Part shown: in pieces, positions 1-64,000 of the stretch
Position numbering within the stretch: the first letter of the stretch is position 1
How the letters are laid out: each line of letters begins with the position of its first letter
Virus record (IMG/VR): IMGVR_UViG_3300020172_001601
Location: 276,342 to 340,341 of that record
Strand: one strand, 5' to 3'
Length of the DNA: 64,000 nucleotides
Notes under the pieces: model-generated
Databases searched by the model: none
Told to the model about the DNA's origin: nothing
What the model saw: only the letters and a program-made list of their open reading frames with translations
Program-made: the position numbers and the translations under genes

Positions 1-67
1 GCCCGGCTGCGAAGGCAGATGTAGGTCCAGTGTACCCTAGTGGGTGTCACCTAACGGGAGAAGTCGA

Positions 68-238
68 ATGTGGTATGTGATCCAAGATGACGATGGACCA
101 TTCCTGACGAATGAAACGCCTGCGGAAACAGATGTGATTCTGTTCCAAGGCACTATTGTCGAGGCCGAACGAGCCTTGCAGCGTGCTTGTGAAGATTGGG
201 AATCCGAACACGACGACATGAACGAGGACTTTCAATGA
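68..238 (+). CDS. small acidic hypothetical protein
   Basis: ATG after GGGAG, just downstream of the repeat at 22. Confidence 0.6.
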   Translation: MWYVIQDDDGPFLTNETPAETDVILFQGTIVEAERALQRACEDWESEHDDMNEDFQ

Positions 239-642
239 TTTTTGTAAGCGTCACAAAGAATGACGGCCAAGCCGTTGTTTCGATCAACGCTGCTCAGGAA
301 AGGAAGTATTTTCCTTTGACGAAGCGGGGTTGTATTGCTGCGGGTAAGTGGCTGGCTGAGATCGGAGCGGATAGTTGGAGCAATAGTTCCAGCGTTGACT
401 TCCCGAAAGAAGTCAAGCCTCGCTTCCGGCACAATGTTTCAGACCTGATGACTGAGGGCTTTCGGTCGGTGCCGCCTGTGGTCCAAGAGACTGTGGTTGG
501 CGACTACGAAATTCGTGGCAATCAATACGTTGCGATTGCCATCAACGTCAAGAACCCGAAGGACTCTCATTACTTCGACCCCGATGTGAACAACAACGCC
601 TTTATTCGAGCCTGTGGTTGGGCTTATGAACCGGAGGACTAA
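235..642 (+). CDS. hypothetical protein
   Basis: ATGA overlap with the previous stop; 135 aa. Confidence 0.7.
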   Translation: MIFVSVTKNDGQAVVSINAAQERKYFPLTKRGCIAAGKWLAEIGADSWSNSSSVDFPKEVKPRFRHNVSDLMTEGFRSVPPVVQETVVGDYEIRGNQYVAIAINVKNPKDSHYFDPDVNNNAFIRACGWAYEPED

Positions 643-894
643 ATGTCTTTTCCAAAAGACGGGACAGTGTTAAATGGGGCATTCTGGCTAAATGGGGAAT
701 CATGGCTAATCATGGAACCCCAAAAGCCACTGAATGAATATCTTGCACAATCATTGCAGGAGCAGCGGCAATACATTGAACGCCTGACCAAAAGGGCAGA
801 CGCACTGGAACAATGGCTGGCTAGGTCCAGTGTACCCTCAAGGGCAAGGAGAACAAAACATGGCAAGTCCTTGGAACGTGGTGGAACTGGTTGA
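643..894 (+). CDS. hypothetical protein (reads through the repeat at 822)
   Basis: ATG abuts the previous TAA; contains repeat-encoded RSSVP. Confidence 0.5.
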   Translation: MSFPKDGTVLNGAFWLNGESWLIMEPQKPLNEYLAQSLQEQRQYIERLTKRADALEQWLARSSVPSRARRTKHGKSLERGGTG

Positions 895-1297
895 GAAGCC
901 GAAAGGCAGTGTTGGCATGAGTCTGGCTGAGGCCGACAAGTTGCTGCGAACTGCGGGATATTTGCAAGGTGATTGGGACTATTTGAAGGACTATCACTTT
1001 GCGAAGTACGTTTACTTCGACATCAACACAGTGGAAGACGTGGAAGCCTTCCTTGTGAAGCTGGACAAGGACAACGAAGACCATACGAAACCTGGGCCAT
1101 TCCGATGGGGCTGCTCGAAGGCGAAGGGCATTCGGTCCTATTTGAAGAATGAAACATGGAAGAAGGACGAAACTTGGCTAAGGGCAGCAATATCCCACAA
1201 TCGTCGCATCATTTGTTCCTGCCATGAGGGTGGGTCATATAAGCGACGGGATGAACTGCCGATTGGTCATCAAGAGAGGCCGTGGGGGATGAAGTAG
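860..1297 (+). CDS. hypothetical protein
   Basis: AGGAG RBS then ATG 860; the stop is the repeat TAG. Confidence 0.8.
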   Translation: MASPWNVVELVEKPKGSVGMSLAEADKLLRTAGYLQGDWDYLKDYHFAKYVYFDINTVEDVEAFLVKLDKDNEDHTKPGPFRWGCSKAKGIRSYLKNETWKKDETWLRAAISHNRRIICSCHEGGSYKRRDELPIGHQERPWGMK

Positions 1298-1349
1298 GTC
1301 CAGTGTACCCTAGCTGGTGTTGAGAGAACGAACTCGAACTGGAGAAATC

Positions 1350-2060
1350 ATGAAAGAACTCGAAGCTGCGTTGAACGAAGAGTTGGCGAAGGTGCTGGGT
1401 GCAAAGCACAACTGGATGGGCGTGATTGCCGGGGTTGCCGGTCGCCGAGCCAGTGAGTTTGCCCGGACGAAGAACGGTTTGCTGGAAGACGTTGTGACCG
1501 ACGTGACTGGCGACATCATTCTTCAGGCGAAGGAAGGCAAGCTGGCGGGTGCGGTGATTCGTGCCAAGGAAGCATCCCATACGGATGAAGAACTGGTGGA
1601 GAACTTACGGCACGTCGTCATGAAGGCGGCGTTCTACCGGGTGAGTGATGCCATGAAGTGGCGCTATCGCAGCGGCACTCAGTTCAGCCAGATCAGTGCT
1701 GAGAATGACTTCTCCGAGACTGTGGAAGCTCGCCCGGAAACCGAAACCGACTTGACCTATTACACGGACCTGTTGGTGAATGAGTTGGAAGTGATGGCGA
1801 CTGCTGCCGACTGGAAGCACAATCGCACCGGGAACCCCAGCTATCCGAAGCAGGCGAAGCGGTTACGGAAGTCCAAGGAAATGGTGCCGGATCGGGTCGA
1901 GGGGATGGCGTTGAAGGATTTGATGGAGAAGTACAGCGTCGGCAGCAAGGGCGGGATGCAACAGCATCTTGACGACATTGGGCAGGCACTTGCCCGTGTT
2001 GCCGGTCGGCTGGGTGATCCTACCTTGGTTCGAGGGACCAAGGGGATCGAGGTTGCTTAG
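1350..2060 (+). CDS. putative sigma-70/ECF-like sigma factor
   Basis: Region-2-like LEDVVTDV...LRHVVMKAAFYRVSDAMKWRYR and region-4 HTH-like RVEGMALKDLMEKYSVGSKGGMQQHL; GGAG RBS; the stop is the repeat TAG. Confidence 0.55.
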   Translation: MKELEAALNEELAKVLGAKHNWMGVIAGVAGRRASEFARTKNGLLEDVVTDVTGDIILQAKEGKLAGAVIRAKEASHTDEELVENLRHVVMKAAFYRVSDAMKWRYRSGTQFSQISAENDFSETVEARPETETDLTYYTDLLVNELEVMATAADWKHNRTGNPSYPKQAKRLRKSKEMVPDRVEGMALKDLMEKYSVGSKGGMQQHLDDIGQALARVAGRLGDPTLVRGTKGIEVA

Positions 2061-2114
2061 GTCCAGTGTACCCTAGTGGGTGTAACAACCCACTAGACTT
2101 TGCGAGGGAATCAA

Positions 2115-2399
2115 ATGCCAAAAGGTCAATTGCCAAAAGATCAAATTGTATATCAGGTCGTCACTAAAGGTGGCGGCGTTGATGGTCGGGACCATACTGA
2201 CAAGGGCGGCAACATCAAGTTCGCATCCTTTGATCGTGCCGAAGCTGAGAAGCAAGTCACGGCATGGGATGACCTGAAGTTGGTTGCCATGAGTGGCAAA
2301 GAATTGCTGGCCCTTAAAAAGAAGGTCTTGGCAAAGTTGGACGGTGTTGAAAAGCTGGTGCTTGAGTTGCCCGCAACGGTGCGGACGAACAATTGGTAG
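2115..2399 (+). CDS. hypothetical protein
   Basis: GAGGG RBS; the stop is the repeat TAG. Confidence 0.75.
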   Translation: MPKGQLPKDQIVYQVVTKGGGVDGRDHTDKGGNIKFASFDRAEAEKQVTAWDDLKLVAMSGKELLALKKKVLAKLDGVEKLVLELPATVRTNNW

Positions 2400-2455
2400 G
2401 TCCAGTGTACCCTAGTGGGTGTAACAGCCCACTGGACTTTGCGAGGAAGTGAACC

Positions 2456-2782
2456 ATGCGATTGAGATATGACTATTCAACAAAGATGTGCCGTGACCGA
2501 TTCGCAAGGATCGAGAAACTCGGCAAGATCAAGTTGGTGCGGGGCTATCGCTACTTTGGCCGGTACAACACGAGCCATGAAGCGGTGCTAGTTGTCGGAG
2601 AGAACGGCACTGCACGCTTCGGCGGGTTGTTGTGGGGTTATGGTGGCGAAGGTCCACGGGGATTGCAGGAACTATTGTTGAAGCTGAATGTGCCAGCGGC
2701 ACAAGCTGAAGCGATTGCTTTCTCAACACCCCGGAAGGATGAGATCGGCGAAGACTGGCGGCTGGTGCTGCCGGTCAACTAG
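2456..2782 (+). CDS. hypothetical protein (WGYGGEGP motif)
   Basis: GAGG RBS; the stop is the repeat TAG. Confidence 0.8.
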   Translation: MRLRYDYSTKMCRDRFARIEKLGKIKLVRGYRYFGRYNTSHEAVLVVGENGTARFGGLLWGYGGEGPRGLQELLLKLNVPAAQAEAIAFSTPRKDEIGEDWRLVLPVN

Positions 2783-2844
2783 GTCCAGTGTACCCTAGTG
2801 GGTGTGCTGGTGAGTGTTTCAAAACCCTGTTTCGGAGAGATCGA

Positions 2845-3111
2845 ATGAGCAAGTCAAGTGCAGTTGTGGTTGTTGGTCGTGGCCGTCCTGAGCAGTACAG
2901 CGCCGGATTCATCCGTGCCTTCAAGGTGATCGTGCGGAAGCACGGTTTGCTGGCGGGTCGGGAGTTCATCAACGCCAACGGCGTGACGGTCGGCGGGAAG
3001 CATCGGGACGTGAGCATCAGCTTGCCGACCCTGAGCAAGTACGTCAAACGTGATGAAGTCGGTGGCAAGGCCGTGCCTCTCTTCCGTGGTCGTCCTACGA
3101 AGGCAGCGTAA
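2845..3111 (+). CDS. small basic protein with two AT-hook-like RGRP motifs
   Basis: GRGRP near the N-terminus and RGRPTK at the C-terminus; GGAG RBS. Confidence 0.7.
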   Translation: MSKSSAVVVVGRGRPEQYSAGFIRAFKVIVRKHGLLAGREFINANGVTVGGKHRDVSISLPTLSKYVKRDEVGGKAVPLFRGRPTKAA

Positions 3112-3266
3112 CCTTCGGGTATGCGGGGCAGGGAATGGTCCCTGCCCTATAGGGTGCTTGGCCTAGCCGAGCAATAGCAATACCCAAATGAGAATCACTG
3201 GGCGGCGTTTAGGTCTAATGTACCCTAGAGGGTGTTGAACACAACATCCTTGAATGCGAGGAAATC

Positions 3267-4091
3267 ATGAGTGGATTTGCAGTCGGAACGTATGTTGGCC
3301 CGGCTGGTGTTCGTCGGCTGTCTTATGAGGACGGGCTGGCGAAGCTGAAGGGAAAAGACCAGAAGAAGTTGGAAAACAACACCTATCTGGTGAAGGTGGA
3401 TGACAAGACGCTGGGCGTGAAACTTCACAATACCATCGTCGTCTACATCTTCAAGAGCGGGGTGTACCAACTGGACACGGGCGGTTGGCGTACCGTGACC
3501 TCAAAGGACCGCATCAACCGATATGGTCCAGCGACGGTGCATCAGAAGAACAACATTTGGTACATCGGTGACGGCATCTATGAGGATGGCGTCCGGGTCA
3601 ATGCTGAAGGCAAGGTGTTGACGCCGCAACGTGGGGTCAAGGTGGTCGAAGCGAAGAAACGCAAGCTGGACCGCATGGTGTTGAAATACATCAAGGGGTT
3701 CGGGGAGCATGTGATTCGCAACGGGTTGCAAGTGGATAAAGCTGACAAGCCCACCGAGCAATCGCCGTGGAAGGTCGTGGAGTTAGTTGAAGGCCCCAAG
3801 CCTATTGCTCCGGGGCCGGGAGACTGTTGGGCGTGTTACTTCGGTATCACGTCAGACGATCCCCTGAAAGAGCCACTAGGGGTCGAGCATCTGCTTGAGC
3901 ATATGCTCGAAGCATACTTCGTCCCCAGCTTACTCTGGAAGGCGATTGTGGCGAATGGGTATCAAAACCCCGGCTTCATCTGGCATAGCATTGCCAGCGA
4001 TGCCCGGCGTGGCGAAAGCCGGTTCCTAAGTCGTGTCCTGACTGCCTACTTCCGAAAGCGGAAACCGGCACTGTTGGACTTGATGGAATAA
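3267..4091 (+). CDS. hypothetical phage protein
   Basis: 274-aa ORF, GAGG RBS, followed by a hairpin. Confidence 0.85.
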   Translation: MSGFAVGTYVGPAGVRRLSYEDGLAKLKGKDQKKLENNTYLVKVDDKTLGVKLHNTIVVYIFKSGVYQLDTGGWRTVTSKDRINRYGPATVHQKNNIWYIGDGIYEDGVRVNAEGKVLTPQRGVKVVEAKKRKLDRMVLKYIKGFGEHVIRNGLQVDKADKPTEQSPWKVVELVEGPKPIAPGPGDCWACYFGITSDDPLKEPLGVEHLLEHMLEAYFVPSLLWKAIVANGYQNPGFIWHSIASDARRGESRFLSRVLTAYFRKRKPALLDLME

Positions 4092-4097
4092 AAAACA

Positions 4098-4140
4098 GGA
4101 ACCCGCCATGAACTGAATCATGTGCGGGTTCTCTTGATTT
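4098..4140 (+). terminator. hairpin / putative terminator
   Basis: GAACCCGC...GCGGGTTC followed by TCTTGATTT. Confidence 0.5.
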
Positions 4141-4165
4141 ACAACTTGTGAAAGGCTGGTGGACA

Positions 4166-4465
4166 ATGAACGCTGTTGGATTGAAGAACTTTACTGAACA
4201 GGTGATAAACTCGCCTGAACCCGTGCTGGTTGACTTCTGGGCAAGTTACTGCGCTCCATGCCGGGCGTTAAAGCCGATCCTGAATGAAGTGTCAGCGACG
4301 GGGGCCAAGGTTGTGACGGTGGACATAACCGAGGAACCTGAACTGACTGCCCACTACGGCATCACTGCAATTCCTACGTTGGTCGTCTTCAAGGGCGGGC
4401 AACCGGGCCAGCGGGTTGTCGGGGTGAAGAAGAAGGACGAACTTCTGCAACTCATCAGTGCCTAA
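4166..4465 (+). CDS. trxA: thioredoxin
   Basis: VLVDFWASYCAPC active site, cis-Pro motif AIPTL, 99 aa. Confidence 0.9.
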   Translation: MNAVGLKNFTEQVINSPEPVLVDFWASYCAPCRALKPILNEVSATGAKVVTVDITEEPELTAHYGITAIPTLVVFKGGQPGQRVVGVKKKDELLQLISA

Positions 4466-4547
4466 ACCGTGTGCCGCCTTCGGGCGGCAACACCTTGCGA
4501 AGTCTAGTGTACCCTACGGGGTGTTCCAAGAAAGAAGAGGAGCTACT

Positions 4548-5153
4548 GTGAATGAGCTTGCGATTGCACGCCCCGGAAGTCTTGATCCCCGAACCCGTGT
4601 TCGTCACGGCAGAGAACGTGAACGGCAGATCGCCGTTGCGTTGAAGGATCAAGTGGGCCTCCCCATTACTGATGCCACTGAGTTCGAGGACAAAGAACGC
4701 AAGGTTGACCGATGGATCGCCTATCCTTCGGGCCGAGTTGCCCTTCAGATCAAATACCGAGAAGTCGGGGAAGACCTTCTGTTCGAGGTCTACGACAAGT
4801 TCTTCGGTTGGGATGATCCGAAGAACAAGCTGGGCCGGGATATGTTCGGCGATGCCAAGGAGTACGCCGTGCTGCTGGCTGACCGTCATACCGTCGTGAT
4901 GGTTCCGACACAGCTTGCCAAGGATACCGTCGCCAAGATGACGGAGAAGGCACGCAAAGAAGGTTTCACGCATGGAGCGGTGAGTTCAACTCTCCGCTAC
5001 TATGTTCACGGCCTGAAGCTGGAATTGAAGGTCCAGCGTGATCCCGGCGACGGACGCCAGAAGATGGTGGCATACATCCCCGCCAGCTACTTCGTGGCCG
5101 AGGCTCAAGCCAAGGTTTACCAAGTGGCACTGCCGAAGAAGTGGCAATCGTAG
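4548..5153 (+). CDS. putative PD-(D/E)XK-family nuclease
   Basis: G.E.E helix, KVD...LQIK motif; GTG start after GAGGAG; the stop is the repeat TAG. Confidence 0.55.
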   Translation: MNELAIARPGSLDPRTRVRHGRERERQIAVALKDQVGLPITDATEFEDKERKVDRWIAYPSGRVALQIKYREVGEDLLFEVYDKFFGWDDPKNKLGRDMFGDAKEYAVLLADRHTVVMVPTQLAKDTVAKMTEKARKEGFTHGAVSSTLRYYVHGLKLELKVQRDPGDGRQKMVAYIPASYFVAEAQAKVYQVALPKKWQS

Positions 5154-5206
5154 CTCCAGTGTACCCTATGGGGTGTGAAGACAATATTGCACCCCATAGG
5201 GAGATG

Positions 5207-5431
5207 ATGATGAGCATTGAACGACAACTTGTGAAGGGAGTAACGACGACTGATGTTGCCGAAGTCGTCAAGGTCAATGAGTGCATTCGCTACATTGAAT
5301 CTTGCGGCTGGTTGTTGAAGCAACGTGCCAGGGGCTATTACTACTTTCGCAACGAAAACGCCAATGAAGGTCAGCGAGACATGACTTTTTCCTTGGCAGA
5401 ACTTCGGGAGGCATACCACAATGGATGGTAA
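5207..5431 (+). CDS. hypothetical protein
   Basis: GGGAG RBS after the repeat at 5151. Confidence 0.65.
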   Translation: MMSIERQLVKGVTTTDVAEVVKVNECIRYIESCGWLLKQRARGYYYFRNENANEGQRDMTFSLAELREAYHNGW

Positions 5432-5627
5432 AGTCAAAATAAGTCACAACTATTGGTGGGAAAACGCAGTGTATTACAGGCGTTCCATCTGCGGCGGCAA
5501 TATTCAGGTCTGGAACGGTCGAATATGGACTGATGCTGCCGAGTCCTGACTTATACTGACTATTGCATACCCTTCTCCATAGGGAGTATGGGGAAGAAAG
5601 TCAGGTCTATTGTACCCTAGCCGGTGT

Positions 5628-5930
5628 AATCGCAAATTACAACACCCAGCACGGGTGGAACGCCGAGAGCCACAGGAGTAAGCACAGAAAGCATCCTCGC
5701 TGCGAAAACAATCGAGGATCGACCCGGAATAAGCCGGTCAGACAGAGTGTGAAGGCAAGAGGGTAAGCCCCTCCCACAATATATCACTCTGAATCAGTGT
5801 GGCCACACTGAGTCTGATCGAACGAAGAAGGGCAGTGCCGAAACGACTGGACGGGCGAAAGTCAGTCACTTGCTGTTGCACAGTGCATCGAAGACCGAAG
5901 GGGACGCCCTTCGGTTTTTCTTTTTTCATT
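5628..5930 (+). ncRNA. candidate structured non-coding RNA filling one repeat unit
   Basis: No RBS-led ORF; nested stems (ATCCTCG/CGAGGAT, CAGAGTG/CACTCTG, TCAGAC/GTCTGA, 18-bp palindrome 5794-5811); ends in a terminator. Confidence 0.5.
5895..5927 (+). terminator. intrinsic terminator
   Basis: ACCGAAGGG-ACG-CCCTTCGGT plus T tract. Confidence 0.85.
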
Positions 5931-5984
5931 TTGTTTAGGTCTATTGTACCCTAGCTGGCACAACCCCTAACGAAAGGCAATGCG

Positions 5985-6173
5985 ATGAACGAACAAGAAT
6001 GGCTGGAAGCATTCAATGCCGAGTTCCTGCGTAAAACCGGCATCACATGGGCAGACGGTGGGCTGGAAGATCAGGACGCCATCAATCGCTACTTCCCGGA
6101 AGACGTGAAAGACGCTGTTCTCCAGCACATGGAGAAATACGACTTGGACGACGTGACCCAACTGTGGGCATAG
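5985..6173 (+). CDS. small acidic hypothetical protein
   Basis: The stop is the repeat TAG. Confidence 0.75.
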   Translation: MNEQEWLEAFNAEFLRKTGITWADGGLEDQDAINRYFPEDVKDAVLQHMEKYDLDDVTQLWA

Positions 6174-6192
6174 GTCCAGTGTACCCTATTGG

Positions 6193-6324
6193 GTGTAATC
6201 GACCCGGCAACGCCCGAAAGATTCTAGGCAAGTACGGCGTAACCGTGACATTCCGATCATCCTGTTCACCGGCCTGCGGGTCAAAGGGGATAGAGAGTCG
6301 GGTCGATTACATTCTTTTTCTTTT
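6193..6324 (+). ncRNA. candidate structured RNA or leader closed by a 16-bp stem
   Basis: 6193-6208 pairs with 6297-6312 (2 G-U), followed by a T tract. Confidence 0.45.
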
Positions 6325-6337
6325 AGGAGAACCTGCG

Positions 6338-6502
6338 GTGAAGAAAAAATACCTTATTGCTCTGCCTTCTTTCCCTAATTCCAAGGGATTCAATCATCGA
6401 ACCATTCTTGTCAGTGCAACCGACAAGAACGATGCCGTTAGCCTTGCCCGGCATTTGCGTCCGGGTGAAAACATTGGCGACATCAAGGAAGTGAACTACT
6501 AG
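6338..6502 (+). CDS. small hypothetical protein
   Basis: AGGAG RBS, GTG start; the stop is the repeat TAG. Confidence 0.65.
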   Translation: MKKKYLIALPSFPNSKGFNHRTILVSATDKNDAVSLARHLRPGENIGDIKEVNY

Positions 6503-6558
6503 GTCCAGTGTACCCTAGTGGGTGTAACGATCACTCAACCCCTGCGAAAGAAACGACA

Positions 6559-6990
6559 ATGGACAACCTCACGAAACTTGCGATTTCCAAGGCTCTGGAA
6601 AAGGACACGAAGAACTTCAAGGCCACGCCGGGAGTTCACGACATCGACACCACGATCACCCTGCGAGTCAAAGGCACGGTGAAGAAGGGTGCGGATTCGG
6701 ATTACACGCCGACCGTGGACATTCCGCTCCTGCCGACCTTGGCACTCGTCATGGAGAAGGCTGGCTTCATGCGGGAACGGGCAAAGGAATTGCTGATCGA
6801 AGCAATGACGGAAGCCCTCGAACTCAGCACCAAGGGCGAAGAGTTCGTTGCCGACCGTGTGAAGAACATCGACGAAGCGATGGCGCACGTCCGGGAAGTC
6901 ACCGGGGCCTTGCCGAAGAAGACCAAGAGCGGGGCAACGAACGTCACCGTGACGGTCGAAGAAGTCGCTCCGGTCGAAGTCGGTGCCTAA
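6559..6990 (+). CDS. hypothetical protein
   Basis: 143 aa, strong codon bias, followed by a terminator. Confidence 0.85.
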   Translation: MDNLTKLAISKALEKDTKNFKATPGVHDIDTTITLRVKGTVKKGADSDYTPTVDIPLLPTLALVMEKAGFMRERAKELLIEAMTEALELSTKGEEFVADRVKNIDEAMAHVREVTGALPKKTKSGATNVTVTVEEVAPVEVGA

Positions 6991-6998
6991 CACTGACC

Positions 6999-7034
6999 GC
7001 ACGGCAACACTGACAATGTTGCCGTGCTTTTTGT
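6999..7034 (+). terminator. intrinsic terminator
   Basis: GCACGGCAACA...TGTTGCCGTGC plus T tract. Confidence 0.8.
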
Positions 7035-7096
7035 TGGTCGTTGTTAGGTCTAGTGTACCCTATTGGGTGTAACGAACCCCAACCTGCGAGAATAAA

Positions 7097-7429
7097 ATGA
7101 AAACTGCGACCATCCCGCAACGCAATCAACGCCTGTACAAGTGCTGGAACGGCGAACTGGAAACAGTGCTGTTCCGTGAGCAATCAATCTCCGAAGGGGC
7201 GTTTGCCGAAACGTGGCTAGTGTTCGACCCGAAGGACAGCCGCCGCATTCGTTGCAGCATTGGCAGCTACTTCACCACGCCTTACTTGGCATGGAAGGCC
7301 GAACTCAAGAGCTACCAAGACGGCCTGAAGGCCCAACGGGTGGCACTGAAGAAGGCACGGGAAGAGATCGTCACCACGAAGGCCACCATTGCCCGGCTCA
7401 AGGACATGGTTGCCCGCTCAAGCACATAA
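7097..7429 (+). CDS. hypothetical protein with C-terminal coiled coil
   Basis: ORF directly after the repeat at 7045. Confidence 0.75.
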   Translation: MKTATIPQRNQRLYKCWNGELETVLFREQSISEGAFAETWLVFDPKDSRRIRCSIGSYFTTPYLAWKAELKSYQDGLKAQRVALKKAREEIVTTKATIARLKDMVARSST

Positions 7430-7439
7430 GGAAAGAACA

Positions 7440-7673
7440 ATGGCACGGCCTCAAGCATACGACCCGCAAGAGGGTTACAAGTATCAAATCCTGACCCGCA
7501 ATCCAGCGTATGGCAGAGCATGGGAGCATTGCGACTATGCGAAGGACAAGGACGAGAAAAACCACTTGATCGGCGAATATCGCTTGGCCTATGGTGCCGG
7601 GTGGGAATTCAAGGTCATCACGTTGCCCGTCAAGTATTGGCCGAAGAGGTCCAGTGTACCCTTGATGGTGTAA
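7440..7673 (+). CDS. hypothetical protein
   Basis: AAGGA RBS; C-terminal RSSVPLMV is encoded by the repeat at 7646. Confidence 0.7.
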   Translation: MARPQAYDPQEGYKYQILTRNPAYGRAWEHCDYAKDKDEKNHLIGEYRLAYGAGWEFKVITLPVKYWPKRSSVPLMV

Positions 7674-7697
7674 CCAACACCCTGCGAGGACAAGACA

Positions 7698-7928
7698 ATG
7701 ATTAGCCGTGTGCAAGTATTTGAAACCAAGGGCAAGCAGTTCCCGACCTTGAAGAAGGCAATTGACTTCCGGGAGGGGCTGATTGAAGAGTTCATTCGGA
7801 AGCTGCCAGGGTTCGATCAAATGCGACACAAGGACCGCATTGCCTTCATTCAATCCATCATCGACAACCGTGAGGTTCTGGTGGACTTGTTTGACTACAA
7901 CGAAATTCTGGACGAAGACGAAGAATAA
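7698..7928 (+). CDS. hypothetical protein
   Basis: GAGGA RBS. Confidence 0.75.
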   Translation: MISRVQVFETKGKQFPTLKKAIDFREGLIEEFIRKLPGFDQMRHKDRIAFIQSIIDNREVLVDLFDYNEILDEDEE

Positions 7929-7937
7929 AGAGGATCA

Positions 7938-8100
7938 TTCAGGTCTGTGAGCAGCGGGGTAACTGGCAGGGAGGCATCCTGTCAGCCTGAATCGAGCGAT
8001 GGTAAGGGCCAGCGAGGGGGCTGGACATTCGACTGTATTAGGTTCCAGCCCTGATGCGACCGAATGCCCCTCGCTGGCACCTGCCTGCATTCAAACCAAG
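7938..8100 (+). ncRNA. candidate pseudoknotted RNA
   Basis: 12-bp stem 8008-8019/8067-8078 enclosing crossed pairings GCTGGA/TCCAGC and CATTCG/CGAATG. Confidence 0.4.
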
Positions 8101-8165
8101 GGTACAAATGACCTTACGTCTATTGTACCCTAGTGGGTGTAACAAACAACAAGAAAAGGAACACA

Positions 8166-8327
8166 ATGAACCCTGCCCTGCAAGCTGCTTTGATTACACT
8201 CGTTCAAGTCATTGTGAAGCTGGAGCCGCATCAATTGGCTGCGGCCCTTGACGAAATCGACCTGAGCGATGAAGGGTTCGAGGAAGAACTCAATATTGTG
8301 AAGCAAGCCATCAAGTGGCAGGATTAG
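8166..8327 (+). CDS. small hypothetical protein
   Basis: AAGGA RBS; the stop is the repeat TAG. Confidence 0.7.
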   Translation: MNPALQAALITLVQVIVKLEPHQLAAALDEIDLSDEGFEEELNIVKQAIKWQD

Positions 8328-8380
8328 GTCCAGTGTACCCTAGTGGGTGTAACGAATAACAATCATCAAGGAAACCGATC

Positions 8381-8584
8381 ATGGCTCGCAAGACCAAAGA
8401 AGAAAAACGAATCGAAGCCGCTGTCGATGCCGCCTTCAGCAAGGTGGGCAACCGTCGCCAGTTCAACATCTTCGACCTGAGCAAGATTCAAGCCGCTGGT
8501 GTGGCTGCTGGCAAGGCCGGGGAGGACATTGAAGCCGCCGTGAGCAAAGCCTGCGATCAATACGAGATCAAAGAAGCAGCGTAG
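8381..8584 (+). CDS. small hypothetical protein
   Basis: AAGGA RBS; the stop is the repeat TAG. Confidence 0.8.
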   Translation: MARKTKEEKRIEAAVDAAFSKVGNRRQFNIFDLSKIQAAGVAAGKAGEDIEAAVSKACDQYEIKEAA

Positions 8585-8634
8585 GGCCAGTGTACCCTAG
8601 TGGGTGTAACGAACAAAACTAATGCGAGACACTC

Positions 8635-9072
8635 ATGAACACCTGCAAAACCTGCAAATCTTGGAATGATGGCATTTGTGAATTGGCTGATACGGTCACA
8701 GGGCCTAAATTGTTTGACATTGTTGTTAGGGTTGCCGACGATCACGGACTTGAAACATCATTGAGAACAGGTCCAGACTTCGGCTGCGTTCATCATTCAA
8801 GCCCTGCCGTGCGACTTGGCACGTTGAACGTAGAGACTGATTGGGATTTCAGTCTTGAATTGAATGGCACTGTTTACAGCGACAGCGAGTTTTCGATTGA
8901 TATTGATTCGATGGATCAATTGGAATCAATCCAAGTTATGGGGCCATTCGGTTCACCGTCTGGCGGCAAACAATGGGAAATCCTTGCAGCTTTGGAAGCA
9001 ATCAAGGCAAATCCTAGTGAGTTCTTTTCTAATCAGGGCGGCAACCGTGGGGCAATGTGGCATCCGAAATAG
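8635..9072 (+). CDS. hypothetical protein with Cys-rich N-terminus
   Basis: CKTC...C...FGCVH; the stop is the repeat TAG. Confidence 0.75.
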   Translation: MNTCKTCKSWNDGICELADTVTGPKLFDIVVRVADDHGLETSLRTGPDFGCVHHSSPAVRLGTLNVETDWDFSLELNGTVYSDSEFSIDIDSMDQLESIQVMGPFGSPSGGKQWEILAALEAIKANPSEFFSNQGGNRGAMWHPK

Positions 9073-9107
9073 CTCCAGTGTACCCTGGTGGGTAAGGAGA
9101 TCAAACC

Positions 9108-9401
9108 ATGCTGACAACTGCGGAACGAATTGAACAAGCGACAGCTTACGGCGTAGGCACCAAAGCCTATGTTGACACCTTCGGGGGAATGGTCCCCTGT
9201 GTGGTCACGGAAATTCACAAGCCGAACGCCAATGGCATTGTCATCGGCCACGACGAATTGACCGTGCGAATTGAAGAAACCCGTGGGGGATATACGAAAG
9301 GCGAGATCGTCACACGGTCAGCCGCATACACTCCCCCACGAAAGCATCGTATCCTGCGGGGATACAGCTACCGAATCAACACGGCGTACAAGTACGTCTA
9401 G
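9108..9401 (+). CDS. hypothetical protein
   Basis: AAGGAG RBS; stop lies inside the repeat at 9393. Confidence 0.8.
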   Translation: MLTTAERIEQATAYGVGTKAYVDTFGGMVPCVVTEIHKPNANGIVIGHDELTVRIEETRGGYTKGEIVTRSAAYTPPRKHRILRGYSYRINTAYKYV

Positions 9402-9418
9402 TGTACCCTACATGGCAA

Positions 9419-9749
9419 CACGGTATGGCTGCTCAAGTGGTGTTGCAGCATTGCTTGAGCATAACACGAGGAGAGAAAAACCAATGGGCAACTAATTCCC
9501 CGATGATGACAAATAGGCGATGCAACAAGCCTTGATCGGACGCAATCGTGCTGCAATACGATTGAACAAGACAAGAAACGACTGCAAGACCTTGCTGTTT
9601 AGGGGCGACCATACGGAATGTCGCAAAACTTAGCCGTGCCGAATTGGTCAGTGCGCAAAGCAGAGAAAACCAGCACCAGCTACCACTGGTGAAAGGCATC
9701 GGTAGAGCAGGTTGGAGTCCTGCAAATCTGGTTTTCTCTGCTTTGGGCA
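9419..9749 (+). ncRNA. candidate structured non-coding RNA filling one repeat unit
   Basis: No credible ORF; hairpin 9430-9461; perfect 18-bp stem 9656-9673/9728-9745 enclosing two hairpins. Confidence 0.5.
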
Positions 9750-9805
9750 TAGGTCTAGTGTACCCTAGTGTGTGTAACGAACACTCAACCCTGCGAGACA
9801 AGAAC

Positions 9806-10171
9806 ATGGCCGACTTGAAAGAAAAGATTGCTGAGTTTGTGAAGGCCGCTGACGAAGTGTCTGCCGCTTATTGGGAGCGACAGAAATTCACCTTCGCCAA
9901 GCCGACGCAACACCGTGCCGACTTCATCAGCGACAAATGGGTGCGTGTCGTGTCTCTGGACGTGCCGCATGAAGGCCCGCCAGTCGTGTCGTCGGTCTAT
10001 GCCTTCATCGCCCTGCAAGACGGCCACACGAAGACGCTGGGAGCAATCAAGGCGGGCGACATTCACAAGCCTGCCGGGTTCAAGGCCCCTGCCAAGCACG
10101 CACGGGGCAACGTCTTCGAGGATGACTTCCGCAAGGCTATCCAGCCGAACGGCATCGTTTACTTGAAATAA
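9806..10171 (+). CDS. hypothetical phage protein (GDIHKPAGFKAPAKHARGN motif)
   Basis: ORF after the repeat at 9750; the motif resembles one I recall from other phage hypothetical proteins. Confidence 0.85.
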   Translation: MADLKEKIAEFVKAADEVSAAYWERQKFTFAKPTQHRADFISDKWVRVVSLDVPHEGPPVVSSVYAFIALQDGHTKTLGAIKAGDIHKPAGFKAPAKHARGNVFEDDFRKAIQPNGIVYLK

Positions 10172-10303
10172 TACAACGCAGACTAGGCCAGTCTGCGGGG
10201 GAGCCAACGAGCGGCTATGCCAAGCAGGAAACTCCCCTGAAATCACAGGTCCAGTGTACCCTGGTGGGTGTGAATAACACCCACCACTTCTAAGGAATGC
10301 GAG

Positions 10304-10531
10304 TTGACTTACCAAGAATTGAAAGCAAAGGTCAGTGCAGCACTTGGCGACGTTGGATTTTCCATCGAAGCGACGGACGACGGCCAGTTGGTCATTTATA
10401 CCGACTTGAAAGAAGTCGAAGATCAGGACGAACTGGAGAACTACGAGCCGACGAATGAACCCTTGGAATCATTGGACGACTTTCTGAGAGAAGAGTTGGG
10501 CGACAAAGACGCTTCCCTGTTTCTCAAGTAG
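10304..10531 (+). CDS. acidic hypothetical protein
   Basis: AAGGA RBS, TTG start; the stop is the repeat TAG. Confidence 0.7.
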   Translation: MTYQELKAKVSAALGDVGFSIEATDDGQLVIYTDLKEVEDQDELENYEPTNEPLESLDDFLREELGDKDASLFLK

Positions 10532-10585
10532 GTCCAGTGTACCCTAGTGGGTGTAACGAACAACCTCAACACGGAGAACTCTGCG

Positions 10586-10816
10586 ATGGCTATTACGCTG
10601 ACCCCTTCCTATGGTCGTGACTACAAGAACGGCAAAGAAGTCCAAGAAGCCTGGGACGCTGGCAAGGACTTCACGATCAACTCCATCGGCCACCCGGACG
10701 ATGGGCGGCAGATCAACAAGCAGGACGCCGAACGTGAGGGCGGCACCTTCAACATCCGGTACAAAAAACTGACCCAGATCAAGGTCATCAAGGTCAAGAA
10801 GGTCGCTGCGGCTTAG
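10586..10816 (+). CDS. hypothetical protein (LTPSYGRDYK motif)
   Basis: GGAG RBS; the stop is the repeat TAG. Confidence 0.85.
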   Translation: MAITLTPSYGRDYKNGKEVQEAWDAGKDFTINSIGHPDDGRQINKQDAEREGGTFNIRYKKLTQIKVIKVKKVAAA

Positions 10817-10842
10817 GTCCAGTGTACCTTACACAGTGTAAC

Positions 10843-11053
10843 GCCTCCCAAACATCGGCCTTGGGCAAGCCAATCAATCAGAATAAAGGAACCCCTTCCC
10901 ATGAATGTCTGAAGTCCGCTAACTCCCCGGCGTAGTCATCCACGTTAGAGCGGGGCGGGACTGCAAAGCGATGGCCGCACGTCAGCAATGGGCAGCATTG
11001 TGCTGGCTGACGTGTGAATGAAGTGCCTCCCAAACATTGGCCTTGGGCAAGCC
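10843..11053 (+). repeat. pair of 29-bp direct repeats in a non-coding unit
   Basis: GCCTCCCAAACAT(C/T)GGCCTTGGGCAAGCC at 10843-10871 and 11025-11053. Confidence 0.9.
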
Positions 11054-11067
11054 GAAAGCAAATGCGT

Positions 11068-11100
11068 AGGGCAGGACCAACCTGCCCTTTTTTTGTTTTT
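11068..11100 (+). terminator. intrinsic terminator
   Basis: AGGGCAGG-ACCAA-CCTGCCCT plus T tract. Confidence 0.85.
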
Positions 11101-11149
11101 GTTTGTGTAGGTCTATTGTACCCTAGAGGGTGTAACAAGCGAACAACAT

Positions 11150-11287
11150 GGCGGCGTAGCTCAACTGGCTAGAGCAACCATCATTATCGTAGCGATTGAT
11201 CGGGGGTCCACGGTCAATGCGGCCAACGTGTGTACAGCGTTGGTTTGAGAGGATGGGAAGACGGGGGTTCGATGCCCTCCGCTGTCT
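11150..11287 (+). ncRNA. tRNA-like RNA with the anticodon loop replaced by a ~70-nt insert
   Basis: Acceptor GGCGGCG/CGCTGTC, TA, D arm GCTC-AACTGGCTA-GAGC, stem CCATC/GATGG, 5-nt variable loop, T arm GGGGG-TTCGATG-CCCTC; no encoded CCA. Confidence 0.8.
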
Positions 11288-11402
11288 GCTTACACTGTAG
11301 GGCATTTGCCCGAACAACGAGGCGTCAGAACACGCCTACAACCCCGAAAGGGGAGAGAGTGTAAGGTAGCCGTAGTGTACCCTAGTGGGCAGGAGAACAA
11401 CA

Positions 11403-11561
11403 ATGCGAAAAACTGAAGGGGCAACCAAAGCCCACGCCTCTGTCGGGTATCACAAACACCTTCGACCATTCGGCAAGCGACTGGCGAACAAAGCCACTCG
11501 CAAGAATGGCAAGCGTAGCACCAGTGTACCCTATGGGGCAGGAGACAAACATGGAAATTGA
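11403..11561 (+). CDS. small basic protein
   Basis: AGGAG RBS; MRKTEGATKAHASVGYHKHLRPFGKRLANK...; reads through the repeat at 11516; below the ORF-track cut-off. Confidence 0.55.
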   Translation: MRKTEGATKAHASVGYHKHLRPFGKRLANKATRKNGKRSTSVPYGAGDKHGN

Positions 11562-11922
11562 AGACGTGCGAAATACCCGATCCATGAGAATGGACCCGGA
11601 AAGCCCTGCGGAATACGACGAGATGGACGCCATCACCGCTGGCCCCAATGGTATGAAATTGATGCCAGTGTTCAGCGGTGAGATGTTTCAACAGTCCGTT
11701 GCCTATCCCGTCATCGTGGAAGCATGGGACAAGAAGAACAGCGGACGCCACAAACGCCGATGGGAAGCGACATTCACCCAAGCCGAACGGAACAAGATCA
11801 GCCGGTATTATGGCCGGTTTTACCGCTGGTATCTGGTCAGCGGCACGCCCAAACGTGTGTCACTGCAATTGAACACCTTGACCCTCCTGCAAAGGGCAGT
11901 GAACTTCTTCGCTGAATGTTAG
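11551..11922 (+). CDS. hypothetical protein
   Basis: AGGAG RBS; the stop is the repeat TAG. Confidence 0.8.
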   Translation: MEIEDVRNTRSMRMDPESPAEYDEMDAITAGPNGMKLMPVFSGEMFQQSVAYPVIVEAWDKKNSGRHKRRWEATFTQAERNKISRYYGRFYRWYLVSGTPKRVSLQLNTLTLLQRAVNFFAEC

Positions 11923-11943
11923 GGCTAGTGTACCCTAGAGGGC

Positions 11944-12237
11944 ATGATGAAAGACGCATACGGAAACGATCAAGTATATCTGGTCCAGCCCACAACTCTG
12001 GACTATGAGATCAGCTATGGTGGCGATGGTGTCAAAACATGCCAAGAGGGACGCTATCGACACTATTTCACTGCCAGTGCTGGCGGTTTGTCGGGTAGCA
12101 TTAGAATTCAATTGAACCGAGTCAGCGCCGAACGGTTTGCTGCCTATAACGGCCTGCGGTTGATAACCGACGTTGAACGTGAAGAAATTCAAGAAAGGTG
12201 GAGCGTCAGAGTGCCGGATTGGTCCAGTGTACCCTAG
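11944..12237 (+). CDS. hypothetical protein
   Basis: Starts 6 nt after the 18-bp repeat core; ends WSSVP* inside the next repeat. Confidence 0.65.
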   Translation: MMKDAYGNDQVYLVQPTTLDYEISYGGDGVKTCQEGRYRHYFTASAGGLSGSIRIQLNRVSAERFAAYNGLRLITDVEREEIQERWSVRVPDWSSVP

Positions 12238-12274
12238 ACGGTGTAACGATCACTCAACCCTGCGGAGAATGACA

Positions 12275-12526
12275 ATGGTTCAATTGAAAGTCGTGGCTGT
12301 GTCGAGCAACCACAATAGTTTCGGCCTGCGAAACATGATCCTCATCGGGGACAATGGCGAAGGCTGGCAAGCTGCGGCCAATGACCTGAACGTGAAGCCG
12401 AAGGATACCATCCTGCGGATACCCGAAGGGCAGGACATTCCCACGTTCCTGACGCTGCAATCTTTCGAGATTCCTTCACAACTGGCCGACCCGCCTGCCG
12501 AACTATTGAAAGAAGTTTGGGGCTAG
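12275..12526 (+). CDS. hypothetical protein
   Basis: GGAG RBS; the stop is the repeat TAG. Confidence 0.8.
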   Translation: MVQLKVVAVSSNHNSFGLRNMILIGDNGEGWQAAANDLNVKPKDTILRIPEGQDIPTFLTLQSFEIPSQLADPPAELLKEVWG

Positions 12527-12584
12527 GTCCAGTGTACCCTAGAGGGTGTAAGGAACACTTCAGTCCTCTGCGAAAGGCAATGCG

Positions 12585-12920
12585 ATGTTGAGCCACAAAA
12601 TTGCGATTTACATTCCTTCCACTGTCAACGGCAATCAGCCCGCCCCGGTTGATATGATCGAACGGTGGGTGCGGGCCAGCAAGATCAAGCTGGCCAACCT
12701 GTTCGGTGGGTTTACGACCTACAACGGGCAAGGGGGATGGTACTCGCCCGAACACGGTTTGATCGAAGAGAACGTGATTATCGTTCAAGCGTTCACCGAT
12801 CAAGAGGGGCTGACCAAACTGGACAAAGTGAACGAACTGGCGAAGGAAATCGCCAGCGACATGGGCCAGGAAATGGTGTCGGTCGAAGTCGATGGAACAC
12901 TCAACTTCGTGACAGCGTAA
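12585..12920 (+). CDS. DUF3574-like / PII-fold-like hypothetical protein
   Basis: FGGFTTYNGQGGW...E...GQEMV pattern. Confidence 0.55.
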   Translation: MLSHKIAIYIPSTVNGNQPAPVDMIERWVRASKIKLANLFGGFTTYNGQGGWYSPEHGLIEENVIIVQAFTDQEGLTKLDKVNELAKEIASDMGQEMVSVEVDGTLNFVTA

Positions 12921-12925
12921 GGCAG

Positions 12926-12955
12926 GGACGGGCAGTAATGCCCGTCTTTTTTTCT
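12926..12955 (+). terminator. intrinsic terminator
   Basis: GACGGGCA-GTAA-TGCCCGTC plus T tract. Confidence 0.85.
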
Positions 12956-12988
12956 GAGTTTGTGTAGGTCTATTGTACCCTAGAGAAC

Positions 12989-13255
12989 ATGAGAGTCAGC
13001 AACACATTATTGATTTCCCTGTTTTATGAACCGGGAACGTCACATATTGCCGGAATTGAAAACCGAGCAATACAAGCGATGGAATTGGGGATGATTTCAG
13101 AACTCCCCAAGATCACTGTGGCGAAAAGTGAGAAGACACCATTCTGGCACTTGAAGCTGGAAGTCAAGGATGAAGATCGGCCATTCTGGTTCGGTTTTTA
13201 CTTAGGGAAAGACTTCTGCATCAACAATCGACCAATCACTGTCGGCTGTGATTAG
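12989..13255 (+). CDS. hypothetical protein
   Basis: Starts 6 nt after the repeat core; the stop is the repeat TAG. Confidence 0.7.
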   Translation: MRVSNTLLISLFYEPGTSHIAGIENRAIQAMELGMISELPKITVAKSEKTPFWHLKLEVKDEDRPFWFGFYLGKDFCINNRPITVGCD

Positions 13256-13309
13256 GTCCAGTGTACCCTAGAGGGTGTAAGGAACACTTAACCCCCTGCG
13301 AGATACGCC

Positions 13310-13495
13310 ATGCCGAAGAAAATGGATCATGCCGCCTACCAACGTGGTCTGCGGTCGAAGTCGGTTGCTCAACTCCAATTTATTGCGAAGGATGCCAACG
13401 AAGCCGCCACGGTTAACCCGCAAGGCGAAAACGCTGGCTACTACGCCGACGAAGTGCATTATGCACTCGCCGAACTCAAACGTCGTCAAGGATGA
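13310..13495 (+). CDS. small hypothetical protein
   Basis: 61 aa after the repeat at 13253. Confidence 0.75.
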   Translation: MPKKMDHAAYQRGLRSKSVAQLQFIAKDANEAATVNPQGENAGYYADEVHYALAELKRRQG

Positions 13496-13671
13496 AAAAC
13501 ATGAAACTGGCAAGCATAGCGGTCGCATTCCTCCTGTTGGCGGGATGCGCCGCTCCTCCGAGACATTGGGAAGCTCCCCGTGAGCATTACCACAAGGAAT
13601 TAAGCGTCGAAGTCCGGGAAAGCGGCGATGGCCGTCCCCAAGTCGTTGCTACGTTCAAAATCACCAACTAG
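13492..13671 (+). CDS. small lipoprotein
   Basis: MKNMKLASIAVAFLLLAG-C lipobox; ATGA overlap; the stop is the repeat TAG; 59 aa, absent from the ORF track. Confidence 0.75.
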   Translation: MKNMKLASIAVAFLLLAGCAAPPRHWEAPREHYHKELSVEVRESGDGRPQVVATFKITN

Positions 13672-13725
13672 GTCCAGTGTACCCTATATGGTGTGAAGGA
13701 CACCAACAAAAAGGGAAACCAAGCC

Positions 13726-13911
13726 ATGCACACAACGACCGCACGAAAGGACAACAAGAAAACAACAATCGTTCTGCCGCCGCTTCCACCGTGGCAAGTG
13801 GCGAAGGGACACCAACAACACCGTGGCGGGGCAGGCACTCACGCCGACCGCCGCACGAACCGTCAACGGACACGAGCCGCCCAACAACGGGCAGCAGTGT
13901 CAGATGACTGA
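13726..13911 (+). CDS. small basic protein
   Basis: Arg-rich AGTHADRRTNRQRTR. Confidence 0.65.
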   Translation: MHTTTARKDNKKTTIVLPPLPPWQVAKGHQQHRGGAGTHADRRTNRQRTRAAQQRAAVSDD

Positions 13912-14093
13912 AAGGCACCATCATGTGCAAACTAAACTCTAAGGCAAGGAGGCTGCAAAAGGCAAGACGTTGGGCTGAAAAGATGCTGATCGACCTGAAG
14001 ACGTGGCCCGGTGGACTTGAAGACTTCGCCGAAGCACTTAGGTCCAGTGTACCCTATATGGTGTGAAGAACACTCAACCCTGCGAGATCAATC

Positions 14094-14321
14094 ATGAAGA
14101 CCGAACCGAAGACGTTCCGCTTGGGCAGCAACGACATGGTTTCTGCCCCCGGCATCCTCAAGTGGGCCATGAATGGCTACAAATTCAAACGTGACCGCAA
14201 GAAGATGGTCAACGTGATGAAAGCGTGGGAGGGCCTGACCGATGCCCAATGGGGCAAGGTGCTGGCGGGTGAAATCCCCCACACCATCGAAGGCGATGTC
14301 GTGGTAATCACCATCGAATGA
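14094..14321 (+). CDS. hypothetical protein
   Basis: ORF between a repeat and a terminator. Confidence 0.8.
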   Translation: MKTEPKTFRLGSNDMVSAPGILKWAMNGYKFKRDRKKMVNVMKAWEGLTDAQWGKVLAGEIPHTIEGDVVVITIE

Positions 14322-14325
14322 CAAC

Positions 14326-14356
14326 AAAGGGCAGCAAGTCGCTGCCCTTTTCTTTT
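14326..14356 (+). terminator. intrinsic terminator (same hairpin as at 16169)
   Basis: AAAGGGCAGC-AAGTC-GCTGCCCTTT plus T tract. Confidence 0.85.
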
Positions 14357-14414
14357 ATGTTTTTGTGTAGGTCTATTGTACCCTAGTGGGTGTCACACAA
14401 AGGAGACAATTGCG

Positions 14415-14762
14415 ATGATTACCAAAGTATCTGCTGACACGTTTCACAATGATGTTTACCACCACGATGGCCCTGTCGTCGTGACCTTCGGCTATACGGG
14501 CTGCGGCCCATGCCGTTCCTTGCAACCCAGCCTTGAGAAGCTGGCCGAAACTGGCGTCAAGGTCGTCAAGGTCGATATTGTCGATGACCCTGACATTGCC
14601 ACGCACTTCGGCATCAGCAGCGTGCCGACAACCCTGTTCTTCGCCCGTGGCGAACCACGATTGTCGTTCAATGGCGTTGCCAACGTCAAGAAGCTGCAAG
14701 CACTGCTGGCTGAAGCCGTGGCCGATGGCGAGAAGTCGCCCGCCGACCACGCCCATGCCTAG
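14415..14762 (+). CDS. thioredoxin-family protein
   Basis: VVVTFGYTGCGPC, SSVPT cis-Pro motif; the stop is the repeat TAG. Confidence 0.88.
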   Translation: MITKVSADTFHNDVYHHDGPVVVTFGYTGCGPCRSLQPSLEKLAETGVKVVKVDIVDDPDIATHFGISSVPTTLFFARGEPRLSFNGVANVKKLQALLAEAVADGEKSPADHAHA

Positions 14763-14816
14763 CCCTAGTGTACCCTATAGGGTGTGATGGAACGAAACCT
14801 TCAACGGAGAACTGCG

Positions 14817-15056
14817 ATGGCTAACGGTTGGCATGAAGACTTTGAAGACGAAACCTTCCCGCCCGAACTGCACGAGCAGGAAGACTGGAGCGAACTCGAA
14901 GAAGACTTCGACGACGAAGAGTTCGACGATGACGAATTCGAGGACGATGACGGCGAACTGGCCCGTGACCTGATCCTTGAACGTCAGGAACTCGAAGACT
15001 TCGAGGGCCTTGATCCCTTCGAGGATCGCTACGACTACGAAGGCGACGGCTTCTAA
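14817..15056 (+). CDS. extremely acidic small protein
   Basis: 38 of 79 residues are D/E, no Lys; GGAG RBS. Confidence 0.8.
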   Translation: MANGWHEDFEDETFPPELHEQEDWSELEEDFDDEEFDDDEFEDDDGELARDLILERQELEDFEGLDPFEDRYDYEGDGF

Positions 15057-15065
15057 GGGCAACGA

Positions 15066-15100
15066 AGGACAGGGAAAGCCTCCCTGTCCTTTTTCTTTCT
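15066..15100 (+). terminator. intrinsic terminator
   Basis: AGGACAGGGA-AAGCC-TCCCTGTCCT plus T tract. Confidence 0.85.
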
Positions 15101-15172
15101 GAGTTTGTGTAGGTCTATTGTACCCTAGTGGGTGTGTCGAAGAGAACGAAACCTGTCCAACGGAGAACTGCA

Positions 15173-15358
15173 ATGGTGACTGCGACCATCGAAGGCAACG
15201 AACTCGTGATTCGCCTTCCCCTCAACACGCCCCGGCCCAGCGCCACGGGCAAGACGCTCGTGGTTGCCACGAGCAGCGGCAACAAGGCCACCGAAGCCGA
15301 AGTCAACGGGCAAAAGGTAGTCGTCGGCGTCAACGCCTACATCTACCCGCCCAAATAG
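15173..15358 (+). CDS. small hypothetical protein (SATGKTLVVAT motif)
   Basis: GGAG RBS, strong codon bias. Confidence 0.8.
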   Translation: MVTATIEGNELVIRLPLNTPRPSATGKTLVVATSSGNKATEAEVNGQKVVVGVNAYIYPPK

Positions 15359-15438
15359 TCAACAAAAGGCAACACTAGGGTACGTCCAGTGTACCCTAGT
15401 GTGTGTTGGGATCAATCACCTTCACTCAAGGATCGACC

Positions 15439-15684
15439 ATGCGAGTATTGGCTAAGACGTTCGGCTGGCTTGTCGTCAGTGGGCTTATCATCTTCATCAG
15501 CAACCTGAGCGCCGGTGTCGATTGGAAAGTCGCCCTGATCGGTGCGGCTGTTGCGAAGATCGGCACGACCATTGCCTACTTCTTCTACGAAATCGGCTTC
15601 GAGAAGGCGTGGAAACGTCAGCCAAAGGCAACGACGGTCACGGCAACAACGGCATCGGCAACGCCATGCCCTTGCCCGGCTTAG
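15439..15684 (+). CDS. DUF2061-like membrane protein
   Basis: R..AKT..W, two hydrophobic segments, YFFYE...W; the stop is the repeat TAG. Confidence 0.6.
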   Translation: MRVLAKTFGWLVVSGLIIFISNLSAGVDWKVALIGAAVAKIGTTIAYFFYEIGFEKAWKRQPKATTVTATTASATPCPCPA

Positions 15685-15752
15685 GGCTAGTGTACCCTAG
15701 AGGGTGTCCAACACGGACGAACGACAACCCCCTGCGAATGAGGAACTGAGTT

Positions 15753-16160
15753 ATGGCCACTACTGAAGTCAAGCTGGTATCGGAAATCATCGAAGCTGTC
15801 CCCGGCGTCAAGCGTGCGTTCCACGTCTTCACGCCAGCCCTTCAGCATCGCCTTGAGAACAACGCCAGCAACCTGCCGGTGATGGCCCTGCGGTCTTCAA
15901 TCCACAACTACGGCAAGATGAAGCTGTACGCTCGCATCGAATGCCTTGGGCCGTCCAGCCTTGACCCGCTGTTCGGCAACCCACTGCCCGGCACGGGTGG
16001 CCGTGGCGTGGCAATCATGTTCACCGAATTCCCCCTTCGGGTATGGTATCCCGAAGGGCAAAAGCCCCCGGTCGTTGACACGCCGGACGGACGCAACCCG
16101 AAGGACATACTTGAGGAAGTCAAGCTCAAGTATGAACTCGCCTTCCACGACGATTTCTAA
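15753..16160 (+). CDS. hypothetical protein
   Basis: GAGGA RBS, followed by a terminator. Confidence 0.85.
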   Translation: MATTEVKLVSEIIEAVPGVKRAFHVFTPALQHRLENNASNLPVMALRSSIHNYGKMKLYARIECLGPSSLDPLFGNPLPGTGGRGVAIMFTEFPLRVWYPEGQKPPVVDTPDGRNPKDILEEVKLKYELAFHDDF

Positions 16161-16168
16161 TCGTCAGG

Positions 16169-16200
16169 AAAGGGCAGCAAGTCGCTGCCCTTTCTTTTTG
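16169..16200 (+). terminator. intrinsic terminator
   Basis: AAAGGGCAGC-AAGTC-GCTGCCCTTT plus T tract. Confidence 0.85.
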
Positions 16201-16514
16201 TTTATGTTTGTGTAGGTCTATTGTACCCTAGAGGGCAAGGAGATCGGCACATGACCTTTCGAGAGTGGTATCGGATGACCGAACGTGAGATTCGGTGGAA
16301 TCGCAGTTTCCTGTATCGTGTCTTCAACAAGATCGGACTCGCATGATTCGCAAAGCTCTGGCCTTCGTGGTCAACGTCTTCAACTTCCTCGTTCCTGCGA
16401 ACCAAGGGCCGCAACCGACGCCGCCCAACTACTTCGGCCCCTGCCCGTAGTAGGTCAAGTGTACCCTAGTGAGTGCGGGCAATGTCGCCCGCCTCACTCT
16501 TGGGGTTTTACAAA

Positions 16515-16655
16515 ATGAAAAAGAAACATCGCAACGACAAGAACCACGGGCGCAACGGCTGGGTCGGTGGCAACCCACGCTATGCGGGCAAGGGATTCAA
16601 GAAGGGCGACCGAGCCAAGGCAAAGGCCGAAGCCCGTAGGTCCAGTGTACCCTAG
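16515..16655 (+). CDS. small basic protein
   Basis: Lys/Arg-rich; ends RSSVP* inside a repeat. Confidence 0.55.
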   Translation: MKKKHRNDKNHGRNGWVGGNPRYAGKGFKKGDRAKAKAEARRSSVP

Positions 16656-16729
16656 TGAGCTAGTGTACCCTATGGTGCATAGTGCATAGTGCATAGCATA
16701 GACTATGCACTTCTTTATTCAAAGAAGCA

Positions 16730-16809
16730 TAGGGTACAATAGCCCTAACAATGTTGCATAATTAAAAACAAAACAATTATTCGAGAAAACATTGGGTACA
16801 ATAGACCTA
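16730..16809 (-). repeat. two inverted copies of the array element
   Basis: Reverse complement of 16730-16747 is TAGGGCTATTGTACCCTA; of 16792-16809 is TAGGTCTATTGTACCCAA. Confidence 0.92.
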
Positions 16810-16984
16810 CCCACCCCCTCCCCCACGCAATGACTGTGTTTTCTTTTTAATGTCCAAAAGAAAAATCCTGGCCGGGGAAAACAAAAATCGCAAATCGGCA
16901 ATTTTGAGTATGTCCTGCCACGATTTTGAGTTTTTGTGTGAACTCATCCTGAAAAAATCGCCGGGGCAAAAATTCTGGCCCTGG

Positions 16985-17578
16985 CTAACCTTTTGATCGC
17001 TCGGCTTTGTTTAAGTAGTATGCCACCTTCTCCTCAATAGTGGCCCACATTCCTGGCTTGGCCCGGAACTCTTCCTCAATGACATCATGATCCCACCAAT
17101 ATGTCTTGTGAACTGGCACCTGAAGTTCCACATCCTGCACTTCTTCGTCTTCTGGAAAGATTGCGTCATGTAAAGGCAACAAGTCTGGTGGTAGTCCAGC
17201 AACTTTCGTCAGTGTGTCGGCAATTAGACTTTGCCGCTTCAATTCACAATAGGCTTCTGGATTGGTCCTGTAGCCATTCATGGTATTGGGACTGTTCTCC
17301 TCGACAACCCACCCGATGGCAATCTTGCGAAACTTCTCTTCGACCGGAGGCACTTCAGTAGTTTCTTTGATGATTCGCTTTAAGACGATATGCTTGTCTG
17401 CATCCTTGAAGTATTCATCGTAGTCTTCGTTAGGTTTGCCAAAGTGCCGCTTGTCAAATTCCCGTGGTGTGACTTGATTTGAGTAATCGCTATATGGAGA
17501 TTCTGGCACTGAACCAATAGTGCCGCAACCATAAGAAGTCACAGTATTAGATGGCGGGAACCCTTTTAATATTGCCAT
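16985..17578 (-). CDS. hypothetical protein
   Basis: GGAG RBS before MAILKG; 197 aa. Confidence 0.8.
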   Translation of the reverse strand: MAILKGFPPSNTVTSYGCGTIGSVPESPYSDYSNQVTPREFDKRHFGKPNEDYDEYFKDADKHIVLKRIIKETTEVPPVEEKFRKIAIGWVVEENSPNTMNGYRTNPEAYCELKRQSLIADTLTKVAGLPPDLLPLHDAIFPEDEEVQDVELQVPVHKTYWWDHDVIEEEFRAKPGMWATIEEKVAYYLNKAERSKG

Positions 17579-17645
17579 ATCTTCTCCCAAGGTAGAGCAA
17601 TGGCTGGGGAGAAGCCCCAGCCCTGCTATGCGAAAGCATTATCAA

Positions 17646-18278
17646 TTATCCTAACAAGTTGGCGATCTCTACTGCTGACACCATATTAACGATCTGGGCA
17701 GTCTGCTCCAGGCTCAATGACTCGGACAGATCGAGTGAGTCATGATAAGCTCGGTGAGCGGCATTAGCAGCGAACAAAGCCGGGTCATCCAGCATCACCG
17801 ATGCCAAAACAGCATGGCAACAAGCGGTGTATTCGTGTTCCCTGGGAACATTCGTCCCCAATTGGGCAATTAGCTTTTCATTCACGGCATGGGCCGATTC
17901 CTTGGTCTGATCTTCCCCACGGAGATACTTCAAGGCCCACTCACGGAACAAGGGATTCAACACCAAGTTCATGGCACAGAGAATTCCGAAGGTTACTCGC
18001 TGTTCGGTCGTGGGGAGCGTGATCGGAAGCTCATTGACCGTAGTGAGTTTGGCGAATTTGGTCCTGAACCCCTCATCACGAGTGAGATGTTCCCCAGCCG
18101 CCGTCCAAAGTTTCGGATTCTTGGTTCCCTCGTAACAGGGATACATATAGCAAGCGACTTGGGGGCTATTGTAAACGACAAAGTGATAATTGGAGTTTTC
18201 CTCCTCGTGGGTGACGTTAGCGCCCCACTGAATATCTCGCCAAGTCTTGTTGTCTTGATCTGTAATCAGGTAAAACAT
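17646..18278 (-). CDS. hypothetical protein
   Basis: About 210 aa; start uncertain; followed by a hairpin near 17603-17622. Confidence 0.8.
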   Translation of the reverse strand: MFYLITDQDNKTWRDIQWGANVTHEEENSNYHFVVYNSPQVACYMYPCYEGTKNPKLWTAAGEHLTRDEGFRTKFAKLTTVNELPITLPTTEQRVTFGILCAMNLVLNPLFREWALKYLRGEDQTKESAHAVNEKLIAQLGTNVPREHEYTACCHAVLASVMLDDPALFAANAAHRAYHDSLDLSESLSLEQTAQIVNMVSAVEIANLLG

Positions 18279-18921
18279 GAAACTACCTATTCCCAATAGA
18301 AAAGATTGGACGATCTTATTCATCCTCTTCTCAGGCATCTTTATTGTGTATTTAAGTGGGGCCGAAGAACGTACTCATCCCGATGAATACGTTATAAAAT
18401 TCAATTCGCCCCTGCAACAACCGGATCACATCACCTGTGGTCCAACGTCTGCTGCCATGATACTTCATCATTACGATATAAGAGTATCCCCAGACGAAGT
18501 AAAGAAACATAGCAAAACAGTTTGGTTTGCCCAAAACGGTAAAGATGTCGGCATGACTAGCCCGGATTACCTGCCCATCGCCATGAACAAGCTCGGTTTG
18601 CCCGCCACGATGAAATATGGCGATCTGGACGTACTAAAGCACTATGTTGCCAAAGACAAACCCTGTATCGTATTGGTGCGAAGCGGCGAAGCTCTCTGGC
18701 ATTATGTTGTTGTTTATGGCTTCACCCCGGAAAAACTCAATATCGCCGATCCAGGGAGCGGGACTTTATACGAAATGACTGAGAAAACATTCATCGGATG
18801 CTGGTCCTGGGCCACCGACATGGACGGAATTGCCTGCGGGAACAAATACCTTTGTACTCTATTACAAGCAATGGAGGTTTATCCCTATACCTTCATTTGC
18901 CCGGACAAGTCGCCGAACTAA
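18277..18921 (+). CDS. C39-like cysteine peptidase with N-terminal TM segment
   Basis: QQPDHITCGPT (Q, C), HYVVVYG (H), IADP (D). Confidence 0.88.
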   Translation: MKLPIPNRKDWTILFILFSGIFIVYLSGAEERTHPDEYVIKFNSPLQQPDHITCGPTSAAMILHHYDIRVSPDEVKKHSKTVWFAQNGKDVGMTSPDYLPIAMNKLGLPATMKYGDLDVLKHYVAKDKPCIVLVRSGEALWHYVVVYGFTPEKLNIADPGSGTLYEMTEKTFIGCWSWATDMDGIACGNKYLCTLLQAMEVYPYTFICPDKSPN

Positions 18922-18932
18922 AGGAACAATAT

Positions 18933-19940
18933 ATGGGTGACAGCAGAATCAAACTCTTGATCGTTGCAATTATTCTCATGCTGGGAATTGGCTATGCTTA
19001 CAAGCAAAAACGACATGACACACCCATTATTCAAGAACAGCCCACGCTGCCAATCCCCACTCCACCGGAAACACCCCCGGAAAAGCCTCCACAACCACCG
19101 CCAGAGATTAAATCCGTAGAACCTCAGTTTGATCCCTGGCCGAAAGTCCGCAATGTACAAAATACGGCCCTGGGGAAAATCCTCCAAGATATTGATTCCC
19201 ATATGCCTGCCGGACACCAATATTCCGATGGCAACAAAGTAACCTGGGCGCACGAAACCACCCACGGCATCAATAGCAATATCCGCAACAAACAACAAGC
19301 ATTGGAATTTGAAAACAAAACCAAAAAGATAGCCAACGGCTTCTATTGTCTGCAAGATCGGGCCTGCGTCATCTATGAACCCAAAACAACGATCCGGGCT
19401 ATTGCCCCCAAGGTTCCCCAGGCTCTCCGAGGACCAAGTTATCAGTTGTATCTGGTACAACAAGCAGGGGACTGGAATGATCGACCGCTTTATCTCTTTG
19501 ATGAGTGGATTGCCTATACCAATGGTAGTGAAACAGGCAGAGAACTGAATCACCAGGGTTGGTATTACGAATTGCTCCAGGCACATAACTTCAATGTGTA
19601 TTGCATGTATCTGGCCATGACCGTCAAGAAGACTTGCCCGGAATACGATGACAAACAAATGAAGGCATTCATGATGTGGAACATCGAGCGTACCTTCCGG
19701 TTGGCCGCACCCTTTGAGAAGCGAGCAGTTATGCAATCTGAACCAGAGGAAGTCGGCAATATATTGAAGAAACACTTGCACCACCATGATATTCCACATG
19801 GCGGGGACGATAATGATCCGATTACCAGTGCCTTGGGATATGTCGAAAAGGTGAGAACCCTACCCGAAGCGGAAGAACTCAGGAAGTTCGCCAGGGACTA
19901 TTTCGGGGCCGACTGGTGCAAGAAGGTCTATGGATTCTAA
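18933..19940 (+). CDS. membrane-anchored HExxH metalloprotease-like protein
   Basis: N-terminal TM, Pro-rich linker, WAHETTHG, downstream DEW. Confidence 0.65.
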   Translation: MGDSRIKLLIVAIILMLGIGYAYKQKRHDTPIIQEQPTLPIPTPPETPPEKPPQPPPEIKSVEPQFDPWPKVRNVQNTALGKILQDIDSHMPAGHQYSDGNKVTWAHETTHGINSNIRNKQQALEFENKTKKIANGFYCLQDRACVIYEPKTTIRAIAPKVPQALRGPSYQLYLVQQAGDWNDRPLYLFDEWIAYTNGSETGRELNHQGWYYELLQAHNFNVYCMYLAMTVKKTCPEYDDKQMKAFMMWNIERTFRLAAPFEKRAVMQSEPEEVGNILKKHLHHHDIPHGGDDNDPITSALGYVEKVRTLPEAEELRKFARDYFGADWCKKVYGF

Positions 19941-19982
19941 CCAGATGACTACATATGGTTGCCCCAATTAGGAAGCCACCTT

Positions 19983-20858
19983 ATGCCGAAGCTAACCAGA
20001 GAACAAAGCGAAGAGATCGCCAAGTGTGCCGCAGACTTTCCCTATTTCTGCGAGCAGTATGTAAAGATATACGTTACCAAGGGTGCTAACACGGAAATAC
20101 AGCCGTTTAAGCTGCATCCTTATCAGGTACGTTTATATGAGCATGTAGAGGATAATCGCTTCTCCATATTCAGTAAATTCCGACAGGGCGGCTTTACGAC
20201 GGAGTTAGCGATTTATGGACTCTGGAAGTGCTTATTCCGATTGGATCAGCGGGTATTGTGGTTATCTCAATCAGATCGTGCGTCACAGGATGTTTGTGAT
20301 CGGATCGTGAAGCGAGTCATTGACCATTTGCCGGAATGGATGAAGGGCAATGTCATGAAGATGACGAATTCCCATCAGAAGTCCTTTCCTGATACGGACA
20401 GTGCGATGCAGTTCTATACACCGGAAGCAGCGTGTGGTAAGTCAGTCAGTTTATTGATTGTAGACGAAGCCAGTTTCATCAAGGATATGACTAAGCATTG
20501 GAAAGCCATGTGGCCTTGTTTGAGTACGGGCGGCAGTGCCATTGTATTGAGTACCCCCAATTATGATGACGATTGGTTCTGGCAGACGATGGAGGATGCA
20601 GCCCTGAAGTTGAATTCATTTGCCATTTATCGCTGCAACTATAAGGAGCGGCCAGAACATTGCGATCCCCAATGGGAGATGGATGCCAAGAACAATCTCG
20701 GTCAGAAGGGATGGGAAGTCGAGTACGAGCAGAAACCTATGGAAAGGGTGCAGATCGAGAAGACCTCCAGGAAGCCCTCCAAGAAGCTGTGGCGGTCTAT
20801 TTGGGATGAATGGGATAGTTCGTCGTCTTTAGATGAGAGGGGCTTAGAAGGGCAATGA
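19983..20858 (+). CDS. terminase large subunit-like protein, ATPase domain only
   Basis: KC..D..YF...YVKI, adenine-binding PYQ, KFRQGGFTT, LLIVDEA Walker B, STPN coupling motif; ends before a nuclease domain. Confidence 0.85.
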   Translation: MPKLTREQSEEIAKCAADFPYFCEQYVKIYVTKGANTEIQPFKLHPYQVRLYEHVEDNRFSIFSKFRQGGFTTELAIYGLWKCLFRLDQRVLWLSQSDRASQDVCDRIVKRVIDHLPEWMKGNVMKMTNSHQKSFPDTDSAMQFYTPEAACGKSVSLLIVDEASFIKDMTKHWKAMWPCLSTGGSAIVLSTPNYDDDWFWQTMEDAALKLNSFAIYRCNYKERPEHCDPQWEMDAKNNLGQKGWEVEYEQKPMERVQIEKTSRKPSKKLWRSIWDEWDSSSSLDERGLEGQ

Positions 20859-21079
20859 GAGATCGTAGGAGGCTGGATCAATTCCTTCATGTCAAAGAGA
20901 CGATAAAAAGACTAGAGGCGTCGAGGCGACGGTATCGTTCGATGAACTTCGCCAACTTGCAGGCTTTGATTGTACTGTTGGGCAGAGTATTAGAGGGAGC
21001 TTCGCCGGGGCGATACACGGCGATGGTGAAGTCGATCATGAACGAGCATACAACCGATGAGGATGTAAGATGGCATTAA
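20855..21079 (+). CDS. hypothetical protein
   Basis: ATGA overlap with the previous gene. Confidence 0.5.
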   Translation: MRDRRRLDQFLHVKETIKRLEASRRRYRSMNFANLQALIVLLGRVLEGASPGRYTAMVKSIMNEHTTDEDVRWH

Positions 21080-21190
21080 GGTATTAAGGTATTAAGTGCG
21101 GCCCAGATGTATGTAATGGGGCAAAAATATTTAATACGTCTACCCCGATAGGACACCCGTGATTTAATAGGGTATCCCTTAACGGGTATA

Positions 21191-21454
21191 TCAAGCCTGA
21201 AAATCGACGTTTGTTACATATCCACCTTGTTCTTCCACTTCAAAGTTGTAGTCGAACGGATCATTGCCATCTGAGAAATACTTCAATTCATCCGGGTGGG
21301 CTTTGAAGTATTTGACAACAACTTTGCGCATAGATGTAAACAAGTCGTCAATAGGATTTAACTTATGTCCGACGAACTTCAGTAACATTCCATTGATAGC
21401 ACGGGTAGCAAGCCTCTTGCCTCTACGATTTGTCCAATAATTGATTGCTGGCAT
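21191..21454 (-). CDS. hypothetical protein
   Basis: GGAG RBS. Confidence 0.7.
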   Translation of the reverse strand: MPAINYWTNRRGKRLATRAINGMLLKFVGHKLNPIDDLFTSMRKVVVKYFKAHPDELKYFSDGNDPFDYNFEVEEQGGYVTNVDFQA

Positions 21455-21530
21455 ATTACTCCGAAAACGAAAAAGGCCCGATAAGCTATTTAAGCCTTAT
21501 CGGGCCTTTGTTTTTCGGAATGTTGCCAGA

Positions 21531-21863
21531 CTACGAGAACTTGCGGTCGGCGAACTCCTGCGCCTTGTCGAATCGTTCTTTCGAGATGTGTTTCGTGAAC
21601 TTCTTCTTCTGCATCAGTTCAAAAACAGCCTCCAATTGATCGAAGCTGACTGGCTTGGAGAAGTGAACCTTCTCTTCACCCTCAAGCCTGCCGATGTAGG
21701 CTAAGACTTCTGACGTATGTGGATCGGTCAACTTCACCACATTGTCGCCGAACCCCGAAAGGTCATTGCGAGTGGTCGGGGTTTCGGTCACGGCTTTCTT
21801 CGGCACGAATTCTCTCCTATCATTGAGGAACGGATCACCAAGGCGGGGTCCAGTCATCATCAA
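21531..21863 (-). CDS. hypothetical protein
   Basis: ORF followed by a terminator hairpin near 21471-21514. Confidence 0.65.
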   Translation of the reverse strand: MMMTGPRLGDPFLNDRREFVPKKAVTETPTTRNDLSGFGDNVVKLTDPHTSEVLAYIGRLEGEEKVHFSKPVSFDQLEAVFELMQKKKFTKHISKERFDKAQEFADRKFS

Positions 21864-21922
21864 TGGTCCGATGACTTGGTTTTTTCTTGGCTGGTTTGTT
21901 GTTCTTTTGGTTTATCTGATCC

Positions 21923-22189
21923 TCAATTTTCTTGAGGACTATCTTGGCTGTCAGTTTTACTGGATTCGTCGGGATTGGCAAGACCATCCACTTCGTTGAT
22001 GTTTTTTTCTTCTTGCTTATCATGACGTTTCCTTCTTCCGTCTCTACCATTGAGAGCAGAAGATTCCGCTGACCCATAGTCGAACTCACCAGGGTCAGCG
22101 GACAAGTCTTTCAAGAAGCGTCGAAGTTTTCGCTTTCCTGTTTTTTTGACCTCTTGCTTCAGCTTTCGATAAAATCGCTTGTCGTCCAT
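21923..22189 (-). CDS. basic hypothetical protein
   Basis: CTAAATA box 4 nt upstream of the ATG. Confidence 0.65.
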   Translation of the reverse strand: MDDKRFYRKLKQEVKKTGKRKLRRFLKDLSADPGEFDYGSAESSALNGRDGRRKRHDKQEEKNINEVDGLANPDESSKTDSQDSPQEN

Positions 22190-22202
22190 ACCTTATTTAG
22201 TC

Positions 22203-22970
22203 TCAGCCCAGCTTGTCTTCGTCCTTCCAAGCCGAGTCAGAAATCTTCTTGAGAATATCGGCGACACCTTCGTAGATCATACGACCGATGCGACGAAGCG
22301 GGTCGTTGAGCAGAGTCCAGAACAAGGACGGTGGCCAATACACAATCCATGCGGTAATGCGTGCCTTGAACTTATCTGGAGTCGGCTTTTCAATGCTGAT
22401 CCGGCGACCAAACCAATCCGAAAAGGTAGATTCCTGTTGATAGGACTTCCAATACGGAAGAAGGGCTTCGGTCATAACGCCATTGGAGGCCGTCCATGCG
22501 TTCAATTCTTCAGTGGCCCTGTCAATAGCTTGTTGATATTCGGGGTTGAGTGAATTGCCGTTGGCGGTATCACGCTTGGAGCGTTCCGTGTTGTTTTGGA
22601 TAGTATACTTCAAATCGGTAATGTGACGCTGCCAAGCTGCGAGCCAAGTCTGCTTCTGCTCCCGGTTGTTGTCACGAACATCCCGAACGAACCACCACCA
22701 TTTTCCGATATACGGAGAAATGACGTAGAGCGTACCGAATAGGAAATAACCAAGAACACCCGCCACAGTATAGGTGGGATTGTTATAAACCCACCGGACC
22801 AAATCCCCCAGGCCGGAGCCGCCGAAAATCACCAAGCCCAGCACGAGCAATAGGGAGAAGGGCGCTGCCAAATATCGTTCACGTTCCAGAAAGTATATCA
22901 GGAAAATGAATTCGATGGCGATCAACGCCCAAAACCAAAAAGTACCCACCACAAACAGTTCAAAAAGCAT
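22203..22970 (-). CDS. membrane protein
   Basis: Three N-terminal hydrophobic helices, WIVYWP motif near the C-terminus. Confidence 0.85.
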   Translation of the reverse strand: MLFELFVVGTFWFWALIAIEFIFLIYFLERERYLAAPFSLLLVLGLVIFGGSGLGDLVRWVYNNPTYTVAGVLGYFLFGTLYVISPYIGKWWWFVRDVRDNNREQKQTWLAAWQRHITDLKYTIQNNTERSKRDTANGNSLNPEYQQAIDRATEELNAWTASNGVMTEALLPYWKSYQQESTFSDWFGRRISIEKPTPDKFKARITAWIVYWPPSLFWTLLNDPLRRIGRMIYEGVADILKKISDSAWKDEDKLG

Positions 22971-22989
22971 TTCTTCTTCTTCCTTCTTC

Positions 22990-23358
22990 TTACTGGACGA
23001 CTTGGACAACACCACGAAGCACGAGCGGTTGGGCCAACGGCGTCCAATTGGTCAACTCATTGCTGTGCTTCGCTTTACCCCCGCCGTTCACATTGACGGC
23101 CACGGTAATATGTTTAATCTTGTTATTGCTGGGGACCATTGATGCAACGCCCACAGCAAATACACGTTTATCCTGGCCAACAGTTGTGGCTGTAACCACG
23201 AATTCCTGCCCAATCAAATCAGCAGCGGGTCCGGCCTCGGCGTTACCAAGGTTGATCGTCATGTGATGAGCAATTATCTGCCAATCACTTGGCACAACGA
23301 ATTGTGCCACTAATTTGGCATGAGATTCTGCATCAAGAACTAAGGCAGTGTATGTCAT
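22990..23358 (-). CDS. 2H phosphoesterase (RNA-repair cyclic phosphodiesterase-like)
   Basis: Two HxT motifs: HHMTI and HITVA. Confidence 0.8.
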   Translation of the reverse strand: MTYTALVLDAESHAKLVAQFVVPSDWQIIAHHMTINLGNAEAGPAADLIGQEFVVTATTVGQDKRVFAVGVASMVPSNNKIKHITVAVNVNGGGKAKHSNELTNWTPLAQPLVLRGVVQVVQ

Positions 23359-23681
23359 TCCTTCTCTCTCTTTTGGCGAGCAATATTGTCCAGTGCTTCT
23401 TCAATAGCCCCTGGAACTGCCCCGGCGAAATTGACTGGCTCGCCATTGGCTTTTTGTTCAATGGCTCGCTTCTGAATGCAAGGTACGCAAATCAGATTGG
23501 CTTTGGGATTTTCCGCAAGGAACTTTTGGCTGGTAGGTGCCAGATGAATTTCGATACCACAAGTTCCGCAGTGTTTAACGACACATCCTTCAGCGACATT
23601 CGAGGGATTCCACAATCCCATCTGGACGGTCATGCAGCCGATATAAATCTCGTCTTCCTTCGTTTCATCGGTCACGATCAT
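23355..23681 (-). CDS. zinc-finger-like protein
   Basis: CGTC...CVPC. Confidence 0.65.
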   Translation of the reverse strand: MIVTDETKEDEIYIGCMTVQMGLWNPSNVAEGCVVKHCGTCGIEIHLAPTSQKFLAENPKANLICVPCIQKRAIEQKANGEPVNFAGAVPGAIEEALDNIARQKREKE

Positions 23682-23847
23682 CGTCCTCATAGGGCAAGTA
23701 GTCGTAATTATCCCGATAACTACGTCTAGTTTGATTTTGATATTGTTCGATGGTTGTATTGGCGGCACGGAGCCGAGCCTGAAGCGAAGCGACCAATGCC
23801 TCAAGTTCCTTGATCCGTGCTTCCTTTGCTGCGTCGTTTTCGCTCAT
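23665..23847 (-). CDS. small coiled-coil protein
   Basis: Heptad pattern; lies in a run of minus-strand genes. Confidence 0.6.
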   Translation of the reverse strand: MSENDAAKEARIKELEALVASLQARLRAANTTIEQYQNQTRRSYRDNYDYLPYEDDDRDR

Positions 23848-24074
23848 ATACCTTCATGTTCTTGAATTGAAGGGTTTCGTTGCCTTGTTCGTCCGACTCT
23901 CGTTCGATAAAGACTTGCTTGGCAACGGGTTGCGGAGGCTCCCACATGGAAACGCTCCAAGGTTCCTCTATTGAACGAGCTTTAAGTTTCCTACGACGCT
24001 TCTTCATCTTGACTCACCATTCTACCACGAAAAAGCAGACTTGTAAAATGTCTGCCTGAAACCTAAATAATCCC

Positions 24075-24434
24075 ATGACGACCTTCCGTGATTTCATAGA
24101 GACAGCAGCAACTCCGGTTTACTATCGGTATATTCATCGAAACGGCCTGGGGCTGATGAACAATCAGGGGTTGAATCGCAGTCGTTTGAACGATGACGAA
24201 GAAGCAGAATTGGTTGATTTGATGGATTTTGGTTTGCGACAACCCATTCAAGTCCCCAATGATGCAATATTCGCATTTACCGAAGAAGGCAAAAGACGCC
24301 ATTTGCGTCTAATCAATCTTTTGAAAAAAGCATCCATTTACGGAGTCACGATGCAAAAATTACCGGGTGTTAATTATCAGGTGATTTGGGATAGTGGCGA
24401 TGGTCAAGTTGGACTACGGCCTATTTCTTCCTGA
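24075..24434 (+). CDS. hypothetical protein, possible internal head protein
   Basis: N-terminal MTTFRDFIE; CTAAATA box 5 nt upstream. Confidence 0.75.
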   Translation: MTTFRDFIETAATPVYYRYIHRNGLGLMNNQGLNRSRLNDDEEAELVDLMDFGLRQPIQVPNDAIFAFTEEGKRRHLRLINLLKKASIYGVTMQKLPGVNYQVIWDSGDGQVGLRPISS

Positions 24435-24900
24435 AATCCCAGGGCGGGACGGGATGTTTATCGGCCCACAGGCCCAGCTTATGGCTTTTGGCGTATTCTT
24501 GTGCCTCGGCCATTTCCGGTGAATGAGAATAATCCGTATAGTGCCATGCCCAGCCTTCCTCGATCATTTCCTTGTTGATGTACCTGCCATTCAAATAGAC
24601 CTTGCCGATAACTCGACCATATCGGTCTTTTTTGGTCCATTCCACTTTGACGTATTTGCCGAATATTTTCTCGCTGAGTGCTTCTTTGGCTTTGGTTCCG
24701 AATGGCTGTTTCTTTTCGGGACAGTCGATTTCGGCCAAGCGAACCTTCATTTGAGTTTTGTCAGGCTGCAATACTGTGATGGTATCGCCATCGGATATGC
24801 CTACAACATTCCCTGGGTCGGAAATAGAAAGACATATCCAAATCACTGGAATGAACGAAAGTATGGCAAGAACATAAACCGTCTTATACAGTTTGCTCAT
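24421..24900 (-). CDS. thermonuclease (SNase family), membrane-anchored or secreted
   Basis: DGDT, VRLAEIDCPE, DRYGR, PWDFR. Confidence 0.93.
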   Translation of the reverse strand: MSKLYKTVYVLAILSFIPVIWICLSISDPGNVVGISDGDTITVLQPDKTQMKVRLAEIDCPEKKQPFGTKAKEALSEKIFGKYVKVEWTKKDRYGRVIGKVYLNGRYINKEMIEEGWAWHYTDYSHSPEMAEAQEYAKSHKLGLWADKHPVPPWDFRKK

Positions 24901-26000
24901 TAGTTGATCCTAACGAAATCACGGCGTCCACATTGAACGACTTGCCCTGATTGCAGCAACAATTGTTCATCAAAGACTTTGGTGCCGTCTACTTTGACGG
25001 CTCCATCTTTAAGTCTTTGTCGGGCAGCGGTTTTCGAGATATTGCAACAGGCAACTACGGCACTCAATAGCGAAGAGGCCGGTAGTGTAGGAATATCTGG
25101 AGGCAGTTCTTTGTTCTGCACGGTCTTGAGGAAGTGTTCCTGAGCCGCCTGAGCGACTTGTAGTGTGTGTAGTTGATTCACGATCTCGACGGCAAGAATC
25201 TTCTTCTTGTCCATCGGATGAATATCCTCGACTGTGAAATCTACAAATAAAGGGAACCATTCCTGCATGACGGCATCAGGAATAGACATGACCTTCCCAA
25301 ATACGTCATTAGGGTCTTCATCGAAGAAGATGCAGTTGTCCAGGCTCTTGCTCATCTTTCTGCCATCTGTGCCATTGATGATGGGCATCATGATGCAAGA
25401 CTGAGGTTTCTGTCCGTTGGCTTCTTGTAGATGCCGGGCGACTTGAAAGTTAAACAATTGATCCTGCCCGCCGATTTCGATTTCAGATCGGAGGGCAACA
25501 CTATCCCAGCCTTGGCAGATAGGGACCAAGAGTTCGTGCATACCAATAGATTGCTGATTGGCAATACGATCTTGGAAGGCGTTACGGCTGGTCATGTGCG
25601 AGAGTGTGAACTTTGCCACCTGTTTCATAAAGGTGGGAAGTGTCATCTGATTATGCAGCCAACCATTTTTACATATGGTCCATTTTCCTGGGGATTCTGG
25701 CCCGAAGTTATCGTTGCCAAGTATTTGCTTGATTTGCACGAAGATGGATTCGGCGTTGGCTTCAACATCATCTTCAGCCAATATTGGCCGGGTTGTATCA
25801 CGACCAGAAGGGTCGCCGAGTTGGGCTGTGAAAGTTCCCAATACGATTGTGAGTTGATGCCCTTCTTGCATCATCTTTTTGGCGAGACGTAGCGGCACAA
25901 GATGCCCCAAATGCAAACGGGGGAAGGTCGGGTCGATCCCAAACTTCACCCGTTTGCAAGGGGGCAAATCGGCATTTTCAGGAAATACTTGAAAAGCCAT
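24900..26000 (-). CDS. tyrS: tyrosyl-tRNA synthetase
   Basis: GIDPT..LHLGH, GDPSGR, QGWDS, GGQDQLFN, KMSKS, C-terminal S4-like domain. Confidence 0.95.
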   Translation of the reverse strand: MAFQVFPENADLPPCKRVKFGIDPTFPRLHLGHLVPLRLAKKMMQEGHQLTIVLGTFTAQLGDPSGRDTTRPILAEDDVEANAESIFVQIKQILGNDNFGPESPGKWTICKNGWLHNQMTLPTFMKQVAKFTLSHMTSRNAFQDRIANQQSIGMHELLVPICQGWDSVALRSEIEIGGQDQLFNFQVARHLQEANGQKPQSCIMMPIINGTDGRKMSKSLDNCIFFDEDPNDVFGKVMSIPDAVMQEWFPLFVDFTVEDIHPMDKKKILAVEIVNQLHTLQVAQAAQEHFLKTVQNKELPPDIPTLPASSLLSAVVACCNISKTAARQRLKDGAVKVDGTKVFDEQLLLQSGQVVQCGRRDFVRIN

Positions 26001-26009
26001 GACTATTGC

Positions 26010-26579
26010 TCACACTAAATCTTTCAGGGACAAACCCGCTGCTCTTGCCTTCTGAATGAAGGCAGTGACCTTCACAGCAAAGGCGTCATAGTGGGCCATC
26101 AGTTCTTCAGGGATCACGTCGAAAATATCATCGCAGGCATTCTCGGCATAATCGGCGATGACCCCATTGAGGGTAGCAACTTGACTCTTGGTCAAGTTAT
26201 GGTCTTTCATCAGTTTCGCTTCAAATCTATGACTGAAGAGATCATCTTCAGTCACTTCGCCGTCATAGGCAAAGATGTTGGTGTAGGTGTCATCTTGGCC
26301 CAGGTTTGGCCCTTCGGTATTGATGGTGAATCGAATTGGAAGCACCAATTCAAAGGTGGATTTCCGGGCCAGCTTCTTGCCTTCTTTTCCGAGAGCCAGG
26401 AATTCCTTCTTGAAGGAATCCAGTTCACCGGACGCTTTGAGGGCTTTGACAGCCGCCTTGGTTTCTTTTTCACCTTGTTCGATTGCCCTAGTTCTGGCCT
26501 CTACGACCAGTGCTTCGAGTTGCGCAGTAGACAATCCAGTGAGATCAACGCCACTTGCCACGGGTTTTGTTTTCGCCAT
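26010..26579 (-). CDS. hypothetical protein
   Basis: 189-aa ORF in an operon-like run. Confidence 0.8.
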   Translation of the reverse strand: MAKTKPVASGVDLTGLSTAQLEALVVEARTRAIEQGEKETKAAVKALKASGELDSFKKEFLALGKEGKKLARKSTFELVLPIRFTINTEGPNLGQDDTYTNIFAYDGEVTEDDLFSHRFEAKLMKDHNLTKSQVATLNGVIADYAENACDDIFDVIPEELMAHYDAFAVKVTAFIQKARAAGLSLKDLV

Positions 26580-26584
26580 TGGAC

Positions 26585-26977
26585 TTAGAGTTCCTTTTGG
26601 AATAGAGACACTTGCTTAGTCTTGACACGATCCATCCAGACCATCTGGACAGGATTCGCTTCAATAGTAAGCTCAACAACTACTTCGCCGACTTTGGTTT
26701 CAATTCCATTGACGGTTGCGAACAACCGCACATAGGAGTTGTCGGCGGCGAGTTCGAGTCGAAGCGGCTGGCCATCAGAAGTGGCCTTATCGCCCTCGAT
26801 GACCATTACCAGATTGCCATCTGGTTCAAACCCGTTGCCATCCGGGTCGGTAATTTCAACGACTTTCCATTTGCCCTGAATATCCGTGATGGAAGAAATC
26901 GTCCTCACAGTGGGTTTTTCAGGGGCGCAGCCAGATACGAGCAGGGCCAAAACAAGGCACGAAAAAGCCTTCCACAT
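26585..26977 (-). CDS. lipoprotein
   Basis: Lipobox LVSG-C; IQGKWKVV lipocalin-like motif. Confidence 0.8.
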   Translation of the reverse strand: MWKAFSCLVLALLVSGCAPEKPTVRTISSITDIQGKWKVVEITDPDGNGFEPDGNLVMVIEGDKATSDGQPLRLELAADNSYVRLFATVNGIETKVGEVVVELTIEANPVQMVWMDRVKTKQVSLFQKEL

Positions 26978-27044
26978 GATCTTTCTCCCGAATGAAGGAG
27001 ACAGAATATACCACAGGGACCGGCATTTTGTAAAGTCGATTTCG

Positions 27045-27305
27045 TCACTCTGGACTGCCGTAGTATGGATACGGACAGATTTTGGTTTCGTGATATAGAA
27101 TCAGTTTGTTCTTGGCTGAATTGAGAACATCGAGAACGAACGAATATGCCCGATGACTTTTTTCGTCCGTGCAATTATCGAGCAAAAATTTGATGCGATC
27201 ACAAACGAAATATATTTCAGCAATTTCTTTTATTCGACAAAAGCCTGAGTCTGTGGTTATTTCAATGCAACCTGTTTTGTATTCGACTTTCATATAGTTG
27301 CTCAA
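27045..27305 (-). CDS. hypothetical protein
   Basis: AT-rich ORF. Confidence 0.45.
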   Translation of the reverse strand: MSNYMKVEYKTGCIEITTDSGFCRIKEIAEIYFVCDRIKFLLDNCTDEKSHRAYSFVLDVLNSAKNKLILYHETKICPYPYYGSPE

Positions 27306-27337
27306 TCATTCCGAATGGGAAGGTCATATATAACAGC

Positions 27338-27949
27338 ATGTACGATGAGTTGCAAGGCTTTAAGAAGTTTCTGATTGAAAGTGAACTCGCTCCGGTAAGT
27401 CGGGATGCGGGCCATGCCGAACTTGCACGTCTGGAGCGAGGGCATTATTTCTTTGTTTTGCCCACCGATCATAAGCTCGCTGGATATTTCATGCAGGGAC
27501 ACCTGATGAAAGCCAGCTTCATGAATTCTACATCGGCAGACGAATCTGATATTGGAAAAGCAATTACAAAATTGACACCAGAAAAAGACACCCTATTGAT
27601 TGTCTGTTTCCCCAAACGATGGGAGAAGAAATTGGGACGTGGCAAAAACGTCAAAGAATTGTTTGCCAATATGTTTGGTTCGCATGGAAAATCTGCTCAA
27701 TATGTTTGGGGCATATATTCACATTGGAATCCACGGCTTGAAGATCATGACGAGGGACATTTCTTCCGTAATCCAAAATATCATGCCAGCGACAGCTTAT
27801 TGGACAAGTGGTTGGAAAAGCATCCAGCCGTTAAAGAGAAGCCCGCAGTGCCGTTAAATCGCCAACCAAGAGTAATGGGACACCATTTATTGGATCAAGG
27901 CCGTCCTTCATTTCACGGTTGGAAAGAACCGGAATTACCGAGCAGCTAG
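27338..27949 (+). CDS. hypothetical protein, possible internal head protein
   Basis: N-terminal FKKFLIE; ATATATA box 5 nt upstream. Confidence 0.75.
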   Translation: MYDELQGFKKFLIESELAPVSRDAGHAELARLERGHYFFVLPTDHKLAGYFMQGHLMKASFMNSTSADESDIGKAITKLTPEKDTLLIVCFPKRWEKKLGRGKNVKELFANMFGSHGKSAQYVWGIYSHWNPRLEDHDEGHFFRNPKYHASDSLLDKWLEKHPAVKEKPAVPLNRQPRVMGHHLLDQGRPSFHGWKEPELPSS

Positions 27950-28792
27950 GCTTCTCTTTGCTAATTCAGAAATGAAGTGTGCGCTTTCGGTCGGAGAGTT
28001 CTCAGCCAACACTTCAAATGGATCACCGAACGATACGAAGTCTGGTGCTGCATATTGGAACATTGTCTTATTGAAGACAGGCGGCAACCCATGCTCATAA
28101 TGAACAAATGGCGAATTGCTGCTATCCAGCATGGTCATAGTCAGAGTGTAGTCTCCTCTTAGCAATAGTTGTCCTACAAAATCTGATAGGTTCATAGCCC
28201 AGGCCAAAGTAGCTGTATGTTCCCATATTGGTTGTTTGTTTAGCAATTGTTGAAGTGCCAATTTCTCAGCTAACACAATAGCTCTATCGAAAAAGTCTTC
28301 TGGTATTTTGTTGAATACCATGATGGGTCCAAGTGGAATCCATGCCGTTTCATAGTCAGCCCTATTTTTGTTTGTTACTTCCCAAAATGGACCAACTGCT
28401 TCTTCTGCCGATTCCAGCGTGAAGAATGGCGATGGAGAGAATACAACTTCTGAAAATTCAGATTGTAGCTGGATGTCGAGTTTGTTTTTCAAAACAACAT
28501 CTGTTGGGATATAAGCAAAAGGCTGAGTGATCCACTTGCTATGGACGGCCCAGGCGAGGTCATAGAGAGCGTTAAGTCCTTTATAACCTCTGATCTTGCC
28601 TATGTTTTCGTGGCCTTGAATTCTTTGATGTGTAGCGATATTGCGCCAAAACAAAGGATGTGTTGGCGCATCAGACTCGGCTAGGCAAACCAGCAGGTCT
28701 TTTTCGCAATTATGATATTTGAAGCTCTCGATCAAGAGTTCAAGTTGCCATTGTTGATATGGCGTGTTTTCGGCGCTTACTAAGTAGTCCAT
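27935..28792 (-). CDS. glycosyltransferase-like protein
   Basis: N-terminal S.E...Y..WQ..L...S resembles peptidyl O-glycosyltransferases (GT95/GT96 type); late HYxHG...FNK. Confidence 0.5.
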   Translation of the reverse strand: MDYLVSAENTPYQQWQLELLIESFKYHNCEKDLLVCLAESDAPTHPLFWRNIATHQRIQGHENIGKIRGYKGLNALYDLAWAVHSKWITQPFAYIPTDVVLKNKLDIQLQSEFSEVVFSPSPFFTLESAEEAVGPFWEVTNKNRADYETAWIPLGPIMVFNKIPEDFFDRAIVLAEKLALQQLLNKQPIWEHTATLAWAMNLSDFVGQLLLRGDYTLTMTMLDSSNSPFVHYEHGLPPVFNKTMFQYAAPDFVSFGDPFEVLAENSPTESAHFISELAKRSLAAR

Positions 28793-28804
28793 ACTTTGAA
28801 AGAG

Positions 28805-29176
28805 TTATTTGTACCGAATTTTATTGCACTTGGTCGTTTCATTTACTGTCGTCAAGTAGCATTGTTCATAAACCCGATAAACTTCACTATAGGCAACGCC
28901 CCAGGAGGCGTCGTGAGATCGCTTCTCGAATTCATGCCAATCTAAAGAGTCATGCAAATGATTCCAGGCAATGGCGTGCGCCCATTCATGCAATAGCGTA
29001 TCAATAGCCGAAGACTCAGATATGTCTCGGTTAATACGAATGAAGAATCTCTTTTTGCCAAGACTGCAATCACCATCTAATCCAACCATCTTTACCCGGC
29101 GAACACTTACGGGAAAAGCAGCAGGGCATTTTTTCTTTAATATGCACACCAAATGTTTATAGGCTCGATAATCCAT
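28805..29176 (-). CDS. zincin-like metallopeptidase (SprT/ImmA-like)
   Basis: DTLLHEWAHA plus downstream SHDASW. Confidence 0.8.
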   Translation of the reverse strand: MDYRAYKHLVCILKKKCPAAFPVSVRRVKMVGLDGDCSLGKKRFFIRINRDISESSAIDTLLHEWAHAIAWNHLHDSLDWHEFEKRSHDASWGVAYSEVYRVYEQCYLTTVNETTKCNKIRYK

Positions 29177-29258
29177 TTTCGTCCCCCAATGCCAATGAAA
29201 AAACCCATGAGTAAGCCGGGCGGCTCGCTCATGGGTATATACTGGCAGGGAGGGCTAA

Positions 29259-29861
29259 TTAAATATCGTGTTTTTCACCAGTTAAAACGTCGTGAATAAC
29301 GATTCTCTCCAAATGAGTGAATTTAGCCTTCCAACGCTTCGCCAAGGTGAAAAATGCACTGGTATGTTCAGGCCGATCTTCCCAAATCTCCAGCACCGTA
29401 AGTCCTTCGTGCATAAGGTCTTCGGTGATAAAGTTCGACTTGATCTCCAGCGTATCCCTTCCTTTTTGACCGGGTTGCCCCCTGAAATAGTGGCCGTGGA
29501 AGATCAGGTCAAAATGTTCACAGATCGCAATAACTCGCTTGCGATTCTTGAACGGACGACCTGTCATAAGGACGAGTTCGGTTTCGTCGTCCTTAAAATC
29601 TTTCCGATATGCAGTGATGGTATCTGCAATCAGCCACTCTTCTCCTGGCTTTTCCGGGACGATAGGTGGCGACAGAGATTCCAATCGACCCCACCATCCA
29701 GGGAACGGCAGCGTATTCCCGGTAGCTTCCAGGTACGCAAGTTCCCCAGCTTCTCGGTCGGGAGAATTGAACAGGGTTCCGTCGAAGTCGTAAATAACCA
29801 ACCGCTTTTTACGGTTGCGGGGCTTCGGGAGCCATTTTTCGAGGGTTTGTTGCTTGCTCAT
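29259..29861 (-). CDS. HAD-family phosphatase, RNA-repair type
   Basis: YDFDGTLFNSP, WW, LMTGR, K, WEDR. Confidence 0.85.
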   Translation of the reverse strand: MSKQQTLEKWLPKPRNRKKRLVIYDFDGTLFNSPDREAGELAYLEATGNTLPFPGWWGRLESLSPPIVPEKPGEEWLIADTITAYRKDFKDDETELVLMTGRPFKNRKRVIAICEHFDLIFHGHYFRGQPGQKGRDTLEIKSNFITEDLMHEGLTVLEIWEDRPEHTSAFFTLAKRWKAKFTHLERIVIHDVLTGEKHDI

Positions 29862-29956
29862 GATATACCTTGCCTACAGATTTCAAGAATATATCTTACC
29901 ACAAAATATCCGGTCTGTAAAGCACAAAGGCCAGCTTTTGCTGGCCTTTGCTTTGA

Positions 29957-31573
29957 TTATTCGTCGTCTTCTGGTGATGGAGAACCTGAAGGAGCGGCGG
30001 GTTTGCCGCCACCACTCTTCAGCTTGTTCAGACTGTCCTTCCAACGCTGAGTTGAAAGATTTCGTTTGACGGAATCGAACTCGCTGCCTTGTGGCGCACG
30101 TCCCAGGAACTTCGTATATTCTGGGTTGACGGTTCTTTTGCCATCAGCACCCTGCGAATATGGTGTCAAATCTTTGTCGTCATGAGCTAAGAAGTTATCG
30201 ACTTCTGGACCGTGAGCTTTGGCCATCTGCATCCATTCACGAATCTTGCTCTTGGTCAAACCTGTGTGTGCAGATTTCATGTCATAGAAGTCTTTAGGGT
30301 CGAACTTGTTCTTGGCTCCCCACTGATACAGCTTAACCAAATAAGCAATATCTCCAGACTCTTGCTTGGACCAACCGCCACCAGTCAACATTTTCTTGAC
30401 ATCTTCTGGATCGTTATTGCGAAGAACCCAGGCCGGAGCCAACCAACGGTCGCCTCGGAAGTCTTCTGGCATTTGTTCTGGGTCAAAGTCAACACCTGGG
30501 AAAACACTATTGAGCAAACCAGTATTCTGGAATGCCTTCATGTATTTGCGAGGATCGCTATCTGGATGTTCCAGACCGCTAAGGAATTCCTTACGAACTG
30601 TGTCCTTATCGACGCCATTCATGTCTTTGTGACGGGAGATAGATGCTTGATACTTTTCAGGAATCTTGTCGGAATTGCCATATCGTGTGACCATCTTCAT
30701 ATATCGCAGAGCGGTAGATGGGTCTTCTGACATGCGGGATTCCAGGTCGTCGCCAACAGCCTTAACTTCACCATTCTTCAAATGGTGAGCGCCACCGTGC
30801 GGGTCGATCAAGTCGCTATTGTCACCGTCCGCAGTCGTCAGCGGGATGTATAGTGAGTTAATCGTAAAGTCACGATTGGCTGAATCTTCTTCCACGGATG
30901 CGGCTGATTCACCCTTGTCAGGCTGAACTCGGCGGCTCTTAGAAGACTTAGAAAGGGTGGCAATAGAGAATTGTTCGCCGTTGATTTCGGCGGTTACTTC
31001 CAATTCTTTGCCTTGTTTGTCCCAGCGAGAAGCGTAGAAAATCTTGTTCTTAGTGCCTGGAGATGGAAGTTTTGCATATCTCTCGTCGCTGGCGTAGTCT
31101 CCTTCACGGGGCTTCGTTTCGGAAAACTGCGTTTCTAGCTGAGTCAGAATCATACGCATTTCACTTGGCGTAGCATCTGTAACCAGATCGTAGTTACGAG
31201 GGGTCTTGCCCTTCAAATGGTCACGAACGGCACCACCTGTGAGGTACAATACCTTCTTTTTGAGGTTTGGCTCAACTTCACCCTTGGACTTATCAATCGT
31301 GGTGTAGCCTACTCCCACGTTCTGGGAGTCGGCAAATGCCTTGATAAGCACTCTAAGGTTAGGGTGCGTGGTTTTATTGATGGTAAACGGTGCGAATTCC
31401 TTGGAGCCTTCCTTCTTCTGCAATTTAATGCGTGAAGTGATGTTTCCGGCTCCTGGTTGACCGCTACTACCGCTACTACCGCTGCCACCATTTCCACCGC
31501 TGGCCTCGCCTTCACTTGGCTTGGCTCCGGTTTCTTCTCTTAACTGAAAGTAACTTGCGAATAACTTTTTCAT
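29957..31573 (-). CDS. class II tRNA nucleotidyltransferase / poly(A) polymerase-like protein
   Basis: YLTGGAVRD, YDLVTDATP, RDFTINS, EDP...LR. Confidence 0.88.
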   Translation of the reverse strand: MKKLFASYFQLREETGAKPSEGEASGGNGGSGSSGSSGQPGAGNITSRIKLQKKEGSKEFAPFTINKTTHPNLRVLIKAFADSQNVGVGYTTIDKSKGEVEPNLKKKVLYLTGGAVRDHLKGKTPRNYDLVTDATPSEMRMILTQLETQFSETKPREGDYASDERYAKLPSPGTKNKIFYASRWDKQGKELEVTAEINGEQFSIATLSKSSKSRRVQPDKGESAASVEEDSANRDFTINSLYIPLTTADGDNSDLIDPHGGAHHLKNGEVKAVGDDLESRMSEDPSTALRYMKMVTRYGNSDKIPEKYQASISRHKDMNGVDKDTVRKEFLSGLEHPDSDPRKYMKAFQNTGLLNSVFPGVDFDPEQMPEDFRGDRWLAPAWVLRNNDPEDVKKMLTGGGWSKQESGDIAYLVKLYQWGAKNKFDPKDFYDMKSAHTGLTKSKIREWMQMAKAHGPEVDNFLAHDDKDLTPYSQGADGKRTVNPEYTKFLGRAPQGSEFDSVKRNLSTQRWKDSLNKLKSGGGKPAAPSGSPSPEDDE

Positions 31574-31648
31574 GTATCCTTCCCGGCTGATAATGAGACG
31601 ACTGGTTTATTTACTCTTGTGGAGTGATATTTTTGCGTTTTATCAGAG

Positions 31649-32146
31649 TTAGTTTGGTGGTGCTTGTAATCCCAACTTGTAAAGAATGTAGCCCGCAATA
31701 CACATAAGGGCTACTTTCCATACGGCATCGAATATTTGAGTCCACCTGTGATCGTGATGCCCGATCCTCATTTGAATGGTTTCGGCCTTGACTTCAAGGT
31801 TGTGGACTTTGGTTCTTAGTTCAATCAACTCTTTTTGAGGATCGTCGCTAACAATAATAGCAACCTTCTCACTAAGAGAGTGTAGGCTTTCCTGAACGCC
31901 ATTGAAGTCTTTTGACTCTACAGCAGACAATCGAGTAAGGGTGCTATGTTGTAGTTCCAAAAGTTTTTCAATTTGTACATCAAGTTCTTTTTGTCGTTCA
32001 ATTAGCATTTTGACCCGTTCATCAATCCTTGACGTTAATTCAAAGAGCATTTGGATTGATTCGGAGACTTGTCCAAAGAACTGTTCTGTCAGGGCAGCGT
32101 CTTTAACAGTCTTAGATGTTGGCGGCATATTTTTCCATTTCTCCAT
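31649..32146 (-). CDS. coiled-coil protein with C-terminal TM segment
   Basis: Heptads then hydrophobic VWKVALMCIAGYILYKL. Confidence 0.75.
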   Translation of the reverse strand: MEKWKNMPPTSKTVKDAALTEQFFGQVSESIQMLFELTSRIDERVKMLIERQKELDVQIEKLLELQHSTLTRLSAVESKDFNGVQESLHSLSEKVAIIVSDDPQKELIELRTKVHNLEVKAETIQMRIGHHDHRWTQIFDAVWKVALMCIAGYILYKLGLQAPPN

Positions 32147-32169
32147 TTCCTGCCCTATATATTTACGCT

Positions 32170-32718
32170 ATGACGAATAAACCCAAAGTCGAAGAAAAAC
32201 AGGAACCAGCAGTCACTCTGGAAGAAATCCCAGAGCAAACTGACGATAATTCTTTATGCGAACAAACCGATGAATTCTCTGAAGATGATCTCGATTTGCC
32301 ACAAATGAATGTCACCATGCCTGCCCAACAGGGGTCCGACGCCTCAGCCTTAATTACCGACTCTCAGTATCTAGGAGTGTTGGATGAAATCATGAACAAT
32401 ATCCGGGAAGACCGGAAACAAGTTAGTGATTACATTGACAACATAGCCGATATGGTCATCAATGATGGTGATGCGACGACTTCCAGCAAGGAAGCCTTGG
32501 TCAATTTTGTAAAAATCAAAACTGACCTTCAGGACAAGATGCTAAAAGCTGCGGATTTGATGACAAGGTTGAAGCTAAAGAATACATATGCGTATTCTGG
32601 TCCCCACTTAAATGCTATGCAGCAAAACAATTTCAATATTGGTGGCGGGGATTCGACGGATTTCAGCCGTAAGGAACTGATCCGAGCTATCAATCATGCA
32701 AAGAAGAAAAAGGATTAA
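32170..32718 (+). CDS. hypothetical protein, possibly terminase small subunit-like
   Basis: Helical core and C-terminal QQNNFNIG...S.KELI reminiscent of T4-type gp16; weak. Confidence 0.45.
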   Translation: MTNKPKVEEKQEPAVTLEEIPEQTDDNSLCEQTDEFSEDDLDLPQMNVTMPAQQGSDASALITDSQYLGVLDEIMNNIREDRKQVSDYIDNIADMVINDGDATTSSKEALVNFVKIKTDLQDKMLKAADLMTRLKLKNTYAYSGPHLNAMQQNNFNIGGGDSTDFSRKELIRAINHAKKKKD

Positions 32719-32721
32719 ACA

Positions 32722-34026
32722 ATGTCAAACCATGCACTAGAAGAATGGCTGATCGAAGATGCCGGAAATGTTGCTGGCGGTCCTCCAATGGCTGGCGGTG
32801 GCCCTCTTGGTGGAAACCCTGGTGCCGCTCCGGGAGCAGGTGCGCCTAATGATCCCAATGTTGCCAACCCAGCACCGCCAGACAGCGATCCTGAGCCACA
32901 GCAGCAGCAAAACTCAATGCCGGACATCACTCACGATCCCGCTACTCCAGATATGCCTGAGCAGATGGACGAGCAAGACTTCGAGCAATGGAAGGACTCA
33001 TTCTTCAAAGAAACAGTCAAAGGCGATGTCAACAAATTGGTAGACATGATTAGTCAAGTCCGTGATTTAGACTTGGATGCCTATCCCCGCAAATTCGTAG
33101 AAGACAATCTTCAAGTATGCTTTTTGCGACAGCACGCCAATGTGGATAAGGCGTCCAAAGAAATCAGGAAGTTGGTAAAAGACGATCTCGATCAGAACAA
33201 TCCTTCTGTATCTTTGGTTAACCACATTATCAACACACTAGGAGCCATGCCTGAACTCAATAACGTCTTCATTAAGCTGAAGGGCTTATTGGGCATGAAG
33301 GGCGATCTCCACCGCAAGTTCATTACTGGCATCATTGGCGGCGTTCAGGTTGGAACAGGCGGCAATAACGAAGATGTGGTCTACAACGAAAAGGACTACT
33401 CGATTCGTTTGTCCACTCGATATAACGACAAGTGGGGCAAAGTCGATATTGGCAAGTGGAGTCTGCGAGAAGACGATCCAGAGCGATACCTGACTGAGCC
33501 GGAACAACGACGTTTGGAAGAAGGCAGTCCAGAAGAAAAGGATGTACTTCGTCGTCGAGTGGTATTGGAAAGTATTGCCGAAACATTCAAGAAACGTGGC
33601 TTCTTGGTTAATGTTGTTGGACAAGACGGAACCATTTATACACTTGGATGGGATTTGGCTGGCAGTTTGAAGGGTGCTTATACAGACGGCAAGTTGGTTG
33701 TCCGCACCATTCAAAGCGACAATAGCGAGGCCATGATTGACGATCAGGGTGCCATCATTCCTTATGTGGACATCAAGATCAAGTATGTCAAAGAAGCTGG
33801 CGGTGTTGATGACCAAGGCAAACCAGCCAAAGAAGAACACGATTTCATGGAACGCATTGATGGGATGCTGTTTTTGACGGCTCAGTTCAATATTATCCGT
33901 GAGGCATCAACTTCATTCCCTGGCATCGTATTGAAAGAAACACCATACACAGGCAATCCTAGCGACCTGAGAGTTCTTCAGCGTTGCGTGCCGAATGCCC
34001 CTGAAATTCTAATGAGGCAATGCTAA
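32722..34026 (+). CDS. hypothetical (probably virion-associated) protein
   Basis: 434 aa, Gly/Pro-rich N-terminal linker. Confidence 0.85.
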   Translation: MSNHALEEWLIEDAGNVAGGPPMAGGGPLGGNPGAAPGAGAPNDPNVANPAPPDSDPEPQQQQNSMPDITHDPATPDMPEQMDEQDFEQWKDSFFKETVKGDVNKLVDMISQVRDLDLDAYPRKFVEDNLQVCFLRQHANVDKASKEIRKLVKDDLDQNNPSVSLVNHIINTLGAMPELNNVFIKLKGLLGMKGDLHRKFITGIIGGVQVGTGGNNEDVVYNEKDYSIRLSTRYNDKWGKVDIGKWSLREDDPERYLTEPEQRRLEEGSPEEKDVLRRRVVLESIAETFKKRGFLVNVVGQDGTIYTLGWDLAGSLKGAYTDGKLVVRTIQSDNSEAMIDDQGAIIPYVDIKIKYVKEAGGVDDQGKPAKEEHDFMERIDGMLFLTAQFNIIREASTSFPGIVLKETPYTGNPSDLRVLQRCVPNAPEILMRQC

Positions 34027-34508
34027 TGGCTATTCAATTTCTTGAATTCGTTGACCGTAAGCAGCGTGAGGGCAAAAAGCATCTCAAGTTGATCGAGCGT
34101 CTTCTGCGTAAGGGCGGGATGCAAGTCTATGCTCACCTAGAAGACGAAGAACAGCCCTATGTCTTTGTCAAGGCTCCTAATGAGAAGTTGAGCTTTGATG
34201 GAATTCGTGTTTACGAAATTGGCGAAATGATTGCCTATCGTATTCAGAAGGAAGAGAAGACCCACCCGTTTGGTAAGGCTTATATGTTAGACATTGAAGA
34301 TATGTTTAACGATTTCATGTCTGAGAACATGGAAGAGGAAGAAGCAGGACAGAAAGTCATTGAAAGCGTGGTTGAAGAACTGAAGAAGTTCTTTACCAAG
34401 AGTGGTAAGGCAGAGCAAGAGATGCGAGATAGCGGGGCAGATGGCAGTGGTTTGATTATCAAGACAGGCGGCAACGATTATGCAAGCTCAGTCTTAAACC
34501 GTGCCTAA
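34026..34508 (+). CDS. hypothetical protein
   Basis: TAATG overlap with the upstream gene. Confidence 0.85.
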   Translation: MAIQFLEFVDRKQREGKKHLKLIERLLRKGGMQVYAHLEDEEQPYVFVKAPNEKLSFDGIRVYEIGEMIAYRIQKEEKTHPFGKAYMLDIEDMFNDFMSENMEEEEAGQKVIESVVEELKKFFTKSGKAEQEMRDSGADGSGLIIKTGGNDYASSVLNRA

Positions 34509-34549
34509 TTTGCATATATAAGGTGTCTCTTTACCACATGGAGGTTTCA

Positions 34550-34756
34550 ATGGACGACAATAACGAAGTACAGAAACAAGACGTGCAAATTGATGAGACG
34601 AGCCTCATCGCTCTCATCCTAGCTTTCTTTCTGCCACCTTTGGGTGTAGCGTTGAAGGATGGGCTGGGCAGTAGCTTTATCATCAACTGCCTGTTGACCC
34701 TGCTAGGGTTTTTCCCAGGCATCATTCACGCTCTGTTCGTGATCTTGAGAAAGTAA
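34550..34756 (+). CDS. YqaE/Pmp3 family small membrane protein
   Basis: LAFFLPPLGV...INCLLTLLGFFPGIIHA. Confidence 0.92.
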   Translation: MDDNNEVQKQDVQIDETSLIALILAFFLPPLGVALKDGLGSSFIINCLLTLLGFFPGIIHALFVILRK

Positions 34757-34760
34757 ACGA

Positions 34761-34794
34761 GAAGGCCCCGGAGAAATCCGGGGCCTTTTTTATT
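34761..34794. terminator. terminator between convergent genes
   Basis: AAGGCCCCGG-AGAAAT-CCGGGGCCTT plus T tract. Confidence 0.85.
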
Positions 34795-35389
34795 CGTCAT
34801 CAATCCCATTGTGATATTTGAACATGAAGTCATTTTTGACTTTAGCAACCAGATATGGTGGCAAGTTCAATAATCTTTGAGCCTCATCCAATTCTGCTTC
34901 AGTCCAGCACTTATCCAGGATGAATTGTTTGAGATTAGGGTTGGAAAGCACTGTCCGAATAAATTCGACCTCGACAAGAAATTCTTCATGTCGATTTTTT
35001 GGATAGTTGGCAAAGGGATCGGCAGGAGCCACGGCAACTTGTTGCGTTGACACCGGCTGTTCGACTCGTGGGTTATTTGTATTTTCGTTGATTCGAGAGG
35101 TTGGCAATCCTTTTCCACATGCCCAGCAGTGGCTTGGCGAGGATGAACCACCGTCACCAATGCGAATCCGTGAATTACAGTACGGACAAGCCGTATGATT
35201 TGGGAGTTCGTAAGAGTCTCCCCAAAAAAGCGAGAGAGGGTTCAAATATTTGTTCACGACAAAATCGAGAGCAGCAAGATTAGCCCAGATTCCACGAAAT
35301 CGCCGCCCACAATTGCATGTGAAGATGTCGTAACGGCTTTCAGCGCCAATATCCACTCGGCTTTGACAAGACGGACAGATGAGTTTCAT
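34790..35389 (-). CDS. multi zinc-ribbon protein
   Basis: CPSC, CNCG, CPYC, CWAC. Confidence 0.75.
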   Translation of the reverse strand: MKLICPSCQSRVDIGAESRYDIFTCNCGRRFRGIWANLAALDFVVNKYLNPLSLFWGDSYELPNHTACPYCNSRIRIGDGGSSSPSHCWACGKGLPTSRINENTNNPRVEQPVSTQQVAVAPADPFANYPKNRHEEFLVEVEFIRTVLSNPNLKQFILDKCWTEAELDEAQRLLNLPPYLVAKVKNDFMFKYHNGIDDE

Positions 35390-35476
35390 GGAAGTCTTTC
35401 AAAAAATGGAGGAGTACCCGTCCTCACATTTATATTGTACCGTGGAAATACCCGGTTGTAAAGCCTAAATATCTGC

Positions 35477-35998
35477 ATGGCGATACCTTTTCAAGATGCG
35501 GTGCTTCCCAGCGGTCTGTCGGCTCCTTCCACGGTCAACCCTACAGTGGGCCGAGGCAGTCTCGTAACCTTCAGCTACCTATTCCACAAACCGGGCCACG
35601 ATGCGGCTCCTTTGGTGCTGGTGACAGATGTTTGGGGCAAGTACATTCGGGGTATTAACCTGCATTATTTGACCTTCCCGACTATTAAGAAGCTACTTTT
35701 CCCTGGTCCCGGTCAGTCGATTTGTGACAGCCCACAATTTACATACCAATATATCAAGGGCAACGACTACATAGTTTCAGCCTTCCGACAATACAAAAGG
35801 AACGGCATTGAGTCTTTGAAAAAGCTCAACTGCGAGTTCATTGTAAACGCTCTTGCCATATCTCGGTCATTCGACCCCAACGAGATAGAAGCTATACGCA
35901 AATCTGTGCGAGAGCAAATTCGACGCATGGCCAATCCGCAGGCCGCTCCCACGGGCGAAATGCCGATGGGACAGAATCCACAAACGCCGAATTTATAA
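35477..35998 (+). CDS. T4 gp2-like DNA end protector
   Basis: PLVLV...GINLHYL motif. Confidence 0.6.
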   Translation: MAIPFQDAVLPSGLSAPSTVNPTVGRGSLVTFSYLFHKPGHDAAPLVLVTDVWGKYIRGINLHYLTFPTIKKLLFPGPGQSICDSPQFTYQYIKGNDYIVSAFRQYKRNGIESLKKLNCEFIVNALAISRSFDPNEIEAIRKSVREQIRRMANPQAAPTGEMPMGQNPQTPNL

Positions 35999-36072
35999 GT
36001 TTCCCCTGCTGACTAAATAACTTGAACGATCAACTTCTCTATTAGGGAAGCAGAATAGCAATGTAGGTATCA

Positions 36073-39000
36073 ATGGCAACAGCGATAGACAATCTCGGAC
36101 GAAAAATCGACTCCACCAATATGTCACTTGGCGAGATCAAAGCCCTAGTTGGGACAATGATGAAATCCAAGGTGGGAGCGGCACGCCCCGTTGAATCCAA
36201 AAAAGAAGGCGTACCACAAGGCGACATGGGGAAAGTGCGTGAATTGCTTGAGCAATACACAAAGGACTTTGCCAAAGATATGCAGGAGCAGAAAGGCTTC
36301 TTGTCCGATGTTGTTGGTAGCTTAAAAGACCTTGTTCAGAAAAGACTGGCTAAAAAGGCAGAATCCAAAGGCCAGCCAAAAAAGGAAAAGAAAGAAAAGC
36401 CTTTCGTCAGCAAAGAAGAAAAGGCCATGTCTAAGAGCAGCGAAGGTCTTTACAAGACTTTCGCCAAGAAGGGTTCTGGCTACACTCACGACATCTATGT
36501 TGAAAAGGCCATTTACGAACTATGCAACTGTCTCAAGGGAATGACCCCTGCAACGCCATCGCCAGCAGCAGGAGATGGTGGTGCTGCGGGTGGTGGAGGC
36601 TCTGGTGGCAGTACAGGCGGTGCAGGAGCAGCCCCAGCCCCAGGTGGTGGCAAGAAAAAAGAAAAAACAAGAATGATGGGCGGTTTGCCAATCGCAGATG
36701 ACTTGGCAATCATGAGCTATTTCATTGGTCAGATTACCAATGAACTGGCAAAAGTAGAACAACACATCTTAGGCTTCAATGCTTTGTCTGAAGTGTTCAA
36801 AGGAACAATCAAACAAGAGCGAGAGTTTGTTCAGGGAATGCGTGCCATCAGCTATGAAACAGCCGGTGCGACGAAAGAAGCCAAGGGTTTAATGCGTTCT
36901 TTTGAGGATATTGGAGCGACCACCAAGCAGACAGGTGTAGATCGTGATGTATTCCAGAAATCATACATCAAAGCATTGAAGCACGGCATTAAAGACCTAA
37001 AGGTTGCATCTAATATTGTCAAAACCCAATTGAACACTGAAAAGCAATTGGGAATGGAAGCTGGAACTCTCAGCGAAGAATTCACCAATTGGAATAAAGC
37101 CGGTCGCATGTCGATGGGCCAAATTGCCGATATGGGTCGAGGTATGCGAGAAGTTGCTCGCAACACCGGAATGACCGGCGATGAATTGGCTGGAGTTGTA
37201 AAAAGCAGTGGCGAATTCATCAGCTCTTTAAGAAATGCTGCAACGCTAACGTCAGCAGCCGCTAAGAACGTCATTGAAATCGGCGTCAATGCAAAGAAGC
37301 TGGGTATTGAAAGCCAAATGCAACCTTTGTTGAAGGCAATGAGTAGTTCGTCCAATTTGATTCTTGAAGCATCAGATCAGACTAGAGCATTCTTGTTATC
37401 TGCCGCAGGTAGCGTAGGTCGCATTGACGAATTGATGAACGGCACAATCCTTCGGTCCAAGGCCGGAATCAAAGACATGGCTAAGGGCATGGACAATATG
37501 CTGAAACGCTTTGGCGTTGAAAGCATGGATGCCATCGACCAATTGTCGGACGATGCCAAGATGCGACTGAACGTATCTTTGAAGGCCACGTTCGGCATTG
37601 AACTTGGAGAACTGCGATCTCAATATGAGGCTTTGAATGAAGCCGGTAAGGGGATGGCAGAGCGACTGGCCGACATCAATAAGAAGCGTCAACAGAATTT
37701 GACGTTAGAAGAGAAGGCTGCGCTCATGGAAGATGAGCGAAAATTGAAGGCCAGCAAGAACCTAGAAGTGTTAACGGCCCTGGATGAAGCGTCCAAAGGT
37801 GCCAAGGACATGAATCAAGCTCTAGCCACCTTCGGAAAACGTCGAGGCGAATTCGAGGCAGACTTAAACGCCCTGGGTCAAACATGGACTAGCGAAGCTG
37901 ACGTAGCACGAGGAGCGATCCAAAGTGCTATGGACAGTGTTAATGCTGGGTTGAAGAAGTCCGGCAAACAAGAAATTAAGATTGATTCCACTGCAATCGA
38001 GCAGGCGTTGAAAGACCCAGCAGCGATGCGGGAGCTTACGGGAAAAATTGCAAAGGGAGAACAAGAGTTAGCTACGGCTCAAAAGGCTCAACTTGATCCG
38101 ATGACGGATATGCAGCAATCTTTAAGTGAAATCAATGATAACATTAGGAACTTTACAAACAAAGGATTTTCTTCCTTATTCAATAGTTTGATTGGCAAAA
38201 TTGCCGTAATCGGTGCTACTATCGCAGGTGTTATTGGTGGCATTTCTTTACTTGCTATAGGCATTATCAGCAAAATCGACAGCTTTAGTCGTGTATTCAA
38301 AGAAATGAAAGATCATGGTGGCCCGCTTAAAGTCCTCATGGGAGCAATATTAGGAAGAAGAGACAATTCACCCGATCCTGCTGCCGAAGCTAATGATGCC
38401 GCATCTGCTGGAGGTAAAACTACAGGAAAAAACACTGCTGCAACAGCAGTGAAAGATGCTCTGGCTGGGCTTAAAAAGGATGATGACCAAGACATCTTCC
38501 CGTTGATGCTGAAAGAGCTTCAGGCTATCCGTCAGTGTATCTGCACCGATAAGGCAAAGACAACTGCCGACAAAGCCAGCGCTCAAGAAAAGAGAGATGA
38601 AAAAACCAGAAGAAGACTGTTGAAAAATGAAGTTAAGTCTGCCAAGGTTGGCGACAACATTCAAGACCGAACAGACAAATTGGTTGATCGACAAACAGTT
38701 GTTGCAAAAGCACAAAAAGTACCAGGAACTCCTAGTGTAGAAGGATTCGACATTGCTGGAATGATGGGTGCTGGAAAAGAAATGGCTAAGGCTGCTATTG
38801 GCGTGGCTATTTTGGGTCTTGGAGTTGTTGCTCTTGGAGCGGCCATTGTATTCTTGTCTGCCAAGATCATGAAGGCTTTCAAGTTAGACATTAAGACTGT
38901 GCTTGAAACAGCAGCAGTTGTTGGAGCAGTGGCTCTTGCTGGCGGTGCCATTGCCGCTGCTGGTGTTGTTGCCTTCCAAGCATTAGCTTCTGACGAAATG

Positions 39001-42000
39001 AAAGGCTTCACAGAAAAAGCCAAATCATCTTATCCACAAGTTCTTAAAGCCGCAGCAGCACTGCTACTGATTGGTCCCGCTATTGTTCTGCTTGGTGCAG
39101 CAGTTGTCGCATTGACTGGACTCATTTTGTCTAAGCTGGGATTAAGTCTTGGTTCTGTTGCCGAAACCGCTGGTGTAGTTATCGCCGTAGCTGGTGTCGC
39201 TGGTGCAATGGCAGCAGGGGCCTCTCAATTCGTTGAGTGCTTGGACGAACTCAAAAAGAACAAGACTTGGAATGACATCATCAGCAAGCCAGGAACTCTT
39301 GCCAAAGAAATAGGCAAGACTGCTTTGGCGCTTCTGTTGGTTGGTGGTGCCATCATGGTCCTGGGCGTTGCTCTGGTCAAGATGGGTCAGGTCATCATGA
39401 GTGTGGCCGGATTGGATGGTTCAACAGCAGCTAAAGTCGGAATGCAAGTCGCTGGATTGATTGTCGCCGCTGGCGCAATAGCCGGTGCTATCATTGGTGC
39501 GTCTTTTGGATTGAAGGCTTTAGGTGAATTCGCAAAGAAGTCAACAGGTCTTGTTAAGGACATGGCAGTTGGAGCTTTGGCTCTTTTGATTATGACTCCG
39601 GCCATCGTGTTGTTGGCATCTGCTGTTGTCTGGATGTCCAAGTCGATCATGAGTGCATTTGGAATGGATTCTGGAACTGCCGCTAAAGCAGCAATGAATA
39701 TTGCTGAACTATTGTTGGCAACAGGATTTATTGCCTTGGCCGTTATTGGTGCGTCGGCTGGATTGATTGCCCTTGGTACATTAGTCACAAGTCTCGGCAC
39801 TTACACTGGTGGCATTGGCTTGTTGGCCGCTGCTGGACTGATGGCAGCAGGGGCCGCAGCCCTATTGATTATGACTCCGGCGATCACTGCTTTGGCTGCT
39901 GGCGTTGTATATCTTGCACAACAAGTCATGGGTTCATTTGGACTAGACTTGGGAACGGCAGCGAAAGTAGCTAAAGACTTGGCGGGAGTGCTAATGGCGG
40001 CTGGCTTCATTGCCTTGGCCGTCATCGGGGCCGCATGGGGATTGGGTCAACTCGGCGCACTGGTATGGAGCGGGCTGATTTGGCCTACAGTATTGTTGGC
40101 AGGGTTAGGAGCAATCGGATTGATGGCTTTGACTCCAGCAATCGCTGCATTGGCCTCAAGTGTAATCTACATGGCTCAGTCTGTGATGAAAAGCATCATC
40201 GACCCATCAGAAGCCGGTAAGGTAGCCGAAGCACTGGCAGACGTAATCGGTGCTGCTGCTGAAATTTCCCTGTCGGTGCTTGGCATGGGCGCTGCATTAG
40301 CAGCTTTGGGCTTGGCAATGACAACAGGGGTCTTCTGGATCATGGCTGTCTTGGCTGTGATGGGGGCCGCTGCAATGTTGGTTCTAACACCAGCAGTTGT
40401 TGCTTTGAATACGGCAATTATCAACATGGCCCAAAGTGTCATGAAGGGATCAGTCAGTCCTGAAGAAGCCAAGATGACATCTGAAGCACTAGCTTCAATT
40501 CTAGCAAGTGCTGCAAGTATTTCTTGGTCGGTCATTAAGAGCGCAACAACCCTGGGCATATTGGGTCTGCTGGCCGCATTCTCGGCTGTAGCCTGGGTGA
40601 TTACTGGTGCCATGTATCTTGGCTCTAAGGCACTTCAGTTCTTGACTCCTGCTGTAGTGCATATGGCCAACACCATTATTCAAATGGCTGGTGGCTTAAT
40701 GGCAACTGGCGTAAGCCCGGCTCACGGCAAGGAAATTGCCGAAGCCCTGTCTTCGATATTGAGTTCCGCAGGAAACATTGCCGATGGCGTGCTAGGTGCA
40801 GTTAGCAGCTTGAGCAAGCTAGGGCTTCTCAGTTTCTTTGCCGGAATGATTGCTGGATTGATGTGGATGGGCGTAGGAGCGTTAGCAGTCCTAGCAGAAC
40901 CAGTAAAGGGTTACATTGGTGCGGTTGTAGACATTGCCAAGTCAATGGGTTCAACTCTCAACCCTAAACAGGCCGCTGAAATGGCTCAAGGTGTAGCCGA
41001 TGTATTGGCGGCTTGTGGTGATGTTACAAACAGGATCATGGCAGCAAAAGAGAAACTATTGTCTTTGCCAGCATCTACTGGTTTTTGGGCTTGGTTGACG
41101 GGAAATGGAGTTACTGCCATGCAAAATGGAGTAGATTCACTTACGGCGATCAAGAAGCCAATCGTCAATTATGTTGGAGCAATAGTTGACATTGCTCAAA
41201 GCATCGGTAGCAAACTCAATCCTAAGCAAGCAGTAGAAATGGCAAAGGGTGTTGCAGACATCCTCGCTGCTTGTGGTGCGGTCACAGATGAGATTATGAA
41301 GGCCAAAGACAAACTCGTGTCCATGTCTCCAAGTGTGGCCGGAAGACTATGGACATGGCTTACAAGTTCATTCATGCCAAGCATTGAAGGTGGAATTGAT
41401 GTTCTGAAGAAGCTAGAAAAGCCTCTCACCAGTTATGTTGAAACAGTAATTGGCGTTGCACGAAGCATTGGTGGAAAGCTCGATCCTCGTCTAGCAACTT
41501 CGATGGCTAGAGGAGTCGCTGACATCTTGAATGCCACAGGCGCAGTCACAGACGAAATCATGAAGACTAAGGATCGCTTGTTGTCAATCAAGTCGAGCCA
41601 GGGATTCTGGATTTGGGCAAGTGGCATCGAAGATTCAATGAAGGCTGGAGTTGAAACGCTCAATAAAATGAAGCAGCCAATCATGGATTATGTTGGAACC
41701 ATTGTTGGTTTCGCTAGAGACATGGGCAGCAAAGTTGACATTGGTTCGGCTAAGTCAATGGTCAAGAGCCTAACAGCCGTATCAACCATTATTGAACTCG
41801 TCTCGAAGGTTTTGAACACCTTATCTGAGAAGATCGTGCCATTGACACAAGGCGGCTGGTTCAGCGGTTCTCCTATCAAGCAGATGACAAGAGCCAAGGG
41901 CCAAATGGAAGTGTTCTTCCCAGCTATGGTTGACCTTATCAGAACAATTGTCGATAAGGTTCGTGGCAGCATGGGCGACACCAAAGAATTGAAGAGTGCG

Positions 42001-45000
42001 GCCAAGGGTCTTAATGCAATGGCAATGATTTTGAATGCGGCCATGCCGTCAATTTCAATCATGAGCGAAAAGATTGCACCGCTGACCCAGGGTGGATTCT
42101 TCAGTGCATCTCCTGTTGACAAGATTAAGTCGGCCATTCCTCAGTTCAACGGATTCTTCGATTCCGTCAGTGACTTCGTGAATACGATTGTCGCTTCGAT
42201 GACAAAGATCAAGGATACGACTGGCTTGAAAGAAGCCGCCAAGAAAATGACCATGTTGGCTGTTGTTCTGGATTCGACCAGCAAAGCCATCGGTTCTTTG
42301 GCGAGCATGGTCGGATTGATGGACGACGGGTTCTTCACCAAGTCGCCGATCACCAAGATTATTGAAAACAAAACCAAATTCGCCGATTACTTCGGACAGA
42401 TCGCTGAGTTCGTCAACACGGGAATTGTTTACCCGATCAACAACGTCATTCCAGATGCCAAGAAGCTCCAGAATGCCTCGGTGATTGTATTGGCCCTAGC
42501 ACGACTATTGTGCGGAACCAAAGTAACATTAGAAAGTCTGGCAGCAGTGATCGGACTGATGGAGCCTAAGTGGTTCTTCCAGAAGGCTCCTCTCCAGAAG
42601 ATCATGGATAACAAGGACCAGTTCAAGGAATGGTTCATTGCCATCGCCAACTTCGTCAACAATGGCATTGTGAAGCCGGTCAACGATGAATTCAAAGACC
42701 CATCGCAAATCCTAAATGCGGCAAAGATTGTCAATGCAATGGCTGTTGTTGCCAAAAACATTGTTCCAATGATTAAGAATCTGGCTGCTGCGATTGCACT
42801 TGGAACGGATGCTTCTAGCTTCTTCTCGGAAGCACCAATTCCAAAAATCATTAGCAACAAAAAACAATTCGGAGAGTGGTTCCAGGCCATTGCCATCTTC
42901 ATGAGAGACGGGATTGTAAATCCGGTCAACAAGGAAATGGCTGGAGTTGACATCTCTGGTGCAGCGAAAACGATCACGGCTATGGCCAAGATTGCGGCGA
43001 ACATCGTCCCATTGATTAAGAATCTATCCGGTGCCATGAGTCTCATGAGCAGCCCGGCTGAACGCTATTTCGACACAGACTTCCCAATTGACAAGATTAT
43101 GGTCTACAAGGGCGAATTCGCCCTGTGGTTCAAGAGTATTGCCATCTTCATGAGAGACGGCATTGTGAATCCAATTCTCAATGAACTGCCAGAGCCTCGC
43201 ACCATCATGATGGCAGCTAAGATTCTGTCGGCCATGAGTCGCATTGTCACATTGATTCCTATTGTCATCAACAATATGGCTAACGGACTCATTCCTTTGA
43301 TTGACTCTGGCATGTCCATGAAGGATACAGCTAAAGAGAAGATGGAAGGAAAGACCAAGTTGTTTGGCGACTGGTTCACCAGCATAGCCGCCTTCATGCG
43401 AGATGGAATTATCGCTCCAATCTTGAATGAGCTTCCAGAACCTCGAACCATCATGATGGCAGCTAAGATTCTGTCGGCTATGAGCCGCATCTTCACCCTG
43501 TTGCCTTCAGTGATCTCCAAGTTGTCAGCTTTGTTTGTTCCACTGGATGCAAGCAAGTGTCTGAAGGATTCGCCTATTGGCATGTTGGCTGCTAATACAG
43601 ATATGTTCTCAGCGTGGTTCTATTCCATCACATCATTCGTGCGTGACGGAATCTTGTATCCAATCATGAACAATCTGCCTACAGCAGAAGAGATTACTGC
43701 TGGCATGAGCCAAATGAGCAATATGTCAAAGGGACTTGATGCCGCTGAACAAATTATTGCTTATGTCTCAGAGAGAATGAATAAGTTTTCAATCAATCCA
43801 TTCTGGATGATGATGGCAAGCTGGAAGGCTTCAATGTTTGGGTATGCCTTTATGAGCATGGCAAATGCCATCAATAACGGGATTCTTCAGCCAATGAAGT
43901 TGTTGCCGCCATCTTCTGAAATTGATGAAGTTGTGAATCAGCTTGACGGAATGGTTCAGGCACTTAACAAGGTCGAAGAGGTCTTGGGTGCTATGGACAT
44001 CGCCATGAAGTCGATTTCCAATTCTGGACTGGACTTCTCCGCTCTGGACAAGATTCCAATCCAGAAGATGGCAATGTTCGCATCGGCCTTGAAAGACATG
44101 ACTGCTGCCACAAGCATGGGCGGCGGTGCTGCAACTGGTGCGGGTGGCAGTGGTGTCGTAAATCCGAGCGACAAGGCTATTGAAACACAATTGTTGAGAG
44201 ATCAGTCAATTGCTCAACAATCAATGGCAAAATCTCTGAGCGAAATGGTTGTGGAGGCCCTGACTGGCGATGGTCTGTTTGTTCGAGACAGATTGAATTT
44301 CAAGGCTCAAAACGACATGATTAAGATTCAGCGGGACGAAGCCAAGTCTGCGTTGATGCCAACTGCCGCTGAATCTGCTGCTGGAATTAAGTCGGACTTT
44401 GGAAGTGGAGACAAGAAGTTAAGAGAAGAGTCTGAGAAGAAATTCAAGGAAAATCAGGCAAAGTCTAATCTACTGAAGCCTGCCATTAAATCTGTCAATC
44501 CTGCTCCTGCTGCGGGCAATGTTGATATGCGTCGTGCTTCTGAAAGCATGAGAGACACGCCGATGCAAAGAGCGTTGGGCGATGAAGTTCGTGAACGCCG
44601 TAGTCGAAATCCATACACAGATCGTCTTAAAGAAAGAAACGAAGCTCGTCGAATCAGAAGAGAGCAGGCTGGATTTGAAACTGGCGGGACAATCATGCCA
44701 TCTCAAGGTGGCAGCGTTCGTGGTTCTGCTGGCAGTCCTCGTGGGGAAGCTCATGGCCAAGGATTGATGACTGAGCAAGCTATGGCTAAAGCTATGGAGC
44801 GTCAAGCAAGAGAAGCACAAGGCGACCAGCCTATTGGTTACAAGTTGGCTAATGCAGCTAGTGCGCAGCAAATTGCAAACCAGGGAATGATGCCTTCGAT
44901 TAGCGCTCCTCAGATGGGAACATCTGAAACAGATGCTCTATCGGCTTTGAGCAGACTGGTTAACCAGCCAACATCTGCCAGCGGAATGATTGCTCAGGGG

Positions 45001-45411
45001 CCAATGAGTGTTGAGCCGATGTCTGTGGCGGGAGCCGGAGAGTCGCCAGCAAGCGTTCGACCTATTGCGCAAACATCACCAGCAATGCCAGACATGCACT
45101 CGGCAATTGCCGGAGAACGTGCGGCAACGTCACCAGTTAAAACGGAGATCACATCTCCTGAATTGGGTGCTATTGCATCTGAAGCTGGGGACCATAATGC
45201 GAAATTGGATACATTGATAACATTATTCCAGCAAGTTTTGACTGCTTTGAAGCCCACAAGCACTCCTATTACAAGTAGCGGTGGTGTTCCAGGTGACACA
45301 GCCACTAGAGAAGTTGTTCACAAGCCAGCAAATTACTTTAGAAACACAGTAGGCTTGGCTTCTCAAACTGCTGGAAAAGCAGCACTTAACTTAGGCCCAC
45401 AAACATCGTAA
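36073..45411 (+). CDS. tail tape measure protein
   Basis: 3112 aa, Ala/Gly-rich helical, hydrophobic middle, ~80-aa aromatic-spaced repeats, directly upstream of baseplate genes. Confidence 0.88.
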   Translation: MATAIDNLGRKIDSTNMSLGEIKALVGTMMKSKVGAARPVESKKEGVPQGDMGKVRELLEQYTKDFAKDMQEQKGFLSDVVGSLKDLVQKRLAKKAESKGQPKKEKKEKPFVSKEEKAMSKSSEGLYKTFAKKGSGYTHDIYVEKAIYELCNCLKGMTPATPSPAAGDGGAAGGGGSGGSTGGAGAAPAPGGGKKKEKTRMMGGLPIADDLAIMSYFIGQITNELAKVEQHILGFNALSEVFKGTIKQEREFVQGMRAISYETAGATKEAKGLMRSFEDIGATTKQTGVDRDVFQKSYIKALKHGIKDLKVASNIVKTQLNTEKQLGMEAGTLSEEFTNWNKAGRMSMGQIADMGRGMREVARNTGMTGDELAGVVKSSGEFISSLRNAATLTSAAAKNVIEIGVNAKKLGIESQMQPLLKAMSSSSNLILEASDQTRAFLLSAAGSVGRIDELMNGTILRSKAGIKDMAKGMDNMLKRFGVESMDAIDQLSDDAKMRLNVSLKATFGIELGELRSQYEALNEAGKGMAERLADINKKRQQNLTLEEKAALMEDERKLKASKNLEVLTALDEASKGAKDMNQALATFGKRRGEFEADLNALGQTWTSEADVARGAIQSAMDSVNAGLKKSGKQEIKIDSTAIEQALKDPAAMRELTGKIAKGEQELATAQKAQLDPMTDMQQSLSEINDNIRNFTNKGFSSLFNSLIGKIAVIGATIAGVIGGISLLAIGIISKIDSFSRVFKEMKDHGGPLKVLMGAILGRRDNSPDPAAEANDAASAGGKTTGKNTAATAVKDALAGLKKDDDQDIFPLMLKELQAIRQCICTDKAKTTADKASAQEKRDEKTRRRLLKNEVKSAKVGDNIQDRTDKLVDRQTVVAKAQKVPGTPSVEGFDIAGMMGAGKEMAKAAIGVAILGLGVVALGAAIVFLSAKIMKAFKLDIKTVLETAAVVGAVALAGGAIAAAGVVAFQALASDEMKGFTEKAKSSYPQVLKAAAALLLIGPAIVLLGAAVVALTGLILSKLGLSLGSVAETAGVVIAVAGVAGAMAAGASQFVECLDELKKNKTWNDIISKPGTLAKEIGKTALALLLVGGAIMVLGVALVKMGQVIMSVAGLDGSTAAKVGMQVAGLIVAAGAIAGAIIGASFGLKALGEFAKKSTGLVKDMAVGALALLIMTPAIVLLASAVVWMSKSIMSAFGMDSGTAAKAAMNIAELLLATGFIALAVIGASAGLIALGTLVTSLGTYTGGIGLLAAAGLMAAGAAALLIMTPAITALAAGVVYLAQQVMGSFGLDLGTAAKVAKDLAGVLMAAGFIALAVIGAAWGLGQLGALVWSGLIWPTVLLAGLGAIGLMALTPAIAALASSVIYMAQSVMKSIIDPSEAGKVAEALADVIGAAAEISLSVLGMGAALAALGLAMTTGVFWIMAVLAVMGAAAMLVLTPAVVALNTAIINMAQSVMKGSVSPEEAKMTSEALASILASAASISWSVIKSATTLGILGLLAAFSAVAWVITGAMYLGSKALQFLTPAVVHMANTIIQMAGGLMATGVSPAHGKEIAEALSSILSSAGNIADGVLGAVSSLSKLGLLSFFAGMIAGLMWMGVGALAVLAEPVKGYIGAVVDIAKSMGSTLNPKQAAEMAQGVADVLAACGDVTNRIMAAKEKLLSLPASTGFWAWLTGNGVTAMQNGVDSLTAIKKPIVNYVGAIVDIAQSIGSKLNPKQAVEMAKGVADILAACGAVTDEIMKAKDKLVSMSPSVAGRLWTWLTSSFMPSIEGGIDVLKKLEKPLTSYVETVIGVARSIGGKLDPRLATSMARGVADILNATGAVTDEIMKTKDRLLSIKSSQGFWIWASGIEDSMKAGVETLNKMKQPIMDYVGTIVGFARDMGSKVDIGSAKSMVKSLTAVSTIIELVSKVLNTLSEKIVPLTQGGWFSGSPIKQMTRAKGQMEVFFPAMVDLIRTIVDKVRGSMGDTKELKSAAKGLNAMAMILNAAMPSISIMSEKIAPLTQGGFFSASPVDKIKSAIPQFNGFFDSVSDFVNTIVASMTKIKDTTGLKEAAKKMTMLAVVLDSTSKAIGSLASMVGLMDDGFFTKSPITKIIENKTKFADYFGQIAEFVNTGIVYPINNVIPDAKKLQNASVIVLALARLLCGTKVTLESLAAVIGLMEPKWFFQKAPLQKIMDNKDQFKEWFIAIANFVNNGIVKPVNDEFKDPSQILNAAKIVNAMAVVAKNIVPMIKNLAAAIALGTDASSFFSEAPIPKIISNKKQFGEWFQAIAIFMRDGIVNPVNKEMAGVDISGAAKTITAMAKIAANIVPLIKNLSGAMSLMSSPAERYFDTDFPIDKIMVYKGEFALWFKSIAIFMRDGIVNPILNELPEPRTIMMAAKILSAMSRIVTLIPIVINNMANGLIPLIDSGMSMKDTAKEKMEGKTKLFGDWFTSIAAFMRDGIIAPILNELPEPRTIMMAAKILSAMSRIFTLLPSVISKLSALFVPLDASKCLKDSPIGMLAANTDMFSAWFYSITSFVRDGILYPIMNNLPTAEEITAGMSQMSNMSKGLDAAEQIIAYVSERMNKFSINPFWMMMASWKASMFGYAFMSMANAINNGILQPMKLLPPSSEIDEVVNQLDGMVQALNKVEEVLGAMDIAMKSISNSGLDFSALDKIPIQKMAMFASALKDMTAATSMGGGAATGAGGSGVVNPSDKAIETQLLRDQSIAQQSMAKSLSEMVVEALTGDGLFVRDRLNFKAQNDMIKIQRDEAKSALMPTAAESAAGIKSDFGSGDKKLREESEKKFKENQAKSNLLKPAIKSVNPAPAAGNVDMRRASESMRDTPMQRALGDEVRERRSRNPYTDRLKERNEARRIRREQAGFETGGTIMPSQGGSVRGSAGSPRGEAHGQGLMTEQAMAKAMERQAREAQGDQPIGYKLANAASAQQIANQGMMPSISAPQMGTSETDALSALSRLVNQPTSASGMIAQGPMSVEPMSVAGAGESPASVRPIAQTSPAMPDMHSAIAGERAATSPVKTEITSPELGAIASEAGDHNAKLDTLITLFQQVLTALKPTSTPITSSGGVPGDTATREVVHKPANYFRNTVGLASQTAGKAALNLGPQTS

Positions 45412-45424
45412 TGGATAAAAATCA

Positions 45425-45982
45425 ATGAAAGCGACACTGCCATCTGGCGTATTGACTCCACTTCAGGAATGTTATATTGACATTCCTGAACTAGAGACAA
45501 AAATTACAATGAACATTCTGCCAGATTTGTCGGACTCTAAGTCTGCGAGCTATCCTGACGAGAATGCCATTGGTCGATCCATGCCATTCAAGAGCTACCA
45601 GAACTCGGAAAACAGAACGATTTCTTGGACGGCTCACTTTGTTGTGTGCAAGGAAGGCGACCAACAGCAAATTATTGATTGGCTTAGGGTCATTGAGGCT
45701 TGTACTTATCCAATGACTCAGACAACGGGTGGCGCACCATATGCCCCACCACCAATTTGTCATTTGCGATGCGGAGACTTGCTATCGGATCGTGGTGCGC
45801 CTGAATTATGTACTGTGATGAAAAGTTACTCTGTTAAGTTCGATACAAGTGTGCCTTGGGATGTAGAGGGGTATATCCCTTACAAGTTAGATGTGGATAT
45901 GCAATTTGAAGTTGTTTACAACCAAGCTGACTTGCCTGGGGCTGAACAAATCATGATAGATGGAGTAGGCAATCCTAATTAA
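45425..45982 (+). CDS. baseplate / tube-initiator-like protein
   Basis: Position after the tape measure; GRS.P...Y..S..R.I and PPP motifs. Confidence 0.6.
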   Translation: MKATLPSGVLTPLQECYIDIPELETKITMNILPDLSDSKSASYPDENAIGRSMPFKSYQNSENRTISWTAHFVVCKEGDQQQIIDWLRVIEACTYPMTQTTGGAPYAPPPICHLRCGDLLSDRGAPELCTVMKSYSVKFDTSVPWDVEGYIPYKLDVDMQFEVVYNQADLPGAEQIMIDGVGNPN

Positions 45983-45992
45983 AGGAAGTGAT

Positions 45993-46319
45993 ATGGCAAA
46001 CTACATTGAAACAACAAGAATTGACCCTAAAAGATTCGTGCCAGTCACAAGTCGCTATGCTGATGTGCCTGTAATCTACTACACAGAAAACAAACTTCTG
46101 ACTTTCACGATTTACAAAAAGACACAAACGCCACTTAGTCGAAAAGATAAGTATTACGTTGTTACGGCTGGTACGGAATATCGGCCCGATTTGGTATCAC
46201 AAACAGCTTATGGAACGGTTGATTTCTGGTGGAAAATTATGGAGGCCAATGAGATCAAAGATATATTTGAATTCAAGGCTGGACTTAACATCAGAATTCC
46301 TGACGCCGTATTTGGGTAA
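45993..46319 (+). CDS. LysM-like baseplate wedge protein (gp53/gpX-like)
   Basis: YRPDLVSQTAYG...WWKIMEAN...IRIP. Confidence 0.8.
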   Translation: MANYIETTRIDPKRFVPVTSRYADVPVIYYTENKLLTFTIYKKTQTPLSRKDKYYVVTAGTEYRPDLVSQTAYGTVDFWWKIMEANEIKDIFEFKAGLNIRIPDAVFG

Positions 46320-46322
46320 ACT

Positions 46323-47789
46323 ATGGCTTGTACAGTAGATTGTCTTCAAACATATGGTTGTGGAGCGCCACAAGAGCCTACACCTGGAGCTATTTTTGCG
46401 CCATATTTGAAGCTGGAATTTGGCGGCGGTCAAGTTATCACAGTCGGAAATGCTTCGGCTCCTCCTGACAACCATGCGACTATCAGTTCGTTTCAATATG
46501 GCTTTGGTCCTGGAACGCCCGGTTATGGTGCGGACTTTGAGATTATTGACCAAGGCGGCGTCATGTACAGAAGGATCATTAAGGCTCTGAATAAGACCAT
46601 TACTAGGGCCAATGATGAAGTGTTAGGCACACACTTTGATTTTGGATGGATCATCAAAAGTTGTGATGGACAGGTGCAATTACAAACAGCATACACCATG
46701 ACTGGCAAGAAGCTCCACGGTATGTTTACAGGAGTGGAGCAGACCTATGAAGGTGGTAAAGTAAAGCTCAAGTTTAGACTTGAAGGACCGCAAAATCGCA
46801 TTCCTGACGTTCGCCACGACGATACTGAAGGGGACGAGGCTCAAAAAATTACATTGAAAGAAGCGTTGAGAGAACTGTTCACGGAAAACCATCCTAAGTT
46901 CACTGATATTCAATTTCGCAGTAAAGATGATGGCGAACTTAAATTCAAAGAATCTGATGGTGGGGAAGACGGACCTAAAGGTGCATGGCCGATAAATCAA
47001 CAAAATCCATTGGCGGCGGCTAGAACATGGTTAAGTTCTGTTTCCACAGAGAATGATCGAGGCATTTTAATTTGTTATGATCCTGATACTTCATCTATCA
47101 TTTTTCAGGAAGACAAAACAGAAACACAATGTTGTGGACAAAACATTGCAACCTATATCGTCAATGGTGGAAATTGCTCGCCTGTACTGGAATTTAACCC
47201 AACCATCAAATGGCCTTTAGGCTTCGTTCCTGGTGGTGGTGCGACTACAGGTGGCAATGCCAGCGGTGCCAATGATGCTTATGTAGAGCCAACAATAGAT
47301 GTGCAAAATGCAGGAACTCAAACTGGTCCTGCGATTCAACAGCATGAATGGATGTGGAGACACCCAGACTCTTTGTCTACAGGAGCATCTCAGGGAAATG
47401 CTGCCCACATGGAAGCCAACAAGAATGTTGAACACATTCCAGGCTTTAGTGCCGAATTGAAGATTCATGGCGATCCTGGATACGCCGATCCGATCTATAT
47501 GATGGCTAAGACAATATCCATTATTGTAATCAATCCTTTTCACATTAACGATCAATGTACTTGGATAACAAAACCTAATTGCAATGCGATCATGAGCAAT
47601 AAGAAATATCGAATTCAAGGTGTAAGTCACCAAATCACTGGTGGTAGTTTTGTGACAACACTAAAAGTTTTCGTGGAACAACCCAACAAAGACATTGACG
47701 CAAGTGATGCTTTGGGCGGCAATGGTTGCGGAACTGAAACATTTGGAGACGATCCAGGTGGTTCATTCGCAACGGACGCCAACGAATAA
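46323..47789 (+). CDS. baseplate hub-like protein
   Basis: Synteny; C-terminal IHGDP and YRIQGVSHQI...FVTTL. Confidence 0.65.
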   Translation: MACTVDCLQTYGCGAPQEPTPGAIFAPYLKLEFGGGQVITVGNASAPPDNHATISSFQYGFGPGTPGYGADFEIIDQGGVMYRRIIKALNKTITRANDEVLGTHFDFGWIIKSCDGQVQLQTAYTMTGKKLHGMFTGVEQTYEGGKVKLKFRLEGPQNRIPDVRHDDTEGDEAQKITLKEALRELFTENHPKFTDIQFRSKDDGELKFKESDGGEDGPKGAWPINQQNPLAAARTWLSSVSTENDRGILICYDPDTSSIIFQEDKTETQCCGQNIATYIVNGGNCSPVLEFNPTIKWPLGFVPGGGATTGGNASGANDAYVEPTIDVQNAGTQTGPAIQQHEWMWRHPDSLSTGASQGNAAHMEANKNVEHIPGFSAELKIHGDPGYADPIYMMAKTISIIVINPFHINDQCTWITKPNCNAIMSNKKYRIQGVSHQITGGSFVTTLKVFVEQPNKDIDASDALGGNGCGTETFGDDPGGSFATDANE

Positions 47790-47799
47790 GGAGAATTAA

Positions 47800-49986
47800 A
47801 TGTCATTAGCAAGACAAGATTATGTAGAGCTACTAGAACGTCGCATTGCTTCTCTTGAGAATCAAATCGGTGGAGTAGCATACAACATGAAATCAGTCGC
47901 AAGACAAGAGCTTGTGGCCAATGCTACCGTTGTAGAACAAGCAGAAATGCAATTCGGCATGTATACAGCGTTATGTATAGAAACAATTGACATTTGGAAG
48001 CAGAACCGAGTTCGCTTCTTTTCTCCTTTGTTCCACGATCAAAAGATGACCGTCAAGAAATTGCCGTGGGCAAGTCCAGTCTCTAATCTGGGCGGCTTCG
48101 ATGACTGTGGAGCCACTTGGGTTCCACCGGCTGGTTCGACGGTTTGCATCATGTTCGAGAACGGAAACCGTGCGTCCCCATACTACATCGGAACGACATG
48201 GCATAGAAACCGTGGTCCCGATGGGCAGCACAATTGGGGCTACAACATTGAAGAATACTACAAGATTTGGGACGGTAAACGCAAAGGGTATTTGGTTGGC
48301 CCCGACGATGGTTCTCAAGTATTTCCACCTTGGAATACAGAAAACTATAACGGGTTCGATCTGTCGTCTCTTGTTGACTTTGCCGACAACCCTGAAGCAC
48401 AAAAGTTAATCACCTATCCAAACATCTTTGGCATCAAAACCCCAGAGAAGCATTACATCAAGATGGTGGATGGTGATCCAAAGTGCAATAGAAAATGGAA
48501 GCGGTTTGAAATCATGTCCAGTTGTGGAAACTGGATCATGCTTAAAGACGATCACTTGCATTATGCAGGGCAGTGGGCGCACCCACAGTGCGGGGTTCCA
48601 GATGGAGAAACAAGTTGCGTAGAAGACGCAGACAATAGTTCTCAAGAAGACAAACTAAGGGGTGGATTCGGTATTCAAGGATTGAATACTGAGGTTCAGG
48701 GAGAAATCACAGTCAAGACTGTGGCTGATGCCGAAGAAGAAGCGAACACAACAGATATAACGCCAAAAACAGGAAAGAAGAAAGAAGAAGTTCCTTGCGA
48801 GGGCAAAAAGAGCAATAGCAAGATTATTGGTGGACACCCTTCTACTGGTGCGCCAAATACGAAACACTACAAGTCTCAGGTTGGAGCAAACCCATTCTTC
48901 AAGCATCGTCAAGAATGTCGTCCATACAAGGGACCACCAACTCCACAGAACAATACTTGTGATTTACCTCAAAGCGGCATTCAGATTATGTCGATTAGCG
49001 GACACACGTTCGTTATGGACGATTCTGTTGAGGAACCATCGGGAGAGCCAACTTGGGATAGAGAGTTTGATTTCGGTTGTAATGACCATTATGTGGGCCG
49101 AACGTATTGGAAGTCTGCCACGGGCCATCTCATTGAGATAAGTGATGTGGAAAGTCCTCCAGGCGATGATGGGGCCAAATTGCGTGGCAAAGACAACTAT
49201 ATCAAGATTTTGACTGCCACTGGCAACAAAATCGAGTTAAACGATCACACAGAGTCCCAGAAGGACTGTCCTGGTTGCCCGCCAAACATTGCCGGTTCTG
49301 AACGTGGCATTCACCTAAGAAGCACTAGCAATCACACCATTGATATGGTGGATGAGACGAATGAGCAATGCGCTCCATGTCGTATGGAAGGCGGCGTGCC
49401 GATTCCGAAGGCGAAGAAGGCTTTCGTTAGAATCCGCACAGGGTATGGTCTGGAGATGAAGTATCATGATGATGATAGCCAAGAAGAGACAAAGCAACAA
49501 TACATTCAAATATTCTGCCCTCAAAAAGACAACGAAGAACGTGGTCCGCACATTCACAGGTATCAGGAAGCCCCATCGGGTCCAGGTCTTGTATTCCTGC
49601 GTGTAGGTGGAAACTACATTGTTTCAACTTACGACAACCACATTACCATTGTGGGCGACGAAGAGAAAAATCCGTCAGATTTGATGGAGATAGTAACCAG
49701 AACCAACCTCGTATATACCAAAGACGTATACCTCAACATCACCGACAAACTCCATCTGTTTTATGCCAAGGAAGTCATATTGCTACTGGCCGGTGAGGAT
49801 TGCAGTCCTCCTCCGGGTTGCGGGGGTTGTGGTGGTCCAGACCCGTGCTTCGGAGCCGTTATTGTTTACGACTTCTGTACTGGCTGCGTGAGGATTAGTG
49901 ACCGTGTATTTGCCAGCACATCTGCAAAGGCACAACAATTGTCAATCTTCCAGTTGGCACCGTTCATGAAATGCCCACCATGCTAA
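47800..49986 (+). CDS. baseplate central spike (gp5/VgrG-like)
   Basis: OB-fold motif LPWA...VPPAGSTVCIMFENGN...PYYIG; SGH..E..D repeats. Confidence 0.8.
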   Translation: MSLARQDYVELLERRIASLENQIGGVAYNMKSVARQELVANATVVEQAEMQFGMYTALCIETIDIWKQNRVRFFSPLFHDQKMTVKKLPWASPVSNLGGFDDCGATWVPPAGSTVCIMFENGNRASPYYIGTTWHRNRGPDGQHNWGYNIEEYYKIWDGKRKGYLVGPDDGSQVFPPWNTENYNGFDLSSLVDFADNPEAQKLITYPNIFGIKTPEKHYIKMVDGDPKCNRKWKRFEIMSSCGNWIMLKDDHLHYAGQWAHPQCGVPDGETSCVEDADNSSQEDKLRGGFGIQGLNTEVQGEITVKTVADAEEEANTTDITPKTGKKKEEVPCEGKKSNSKIIGGHPSTGAPNTKHYKSQVGANPFFKHRQECRPYKGPPTPQNNTCDLPQSGIQIMSISGHTFVMDDSVEEPSGEPTWDREFDFGCNDHYVGRTYWKSATGHLIEISDVESPPGDDGAKLRGKDNYIKILTATGNKIELNDHTESQKDCPGCPPNIAGSERGIHLRSTSNHTIDMVDETNEQCAPCRMEGGVPIPKAKKAFVRIRTGYGLEMKYHDDDSQEETKQQYIQIFCPQKDNEERGPHIHRYQEAPSGPGLVFLRVGGNYIVSTYDNHITIVGDEEKNPSDLMEIVTRTNLVYTKDVYLNITDKLHLFYAKEVILLLAGEDCSPPPGCGGCGGPDPCFGAVIVYDFCTGCVRISDRVFASTSAKAQQLSIFQLAPFMKCPPC

Positions 49987-49996
49987 TGGAGATTAA

Positions 49997-50419
49997 ATGA
50001 GATTATTCCTCGGCGTACCATATCCTATCGTAAAGAATGCAAGGGGCTTCCTTTATTCTCAGGATGGGATTGACCAGATTAAATCCGATATGTTGGTTCT
50101 TTTGTTGACCAATCCAGGCGAACGGGTGATGAACCCGACTTTCGGCACTCCACTGCGCAAGTTGATTTTCGAGCCTAATGATGTTGCACTAAGACTTCAG
50201 GCAAAAAACATGATAATCAACTCAATTAAGAAGTGGGAGCCACGAATTGCCGTCACGAACATTGAAGTTAGCTCGAAGATTGACAAGAACTCCTTAAACA
50301 AAGCAGAGCAAAAACAAGACCTTGAGCATATTTTGTTCATCCGAATTATTTTCGTGGACCCACAAAACATTAAAGAAGTGCAAGAATTACTGCTCGAAGT
50401 GCCACTAGGGGGAACATAA
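49997..50419 (+). CDS. baseplate wedge subunit, gp25-like
   Basis: LLTNPGERVMNPTFG...LIFEP...WEPRI. Confidence 0.93.
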   Translation: MRLFLGVPYPIVKNARGFLYSQDGIDQIKSDMLVLLLTNPGERVMNPTFGTPLRKLIFEPNDVALRLQAKNMIINSIKKWEPRIAVTNIEVSSKIDKNSLNKAEQKQDLEHILFIRIIFVDPQNIKEVQELLLEVPLGGT

Positions 50420-51975
50420 TGGCGACCAATAACTGCCCGTTTGACATTACACCATATACTCAGTCGCAAATTATCACGACTCCGAACATCTTTAATTTGA
50501 ACTATACAAATCAAGATTTCTGGTCGATGAAAACCCGATTGATTGAATTCACAAGACAGAAGTTTGACAAGGAATTTTCAGACTTCGTAGAGTCGTCGCT
50601 TGCCATTATGCTCATCGAAAATTGGGCGTTTTTGGCTGATACTCTGTCTTTCAAAATGGACCAAATTGCCAATGAAGTATTCATTGACACCGTTACAGAA
50701 GCAGAAAACGCATTTCGGTTGGCAAAGCTAGTTGGCTTTAAGCCACAGCCACCTATTGCTGCAAGAATGCTATGGACTGCGAGTCTGAATAATCCGGTTT
50801 TGACTGATGTGGTCATTCCTGCTCCGTTTGATTTGAAAATCAGCACTGGCAACAAACAACTATCAATTGAACTATTCCCTGCTGACGCTGACAACAACCC
50901 TATCTTCGACCAGGATATTTTGATTCCTGCCGGTGGCGTGGTGAATGCCAGTATCGTCGGATTGGAAGGCATTACCCGCCTGTTGGAAACAAATGGCAAT
51001 GGAACAGTAGCCCAGACAATCACACTAGAAGAATTCCCTGTAATCTACGACTCGGTTCGAGTGCAGGTCGATGGCGTATTGTGGACTCAGGTTGATTATT
51101 TCACCGACTCTCAGCCACGAAGAGAATACCGACTGGAGTTCAATTCCAATTATCAAGCATTCGTGATTTTTGGAAACAATCGAGCCGGATTGATTCCTTC
51201 TCAGGGAAGCAAAATTTTAATCACTTACCGCAAGGGTGGTGGTTCAATTGGAAACATCGTCAGTGGAACCATTGAAAAACAAACCATTGTCAATGTTCCC
51301 GGACTCTCTTTCAGTGTGCCTATTGGTTTAAGAAATTACACCAAAGGTGAATTTGGTTATGACGGCGACACGATTGAAGACATCAGAAATAAATTGCCAG
51401 CCTGGGTAAGAGCGCAAAATCGAGCAGTCACCGGATTAGATTACAAGACGTTGACCGATCAGTTTGCTACGGCTTACCAGGGTCAAATCGGTAAATCCAC
51501 AGCAGTATTAAGAAACTATGGTTGCTCTGGCAACATCGTTGACTTGTATGTTTTGGCATTGAATGGAAATGACAAGTTGCAGGAAGCAAGCAATGAGCTA
51601 AAGGTAGAATTAGAGAACTACATAGATTCCTTAAAGATGTTTACAGATCACGTCTGTATTCGTGATGGGCAAGTAGTGGTTGTCGATACAGGACTTGATG
51701 TTGTGCTGGATCGGTTTTACCGAAAGTTTGAAGATGAATTGAGAATCAAAATTCAAAGAAGGCTTGATTCTTTCTTTGCATTGAAAAATTGGGAATACGG
51801 TCAGACCCTAAGAGATTCAGACATGATTAAGTCTCTTTCCGACTTGAAAGAGATTCAGAGATACGAAGTAAATTTCGTTACGAACGATGCCGACAATGGT
51901 GGGAGCAGAGTGACAACTAAGTTCTACGAAATCATCCGGCCCGACACAACGGATATTACATTCACATACGAGTAA
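50419..51975 (+). CDS. baseplate wedge subunit, gp6/J-like
   Basis: YT..DF, D.LSF..D...NE.F, AQNRAVT..DY. Confidence 0.9.
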   Translation: MATNNCPFDITPYTQSQIITTPNIFNLNYTNQDFWSMKTRLIEFTRQKFDKEFSDFVESSLAIMLIENWAFLADTLSFKMDQIANEVFIDTVTEAENAFRLAKLVGFKPQPPIAARMLWTASLNNPVLTDVVIPAPFDLKISTGNKQLSIELFPADADNNPIFDQDILIPAGGVVNASIVGLEGITRLLETNGNGTVAQTITLEEFPVIYDSVRVQVDGVLWTQVDYFTDSQPRREYRLEFNSNYQAFVIFGNNRAGLIPSQGSKILITYRKGGGSIGNIVSGTIEKQTIVNVPGLSFSVPIGLRNYTKGEFGYDGDTIEDIRNKLPAWVRAQNRAVTGLDYKTLTDQFATAYQGQIGKSTAVLRNYGCSGNIVDLYVLALNGNDKLQEASNELKVELENYIDSLKMFTDHVCIRDGQVVVVDTGLDVVLDRFYRKFEDELRIKIQRRLDSFFALKNWEYGQTLRDSDMIKSLSDLKEIQRYEVNFVTNDADNGGSRVTTKFYEIIRPDTTDITFTYE

Positions 51976-51985
51976 GGAGAAGGTT

Positions 51986-54900
51986 GTGGCGATACTGACA
52001 ATAAATGACAACCCGTCTATTTCGGACACGATTGTATTCACTTTGTATACACCGGATGCCCAAGGCTGCTTCACGTCCAATCCTTACAAAGTCAATCGTC
52101 TTGTCATCTATTATGTAGAACGTGATTTCACCAGTGGTAACTTAAATGAGTATCAAAACAAGACCTATGACTTAGCAAAACTAAAGGCTGCTGAAGTTGC
52201 CGAGGCCACAGCTTGTGCCACGCCAAATGATGCAAATATAGCAGAAGCCAAAAGACTTCGAGCCATTGCAGAAAGCAATGTGACGGTTTCGCCATTCTTC
52301 TTCAATGAAGCATCTCCAGTTCACATCGTAGGCAATGATAGTTTCCCGGCATGGCTCTCCACTGATCTGGACAACACCTTTGTCGATTTAGTTGATGGAG
52401 TCTTTGGTCAATACACCTACACATGGCAACCACAAGGTATGCGTGAAGGTGACTATTTCATTTGTTGGACTTGGACACCGTTGATTGCTGGCGACAGCTT
52501 GTCGGCCCATGTTAGGTTTACCCTAAAGGGCGACACACAAACCACCACCAGCATTCCATCGCACTTTACCAATCCAGATAAATATGAAACGCTGCTTGAG
52601 CGATACACTCCCGATATGTTCAAGATGGTCATATCAGAAAATGACCGTACACCTGACGTATTGGATAAATTCAATAAAGCAGTTGCGTTGGGATTCAACA
52701 CCTTAGAAGACCTGGGCAATCAGATTGTCGATCTTCAAGATGCCAACTCAATTCATGAAGCCTTAATCCCATATTTGTCCAATTTGTTTGATCTCAAACT
52801 GAAGACAGACGACCCTACACGTTGGAGAGGTCAAATCAAACGTGCCGTTCCGTTATACAAAATGAAAGGAACAAAAAAGGGTTTGGCCGAAGCGTTAGAA
52901 CATGCAGCTATCACCATGATGGGATTGACCCAATTATGGGAGGTCACTTCATCTTACACATGGCAAGAAGTGGTCAAGTTCGATGGAACAAGCGATACCT
53001 TTGAGCTTGAAAAAGTTGCATTGCCTATTGATTACGACAATTTTGAATTGTGGCTACGACCTGCGGACAGCACGACATGGATTCCTTTAAGTTCTGATTA
53101 TGTTGAGTTTCTAACTAGCGATGGCACAACCTATATGACTTGGGCAGGAAGCGGCCTGTCTATTGAGCCTATTGATCTATTAGAGGGAGATGAAATCAGG
53201 GTTCTGTACAAGTATGCAGAAGTTGCCGATCCCACCACCCAAGCAATAGAAAACTATGTTAGGTCATTGCCCTTAATGGACCAACGAGATGAACGAGATC
53301 AAGTTTATCCTTTGAAGAATTGGAATGTCCGAGTAATCCCTGAAAATGATTCGATGTTTGACTTAGTGATTCCAACTCGCCATCCATACCATGAATTTTT
53401 GGTATATGGAAAGGTGCGAACTGAATTCCCATATAGTGAAAACATCTACAACATGGAAGAATACAACGGCAGTATTCGCAACTCTAAATTGCCTTGCGAT
53501 ATTGACCGCAACTTCGTTGATCCATGCACTGCATGTATTAGCAGCAACTACAACATCGACTTGGAAATTGAAAACTTATCAGATGATCGCATTCTTGAAG
53601 CAAAGGAAGTTCTTCGAGAATTTTCGCCGTTTCATGCTGTGCTGCACACTTTCAATTTTATTGGTGGCATCAACGAATTCGTTGAATCTCCAATCGAAGA
53701 AGTAGAAGCCTTAGTATCCATGCAAGGCAGTGAGTTTGTTATTGCTGGTGAGGGCCAACAATACTTCAACCGAATCATGAGATTGGTTGAGACGACTGGC
53801 ATTCTTAGAGATGAACTGGCAGACAAAACGGTTGCTGTGGCAACTACCACGGGAACAGCATACAACGATGAAGTTGTATTGTTCTGTCCTGACTTGCAAT
53901 TAAATCGAATTGGAATGGCATTAGATGGCAGTGCCACAATGACTGTGTTTGCTCCGTCGCTTCTCGCTGGCGGCTACACGGTAGACAATCCGAGGGGTAA
54001 TGCTGCATCGGTTTCTGGTGCCATCAATGTAAACTTAATGGTGACAAGCAATCAGGCTTTTACTTTTGACATCGACAATTTGGTGTTGGATGGAACACTG
54101 TGCAACATTGCCCAAGACAACATCTTTGTCATTTCAGATGCTACTCAAGATTTTGGACTGCTGGGAACCCAATCAACATTTGACGTAGATCAAGGAACTG
54201 CAATAACTGCATGGAAAGTTTTGATTCCGGCTTATAGCGGCACGCCATATGTGATTAAAAACGTACAACCAGATGGAAGTTTGGTTTTAACCAATGATGG
54301 CACGTTGCCTAGCAATAATGCTTCCAATGTAACTTACAGTTTGATTCGCAACCTGACAACAATTGTCACAAGTACAGTTGGTGAGTTTAACGTCACTAAG
54401 CGTGGTCGTGTGACTGCTTTGAGTAGTTCAGTGTTGCCAATTCGCAATGCAATCCGACTGGATAATACATTCCAAAAGATCAACTTGGAAGAATACCCAA
54501 TTCTTGAATTTGTAGATGGCACAACTGACCAGTATTACATCGGCAAATATTATGACAATATGGGCAACAACCGGGGCGACATCAACAACACCAACTTGCG
54601 GGTCAACCAAAAAGTTGCCGAAAAACAAGTTGGCTACCTGCATTATCGAGGCTTAAAGCTACAGATGGCAGGCAATTTAGAGTCCAGTCTGGGAATCCAG
54701 AACGGTGCTAACTCTCTTGTAGTTGTGGACGAAGGTGTTGAAAACAATGAATTTAGAGAGAATTTCGTTGTTGTTATTGGGTCTGACAGCTACTTCATGG
54801 ATCAAATAGACGGCGATAATCCATCAGGATTTACGACGTTTACATTGTCTGGCAACCCTTATTGGTGGAAAACATTAAATCTGGGTGGAACATCCGTCAG

Positions 54901-55150
54901 CGTGACTATTTACAAATACACAAAGAATGGTGCAACTATAGCTGGACAGCAATTCAATTTGCCCGCACATACTTTCCGTACATTGGATCGGGCTGGACGC
55001 CCTGTGATTGATCGAGTGGATCAAGACGGGACGGTAACTGGATTAAGTCTGCCTGAAGGGAATCAAATTAACGAATTCGTTCAACAAACTGAGGGGATCA
55101 CCTTTAGCATTGAATATGCTGACGGAACGACCGAACAAGGAGAGATATGA
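51986..55150 (+). CDS. baseplate wedge subunit, gp7 / tail protein I-like
   Basis: LIPYLSNLF...IKRAVPLYKMKGTKKGL; P.H motif. Confidence 0.75.
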   Translation: MAILTINDNPSISDTIVFTLYTPDAQGCFTSNPYKVNRLVIYYVERDFTSGNLNEYQNKTYDLAKLKAAEVAEATACATPNDANIAEAKRLRAIAESNVTVSPFFFNEASPVHIVGNDSFPAWLSTDLDNTFVDLVDGVFGQYTYTWQPQGMREGDYFICWTWTPLIAGDSLSAHVRFTLKGDTQTTTSIPSHFTNPDKYETLLERYTPDMFKMVISENDRTPDVLDKFNKAVALGFNTLEDLGNQIVDLQDANSIHEALIPYLSNLFDLKLKTDDPTRWRGQIKRAVPLYKMKGTKKGLAEALEHAAITMMGLTQLWEVTSSYTWQEVVKFDGTSDTFELEKVALPIDYDNFELWLRPADSTTWIPLSSDYVEFLTSDGTTYMTWAGSGLSIEPIDLLEGDEIRVLYKYAEVADPTTQAIENYVRSLPLMDQRDERDQVYPLKNWNVRVIPENDSMFDLVIPTRHPYHEFLVYGKVRTEFPYSENIYNMEEYNGSIRNSKLPCDIDRNFVDPCTACISSNYNIDLEIENLSDDRILEAKEVLREFSPFHAVLHTFNFIGGINEFVESPIEEVEALVSMQGSEFVIAGEGQQYFNRIMRLVETTGILRDELADKTVAVATTTGTAYNDEVVLFCPDLQLNRIGMALDGSATMTVFAPSLLAGGYTVDNPRGNAASVSGAINVNLMVTSNQAFTFDIDNLVLDGTLCNIAQDNIFVISDATQDFGLLGTQSTFDVDQGTAITAWKVLIPAYSGTPYVIKNVQPDGSLVLTNDGTLPSNNASNVTYSLIRNLTTIVTSTVGEFNVTKRGRVTALSSSVLPIRNAIRLDNTFQKINLEEYPILEFVDGTTDQYYIGKYYDNMGNNRGDINNTNLRVNQKVAEKQVGYLHYRGLKLQMAGNLESSLGIQNGANSLVVVDEGVENNEFRENFVVVIGSDSYFMDQIDGDNPSGFTTFTLSGNPYWWKTLNLGGTSVSVTIYKYTKNGATIAGQQFNLPAHTFRTLDRAGRPVIDRVDQDGTVTGLSLPEGNQINEFVQQTEGITFSIEYADGTTEQGEI

Positions 55151-55626
55151 TAGAAATTACTGACGGGCTGAAGCCCTGCGGGTTCGTCCAAGCTATAATT
55201 GATTATGAATCCGGCGAACGAAAGATCGTTGAATTCCCCAATACTGTATTGACGAAAGGGCGAGAAGCCCTAGCTTCTTGTTTGGCTCGTGACATCGGTG
55301 ATGGATTCAACTTCTATGTCAATCGAATGTTATTTGGCGACGGCGGCACAGCAGACGGTTCCACTAAATTTGTGGCGACCAGTCGAAATGGTTTGTTTGG
55401 AATTACCCAAGCCAGCAAACCAGTTGTAGCCTCAGTTGATCCCAATATTCCTTCGCAAGTGATTTTCACATCTGTTATTGCTTTCTCCGAAGCTAATGGT
55501 GCAGTTCTTAACGAAATGGCACTTCAAATGGCAAGCGGGAATCTATACAGCATGGTGACGTTCCCAGACTTAACCAAGACTGCACAAATGCAGATCACTT
55601 GGAATTGGCGATTAACTTTTGTATAA
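55147..55626 (+). CDS. tail fibre attachment / collar-like structural protein
   Basis: N.V...G, GDGG, EANG..LNEMAL, K......I.W. Confidence 0.65.
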   Translation: MIEITDGLKPCGFVQAIIDYESGERKIVEFPNTVLTKGREALASCLARDIGDGFNFYVNRMLFGDGGTADGSTKFVATSRNGLFGITQASKPVVASVDPNIPSQVIFTSVIAFSEANGAVLNEMALQMASGNLYSMVTFPDLTKTAQMQITWNWRLTFV

Positions 55627-55640
55627 ACACAGGAATAAAA

Positions 55641-55988
55641 ATGAAGAATTTTTGGTTAGAAAGAGCAGAGAAGAAAGAAGCCGCAGCAATGGAGCAAAGC
55701 ATTGAGAAGATTCTCGATACTTACTTTAGCTATGTAATCACCCCATTGACAATGGACACATGCGGCCCTTGTAGCACAATTACTGTAAGTATTGGATATT
55801 TGCCAACAAGCCTTTATGCTTCAATCGGCACAGTGGTTGCCTCTATTGACGCAGATGGTTTTGCACGAGATGCGGGCAACACAATGATTACTTGTAGTCC
55901 ACAGCTTACTGGCTTTGTCTATACAGACTCATCTTTTCAGAAAGAATCAGAACGTGTCGAAGCTCAAGGCTGGGTTTTGGACGTTTAA
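55641..55988 (+). CDS. hypothetical protein
   Basis: AGGA RBS. Confidence 0.65.
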   Translation: MKNFWLERAEKKEAAAMEQSIEKILDTYFSYVITPLTMDTCGPCSTITVSIGYLPTSLYASIGTVVASIDADGFARDAGNTMITCSPQLTGFVYTDSSFQKESERVEAQGWVLDV

Positions 55989-56016
55989 GCAATAGATAAG
56001 ATAATCAAGGAGAGCC

Positions 56017-56868
56017 ATGCCAGATTTAAGCCAATTACCAGTACCGCTATACAGCGCAGATCAGCCGTACCATTGGGAATATGACAATTTGCCGTTGAAG
56101 ACTCTGGCAGACAGAGACTTAATCATCAACGCCGAAGTCGATGTCCAAGGAGCGGTTCTGCGTGAAACCGCAGGCACACAGGGTACATTGGCTAATCGCT
56201 TGGCTCAATCCATTGATGAAGATGGCAATTTGCTTCCTGATGCTGTCGATCAGGCTGCACATAATATTGCCGAGCATACAGATGGCACAAAAAGTGTATC
56301 AGGCCCAGAATTAGCTGACTATATTGCTCTAGGGTTTCCCACCTTAACTAACCCTGTGGGCTTTGTCAGAATGCTTGCCTCTGAACGAGACAAGCTGGCC
56401 CTGATAGCTGATGAAGCTACAAATTTGATGATGTCAGTTGAGACAATATCGAATATAGTGCTTTTTGAAGAAGGCACGGTAGAATTTGTATCTTCAGAAA
56501 GCGTCAATTGGGAAGTTGAAGCACCAAACAAGGTCAAGGCTGTACTAACAATCTCGACCGAGTTTGCTCATCGACACTATTACGATCTGACGCCGATAAT
56601 GCTACCGACAAACGATCTAGTGCCTATTGACTACAAACTCTTCAAGGTTACTTCAACGTCTACGCCATATATCGAGGACAGTCTTCGTGTATATGTTAAC
56701 GGAGTTCGATTGAACCGCAACTACAGCGTTTATTATCCAAGCAATCCAATTTCAACATGGAGCTTGAATGCTTTCACCGCTGATGCCGCAAACGGCTTGT
56801 TCACCCTGAGCAATCCAATTACCGATGAAGATATTATCCAGATCGACTTCGACGAAGCCTTAACCTAA
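56017..56868 (+). CDS. putative structural protein
   Basis: DNLPLKTLADRD and SLRVYVNGVRL tail-associated patterns. Confidence 0.75.
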   Translation: MPDLSQLPVPLYSADQPYHWEYDNLPLKTLADRDLIINAEVDVQGAVLRETAGTQGTLANRLAQSIDEDGNLLPDAVDQAAHNIAEHTDGTKSVSGPELADYIALGFPTLTNPVGFVRMLASERDKLALIADEATNLMMSVETISNIVLFEEGTVEFVSSESVNWEVEAPNKVKAVLTISTEFAHRHYYDLTPIMLPTNDLVPIDYKLFKVTSTSTPYIEDSLRVYVNGVRLNRNYSVYYPSNPISTWSLNAFTADAANGLFTLSNPITDEDIIQIDFDEALT

Positions 56869-56889
56869 TCTCCAATCAGGAGAATCAAT

Positions 56890-57426
56890 TTGAAAATGTA
56901 TAGCCACAAAGACCTTAAATGTGGTTTTGTGATACTCTGCCCTGAGCATACCGTAGGGCTGCTTAAATGCACTGTGAATTCAATCAAGTGCCGCTACCCA
57001 GACTTGCCGATGGTATGCGCTACAGATGACTCGGCGACCGCCGCAGACATGAAAGAATTAAAGGCTATTTGCCCAACCTACAAGGGCAAATCGACCTTCT
57101 CTTCTCTTATCAATGTTGGAATGAGACACGCCCCAGCCGAATGGAGCTTCATCCTTTGTGCCGGAGTTACCGTAAACTGGAAAATGGACGAGCGATTCGC
57201 CTACTTCACAGAAAGCGAAAAAGACATCTTGTTTCCTATTGTCGAAAAGAAGGCCAACTTTGTTGACGCCACCCTCAATGGTCTTTTCATTAACAAAAAG
57301 ACATGGAAAGAAGTTGGCGATATGGACAATGACGGCACCTTTGAGGAAGTTAAAATTCTCTGGGGCATAAGAGCCATTGATAAAGGCGTCCAATTCAAAG
57401 CCATTGCAGGCAGCAAAGTCTGCTAA
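56890..57426 (+). CDS. GT-A-fold-like protein
   Basis: LKCTVNSI..., SLINVGMRHAPAEW; no clear DxD. Confidence 0.5.
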   Translation: MKMYSHKDLKCGFVILCPEHTVGLLKCTVNSIKCRYPDLPMVCATDDSATAADMKELKAICPTYKGKSTFSSLINVGMRHAPAEWSFILCAGVTVNWKMDERFAYFTESEKDILFPIVEKKANFVDATLNGLFINKKTWKEVGDMDNDGTFEEVKILWGIRAIDKGVQFKAIAGSKVC

Positions 57427-57944
57427 ATTAGGCCATACCGATACCGCCACCGACGATTCTCGGTGTGCTTCCAGTCTACTACCTCTTGTAGATAGACGTA
57501 TAAATCCTCCCACGATCCGAACATGCAGGCATGGGGAATAAACCCATAATACCAGAGCGGGACGTGCTGCTTGCCCTGTGGACAAACCAGTAGGGTGGGT
57601 TTTTTGTTGTTGCTGCTAAAGATGATCTCATGGTGAGTGCCAGTTGTCGGCACCCCTTTAGGCAGATATGACACCAAGAAATCTGACCGTTCGACCATAA
57701 TCAGGTCTTTGGAAACAAAATCTTTAGCAATCCTGGTCATTGTCTCGAAGTCGCATTTTTCACGAGCTTCCGTTAATGTCGGAACCCATTGCTGCTTAGG
57801 GTCCGCAAAGGGGTCAAATAGATTGACCCCAAATCTCTCAATTAGAACCTTCGTCGGCTCCGTCCTCCAATTATGGTGGGTGGAGTCGTTTTCTATAGGA
57901 CCGCCCAAATAACATCGGGCATCTTTCAGTGGGTTTATTTTCAT
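57423..57944 (-). CDS. nucleoside 2-deoxyribosyltransferase-like protein
   Basis: YLGGPI, WR, DL..V..SD, GT..E. Confidence 0.8.
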   Translation of the reverse strand: MKINPLKDARCYLGGPIENDSTHHNWRTEPTKVLIERFGVNLFDPFADPKQQWVPTLTEAREKCDFETMTRIAKDFVSKDLIMVERSDFLVSYLPKGVPTTGTHHEIIFSSNNKKPTLLVCPQGKQHVPLWYYGFIPHACMFGSWEDLYVYLQEVVDWKHTENRRWRYRYGLI

Positions 57945-57998
57945 CGTATCCTCGCTATTGGAAACTCTACTATAGCAGCTTTACAAAAAGGAGCCAAT

Positions 57999-58703
57999 AT
58001 GTCAACCGAAAACAACAACAAATTGTTCGCAGAAATGGATGAAGCATTGAAGCATGAAGTAGCACAAAGGCACAGCTATTTCCAACTCAAATACTTCGTA
58101 ATAGGCAAAGAGCCTACTGTACAGTCAAAAATGTGGCAGTGTCTTCGAGAATTGAAGACACGCCGGGAGTCCCTGGGAGCCATTGAGCTTGAGGTAGAAG
58201 ACTCAAAAGACAAGCTGGAACTACTAGATATTTCTATCGAAAAGATTGATCTCGCACGTCCTAATGCCGACGAACTCACCCAGCGGGAGAGCGACATCAG
58301 AATTCGACAGATCGAGAGACAGAAGAAGGCTGCTCAGGCGAACCTACTACAACTCGCCGAACGTAAAAAATGGCTGGAGGAGGAATCTCGATTCTTCTTG
58401 GAAACATACAAAAACCTTCTACGGATTGAGCCTCTGAAGCATTTTGATGATCTCGACTCCCAGAAACAATATTGGGGCGAGCGACTGGCTCAGAAACTTA
58501 ACCTCAAGATGTTAACTCAAAATCAACTAGATACCGAACTGGTGGAAACCATTGTCGCCTTACCAGATGACATGCCCATCAAAAAACAAGCTCTTGGAAC
58601 GCTGGAACTGCGACATGCCAATATGGTTCATCAATTGAAATCAACGATGCAGCATATCGGAGCAATCGAAGGCAAGCAAGAGGAAAAAAATAAGGAGAAC
58701 TAA
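57999..58703 (+). CDS. coiled-coil hypothetical protein
   Basis: AGGAG RBS; TAATG overlap with the next gene. Confidence 0.85.
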   Translation: MSTENNNKLFAEMDEALKHEVAQRHSYFQLKYFVIGKEPTVQSKMWQCLRELKTRRESLGAIELEVEDSKDKLELLDISIEKIDLARPNADELTQRESDIRIRQIERQKKAAQANLLQLAERKKWLEEESRFFLETYKNLLRIEPLKHFDDLDSQKQYWGERLAQKLNLKMLTQNQLDTELVETIVALPDDMPIKKQALGTLELRHANMVHQLKSTMQHIGAIEGKQEEKNKEN

Positions 58704-59770
58704 TGGCCGTCACAAGAGTTGCATCTACCGATACAGGATATACGACCGGATCATTGTCGTTATTCCCCCAAGCCAAAGACTCGAAATTCCAGCTATATCA
58801 GGCGAGCAACAATTGCCAGACGACATTGAAACAAAGCCTCACTTATGCTGGCAAATATATCGTCGTAGAAGACAACAGCCTCTTCCCCGATAGTGGAATA
58901 TTGAGAGTTGGACCGCCACCTGGAAAACCGGGTGCTGCGGAGATGATATATTACGAAACAAAAACCCCTGGCGTATTTCGCAACCTCATTCGAGGCTTTG
59001 CTGGATCACGACAGAACCCCTGGCCTGTAACGAGTTACGTCACCAACGCCGTCTTTGCGGAACATCACAATGCCACCAAAGATGCGATCATTCAGATCGA
59101 GCGAGACTTGGGAACAGAAGACTTACCGGACCCATTATCGCTTAATGGCATTCTGAAGGCCCAGGAGAATCGGTTTTTGTCTCCACGGCCTTTATTCCGT
59201 GCATATCCATTCAAAGGCGCACCACCGCTGAAGGTTAGATTTCAAAACTTTAGCACGGGACCATTGATTCGATATTTATGGGATTTTGGAGACGGCACAA
59301 CCTCAATCGAGAAATCGCCAACCCATACCTTCCAAAAAGAGGGCATATACACGGTCAAGTTGAATATTATCACGTCTCTGGGTGCGCAGGGTGTTATCAC
59401 AAAGACTAACTATATCACTGTGTCTGAGGAAGAAAAACAACCTTTTTTCTATGTGACGCCGAACCAGGGTTATTCAGTTCAAACAGCAGAAGCAATGACT
59501 GCTGGCGGAAACCCAACCGATCCAACTGTATTTACATATGTGGATCAAACGGATGGCGACATTATCCAAAGATATTGGATTTTCGATGGGCCGGGAAAAC
59601 ATGATGGGCAAGATGTTCCCACTCAGAGTATTCCAGAATACGACCCGAACATTCATACAACCAGTTTTGTATATGACAGTCCTGGAGATTATGAGCCTTC
59701 TTTGTTGATCTTATTTGAAAGCCAAAGATTACAAAGAGCGTTCTTGAAAGACAAAATTACGGTGACATAA
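58703..59770 (+). CDS. PKD-domain virion protein
   Basis: G.APL.V.F, YLWDFGDG, P.HT....G.YTV.L. Confidence 0.85.
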   Translation: MAVTRVASTDTGYTTGSLSLFPQAKDSKFQLYQASNNCQTTLKQSLTYAGKYIVVEDNSLFPDSGILRVGPPPGKPGAAEMIYYETKTPGVFRNLIRGFAGSRQNPWPVTSYVTNAVFAEHHNATKDAIIQIERDLGTEDLPDPLSLNGILKAQENRFLSPRPLFRAYPFKGAPPLKVRFQNFSTGPLIRYLWDFGDGTTSIEKSPTHTFQKEGIYTVKLNIITSLGAQGVITKTNYITVSEEEKQPFFYVTPNQGYSVQTAEAMTAGGNPTDPTVFTYVDQTDGDIIQRYWIFDGPGKHDGQDVPTQSIPEYDPNIHTTSFVYDSPGDYEPSLLILFESQRLQRAFLKDKITVT

Positions 59771-62040
59771 TGACAATACCAGTAGCCTCTACATATCCGA
59801 CCACAATTGACACCAATCAGAACTTGTATCAAGTTCATGACTCGCTCAGGGTACGTCTAATTGAAGACTACACTCCAGGCGATACTTCAATCACTGTGTT
59901 CGGCGATGAACCTACCATGCGGGCATTTAATGCTACTGGCATCATTACGCTCACAGAGCAGTGCAGCGAGCCAGAATACAGAGCCATTTCCTTTTACTAT
60001 GGTTCTCGGACATTAACCACGTTCGATCAACTAGAACTATTGCCTGGATTCGTGGATGTAGCAAAGCCAAAGAGCTTGACCAATGTGACCCAGAACGTCA
60101 TGTCGGTGCATCATAACTCCCTGAAGGATGCTTTGATCGCCATTGAACGCTTTGCTGGCAAAAAAGGAGAAGTGGCTTTAAGACCATTAGAAGGAACAAT
60201 GGAGCAAAGAATCAATTACCTTCGTAAATTGGCTTTGGCTCCGAAAGCATGGTTCAGAGTAAATAAGACCATAGGACTTGCCCCATTAACTGTGGAGTTT
60301 GAAGATCAGAGCTTCCGATTAGGTGGTGATGGCACTTCGCACTCAATTGAACATTTATGGGACTTTGGTGATAACAGTGGGCCTTCCATCATCACCATCA
60401 GCGAAGACACAGAAGTTCCATCTAACATCAGTGATGTCTTAGTAAAAGACACAGATGGTGGAATAATCAGAAAAACATACACAAGACCTGGAATTTACAC
60501 TGTGACTTTGACCGTCACAAATGATTTCGGTTCAGACAGTGTTACATTTGACGACATTATCACAGCCCGGTTCCCGGCTCCAGATTACGCAGTTGTTAAC
60601 TTTGTTCAAAGAGCAGGACAAATAGTAACTCCTGGATCGCCAATTGGTGGACCATACACAACAACGCCGCCTAAAATTCGTGCGGCTTCAAACACCATCA
60701 TTGATTTGGCAATCTCACCTGGAATCAATTCGTTTACAGGAAGAACATACGGCGGCGAAGCAGTAGATGGAACAAACACTCCCATTGACCCTATTCAGGA
60801 TTACACATGGTCCTTGTCTGACGACTTAATTCACAGCAATGCTTCAAGTGCAAGAGCGGTATTTAGCGTCGGTGGACTCTATGACTTAAATCTACGAGTA
60901 GATACAGAATTTGGTGCTTACAGAATTACAACTTACGAAGACAGCTTTGATATTGTCGAAAAAGTAAACCTTTGGTTGTGGACTTACAATAACACCAATT
61001 CTGTGTCATCTTCTGAATTTGGAATGATAAGTGAAACATTCAAAGCCAAAGGTGCAGGCAGTCTTTCATTGGGCGTTGATGATTCGTTCTTGACGGGACA
61101 GTTAAACGAAACACAACAAAAACGTGAATTCCACAGAAATAATGGATTCGCACAAAGAGGGTCAGCAGCATCGGGGGCTGGTGGTGTCGGACTACTGTAT
61201 TGGGCCAGCGGCAGAAGCAGCGTTGACAGTCCAACGACTGAAGAAATTCTAATGTCTGAATACAACGGATTTGTTGAAACGTACACATCTCGACCTTCCG
61301 TTTCACGTCCTTGGAATTGGATTAGCTTTGCATCAGCAGACAGTCTTTATTTCTTTTTAGGTGGAGTGACTGGTTCTATTGCTCCAGATACGTCTCCGAC
61401 AAACCAAGTCAAAAATAGGATGCTCTTAAATGATCTTTCTGTTTCTTCTTCAACAATAGCTAATGCCAATTACAAAAACGGCGCTGATGAATTGACGAAT
61501 AATGAGGTAACATACAATATTTCTGGTGAGCCGCTTCAAGGACACATGAGCGTTTATCGCTCAACATGGCACGAGGAGACAGGATATTTTTTGCGAAATG
61601 AAGGGGTGGGCGATTTCTTCAGAATCAAGAGCTTTTACAAAACCAGCGGAAATTCCGCTGAACCATTCCAAGACATTAGAAAGCTGCCTGACATGATTGG
61701 CTCTGCCAAAGTGGAAGGACAATTGGTGTCTTTGAGCCAAGGCGTGTATTTCTTCAGTAATTCTGGCGCTGTGGCTGCTTACAACCCGACGAGTGGAATT
61801 TGGGCGACTGGCGGTCCAGGAGCCAATTCTTCATCATTCCGACTACTACAAGATACTGATGTTGTTGGCTTTGATGAGCCAAATCAAACATTCCTGGCGG
61901 CTTCAGACGGGGATCGCACGGCGTATTTGAGCTTTGATTACAGCCCGAAGGCATTCATTAAGTTCAATGAGTCAGACACCACATTTAGTGGGGTCACTTC
62001 ACGTCCAGCGGGGACGCAGTGGCAAATGTCGATCTTTTAA
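59770..62040 (+). CDS. PKD-domain virion protein
   Basis: GLAPLTVEF, WDFGD, YTRPGIYTVTLTV; shares HHN..KDA.I.IE with its neighbour. Confidence 0.85.
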   Translation: MTIPVASTYPTTIDTNQNLYQVHDSLRVRLIEDYTPGDTSITVFGDEPTMRAFNATGIITLTEQCSEPEYRAISFYYGSRTLTTFDQLELLPGFVDVAKPKSLTNVTQNVMSVHHNSLKDALIAIERFAGKKGEVALRPLEGTMEQRINYLRKLALAPKAWFRVNKTIGLAPLTVEFEDQSFRLGGDGTSHSIEHLWDFGDNSGPSIITISEDTEVPSNISDVLVKDTDGGIIRKTYTRPGIYTVTLTVTNDFGSDSVTFDDIITARFPAPDYAVVNFVQRAGQIVTPGSPIGGPYTTTPPKIRAASNTIIDLAISPGINSFTGRTYGGEAVDGTNTPIDPIQDYTWSLSDDLIHSNASSARAVFSVGGLYDLNLRVDTEFGAYRITTYEDSFDIVEKVNLWLWTYNNTNSVSSSEFGMISETFKAKGAGSLSLGVDDSFLTGQLNETQQKREFHRNNGFAQRGSAASGAGGVGLLYWASGRSSVDSPTTEEILMSEYNGFVETYTSRPSVSRPWNWISFASADSLYFFLGGVTGSIAPDTSPTNQVKNRMLLNDLSVSSSTIANANYKNGADELTNNEVTYNISGEPLQGHMSVYRSTWHEETGYFLRNEGVGDFFRIKSFYKTSGNSAEPFQDIRKLPDMIGSAKVEGQLVSLSQGVYFFSNSGAVAAYNPTSGIWATGGPGANSSSFRLLQDTDVVGFDEPNQTFLAASDGDRTAYLSFDYSPKAFIKFNESDTTFSGVTSRPAGTQWQMSIF

Positions 62041-62090
62041 CAATCAAGGCTAAATAACATGAAGCATTACCGCAAGGAATAAGGACTGCC

Positions 62091-64000
62091 GTGGCAAACT
62101 ACTTCCCGCCTACACCTGTTTATCCGAAAAACTACGATAGTGATTACACGCTGTTCTTGGTCTACAACACCAGCGAAACAATCACGACCGAGGACAATGC
62201 GCCTTGGTCGGCAGAAATTGCCATCAAGCCTGTGGCCCCGGATAAGGACGAATTGTGGGCGACCAATGGATTTGCCAATATTGATGGCGAATTGTTCTAC
62301 TACGACGATGTTGGCTATAACATTTATGGAAAAATCAACAAGCTAAAGAGATGCGCACGCAACATCGGTGGCACTCACACAAAACATAATCGAGCAGGAT
62401 CAGAAGTTCGTGGATTTGTTATTGCAGAACACCACAATCAAATTGTGGATGCGATCATAAAGATCGAAGACTTTGTTGGAGCCAACTTCACAGATGAGAA
62501 AGCGACGTTAGATTGGCGAATTCGTAATCTGCAACAGCTTCCTGTAATTTTCGATGACTTTAGTTGTCCTGACGTATCTTTTGACTTCTTTATCGTTAGT
62601 GATGACCCTGCGACGGGCATTGTCGCACAATACACAATTGTTATTGATGGAGTGTTCACCAGTTATCGTTTGGACTTTGGAGACGGAGAGTTTACGACTA
62701 CCTCAACCAGAGGCACGCACCGCTACGCACCAAACGCAACGATTGACCCGATCATTACGATTGCTAATTCAAAATGTACCATTGTACAAACGCCGATTGA
62801 AAGAACGGTTGCTACAGAGCCACCGAATCAGACCACCCCAACAAGATTCGAGATCAAAATCCCAACGATCCCGAATATTCCACCTTTCAATCCACCAATA
62901 CCACCAACGCCGTCCAATATTGTGACGCCGCCTCCAATTGTGTTCCCATGTTTAGACATTGGGCCAATTGGACCAATTAACATACCATCGGTTATTGTCA
63001 TTGATCCGCCAATCAACTTGCCGTCGATCATCGAGATTGTAACGCCATTCAGCTTACCATCTTTGATTGAGATCACGCCAATTGATTTGCCAACACTGAT
63101 TACCATCACGTCAGTTAACATCCCGACTTTGATTAACTTCGGGCCAGTGAACATCCCGACTTTGATTAGCTTCGGGCCAGTGAACATCCCGACTTTGATT
63201 AGCTTCGGGCCAGTGAATATCCCGACCTTGATTAGCTTCGGGCCGGTAAACATCCCGACTTTGATTAACTTTGGTCCAGTGAACATCCCGACTTTGATTA
63301 ACTTCGGGCCGGTAAACATTCCGACTTTGATTAACTTCGGGCCGGTAAACATTCCGACGCTAATCAACTTCGGGCCGGTAAACATTCCGACGCTAATTAA
63401 CTTCGGACCAGTGAACATTCCGACGCTAATCAACTTCGGGCCGGTAAACATTCCGACCTTGATTAACTTCGGGCCGGTAAACATTCCGACGCTAATTAAC
63501 TTCGGACCAGTGAACATCCCGACCTTGATTAACTTCGGGCCGGTAAACATCCCGACGCTAATTAACTTCGGACCAGTGAACATCCCGACCTTGATTAACT
63601 TCGGGCCGGTAAACATTCCGACTTTGATTAACTTTGGTCCGGTGAATGTTCCGACTTTGATTAACTTCGGGCCGGTGACAGTGCCAACACTAATCAACTT
63701 CGGACCAGTAAATATTCCGACTTTGATTAACTTTGGTCCAGTGACCATTCCGACTTTGATTAACTTTGGTCCGGTAACAATACCATCCACGATTAACTTT
63801 GGTCCGGTAACAATACCATCCACGATTAACTTTGGTCCAGTGACATTACCATCCACGATTAACTTTGGTCCGGTAAGTGTTCCATCCACGATTAACTTCG
63901 GGCCGGTAAGTGTTCCATCCACGATTAACTTCGGGCCGGTAAGTGTTCCATCCACGATTAACTTCGGGCCGGTAAGTGTTCCATCCACGATTAACTTCGG
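62091..64000 (+). CDS. virion protein with 11-aa tandem repeats (3'-truncated by the window)
   Basis: GTG after AAGGA; MANYFPPTPVYP...; AEHHNQ..DAIIKIE paralogous motif; LDFGDG; in frame with the IPTLINFGPVN repeats; absent from the ORF track because it has no stop in the window. Confidence 0.88.
   Translation, partial: MANYFPPTPVYPKNYDSDYTLFLVYNTSETITTEDNAPWSAEIAIKPVAPDKDELWATNGFANIDGELFYYDDVGYNIYGKINKLKRCARNIGGTHTKHNRAGSEVRGFVIAEHHNQIVDAIIKIEDFVGANFTDEKATLDWRIRNLQQLPVIFDDFSCPDVSFDFFIVSDDPATGIVAQYTIVIDGVFTSYRLDFGDGEFTTTSTRGTHRYAPNATIDPIITIANSKCTIVQTPIERTVATEPPNQTTPTRFEIKIPTIPNIPPFNPPIPPTPSNIVTPPPIVFPCLDIGPIGPINIPSVIVIDPPINLPSIIEIVTPFSLPSLIEITPIDLPTLITITSVNIPTLINFGPVNIPTLISFGPVNIPTLISFGPVNIPTLISFGPVNIPTLINFGPVNIPTLINFGPVNIPTLINFGPVNIPTLINFGPVNIPTLINFGPVNIPTLINFGPVNIPTLINFGPVNIPTLINFGPVNIPTLINFGPVNIPTLINFGPVNIPTLINFGPVNIPTLINFGPVNVPTLINFGPVTVPTLINFGPVNIPTLINFGPVTIPTLINFGPVTIPSTINFGPVTIPSTINFGPVTLPSTINFGPVSVPSTINFGPVSVPSTINFGPVSVPSTINFGPVSVPSTINF
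63120..64000 (+). repeat. 33-bp coding tandem repeat, ~27 copies
   Basis: ATCCCGACTTTGATTAACTTCGGGCCAGTGAAC-type units with mostly synonymous variation. Confidence 0.97.

What the first reader, a model, noticed from the sequence alone, without database searches (positions are those of the whole stretch)
22..16809. Repeat-delimited gene-cassette array: ~43 copies of one 26-bp element, each heading a 1-3 gene or ncRNA unit
Seen: a 26-bp element recurs in one orientation every ~150-1300 bp for at least 16.7 kb (the array probably continues left of the window). It is usually followed by a short leader and a small + strand gene, it is absent from the remaining 47 kb, and the region looks more GC-rich. 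It matches neither CRISPR repeats, integron attC nor sigma70 promoters. Established: early regions of large phages carry many small host-takeover genes, and in some T4-type phages repeated promoter/stem-loop cassettes mediate module shuffling. Inference: this is an integron-like accessory platform in which one element serves as expression signal (phage-specific promoter or processing site) and as homology or recombination joint for gaining, losing and reordering cassettes. No recombinase or RNA polymerase gene is visible in the window.
Basis: partly seen in the sequence, partly recalled or inferred. Interest (0 to 1): 0.92.

Follow-up and report, generated by a model that had tools for sequence, protein, structure and literature searches.

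The report
Promoter-headed gene cassette array, huge phage
A giant bacteriophage carries a 28-kb block of about 60 small unknown genes, almost every one preceded by the same 19-26-base signal that most likely starts transcription. Comparison with sister phages shows that this signal is also the seam where whole genes are lost, gained or swapped.

Summary
There are 43 same-strand copies of TAGGTCYAKTGTACCCTAG(nGGGTGT) at window 22-16680, against none expected by chance. The array runs another 11 kb to the left, giving 61 copies over 27.8 kb. The element occurs nowhere else in the 340-kb contig.

The window is the right end of a huge myophage genome of at least 390 kb. Each element sits just upstream of a small ORFan gene. 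These genes are under purifying selection.

Two variants exist:
- The TCTATTG variant follows strong intrinsic terminators.
- The TCCAGTG variant lies between genes, and its first TAG often serves as the upstream stop codon.

There are no sigma70-like sites above chance.

Nine related metagenome arrays keep shared units in the same order, but whole units are absent or replaced by unrelated ones. Of 40 breakpoints, 28 lie within -6..+50 of an element (4.9 expected). Clean deletions cross over inside the element.

This is therefore a promoter-cassette hyperplastic region, closest to T4-type PeSLs. It is not an integron. The polymerase is unresolved: a tape-measure-fused RNAP was tested and rejected, and the distant relative LR756511 has an analogous TGTAC-core array, sigma-like genes and no recognisable RNAP.

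The parts
22..16809 (+). In-window part of the cassette array (43 forward units). The whole array is window -11117 to 16809.
22..16662 (+). 26 element copies of the TCCAGTG (internal) type. 26-nt elements start at 22, 822, 1295, 2058, 2397, 2780, 5151, 6171, 6500, 7646, 8325, 8582, 9070, 10246, 10529, 10814, 11516, 12219, 12524, 13253, 13669, 14039, 15381, 16637, plus near-variants at 3210 (TAA) and 16451 (AAG).
   Evidence: across the whole array none of the 34 CAG-type copies has an upstream T-run; the first TAG is the stop codon of the upstream ORF for 19 of the 43 in-window elements (all types counted together).
5602..16238 (+). 9 element copies of the TCTATTG (post-terminator) type, starting at 5602, 5936, 8115, 11108, 12965, 14368, 15110 and 16213, with the related TCTAGTG copy at 7045.
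   Evidence: 11 of 13 TAT-type copies in the whole array have an upstream hairpin plus T-run and a T-rich tract. See also family D10.
4499..16680 (+). TCTAGTG or degenerate copies starting at 4499, 9393, 9750, 11367, 11920, 14760, 15682 and 16655.
5890..16711 (+). Eight strong + strand intrinsic terminators: 5890-5919, 6999-7027, 11068-11088, 12924-12949, 14326-14350, 15064-15092, 16166-16196 and 16688-16711. The first seven are each followed about 20 nt later by an element.
   Evidence: (38 terminator-like sites against 21.2 expected)
8097..8115 (-). Reverse-strand element, back to back with the forward copy at 8115. It faces a 51-aa minus-strand ORF (7935-8090).
   Evidence: The 7932-8152 island is 95% conserved in relatives A and C.
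16729..16747 (-). Reverse-strand element at the right boundary. It converges on the forward copies at 16637 and 16655 across a hairpin.
   Evidence: It is conserved in relatives A, C and E.
16791..16809 (-). Second reverse-strand element (one core mismatch). It is part of a 33-nt direct repeat with 16715-16747.
   Evidence: (D15)
16637..16680 (+). Two elements only 18 nt apart. This is the scar of a cassette of about 290 bp that is still present between them in relative A.
2058..2396 (+). Unit 22, present only in this phage. In relatives A, B and H the junction lies within the shared element plus a 50-nt leader.
5602..5935 (+). Unit 28, absent from B and C. The crossover lies inside the element.
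10246..10528 (+). Unit 40, absent from A and C. The crossover lies inside the element.
11920..12218 (+). Unit 46, absent from C. The crossover is about 26 nt into the element.
13919..14759 (+). Units 52-53 plus the preceding 3' tail, absent from A, C and G. The right breakpoint is exactly at the element start; the left one is just after a stop codon.
8152..9066 (+). Units 34-36, replaced in A and C by unrelated cassettes whose ORFs have no homologue in this array.
12983..13252 (+). Unit 49, replaced in A, C and G by an unrelated 57-aa cassette. Both breakpoints are at elements.
16235..16659 (+). Units 58-60, replaced in A, C and E. Both breakpoints are at elements.
11150..11287 (+). tRNA-Leu(GAG)-like gene with a 62-nt insert in the anticodon loop. 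It forms the body of unit 43 and starts 43 nt after the element start.
   Evidence: Plain ARAGORN misses it.
10814..11107 (+). Unit 42 has no ORF of 35 aa or more that is headed by the element. It carries a 29-nt direct repeat and ends in a terminator.
   Evidence: (D16). There is no Rfam hit and the fold z-score is -0.28.

Best explanation
The interval is the right-hand 60% of a 27.8-kb hyperplastic accessory region of a huge myophage of at least 390 kb. The region is built from about 61 transcription units. Each unit consists of one copy of a 19-26-nt phage-specific promoter, a leader (mostly 30-40 nt, with a GGAG- or GCGAG-type ribosome site) and one to three small genes. Most genes are ORFans; one unit carries a tRNA-like gene.

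Operon-initial copies (TCTATTG type) restart transcription right after intrinsic terminators. Internal copies (TCCAGTG type) sit between genes and overlap the upstream stop codon.

Because the same promoter and leader are repeated in direct orientation, they act as portable homology. Recombination between copies deletes, inserts or swaps whole units, so the gene content turns over quickly while unit order and the signal itself stay fixed.

Status of each step:
- Shown: the repeat, its placement relative to genes and terminators, its restriction to the array, purifying selection on the genes, and the breakpoints at the elements.
- Inferred: that it is a promoter.
- Unresolved: which polymerase reads it. 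The more likely reader is host core RNAP with a phage-encoded or phage-modified specificity factor. A phage RNAP is less likely, because the complete genome of the only distant relative has sigma-like genes and no recognisable RNAP.
For: Repeat statistics.

Orientation follows gene direction, including the reverse copies that face minus-strand ORFs and the divergent pair at the left boundary of relatives B, D, F and I.

ATG distances cluster at 51-59 nt, 36-40 nt and, in a few units, 26 nt from the element start.

Seven strong + strand terminators are each followed only by an element before the next gene. The TAT type goes with a terminator in 11 of 13 copies; the CAG type in 0 of 34.

Sigma70-like sites number 9 against 9.6 expected.

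In orthologous units the element is 96.6% identical, against 83% for the leader further downstream. Gene pN/pS is 0.27 over 61 pairs.

Array proteins are unrelated to each other, with one paralogous pair, and are ORFans.

Cassette maps show conserved order with whole-unit presence, absence and replacement. Of 40 breakpoints, 28 lie within -6..+50 of an element, against 4.9 expected; none of 10,000 randomisations reached 28. Nucleotide-level junctions lie inside the element. Replacement cassettes have no homologue in this array.

The element is absent from the rest of the 340-kb contig and from 185,579 bacterial and archaeal genomes, apart from single chance hits.

LR756511.1 carries an analogous array: 55 copies of T.aAAGCTGTACtaAa over 0.7-19.2 kb.

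Published precedents: PeSLs (PMC2839356, PMC4122927); phiKZ, with 28-32 early promoters and 31-40-nt leaders (PMC8244752); and P23-45, with 14 pre-early promoters in 9 kb (PMC10770324).
Against: There are no transcript 5' ends, so promoter function rests on position and analogy.

No polymerase or sigma factor was tied to the element. No RNAP or sigma gene was found in the window, in 30 kb to the left or in 20 kb to the right. About 280 kb of this genome could not be read.

Part of the 26-nt conservation could come from gene conversion among repeats rather than from recognition.

Twelve of the 40 breakpoints are not at elements (for example window 263/1135 and 7138/7417), so the element is a hot spot and not the only joint.

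Because elements sit at gene boundaries, selection for intact genes would also enrich breakpoints there.

A 5' stem-loop in the leader exists in only a subset of units and is not significant overall.
Confidence: 0.65

Rival explanations
1. The element is an RNA-level signal in long polycistronic transcripts rather than a promoter. It could be a sequence-specific endonuclease processing site or a 5'-UTR binding site.
For: The element lies within or next to transcribed sequence and often overlaps the upstream stop codon. In LR756511 the short motif lies 1-11 nt from many start codons, so it may be part of the mRNA.
Against: Seven strong terminators inside the window's array are each followed by an element and by no other conserved or sigma70-like sequence, so transcription has to restart there. 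Conservation has a sharp 5' edge with nothing upstream. The distance to the ATG varies from 26 to about 70 nt. There is no Rfam match.
Confidence: 0.1
2. These are ordinary early promoters for the unmodified primary sigma holoenzyme of an unknown host. The long conserved block would be kept uniform by recombination among copies, as in T4-type PeSLs.
For: The relative LR756511 has a gp55-like late sigma, which suggests a T4-like programme in which early genes use host RNAP. Positions 12-17 read TACCCT, which fits the TAnnnT pattern of a -10 hexamer. Two units have an ATG exactly 7 nt after it, the geometry of a leaderless mRNA.
Against: There is no -35-like block at 16-18 nt. The second conserved block (AGGTC) lies only 5 nt upstream. 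The sigma70 scan finds nothing at the elements. The element is confined to one region of the genome. No bacterial genome in GTDB has more than one copy. GTAC-containing words are depleted elsewhere in the window.
Confidence: 0.2
3. An integron-like platform: site-specific recombination at the element captures and excises cassettes.
For: Unrelated single-gene cassettes are each bounded by one repeat, with whole-cassette presence or absence among relatives.
Against: No integrase or other site-specific recombinase was found in the window or in the flanks that were read. The element is 19-26 nt and lacks the attC inverted-repeat architecture. Crossover points vary from position 0 to +50, and one junction is a microhomology join. 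Terminators and one promoter-like signal per unit contradict a single Pc promoter.
Confidence: 0.03
4. The element is the promoter of a virion RNA polymerase fused to the giant tape-measure protein, as in Thermus phage P23-45.
For: A 3112-aa tape-measure-like ORF lies in the window (36073-45411) and has a DDDQD string at 803-807, close to the position of DFDGD in P23-45 gp96 (PMC10770324).
Against: The Asp string lies in an unconserved stretch. No acidic triad is conserved among 30-57 homologues. In the AlphaFold model residues 280-680 have pLDDT of about 80-89 and are entirely alpha-helical, with no beta-barrel. Foldseek against the PDB gives no match at E <= 0.001. There is no PDB, Pfam or PHROG sequence hit.
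Confidence: 0.02

Closest known systems
PeSLs (promoter-early stem-loops) of T4-type phages (Arbiol et al. 2010, PMC2839356; Comeau et al. 2014, PMC4122927)
   Same: Small repeated promoter-plus-terminator cassettes sit between non-essential ORFan genes in hyperplastic regions. Insertions, deletions and replacements between close relatives have their ends in the cassettes. The mechanism is homologous recombination between copies. The host virus is a myophage, and its relative carries a gp55-like late sigma.
   Different: The promoter part here does not fit sigma70. It is one contiguous 19-26-nt block with a TGTAC core. The stem-loop terminator accompanies only the TCTATTG subclass. The copies form one dense 28-kb array of 61 rather than being scattered over several regions. 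The phage has a genome of at least 390 kb. Mini-circles were not testable.
Early-promoter clusters of phages with their own transcription start machinery: phiKZ vRNAP promoters (PMC8244752) and P23-45 pre-early promoters (PMC10770324)
   Same: Dozens of copies of one strongly conserved phage-specific motif head short early operons. Leaders of about 30-40 nt are found in phiKZ. P23-45 has 14 promoters in 9 kb.
   Different: Those motifs are AT-rich and are read by identified virion RNAPs. Here no RNAP was found, and the tape-measure-fusion model was tested and rejected.
T7-group single-subunit RNAP promoters
   Same: A contiguous, sharply bounded conserved block of about 23-26 nt followed by a G-rich start region. 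Many copies lie in one orientation in front of genes, and a terminator hairpin with a U-run is used.
   Different: No T7-like RNAP was detected in the window, in its flanks or in the complete LR756511 genome (phmmer E > 0.5). There is no sequence resemblance beyond chance.
Integron cassette arrays
   Same: Unrelated single-gene cassettes are each bounded by a repeat, with cassette turnover between relatives.
   Different: There is no integrase, attI or attC, and every cassette has its own expression signal. Junction positions vary.

Membership tests
PeSL-type regulatory cassette (T4-type phages) | A repeated short regulatory cassette lies between small non-essential genes in a hyperplastic region. 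| tested here: met
   61 copies in 27.8 kb. The genes are ORFans under purifying selection.
PeSL-type regulatory cassette (T4-type phages) | The promoter part is a strong sigma70-like early promoter. | tested here: not met
   There is no -35/-10 pair at any element. The region holds 9 sigma70-like sites against 9.6 expected.
PeSL-type regulatory cassette (T4-type phages) | The cassette contains a stem-loop that terminates transcription. | tested here: inconclusive
   Present upstream of 11 of 13 TCTATTG-type copies and absent from all 34 TCCAGTG-type copies.
PeSL-type regulatory cassette (T4-type phages) | Indel and replacement breakpoints between close relatives fall in the cassettes. | tested here: met
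   28 of 40 breakpoints against 4.9 expected. The junctions are shown base by base.
PeSL-type regulatory cassette (T4-type phages) | Mini-circles arise from exchange between neighbouring cassettes. | not testable with these tools
   This needs reads or PCR.
Integron | An IntI tyrosine recombinase gene lies next to the array. | tested here: not met
   None in the window, in 30 kb to the left or in 20 kb to the right. The rest of the genome was not read.
Integron | attC sites (imperfect inverted repeats of 55-140 nt) bound promoterless cassettes expressed from one Pc promoter. | tested here: not met
   The element is 19-26 nt and direct. Internal terminators are each followed by an element.
CRISPR array | Regularly spaced repeats separated by spacers of about 25-75 bp. 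| tested here: not met
   Spacing is 18-1754 bp and the intervals are coding.
T7-like RNAP promoter | A cognate single-subunit RNAP gene is present in the genome. | tested here: inconclusive
   None in about 110 kb of this phage nor in the whole 595-kb relative. About 280 kb of this genome is unread.
phiKZ-like vRNAP early promoter | Phage multisubunit RNAP (beta' DFDGD motif) and an AT-rich motif. | tested here: not met
   The motif is GC-rich. There is no DFDGD-type ORF in LR756511. This phage was only partly read.
P23-45-type tape-measure-fused virion RNAP | A two-barrel RNAP domain with a conserved DxDxD motif at the N-terminus of the tape-measure protein. | tested here: not met
   The conserved core is all alpha-helical, has no conserved Asp triad and has no structural match.

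The most novel reading that the evidence does not exclude
A lineage of huge phages (this one and LR756511) may express a large, fast-evolving accessory gene set from initiator-type promoters with a TGTAC core. These promoters would be read by machinery that is not yet recognisable. Candidates are a phage sigma or split sigma delivered or made very early, or an RNAP with no detectable similarity to known families. The same promoter array would serve as the lineage's general gene-swapping platform.
Probability: 0.15. Interest if true: 0.8.

Novelty: new variant of a known kind. Interest (0 to 1): 0.55.

Why it matters
The PeSL principle, in which repeated regulatory cassettes act as portable homology for shuffling accessory genes, now appears far outside the classical T4 group. 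It is seen in uncultivated huge phages and with a promoter that is not sigma70-like. The region gives a clean natural system: 61 copies, nine sister arrays and base-resolved junctions. That system can measure how fast phage accessory genes turn over. It also yields two covarying promoter sequences, from this phage and from LR756511, that could be used to find the transcription factor or polymerase these phages use. The roughly 60 ORFan genes are candidates for host-takeover or anti-defence functions.

Tried and rejected
1. N4-like or crAss-like virion RNAP for the 3112-aa ORF. Its composition is typical of a tape measure, it lacks a DxDGD motif, and it has no Pfam, PHROG or PDB hit.
2. P23-45-type tape-measure-fused RNAP. 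Rejected using the alignment, the AlphaFold model and Foldseek.
3. A general 5' stem-loop in the leader. It is present in some units, but the mean z-score is -0.19 over 122 leaders.
4. A short-core version of the element elsewhere in this genome. None was found, and GTAC-containing words are in fact depleted.
5. An IMG/VR scan for the beta' motif NADFDGD, meant to catch an RNAP gene on this contig.
6. Walking along the 390-kb ENA contig. Thirty kb to the left and 20 kb to the right showed no RNAP, sigma or integrase. I stopped because coverage per look-up was too low.
7. RNAP in LR756511. Regular-expression searches and phmmer with T7 RNAP were negative, and the ten largest ORFs are not RNAPs.
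8. Homologues in this phage of the LR756511 sigma-like proteins. Two searches found nothing.
9. Literature search for either motif. Nothing relevant was found.
10. Unit 42 as a structured ncRNA. There is no support.
11. megablast against GenBank phages. No match.

Full report
WHAT IS THERE

A repeat search finds one family of direct repeats across window 1-17000. The 19-mer TAGGTCCAGTGTACCCTAG with up to three mismatches occurs 39 times. All hits are on the + strand and all lie between 22 and 16655; no shuffle gave a single hit. Seeding on the invariant core gives 43 forward copies in the window.

The other 47 kb holds only three one-mismatch 12-mers. GC is 53.2% inside the array and 46.0% outside.

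A position-by-position profile of 122 distinct copies, taken from this phage and its relatives, shows three things:
- The 5' edge is sharp, and information content upstream of position 1 is close to zero.
- Positions 1-19 are strongly conserved.
- Positions 21-26 (GGGTGT) are moderately conserved, with a weak tail to about position 35.

WHERE THE WINDOW COMES FROM

An exact-pattern scan of IMG/VR shows that the window is the last 64 kb (276342-340341) of the 340,341-bp contig IMGVR_UViG_3300020172_001601.

The array continues 11 kb to the left. In all there are 61 forward copies over 27,772 bp, with a median spacing of 376 bp. A relaxed scan (AGGTC-N3-TGTACCCTA) hits this contig nowhere else. 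A scan of 185,579 bacterial and archaeal genomes gives only single scattered hits.

A 390,142-bp ENA contig carries the same phage. It ends at the same right end as the IMG/VR contig.

The rest of the window encodes myophage baseplate proteins, a tyrosyl-tRNA synthetase, a CCA-adding enzyme and a 3112-aa tape-measure-like protein. The only GenBank relative is the 595-kb uncultured huge phage LR756511.1, whose baseplate protein is 46% identical at the amino-acid level.

ANATOMY OF A UNIT

The first ATG that opens an ORF lies at one of three distances from the element start:
- mostly 51-59 nt;
- 36-40 nt in a second group, where AAGGAGA follows the element directly;
- 26 nt in a few units.

For 19 of the 43 window copies (27 of 61 overall), the first three bases, TAG, are the stop codon of the upstream ORF.

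There are two main variants of the element:
- TCTATTG type, 13 copies. Eleven of them are preceded by a strong hairpin, a T-run and a T-rich tract.
- TCCAGTG type, 34 copies. None of them has such a preceding terminator.

Seven strong + strand intrinsic terminators lie inside the window's array. Each is followed about 20 nt later by an element. No other conserved or sigma70-like sequence lies before the next gene. Sigma70-like sites number 9 against 9.6 expected.

Reverse-strand copies face minus-strand ORFs. One sits back to back with the forward copy at 8115. In the relatives a divergent pair marks the left boundary of the array, next to leftward genes.

The proteins have almost no family matches: one AAA+ ATPase and two weak DUF or PHROG hits. 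They are unrelated to each other apart from one paralogous pair. They are nevertheless real genes, because pN/pS is 0.27 over 61 orthologous pairs.

One unit carries a tRNA-Leu-like gene with a 62-nt insert in the anticodon loop. One unit has no ORF and shows no sign of a structured RNA.

COMPARISON WITH SISTER ARRAYS

A metagenome scan brought in nine related arrays from one sediment series. They are 79-97% identical to this phage where they can be aligned. I cut every array at its elements and clustered the unit bodies.

Shared units keep one order in all relatives, but whole units differ:
- Units 22, 28, 40, 46 and 52-53 of this phage are missing from one or more relatives.
- Units 9-10, 16, 19-20, 33-36, 49 and 58-60 are replaced.
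- The replacement ORFs have no homologue in this array.

There are 20 distinct events and therefore 40 breakpoints. Of these, 28 lie between -6 and +50 of an element start, a zone that covers 12% of the array. The expected number is 4.9, and none of 10,000 randomisations reached 28.

Read base by base, the clean deletions switch partner inside the element or its leader, with 21-50 nt of shared sequence. The two elements only 18 nt apart at 16637 and 16655 are the scar of a cassette that is still present in relative A.

Some events do not follow the rule. Twelve breakpoints lie elsewhere, and several of those fall at 3' ends of genes. Only one 104-nt promoter-leader piece is found at a different position in a relative, so reordering is not supported.

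HOW IT MOST LIKELY WORKS

The element is best read as a promoter. Four observations point that way:
- It is orientation-specific with respect to genes.
- It has a sharp upstream edge.
- It is the only signal that can restart transcription after seven internal terminators.
- It is more conserved between orthologous units (96.6%) than the leader that follows it.

The direct repetition of promoter plus leader then supplies homology for unequal exchange. That explains the cassette turnover, which is directly observed. This is the logic of the T4-type PeSLs. Site-specific, integron-like recombination is not supported, because there is no recombinase in the sequence I could read, no attC-like structure and no fixed crossover point.

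WHO READS THE PROMOTER

This question remains open.
- The window and about 50 kb of flanks hold no RNAP or sigma gene.
- A paper on Thermus phage P23-45 describes a virion RNAP fused to the tape-measure protein, so I tested the 3112-aa ORF for the same arrangement. Its N-terminal domain is conserved in many huge phages. It has no conserved acidic triad, is predicted with good confidence to be entirely helical and matches no RNAP fold. That idea is rejected.

I then read the whole LR756511.1 genome.
- It has an analogous array: 55 forward copies of T.aAAGCTGTACtaAa between 0.7 and 19.2 kb, each followed by a leader and a small gene.
- It also has a shorter motif, AGCTGTAC, on the reverse strand. 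The motif often lies 1-11 nt from start codons and runs out to about 300 kb. There are 134 hits against about 18 expected.
- The two phages therefore share the architecture and a TGTAC core, but not the flanking bases.
- LR756511 has no DFDGD-type or T7-like RNAP detectable by motif search or phmmer.
- It does encode a gp55-like late sigma, a 335-aa protein matching sigma-70 region 2 and a 129-aa protein matching region 4 only.

On balance this favours host core RNAP steered by a phage factor. However, it rests on a distant relative, and I could not find the counterparts in this phage.

VERDICT

It is wrong in calling the array integron-like and in expecting reordering. The closest known system is the PeSL. 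This case differs from it in promoter type, copy density and host virus, so I rate it a new variant of a known kind and of moderate interest.

Noticed in passing
window 11150-11287 (+); a second copy lies at window -986 to -838, left of the window (L010): Two tRNA-like genes, Leu(GAG) and Ala(TGC), each have a 62-65-nt insert between anticodon-loop positions 33 and 34. ARAGORN finds them only when introns are allowed. The Leu copy is conserved with the same insert in relatives A and C. The insert is too short for a group I intron.
   Followed up: partly
window 36073-45411 (+): A 3112-aa tape-measure-like protein has an N-terminal domain (about residues 230-700, all helical) that is 40-57% identical to giant proteins (1,700-5,400 aa) on contigs of up to 673 kb. 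It matches no Pfam or PHROG family.
   Followed up: yes
window 17001-64000, both strands: Words containing GTAC are strongly depleted outside the array. GTGTAC occurs 0 and 2 times against about 11.5 expected per strand, and GTACC 14 and 9 times against about 46. This suggests avoidance of a restriction site or of stray promoter cores.
   Followed up: no
window 16637-16809: At the right boundary, two forward and two reverse elements face each other within 170 bp. Between them lie a triple GTGCATA repeat and two hairpins. This could give short convergent or antisense RNAs, or act as an insulator. It is conserved in relatives A, C and E.
   Followed up: partly
LR756511.1 (loci L301-L312): 0.7-19.2 kb on the + strand and 19-300 kb on the - strand: This distant 595-kb relative has its own array of 55 copies of T.aAAGCTGTACtaAa. 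It also has a genome-wide AGCTGTAC motif just upstream of start codons on one strand. In addition it has 63 tRNAs, a gp55-like sigma, and separate proteins matching sigma region 2 and region 4, which may form a split sigma.
   Followed up: partly
leaders throughout window 22-16809, for example 7080-7096, 9790-9805 and 13293-13309: Many leaders carry CCCTGCGAGA or TGCGAG 5-10 nt before the ATG in place of a canonical GGAGG. This may be a variant ribosome-binding motif or a further regulatory site.
   Followed up: no
window 64000 (contig end): The 340-kb IMG/VR contig and the independent 390-kb ENA contig stop at the same right end. This hints at a real genome terminus or at a repeat that breaks assemblies.
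   Followed up: no
window 16984-17451, compared with L103: Relative E carries a 2.9-kb insertion just right of the array where this phage has 467 bp.
   Followed up: no
window 263-1135: Relatives A and B lack 872 bp running from inside unit 19 to inside unit 20. The junction has a 17-nt overlap and is not at an element. It leaves a chimeric unit.
   Followed up: partly

What the first reader, a model, noticed from the sequence alone, without database searches (positions are those of the whole stretch)
1295..16655. The element supplies the stop codon of the upstream gene
Seen: the first three bases (TAG) are the in-frame stop of at least 18 ORFs (ending 1297, 2060, 2399, 2782, 5153, 6173, 6502, 8327, 8584, 9072, 10531, 10816, 11922, 12526, 13255, 13671, 14762, 15684). 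Others enter in a second frame and gain a repeat-encoded tail (SSVP* at 12237 and 16655, RSSVPLMV* at 7673, RSSVPYMV* at 14066). Outside the array most stops are TAA. Established: stop codons overlapping the recombination site are common in integron cassettes. Inference: genes were joined to the element precisely at their 3' ends, through capture/recombination or strong compaction.
Basis: partly seen in the sequence, partly recalled or inferred. Interest (0 to 1): 0.7.

Follow-up and report, generated by a model that had tools for sequence, protein, structure and literature searches.

The report
Gene-boundary repeat that supplies stop codons
In a huge uncultured freshwater phage, a 26-base signal placed in front of nearly every small gene of one 28-kb region begins with TAG, and about half of the upstream genes use that TAG as their stop codon; this is a tightly packed, swappable gene-cassette layout like one known from T4-type phages, not an integron.

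Summary
The window is the last 64 kb of a 340-kb phage contig. A 26-nt motif (TAGGTCYAKTGTACCCTAGNGGGTGT) occurs 60 times on one strand within 28 kb (42 in the window) and nowhere else. All 18 listed ORF ends and all four repeat-encoded tails are as described.

ORFs running into the motif choose frames 25:6:1 (p=3e-7). Two related phage contigs give the same bias. TAG belongs to the motif: it is kept in most copies not used as a stop and is never TAA or TGA.

Most likely the motif is a phage-specific promoter-type signal. Every strong terminator in the array is followed 16-20 nt later by a copy, and copies head the array where no sigma-70 promoter exists. Its TGTACC core is conserved across a large clade of huge phages. 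No RNA data could be obtained, so promoter function remains inferred.

Related phages differ by whole cassettes bounded by the motif, as with T4-type PeSL elements. Orthologous genes also switch between sharing the TAG and having 20-84 nt spacers, so local compaction contributes. Integron-type capture is not supported, because no recombinase or attC structure was found. I rate it a new variant of a known kind, of moderate interest.

The parts
1..16850 (+). Window part of the cassette array. The whole array spans genome 265,224-293,150, i.e. window -11,117 to 16,809. It holds small + strand genes, most preceded by the 26-nt motif. GC is 53% against 47% for the rest of the window.
22..47 (+). 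Motif copy; its TAG (22-24) stops a 69-aa ORF that starts upstream of the window.
1295..1320 (+). Motif copy; its TAG stops ORF 860..1297 (145 aa).
2058..2083 (+). Motif copy; its TAG stops ORF 1350..2060 (236 aa). In relative G1 the same gene takes its TAG from the copy equivalent to 2397, because cassette 2058-2396 is absent there.
2397..2422 (+). Motif copy; its TAG stops ORF 2115..2399 (94 aa).
2780..2805 (+). Motif copy; its TAG stops ORF 2456..2782 (108 aa). The G3 orthologue has its own TGA plus a 21-nt spacer, and the motif there begins TCG.
5151..5176 (+). Motif copy; its TAG stops ORF 4548(4458)..5153 (201-231 aa).
6171..6196 (+). Motif copy; its TAG stops ORF 5985..6173 (62 aa; the G1 orthologue ends the same way).
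6500..6525 (+). Motif copy; its TAG stops ORF 6047..6502 (151 aa; start uncertain).
8325..8350 (+). Motif copy; its TAG stops ORF 8133..8327 (64 aa; this cassette is absent from G1).
8582..8607 (+). Motif copy; its TAG stops ORF 8381..8584 (67 aa).
9070..9095 (+). Motif copy; its TAG stops ORF 8635..9072 (145 aa). In G1 the equivalent copy stops an unrelated 134-aa ORF. Run X6 lacks 8609-9065.
10529..10554 (+). Motif copy; its TAG stops ORF 10304..10531 (75 aa; this cassette is absent from G1).
10814..10839 (+). Motif copy with a degenerate core (TACCTTAC); its TAG stops ORF 10586..10816 (76 aa).
11920..11945 (+). Motif copy; its TAG stops ORF 11551..11922 (123 aa).
12524..12549 (+). Motif copy; its TAG stops ORF 12275..12526 (83 aa).
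13253..13278 (+). Motif copy; its TAG stops ORF 12989..13255 (88 aa). In G1 the equivalent copy stops an unrelated 57-aa ORF.
13669..13694 (+). Motif copy; its TAG stops ORF 13492..13671 (59 aa; the G1 and G3 orthologues end the same way).
14760..14785 (+). Motif copy; its TAG stops ORF 14415..14762 (115 aa; this cassette is absent from G1).
15682..15707 (+). Motif copy; its TAG stops ORF 15439..15684 (81 aa).
7646..7673 (+). Motif copy entered in the second frame by ORF 7440(7389)..7673, giving the repeat-encoded tail RSSVPLMV*.
12219..12244 (+). Motif copy (starts TTG) entered in the second frame by ORF 11947..12237; tail SSVP*, stop at motif bases 17-19.
14039..14066 (+). Motif copy entered in the second frame by ORF 13923..14066; tail RSSVPYMV*.
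16637..16662 (+). Last full + strand copy, entered in the second frame by ORF 16473..16655 (tail SSVP*). A partial copy follows at about 16655-16680.
822..847 (+). Motif copy whose second-frame stop is lost (CCCTCA). ORF 643..894 reads through it and overlaps the next gene's start at 860.
9393..9418 (+). Motif copy starting TAC. ORF 9108..9401 ends at the TAG formed by motif bases 7-9.
5890..5961 (+). Terminator-plus-motif module: intrinsic terminator 5890-5919 with T-run, then a post-terminator-subtype copy (TAGGTCTATTG...) at 5936.
6999..7070 (+). Terminator 6999-7027, then a motif copy at 7045 (T at position 7).
11068..11133 (+). Terminator 11068-11088, then a post-terminator-subtype copy at 11108.
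12924..12990 (+). Terminator 12924-12949, then a post-terminator-subtype copy at 12965. The next ATG is only 5 nt after motif base 19.
14326..14393 (+). Terminator 14326-14350, then a post-terminator-subtype copy at 14368.
15064..15135 (+). Terminator 15064-15092, then a post-terminator-subtype copy at 15110.
16166..16238 (+). Terminator 16166-16196, then a post-terminator-subtype copy at 16213.
3210..16476 (+). Other + strand copies that do not supply a stop: 3210, 4499, 5602, 8115 (with an inverted partner GGGTACAAAT just upstream), 9750, 10246, 11367, 11516, 15381 and 16451 (followed by a strong hairpin).
16688..16809 (-). Right edge of the array: hairpins 16688-16711 and 16715-16732, then two - strand motif copies (16730-16747 and 16792-16809) that point back into the array.

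Best explanation
The element is a 26-nt gene-boundary signal. It is most likely a promoter-type site read by host RNA polymerase redirected by a phage factor, or by a phage polymerase not present on this 69%-complete contig. It stands in front of nearly every cassette of a 28-kb accessory-gene array in a huge phage.

Its first three bases are TAG, and they are part of the signal itself. Each gene is followed directly by the next cassette's signal, and the array is under strong pressure to be compact. The shortest workable layout is therefore the last sense codon followed directly by the motif, with the motif's TAG ending translation. About half the genes have reached that state. A few enter in the second frame and gain a 5-8 residue tail. 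Almost none enter in the frame that has no stop.

The same repeats act as short patches of homology. Through them whole cassettes are lost, gained or swapped between related phages, as in T4-type PeSL elements. A gene that relies on the motif's TAG keeps a stop codon whichever cassette comes next.

Shown: the anatomy, the frame bias, the intrinsic nature of TAG, the clade-wide conservation, the motif-bounded cassette differences and the in-place switches between shared-TAG and spacer states. Inferred: promoter function, the recognising factor and homologous recombination as the exchange mechanism.
For: Anatomy:
- The information content has a sharp 5' edge exactly at the T of TAG. Bases 10-17 (TGTACCCT) are invariant, and there is no conservation upstream of base 1.
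- All 60 array copies share the orientation of the genes and lie 5-50 nt before start codons with Shine-Dalgarno sequences.

TAG is intrinsic to the motif:
- It is kept in 19/29, 12/21 and 31/36 copies that are not used as a stop in the three phages.
- It is never TAA or TGA, although TAA and TGA make up 82% of stops elsewhere.
- It is retained in relative G3, whose motif differs at bases 4-6.

Promoter-type function:
- All 7 strong + strand terminators in the window's array are followed 16-20 nt later by a copy.
- Those copies belong to a distinct subtype, which goes with a T-rich upstream region (p=4e-6).
- The first copies sit in the non-coding head of the array, after divergent genes, where no sigma-70-like promoter is found (0 against 3.8 expected).
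- A separate conventional promoter class (TTTACA-N17-TAGAAT, about 19 copies) exists elsewhere in the genome but never inside the array.
- The phage encodes 3-4 sigma-70-family proteins.
- The core TGTACC(C)T is conserved in arrays of relatives with GC from 37% to 59%.

Compaction:
- Frame bias is 25:6:1, 16:3:0 and 24:5:1, and stop-to-motif spacing is bimodal.
- In relative L038 the motif carries stops in all three frames, and they are used 14:5:3 according to the database's own gene calls.
- Orthologues switch between the shared-TAG state and the spacer state with C-termini conserved to 1-2 residues.
- Runs X4 and X6 lack 108 nt that end exactly at the 5' edge of motif 9750.

Cassette exchange:
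- Whole-cassette differences from G1 are bounded by motif copies, with breakpoint enrichment p=2e-7.
- Run X6 lacks 8609-9065, the stretch between two copies.
Against: - There is no transcript evidence. No RNA run was listed, so no transcription start is known.
- The motif fits no sigma-70 -35/-10 layout.
- No phage RNA polymerase was found (PF00940, PF00562, PF00623 and the ten largest unassigned proteins).
- Some copies have a Shine-Dalgarno sequence at motif bases 19-23 or an ATG at bases 25-30. Transcription would then have to start at or before about base 19, or those genes depend on read-through transcripts.
- Copies at both ends of the array would give only RNAs of about 40-80 nt before a terminator, and two of them point inward. 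Some copies have an inverted partner. Both features also suit a DNA-binding regulator.
- The excess of TAG sharing among variable cassettes (10/12 against 12/29, p=0.019) rests on a threshold chosen afterwards.
- The joints in the Logan contigs are mostly assembly breaks at the repeat, not proof of recombination.
Confidence: 0.6

Rival explanations
1. The motif is an operator-type DNA site, not a promoter. A phage DNA-binding protein binds every gene boundary and blocks or tunes transcription through the array, like the 'stoperators' of cluster A mycobacteriophages. Stop sharing is again a by-product of compaction.
For: - The sites are asymmetric, all in one orientation and at nearly every intergenic position.
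- The contiguous 26-bp conservation, strongest in the middle, looks like a protein-binding site.
- Some copies are paired with an inverted half-site: GGGTACAAAT upstream of 8115 and of two copies upstream of the window, and nearly all copies in L039.
- Convergent copies sit at the array's right edge.
Against: - This reading does not explain why every strong terminator is followed at a fixed 16-20 nt by a special subtype.
- It leaves the array with no promoter. None of the sigma-70-like class lies within it or at its head.
- No integrase was found that would point to a lysogenic lifestyle.
Confidence: 0.15
2. The motif acts in RNA. It would be a processing site, a 5' stabiliser or an insulator in long polycistronic transcripts, and upstream translation must end before it. 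That would select for a stop at its first bases.
For: - Bases 12-25 can form a small hairpin (TACCC/GGGTG). In several copies bases 17-26 pair with downstream sequence through compensating changes, for example at 2058, 5151 and 10246.
- Shine-Dalgarno sequences or start codons lie inside or just after the motif in some copies, so those motif bases must be transcribed.
- tRNA genes in relatives end 4-7 nt before a copy.
- ORFs rarely read into the motif beyond its first bases.
Against: - Copies follow strong terminators and head the array, where little upstream RNA should arrive.
- The primary sequence is conserved across relatives with GC of 37-59%, with no covariation in the core.
- The longer hairpins are present in only a minority of copies.
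- No Rfam family matches.
Confidence: 0.15
3. The array is integron-like, and a site-specific recombinase captures promoterless cassettes at the repeat, joining genes to it at their 3' ends.
For: - Cassette-sized differences between phages are bounded by the repeat.
- Stop codons lie inside the boundary repeat, as in many integron cassettes. That comparison rests on my own knowledge and was not checked here.
Against: - No tyrosine recombinase was found in the 340 kb.
- The 26-nt repeat lacks the paired inverted core sites and the 57-141-nt folded structure of attC.
- No common upstream promoter is present, and each cassette has its own signal.
- Orthologues change spacing in place.
- The contig is only 69% complete, so a recombinase elsewhere cannot be excluded.
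Confidence: 0.04
4. The TAG is there for conditional read-through. The phage's own two amber-suppressor tRNAs would extend or fuse the TAG-terminated array proteins at a certain stage of infection, acting as a switch.
For: - Two tRNA(CUA) genes lie at genome 182,011-182,084 and 182,708-182,778, the first 54 nt downstream of a consensus sigma-70-like promoter.
- TAG ends about half of the array genes but only 18% of the others.
Against: - Read-through tails have no conserved length, no backup stop and no excess of in-frame fusion with the next gene: about 5-6 of 31, near chance.
- There is no sign of TAG recoding anywhere in the genome.
- The timing and charging of these tRNAs are unknown.
Confidence: 0.05

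Closest known systems
PeSL (promoter-early stem-loop) cassettes of T4-type phages (Arbiol et al. 2010, PMC2839356; Comeau et al. 2014, PMC4122927)
   Same: - Short conserved composite regulatory repeats lie between small orphan genes in hypervariable regions of large myoviruses.
- Terminator-plus-promoter modules are present.
- Insertions, deletions and replacements between close relatives have their breakpoints at the repeats.
- In PeSLs too the motif is drawn as starting at the upstream gene's stop codon (figure 2 legend).
   Different: - Here the repeat is one contiguous 26-nt sequence that is not sigma-70-like, whereas the sigma-70-like promoters of this genome lie outside the array.
- The stop codon is a fixed part of the repeat and is used by about 45% of cassettes, and by up to about 75% in relative L038.
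- The stem-loop is variable and often absent.
- The host phage belongs to a different clade, with contigs of 300-670 kb.
- Neither promoter activity nor mini-circles have been tested.
Integron gene cassettes and attC sites
   Same: Both are arrays of single-gene cassettes in one orientation, bounded by a repeat that can contain the stop codon of the gene before it.
   Different: Here there is no integrase, no attC architecture and no single cassette promoter, and the repeat looks like an expression signal for the following gene. Exchange is more simply explained by homologous recombination.
Stoperators of cluster A mycobacteriophages
   Same: Many copies of an asymmetric site share one orientation relative to transcription and sit in very short intergenic spaces next to stop and start codons.
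   Different: Stoperators are spread over the whole genome of temperate phages and bind the immunity repressor. This motif is confined to one 28-kb array and is coupled to terminators. No repressor or lysogeny module was identified.
Promoters of phage single-subunit RNA polymerases (T7, T3, SP6 type)
   Same: Both have about 18 contiguous conserved bases followed by a G-rich start region (TAG|TGGG here), occur in many near-identical copies in front of genes, and sometimes carry a 5' stem-loop in the leader.
   Different: No T7-like polymerase was found on the contig. The resemblance is one of layout only, because the sequences cannot be aligned in register.

Membership tests
PeSL-type regulatory cassette | Repeated intergenic motif concentrated in a hypervariable region of small orphan genes | tested here: met
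   There are 60 copies in 28 kb and none elsewhere. The cargo proteins have almost no family matches.
PeSL-type regulatory cassette | Insertions, deletions and replacements between close relatives have their breakpoints at the motif | tested here: met
   The cassette map against G1 shows whole-cassette differences. 13 of 20 breakpoints lie at motif copies, p=2e-7.
PeSL-type regulatory cassette | Composite of a promoter and a stem-loop that terminates upstream transcription | tested here: inconclusive
   Seven terminator-plus-motif modules have a fixed spacing of 16-20 nt, but most copies have no terminator. Promoter activity was not measured.
PeSL-type regulatory cassette | The promoter matches the host sigma-70 consensus (early promoter) | tested here: not met
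   The motif has no -35/-10 layout. Sigma-70-like sites in the array do not exceed shuffled controls (8 against 9.1). The genome's TTTACA-N17-TAGAAT class lies outside the array.
PeSL-type regulatory cassette | Recombination between flanking motifs releases circular cassette DNA (mini-circles) | not testable with these tools
   This needs inverse PCR or long reads from infected cells. The Logan contigs simply break at the repeat.
Integron | An IntI-type tyrosine recombinase next to the array | tested here: not met
   PF00589 finds nothing in the 340 kb while all 14 control genomes match. The contig is 69% complete.
Integron | attC site: imperfect inverted repeats R''-L''/L'-R', 57-141 nt, folding as a single strand | tested here: not met
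   The conserved unit is 26 nt with only a 4-5 bp internal inverted repeat.
Integron | Promoterless cassettes expressed from one common promoter | tested here: inconclusive
   No common sigma-70-like promoter lies at the head of the array, and internal terminators would block a single transcript. No RNA data are available.
Stoperator-type repressor sites | A cognate repressor and a temperate lifestyle | tested here: inconclusive
   No integrase was found. The repressor was not searched for systematically.
T7-type promoter | A single-subunit RNA polymerase encoded by the phage | tested here: not met
   PF00940 gives no match, and the largest unassigned proteins belong to other families. The contig is incomplete, so this is not final.
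Stop-codon-recoded phage (TAG read as sense) | In-frame TAG inside conserved genes, with coding density rising when TAG is read through | tested here: not met
   The gain in coverage with TAG read as sense is no larger than for the TGA and TAA controls. No Pfam domain spans a TAG in five candidates. Two tRNA(CUA) genes do exist.

The most novel reading that the evidence does not exclude
The repeat is a three-in-one module that evolved in a large clade of huge phages. It would be the promoter for an as yet unidentified, non-sigma-70 transcription specificity. It would also be the universal translation stop for the preceding cassette, so that cassettes need no stop codon of their own. In one relative the motif carries stops in all three frames. 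Thirdly it would be the crossover site that makes cassettes freely exchangeable. In addition, the phage's own amber-suppressor tRNAs might later read through these TAGs and so switch off or remodel the array's proteins.
Probability: 0.12. Interest if true: 0.75.

Novelty: new variant of a known kind. Interest (0 to 1): 0.45.

Why it matters
Huge phages carry large sets of small genes of unknown function, and how those genes are expressed and exchanged is poorly understood. This array offers a clean, sequence-defined handle on that problem. One 26-nt signal marks about 60 cassettes, and its core is conserved in arrays from all four distant relatives sampled, out of a family of more than 700 related contigs.

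- It should allow automatic delimitation of accessory-gene cassettes in metagenomic huge-phage genomes.
- It points to a transcription specificity distinct from the host sigma-70 type.
- It extends the PeSL idea of regulatory repeats as engines of modular shuffling beyond T4-type phages.

For annotation there is a practical lesson. In these regions TAG stops are part of the next gene's signal, so intergenic distance is effectively negative.

Tried and rejected
- **RNA evidence:** no RNA run was listed for the array, so transcription starts could not be read.
- **Read laying on DNA runs:** most joints have short sides and reflect contigs breaking at the repeat. I used only the depth holes and two clean deletions.
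- **Phage RNA polymerase:** PF00940, PF00562 and PF00623 found nothing. The ten largest unassigned proteins turned out to be DNA polymerase III alpha, a class I tRNA synthetase, an SNF2 helicase, an NAD ligase, Ro60/TROVE, PARP, AAA ATPases and others. The three conserved ~450-aa genes beside the array and the 527-aa array protein have no PDB sequence match. The 527-aa protein folds with weak Hsp90/GHKL likeness and is not a polymerase.
- **TAG recoding:** rejected.
- **Designed read-through tails:** rejected, because the lengths are scattered and there are no backup stops.
- **Sigma-70 or ECF-type readings of the motif:** I examined these by eye. None places the invariant core in a recognised element, so I did not adopt one.
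- **Rfam:** no family matches the motif. The weak DapZ and STnc420 hits at 14279-14377 are just the terminator there.
- **Public phage genomes:** no near relative was found.
- **Literature search for the motif string:** it returned only unrelated primer sequences.
- **Relatives' large contigs:** they could not be searched for polymerases because the records are not held.
not possible, for the reasons given under the interpretation verdict.

Full report
**Context**

The window is the last 64 kb (276,342-340,341) of a single 340,341-bp IMG/VR virus contig, estimated 69% complete. DNA runs that hold it come from freshwater and sediment metagenomes. Its right-hand part encodes myovirus baseplate proteins, a tyrosyl-tRNA synthetase and a CCA-adding enzyme. 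The genome carries 52 tRNA genes. This is a huge phage. The finding concerns the left 17 kb of the window. That stretch is the end of a 28-kb array of small + strand genes, with GC of 53% against 47% for the rest.

**The observation**

- A search for TAGGTCYAKTGTACCCTA with up to 3 mismatches finds 44 copies in the window against 0.07 expected. Across the contig there are 60 + strand copies between 265,224 and 292,978 and none elsewhere.
- A position table shows a 26-nt motif, TAGGTCYAKTGTACCCTAGNGGGTGT. Bases 10-17 are invariant, and the 5' edge is sharp: information starts exactly at the T of TAG and is zero at -1, -2 and further upstream.
A 19th case sits at window 22-24.
- ORFs that run into a copy use the three frames 25:6:1 (chi-square p=3e-7).
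- Among ORFs of at least 60 aa, the stop-to-motif distance is exactly 0 in 22 cases, 4-35 nt in 1 case and 36-120 nt in 14 cases.
- With crude ORF calls, TAG ends 29 of 57 array ORFs but 78 of 437 elsewhere (p=2e-7). The whole excess comes from motif-borne TAGs.
- Outside the array TAA is only the commonest stop (43%), not the majority.

**Relatives**

Exact-pattern scans found two related virus contigs:
- **G1** (42 kb, about 92% nucleotide identity, 37 copies).
- **G3** (46 kb, 50-92% protein identity, 59 copies).

Both repeat the frame bias, 16:3:0 and 24:5:1. In G3 the motif reads TAGTGTCAGTGTACCCTAG, so bases 4-6 have changed while TAG and the core have not.

A 527-aa protein encoded inside the array has more than 700 homologues on contigs of up to 673 kb. 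Four of those contigs were fetched (L037-L040, 55-76% identity, GC 37-59%). All have arrays of small genes with the same core and different 5' flanks:

| Locus | Motif around the core | Stop sharing |
|---|---|---|
| L037 | TAGTGTCAT-TGTACCCTAG | 13 ORFs end on the TAG |
| L038 | TTGAGTAA-TGTACCCTAATGGGTGTGA | Stops in all three frames (TGA, TAA, TAA), used 14:5:3 by the database's own gene calls |
| L039 | TTAGAGATT-TGTACCCTAC, with an inverted partner upstream | None |
| L040 | CAGTAGAGT-TGTACCTGTGA | TAG used 4-5 times |

Stop sharing is therefore a feature of much of the clade and is not confined to this genome.

**Is the TAG part of the signal or merely a stop?**

It is part of the signal.
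- It is retained in 19/29, 12/21 and 31/36 copies that no ORF uses as a stop. These include every copy that follows a terminator.
- In the TAG-type motifs it is never replaced by TAA or TGA, although those two make up 82% of stops elsewhere.

Stop function alone would allow any stop codon, so the identity of the codon is dictated by the motif.

**What the motif probably is**

- All seven strong + strand intrinsic terminators in the window's array are followed 16-20 nt later by a copy.
- Those copies belong to a subtype (ATTGTACC instead of AGTGTACC) that goes with T-rich upstream sequence (p=4e-6) and is seldom used as a stop. L037, L038 and G3 have a comparable post-terminator subtype.
- The first copies lie in a non-coding head region, after divergently transcribed genes, where no sigma-70-like promoter is found.
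- Inside the array, sigma-70-like sites do not exceed chance.
- Elsewhere the genome has about 19 copies of a textbook promoter, TTTACA-N17-TAGAAT with an extended -10 TG, and none of them lies in the array.
- The phage encodes 3-4 sigma-70-family proteins but no detectable RNA polymerase.

The simplest reading is a second promoter class, read by host polymerase with a phage factor. The terminator-plus-motif units match the composite terminator/promoter definition of PeSLs (PMC2839356, PMC4122927). This is inference, because no RNA run could be listed.

Several facts keep a DNA-operator reading and an RNA-level reading alive:
- Shine-Dalgarno sequences or start codons lie within or just after the motif in a few copies.
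- Some copies have an inverted partner half-site.
- Copies at the array's two ends would give only very short transcripts, and two of them point inward.
- Variable hairpins with compensating changes begin near base 17 in some copies.

**How genes came to abut the motif**

Two processes are visible.

*Cassette exchange.*
- Against G1, shared cassettes align end to end at 81-99% identity. Cassettes 2058-2396, 8115-9069, 10246-10528, 12965-13252 and 14368-14759 are absent or replaced.
- 13 of 20 synteny breakpoints lie within -5 to +50 nt of a motif start, against 14% expected (p=2e-7).
- Run X6 has no depth over 8609-9065, the stretch between two copies.
- The copy at 9070 stops a 145-aa gene here and an unrelated 134-aa gene in G1. 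The copy at 13253 does the same for 88-aa and 57-aa genes. Gene 1350..2060 takes its TAG from different downstream cassettes in the two phages.
- Cleanly variable cassettes end on the next motif's TAG in 10 of 12 cases, against 12 of 29 shared ones (p=0.019, with a threshold chosen afterwards).

*Change in place.* Orthologues at the same position differ in state while their C-termini stay within 1-2 residues:
- Gene 2456..2782 shares the TAG here but has its own TGA plus a 21-nt spacer in G3.
- A 77-aa gene shares the TAG here but is separated from the motif by an inserted tRNA-Glu in G3.
- Three other genes show the opposite pattern.
- G3 also has spacers of 20-32 nt.
- Runs X4 and X6 lack 108 nt that end exactly at the 5' edge of motif 9750.

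Taken together, the motif's 5' edge is a hard limit, and a layout with the last codon followed directly by the motif is the most compact viable state. Frames that find a stop early in the motif are the ones that reach that state. The L038 usage of 14:5:3 follows the length of the encoded tail. Recombination within the repeats then moves cassettes without disturbing termination.

**Comparison with known systems**

- The closest is the PeSL system of T4-type phages. It shares the location, the terminator/promoter composite, the motif-bounded indels and a stop codon at the motif's start. It differs in sequence class (this motif is not sigma-70-like), in the fixed stop built into the repeat and in the phage clade.
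- Integron membership fails on the recombinase and on attC structure.
- The stoperator and T7-type promoter comparisons are resemblances only.

**Side issue: amber suppressors**

The genome has two tRNA(CUA) genes, one just downstream of a consensus promoter. I found no sign that TAG is read as sense anywhere. The read-through products of the array genes show no design. A link between these tRNAs and the TAG-rich array remains an untested possibility.

**Verdict**

The feature is a new variant of a known kind, and its mechanism of expression is still unproven.

Noticed in passing
outside the window: genome 182,011-182,084 and 182,708-182,778 (G000:C1): Two tRNA genes with anticodon CUA (amber suppressors) lie in a phage that otherwise shows standard-code coding density. 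The first sits 54 nt downstream of a consensus TTTACA-N17-TAGAAT promoter. In all the genome has 52 tRNA genes.
   Followed up: partly
window about 24,027 (- strand; genome 300,368) and about 19 sites between genome 63 kb and 254 kb: A second repeated promoter-like motif, cTTTACAa-N14-TGGTAGAAT (sigma-70 type with extended -10), lies in front of tRNA clusters and other genes and is never found inside the cassette array.
   Followed up: partly
window 16,637-16,810: The right edge of the array has an odd structure. Two + strand copies are followed by GCATAGT repeats and two hairpins. Two - strand motif copies, inside an 82%-identical 33-nt direct repeat, then point back into the array.
   Followed up: partly
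window 8,096-8,140; also L020:8,960-9,020 and nearly all copies in L039: Some copies have an inverted partial copy (GGGTACAAAT) 10-30 nt upstream, giving a palindromic pair. In those copies the first triplet is not TAG.
   Followed up: partly
L020:8,883-8,975 (genome 265,224-265,316), the head of the array: The first motif copy is followed after about 45 nt by a strong terminator and then by the next copy. If the motif is a promoter, this unit would make only a small RNA.
   Followed up: no
L014:3,255-3,326 and 3,528-3,599 (relative G3); tRNA 3' ends also abut motif copies in L038 (about 5,480-5,505) and L040 (about 9,355-9,380): tRNA genes occur as cassettes inside the arrays of relatives, ending 4-7 nt before a motif copy. 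In G3 a duplicated tRNA-Glu sits exactly between a gene's TAG and the motif.
   Followed up: partly
L020:12,294-13,877 (genome 268,635-270,218): A 527-aa protein inside the array is conserved at 55-94% identity in more than 700 metagenomic proteins, on contigs of up to 673 kb. It has an ExxxNxxD box, and its confident model (pLDDT 85) shows a weak Hsp90/GHKL-like fold.
   Followed up: partly
window 63,117-64,000: A 33-bp tandem repeat (26 copies, 85% matches) lies inside the last open reading frame and runs to the contig end. It probably explains why the assembly stops there.
   Followed up: no
window 36,073-45,411: A 3,112-aa ORF lies upstream of the baseplate genes and has no Pfam or PHROG match.
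   Followed up: no
window 6,001-12,000 as laid on run X6: Runs labelled 'organism A' (small data sets of about 280 million letters) hold a ~95% identical relative of the array at about 10x depth. This may be a culture that contains the host.
   Followed up: no
window 4,148-4,465 and 14,376-14,762: These are the only clear paralogue pair inside the array (37% identity over 95 aa). One member ends on a motif TAG, and the other has its own TAA plus a 36-nt spacer.
   Followed up: no

What the first reader, a model, noticed from the sequence alone, without database searches (positions are those of the whole stretch)
1350..2060. ECF-sigma-like gene carried as a cassette inside the array
Seen: 236-aa protein with region-2-like and region-4 HTH-like segments, flanked by two element copies. 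Established: large phages encode alternative sigma factors that redirect host RNAP. Inference: it is the best in-window candidate for the factor reading the element (TAGGTC-N16-GTGT could be a -35/-10 pair), which would give positive autoregulation. Against this, the would-be spacer is the most conserved part, unlike normal ECF promoters.
Basis: inference. Interest (0 to 1): 0.65.

Follow-up and report, generated by a model that had tools for sequence, protein, structure and literature searches.

The report
Divergent sigma-like gene in promoter array
A 236-residue gene in a huge freshwater phage looks like a very divergent bacterial sigma factor that standard domain models miss, but a close relative keeps the same repeated promoter-like element without this gene, so it is probably not the factor that reads the element.

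Summary
Window 1350-2060 (+) is a real, conserved 236-aa gene, and a copy of the repeated element sits on each side of it.

The "sigma-like" reading is supported by structure and profile evidence, not by standard models. Pfam, PHROGs and PDB sequence searches find nothing. These results point to sigma:
- A pLDDT 92.9 model of residues 1-110 has sigma domain 2 as 9 of its 11 best PDB matches (Z 5.8-6.4).
- The C-terminal half matches sigma region 4.
- A profile comparison with a true sigma family from the same phage scores far above 32 controls.
- Language-model neighbours are sigma-70 clusters.
- Docking onto the E. coli beta' clamp helices gives weak support.

The claim that this protein reads the element is not supported:
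- A syntenic relative (381 kb, 79% complete) has a 68-copy array with the same invariant TGTACCCTA core and no detectable member of this family.
- The array has no host-type promoter that could make the first protein.
- In at least 11 copies the ribosome-binding site sits too close to the core for GTGT to be a -10 element.
- The genome has four canonical sigma genes elsewhere, and no phage RNA polymerase was found.

Most likely it is an accessory, fast-evolving sigma-family protein that binds RNA polymerase and is itself expressed from the array.

The parts
1350..2060 (+). The 236-aa sigma-like gene, stop codon included
   Evidence: ORF list and sequence. The family is conserved: 28 close homologues and 63 clusters at 50% identity.
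1350..1664 (+). N-terminal helical domain (residues 1-105), sigma-2-like
   Evidence: AF2 model of residues 1-110 has pLDDT 92.9 and pTM 0.84. In the VIA-wide search, 9 of the top 11 and at least 19 of the top 50 of 48,161 PDB representatives are sigma domain 2, at Z 5.0-6.4. Docking to E. coli beta' residues 225-345 gave weak support.
1665..1745 (+). Disordered, poorly conserved linker (residues 106-132)
   Evidence: pLDDT is below 50 for residues 106-132. This is the gap-rich region of the alignment.
1746..2036 (+). C-terminal helical domain (residues 133-229) with a sigma-4-like helix-turn-helix
   Evidence: Structural matches: SigR region 4 (Z 5.8, rmsd 2.3 A, 64 of 65 residues), CnrH, SigW and SigD region 4. 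hhalign aligns it with region 4.2 of a true sigma family. Phage integrase N-terminal domains score about the same.
1295..1320 (+). Upstream element copy. Its first three bases are the TAG stop of the preceding gene. It is the presumed promoter of the sigma-like gene.
1340..1343 (+). Shine-Dalgarno GGAG of the sigma-like gene
2058..2083 (+). Downstream element copy. Its TAG is the stop codon of the sigma-like gene. A 9-bp-stem hairpin follows, partly overlapping it (CTAGTGGGT/ACCCACTAG, about 2073-2096).
22..16681 (+). The part of the element array that lies in the window. The whole array spans genome 265,226-293,005 and has 61 copies, about one per small gene.

Best explanation
The gene encodes a very divergent member of the sigma-70 superfamily with the minimal two-domain layout: a sigma-2-like domain, a flexible linker and a sigma-4-like helix-turn-helix domain.

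Inferred expression: it is transcribed, like its neighbours, from the array element directly upstream of it.

Inferred action: the protein binds the host RNA polymerase core, through the beta' clamp helices and probably the beta flap. It acts as an accessory, lineage-specific specificity or hijacking factor. Most likely it directs core polymerase to a promoter set that has not yet been identified.

It is not the obligatory reader of the array element. That element's invariant TGTACCCTA core must be read by something shared with relatives that lack this gene: a canonical phage sigma made from host-type promoters, or a host factor.

Shown: gene reality, predicted fold similarity, profile similarity, and absence of the gene from one array-bearing relative. 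Inferred: RNAP binding, timing and target.
For: Sigma-likeness:
- N-domain model has pLDDT 92.9.
- BldN, WhiG, AlgU, SigK, SigB, SigL, HrdB, EcfG and pro-SigK sigma-2 domains fill 9 of the top 11 places among 48,161 PDB representatives.
- The whole-protein model matches SigB, SigL and BldN across both domains in the correct order, and SigR region 4 at rmsd 2.3 A.
- hhalign of the family profile against the phage's own true sigma family scores 32.8 (P 2.8e-4) over 135 collinear columns. The best of 32 reversed or block-shuffled controls scores 20.5.
- ESM Atlas feature neighbours are sigma-70 clusters at 0.95.
- Docking of residues 1-110 to E. coli beta' 225-345 scored 0.45, against 0.01 for the best control: 'weak support'.

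- G004/G036 is a syntenic relative. Its first array gene (an AAA ATPase) is 63.5% identical and its structural block 40-77% identical.
- It has 68 TTGTACCCTA copies.
- It has no family member by HMM at E<=1 in 381 kb; positive controls for that search worked.
- hmmsearch --max on the array ORFs found none, and hhalign of 63 ORFs found none.
- The array has no sigma-70-type promoter.
- The rest of the genome has at least 28 uniform TTTACA-N14-GTGGTAnAAT promoters. One lies 8 nt before a canonical sigma gene.
- The protein evolves fast (27-31% identity where the neighbouring AAA ATPase is 67-75%), while the core 8-mer does not change.
Against: - No Pfam, PHROGs or PDB-sequence match, alone or as a profile.
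- All structural Z scores are 5-6.4, a range the tool warns can reflect only a common helical arrangement. Foldseek E-values are not significant.
- hhalign probability is only 41%.
- The docking pass is in the weak range.
- No target promoter class for the protein was found. The three classes I could define (sigma-70-like, the array element, CTAAATA late-like) all occur in the relative that lacks the gene.
- Every contig found through the gene (9 of 9, down to 24% identity to this protein) carries the TGTACCCT array. Some functional link to the array therefore remains possible.
- There is only one independent gene-less lineage, and it is 79% complete.
Confidence: 0.45

Rival explanations
1. 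The protein is the sigma that reads the array element, which gives positive autoregulation of the whole array. In G036 a non-orthologous sigma would have taken over this role.
For: - It is the only transcription-factor-like gene that recurs inside the arrays.
- All 9 contigs reached through the gene or its homologues, down to 24% identity to this protein, carry TGTACCCT arrays.
- The upstream half of the element differs between phages, as does the protein.
- G036 has an extra 312-aa sigma right at the end of its array, behind a TTGTCA-N16-TATAAT promoter. That sigma has no close counterpart in this genome.
Against: - G004/G036 keeps the array and its core without the gene.
- There is no host-type promoter in the array to make the first molecules.
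- The invariant TGTACCCT would lie in the spacer of the proposed -35/-10 pair.
- In 9 copies the SD starts 7 nt after the core, and in 2 copies 1 nt after it, so a start site downstream of GTGT would miss it.
- Co-occurrence was ascertained through the gene, so it is biased.
- The protein diverges quickly while the core does not change.
Confidence: 0.2
2. A sigma mimic or decoy. The protein keeps the core-binding surfaces of a sigma but does not recognise promoters. It competes with host sigmas for core RNAP and so shuts off host transcription early in infection.
For: - Sigma-2-like fold and a weak docking pass on the beta' clamp helices.
- Very fast sequence divergence, as expected in an arms race with the host.
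- Accessory distribution.
- No target promoter class was found.
Against: - Both sigma domains, including the helix-turn-helix, are retained over the whole family.
- W22 and R97 are nearly invariant in the N-domain, which is consistent with a nucleic-acid or core contact.
- Known phage shut-off proteins are usually much smaller (own knowledge).
Confidence: 0.15
3. Not a sigma relative at all. It is an unrelated two-domain helical protein, for example a DNA-binding or structural early protein, and its resemblance to sigma is the generic look of helical bundles.
For: - No sequence-model hit.
- Z is at most 6.4 and Foldseek E is at least 0.19.
- The C-terminal domain matches phage integrase N-terminal domains equally well.
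Against: - At least 19 of the top 50 structural neighbours of the N-domain are sigma-2 domains, although sigma factors are only a small fraction of the 48,161 representatives (the fraction is my own estimate).
- Domain order and linker match sigma.
- The hhalign score is far above the controls.
- The language-model neighbours are independent evidence.
Confidence: 0.2

Closest known systems
ECF (group 4) sigma factors, e.g. M. tuberculosis SigL (6dv9_F), Streptomyces BldN (6dxo_A), P. aeruginosa AlgU (8z6g_B)
   Same: Two-domain layout of sigma-2, linker and sigma-4, with no sigma-3 or sigma-1.1 and a similar size. These are the best structural neighbours. The protein has a region-2.1-like EDVVTDVTGDIILQA motif and a region-4.2-like GMALKDLMEKYSV.SKG.MQQHL motif.
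   Different: No Pfam Sigma70_r2, r4, r4_2 or ECF match. There are about 40 extra N-terminal residues (two helices) before the region-2-like part. No AAC/CGT-type ECF promoter was seen, and no anti-sigma partner was identified.
Divergent phage-encoded sigmas that switch temporal classes: T4 gp55, SPO1 gp28 and gp34, phiEco32 gp36
   Same: Small, highly diverged sigma-family proteins encoded by phages that lack their own RNA polymerase. They are expressed in one temporal class and act on host core RNAP (own knowledge; the review PMC7824862 describes phage-encoded sigmas in jumbo phages that lack an RNAP). A chain of the T4 gp45-dependent late transcription complex (7d7d_F) is among the structural hits, at Z 5.6.
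   Different: No sequence similarity was detected. No promoter class could be assigned to this protein. Here the gene is accessory: it is missing from a close relative.
T4 promoter-early stem-loop (PeSL) cassettes. This comparison concerns the array, not the protein.
   Same: Many small co-oriented genes, each preceded by a near-identical promoter-plus-leader module (own knowledge of Arbiol et al. 2010; anatomy).
   Different: The element here is not sigma-70-like. Its 8-bp core is invariant across phages and its upstream half is phage-specific.

Membership tests
Sigma-70 superfamily | Sigma domain 2 fold (helical bundle that binds the beta' clamp helices and the -10 element) | tested here: met
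   N-domain model has pLDDT 92.9. Of 48,161 PDB representatives, 9 of the top 11 and at least 19 of the top 50 are sigma-2 domains, at Z 5.0-6.4, rmsd 2.3-4.1 A and 69-78 residues aligned. The Z values are modest; the enrichment carries the argument.
Sigma-70 superfamily | Sigma domain 4 (helix-turn-helix that binds the -35 element and the beta flap), C-terminal to domain 2 | tested here: inconclusive
   SigR region 4 matches at Z 5.8, rmsd 2.3 A, 64 of 65 residues; CnrH, SigW and SigD region 4 also match. hhalign aligns the region with 4.2. Integrase N-terminal domains score as high. Only 2 of 56 family members touch Pfam Sigma70_r4_2, at E 0.06.
Sigma-70 superfamily | Match to curated sequence models (Pfam Sigma70_r2, r4, r4_2, ECF) | tested here: not met
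   No hit for the protein at E<=10. No r2 hit for any of 25 or 56 family members. The six-frame r2 and r4_2 scans of the genome find four other loci, not this one.
Sigma-70 superfamily | Profile-level homology to bona fide sigma factors | tested here: met
   hhalign of A2 against A3 scores 32.8, P 2.8e-4, probability 41%, over 135 collinear columns. The best of 32 reversed or block-shuffled controls scores 20.5 over at most 47 columns.
Sigma-70 superfamily | Binds RNA polymerase core (beta' clamp helices) | tested here: inconclusive
   Complex prediction with E. coli beta' 225-345 scored 0.45; the best of 3 controls scored 0.01; verdict 'weak support'. The mark was reached by 51 of 78 solved complexes and 2 of 108 mismatched pairs. 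At 0.60 or under, however, it was reached by only 5 of the 78 solved complexes and by all 4 mismatches that passed (of 180). The runs agree in at least 63% of contacts and the partner's pLDDT is at least 76. The real host is unknown.
Sigma-70 superfamily | Confers promoter-specific initiation | not testable with these tools
   No RNA runs hold this sequence. In vitro transcription is needed.
ECF (group 4) sigma factors | Only sigma-2 and sigma-4, joined by a short linker | tested here: met
   Two helical domains (1-105 and 133-229) with a disordered linker at 106-132.
ECF (group 4) sigma factors | Cognate promoter with an AAC-type -35 and a CGT-type -10, often autoregulated, with a co-encoded anti-sigma | tested here: not met
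   The element upstream has neither motif. Its most conserved part would fall in the spacer. No anti-sigma domain was recognised nearby. A relative keeps the element without the gene.

The most novel reading that the evidence does not exclude
The element is read in two parts. A shared factor reads the invariant TGTACCCTA core. A lineage-specific sigma-like subunit (this family in our phage; a non-orthologous 312-aa sigma at the end of the array in G036) reads the phage-specific bases directly upstream of the core. Each phage would then privatise about 60 promoters with its own exchangeable specificity protein, and the array would be self-amplifying once primed.
Probability: 0.12. Interest if true: 0.7.

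Novelty: new member of a known kind. Interest (0 to 1): 0.45.

Why it matters
Huge phages that have no RNA polymerase of their own must reprogram the host enzyme, and phage sigmas are the known way to do it. This family has 63 clusters at 50% identity. It comes from freshwater and sediment metagenomes and is invisible to Pfam and PHROGs, so it is annotated everywhere as hypothetical. Recognising it as sigma-like adds a fifth RNA-polymerase-directed factor to this phage. It also gives a concrete protein to test against the 61-copy promoter-like array beside it. The negative result matters too: the array's reader must be sought among the canonical phage sigmas or in the host.

Tried and rejected
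The element's extent, about -18 to +8 with a G-rich start, resembles T7-type promoters. However, PF00940 was not found in the 340 kb or in two relatives (the control genomes cannot validate that search). None of the 11 ORFs of 600 aa or more looks like a polymerase: seven have Pfam hits to unrelated enzymes, two structural-block ORFs gave no PHROG hit and one (756 aa) was not scanned. The missing roughly 50 kb of the 390-kb assembly could not be searched.
- Multisubunit phage RNAP. There are no Rpb2_6 or Rpb1_2 matches.
- The 3112-aa ORF as a virion RNAP. It has no Pfam, PHROG or PDB hit. Its Atlas neighbours are tape-measure proteins, which is a lead only.
- RNA evidence for start sites. No RNA run holds the sequence.
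- Motif-first search of IMG/VR with TGTACCCT-N-TGTACCCT. Nearly all hits were 9-nt collagen-like coding repeats, not arrays. The 0 of 33 result is therefore meaningless and is not used.
- Sigma-54, sigma-32 and extended -10 readings of the element by eye. None fits.
- An apparent missing neighbour gene in contig L023. It is a point nonsense variant, not a cassette loss.

Full report
CONTEXT. The window is bases 276,342-340,341 of a 340,341-bp IMG/VR virus record that CheckV rates 69% complete. A 390-kb assembly of the same phage exists. Close DNA matches are in freshwater and sediment metagenomes, and none is an RNA run. The window also holds a large terminase, a tyrosyl-tRNA synthetase, a CCA-adding enzyme and baseplate genes. 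This is a tailed jumbo phage. No alternative genetic code was needed.

OBSERVATION. The ORF runs from ATG 1350 to TAG 2058-2060 on the + strand and encodes 236 aa, with GGAG 7 nt upstream.
- It is flanked by TAGGTCCAGTGTACCCTAGCTGGTGT (1295-1320) and TAGGTCCAGTGTACCCTAGTGGGTGT (2058-2083).
- The TAG of each copy is the stop codon of the gene before it.
- The 17-mer core occurs 40 times in the window, all on the + strand, against 0.05 expected.
- All 61 plus-strand TGTACC[CT]T sites of the 340-kb record lie in one block at 265,226-293,005, about one per small gene; two diverged minus-strand copies at the array's right end are described under 'the element' below.
- The gene is real and conserved: 28 homologues at 43-97% identity and 63 clusters at 50% identity in 1.8 billion representatives, all matching over the full length.

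IS IT SIGMA-LIKE? Sequence models say nothing. There is no Pfam or PHROG hit at E<=10. There is no PDB sequence hit, even with profiles. Among 56 family members, the only related Pfam hits are two marginal Sigma70_r4_2 hits and a few HTH hits. Four other lines of evidence agree with each other.

(i) Structure.
- The AF2 model of the whole protein (pLDDT 76.7) has two helical domains, 1-105 and 133-229, and a disordered linker.
- Its best Foldseek hit is M. tuberculosis ECF sigma L, but at E 0.19.
- An exhaustive aligner puts SigB, SigL and BldN over both domains in the right order. It also finds SigR region 4 at rmsd 2.3 A over 64 of 65 residues.
- Residues 1-110, folded alone with a 55-sequence alignment, give pLDDT 92.9.
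- Of 48,161 PDB representatives, 9 of the 11 best matches to that domain, and at least 19 of the best 50, are sigma domain 2. They include BldN (Z 6.4), WhiG (6.2), AlgU (6.1), SigK, SigB and SigL (6.0), then HrdB, EcfG, pro-SigK, SigH, SigI6, sigma-70, RpoS and Taq sigma-A bound to -10 DNA.
- The Z values are below the level the tool calls safe for helical proteins, and Foldseek finds nothing significant for the domain. The enrichment for one family, not any single score, carries the argument.

(ii) Profile comparison. The family alignment A2 was compared with A3, an alignment of homologues of the phage's own bona fide 180-aa sigma. hhalign scored 32.8 (P 2.8e-4, probability 41%) over 135 collinear columns running from region 2 to region 4.2. 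Thirty-two reversed or block-shuffled controls scored at most 20.5 over at most 47 columns.

(iii) Language-model neighbours. The nearest named ESM Atlas clusters are sigma-70-family clusters at 0.95, a score that shuffled proteins reach about once in 100.

(iv) Docking. Residues 1-110 against E. coli beta' 225-345 scored 0.45, and the best control scored 0.01. The verdict was 'weak support'.
- The mark is reached by 51 of 78 solved complexes and 2 of 108 mismatched pairs.
- At 0.60 or under, however, it is reached by only 5 of the 78 solved complexes and by all 4 mismatches that passed (of 180).
- The runs agree in at least 63% of contacts, and the partner's pLDDT is at least 76.

I put the probability that the protein is a diverged sigma-70-superfamily member at about 0.8.

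THE ELEMENT. The consensus is TAGGTC[C/T]A[G/T]TGTACCCTAG[T/A]GGGTGT. Information is high from TAGGTC through TGTACCCTA and again at GGGTGT.
- Intrinsic terminators on the + strand sit immediately before seven copies of the GGTCTATTGTACCC variant, at 5938, 7047, 11110, 12967, 14370, 15112 and 16215. The element restarts transcription after termination, so it behaves as a promoter and not as a terminator.
- In 9 copies the Shine-Dalgarno sequence starts 7 nt after TGTACCCT, and in 2 copies 1 nt after it. For those genes to be served by their own copy, transcription must start at or before about 6 nt after the core.
- That geometry fits a start at the G after CCCTA, or TACCCT acting as a -10-like element. 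It does not fit GTGT as the -10.
- Eight contigs from other phages, reached through homologues of the gene, all carry arrays with the same invariant TGTACCCT. The 5-8 bases upstream differ: GGTCC, TGTCA, GCGGGA, TGTAA, ATCAATAA, AGTAA. This holds even where the protein is only 24-31% identical to ours.

DOES THIS PROTEIN READ THE ELEMENT? The co-occurrence above was ascertained through the gene, so I searched for arrays first.
- Most IMG/VR hits to two spaced cores were collagen-like 9-nt coding repeats and were discarded.
- One genuine array remained, on contig G004 (146 kb). G004 is the same phage as G036 (381 kb, 79% complete); the copy spacings are identical.
- That phage is a syntenic relative of ours. 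Its first array gene, an AAA ATPase, is 63.5% identical. The downstream structural block, including the giant ORF, is 40-77% identical and collinear.
- Its array has 68 forward copies of TTGTACCCTA over 50 kb, with a similar leader (AGTGTTCGAT...CCCCAACGGAGA-ATG) and an A/T-rich upstream half.
- No member of the sigma-like family is detectable in it. The family HMM finds nothing at E<=1 in 381 kb, and the same search finds the gene at E 1e-66 to 1e-79 in three positive controls.
- hmmsearch --max over all ORFs of the array region finds nothing better than 8.7 bits. hhalign of 63 array ORFs against A2 and A3 stays at noise level.

Further arguments against:
- The array contains no sigma-70-type promoter that could make the first molecules.
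- The protein diverges much faster than its neighbours, while the core never changes.
- The genome has four canonical sigma genes, at 48.0, 62.4, 156.0 and 197.1 kb. One lies 8 nt behind a strong host-type promoter.
- G036 keeps orthologues of two of them: the 315-aa sigma at 54.7% identity, and the 180-aa sigma at 48.9% over its N-terminal part.

No phage RNA polymerase was found. PF00940, Rpb2_6 and Rpb1_2 are all negative. No ORF of 600 aa or more looks like a polymerase: of the ten besides the giant ORF, seven were scanned against Pfam and are other enzymes, two gave no PHROG hit and one was not scanned. The 3112-aa ORF looks like a tape measure protein, as a lead only.

The remaining route to that reading is non-orthologous replacement. 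G036 has an extra 312-aa sigma at the end of its array, behind a TTGTCA-N16-TATAAT promoter.

WHAT IT MOST LIKELY DOES. It is a minimal, fast-evolving sigma-family protein expressed from the array. It binds host core RNAP and acts as an accessory specificity or takeover factor. Known phage precedents place a sigma gene in one temporal class and its targets in the next (T4 gp55, SPO1 gp28; own knowledge). Jumbo phages without their own RNAP are described as relying on phage sigmas (PMC7824862).

I could not find its target. The three promoter classes I could define all occur in the gene-less relative as well:
- TTTACA-N14-GTGGTAnAAT, at least 28 copies, all outside the array;
- the array element;
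- CTAAATA 4-8 nt before start codons, about 13 copies, resembling T4 late promoters.

A decoy role, binding core without reading promoters, therefore remains a serious rival.

NOVELTY. Phage-encoded diverged sigmas are a known kind. This is a new, Pfam-invisible family within it, and its function is untested.

Noticed in passing
window 5890-5954, 6999-7063, 11068-11126, 12924-12983, 14326-14386, 15064-15128, 16166-16231: Seven strong intrinsic terminators on the + strand are each followed within about 20 nt by the GGTCTATTGTACCC variant of the element. The array is therefore cut into several operons by terminator-plus-restart modules. The commoner GGTCCAGTGTACCC variant has no terminator before it.
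   Followed up: partly
window 6502-6560, 7047-7095, 9752-9805, 12221-12275, 13255-13310, 14041-14095: In a subset of copies the whole 5' leader is conserved, not only the element: ...GGGTGTAACGAACACTCAACCCTGCGAGA...ATG. A CTGCGAG motif sits where the ribosome-binding site should be. The promoter and leader seem to have spread as one module.
   Followed up: no
window 22-16681 (whole array): The TAG at the start of the element is the in-frame stop codon of the upstream gene in at least 28 of 61 copies. A second TAG and a TAA in the element close another reading frame.
   Followed up: partly
window 16639-16815: At the right end of the array there are two overlapping + strand copies, then GTGCATA repeats and a hairpin (CTTCTTTATTCAAAGAAG). 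Two diverged copies of the element follow on the minus strand (about 16727-16747 and 16790-16812), pointing back into the array.
   Followed up: no
genome 265,224-265,310 (about 11 kb upstream of the window): The first element copy of the array lies in a roughly 550-nt non-coding divergent region. About 30 nt after it comes a terminator-like hairpin with a T run (GGGAGCAG...CTGCTCCCTTTTTT). This may produce a short leader RNA or act as an attenuator.
   Followed up: no
genome 21-254 kb, and window about 35,400-35,433 (minus strand): There are at least 28 very uniform sigma-70-type promoters, TTTACA-N14-GTGGTA[T/G/C/A]AAT, all outside the array. One lies 8 nt before the canonical sigma gene at 62.4 kb.
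   Followed up: partly
window 35,450-35,476 and 36,000-36,072; 11 further sites elsewhere in the genome: CTAAATA occurs 4-8 nt before the start codons of about 13 genes, including the gene before the giant ORF. It is conserved at the orthologous site in relative G004. It resembles T4 late promoters (TATAAATA) that give near-leaderless mRNAs.
   Followed up: partly
window 36073-45411: A 3112-aa ORF lies upstream of the baseplate genes. It has no Pfam, PHROG or PDB match, and its Atlas neighbours are tape-measure proteins (a lead only). Relative G004 has a 3167-aa counterpart that is 43.5% identical over 1075 aligned residues.
   Followed up: partly
window 63,135-64,000: About 26 tandem copies of a 33-bp (11-codon) repeat lie inside the ORF that runs off the end of the contig. 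The assembly probably broke here.
   Followed up: no
window 19959-20858, 24900-26000 (-), 29957-31573 (-), 50419-51975: Large terminase, tyrosyl-tRNA synthetase, tRNA nucleotidyltransferase and baseplate wedge genes. Elsewhere in the genome there are a Leu/Ile-type tRNA synthetase, DNA polymerase III alpha, an NAD-dependent ligase and many tRNA-like repeats.
   Followed up: partly
L023:1400-1420, corresponding to window about 2130: In a 3.2-kb contig from another sample that is 99.97% identical, the 94-aa gene just downstream of the sigma-like gene carries a nonsense change (AAA to TAA).
   Followed up: yes
window 1-6000: Eight small DNA runs (about 260-306 million letters each) labelled with a single coded organism ('organism A'), from two samples, hold 27-29% of the sampled words of this stretch. 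This may be a culture that carries a related phage, and so a lead to the host.
   Followed up: no
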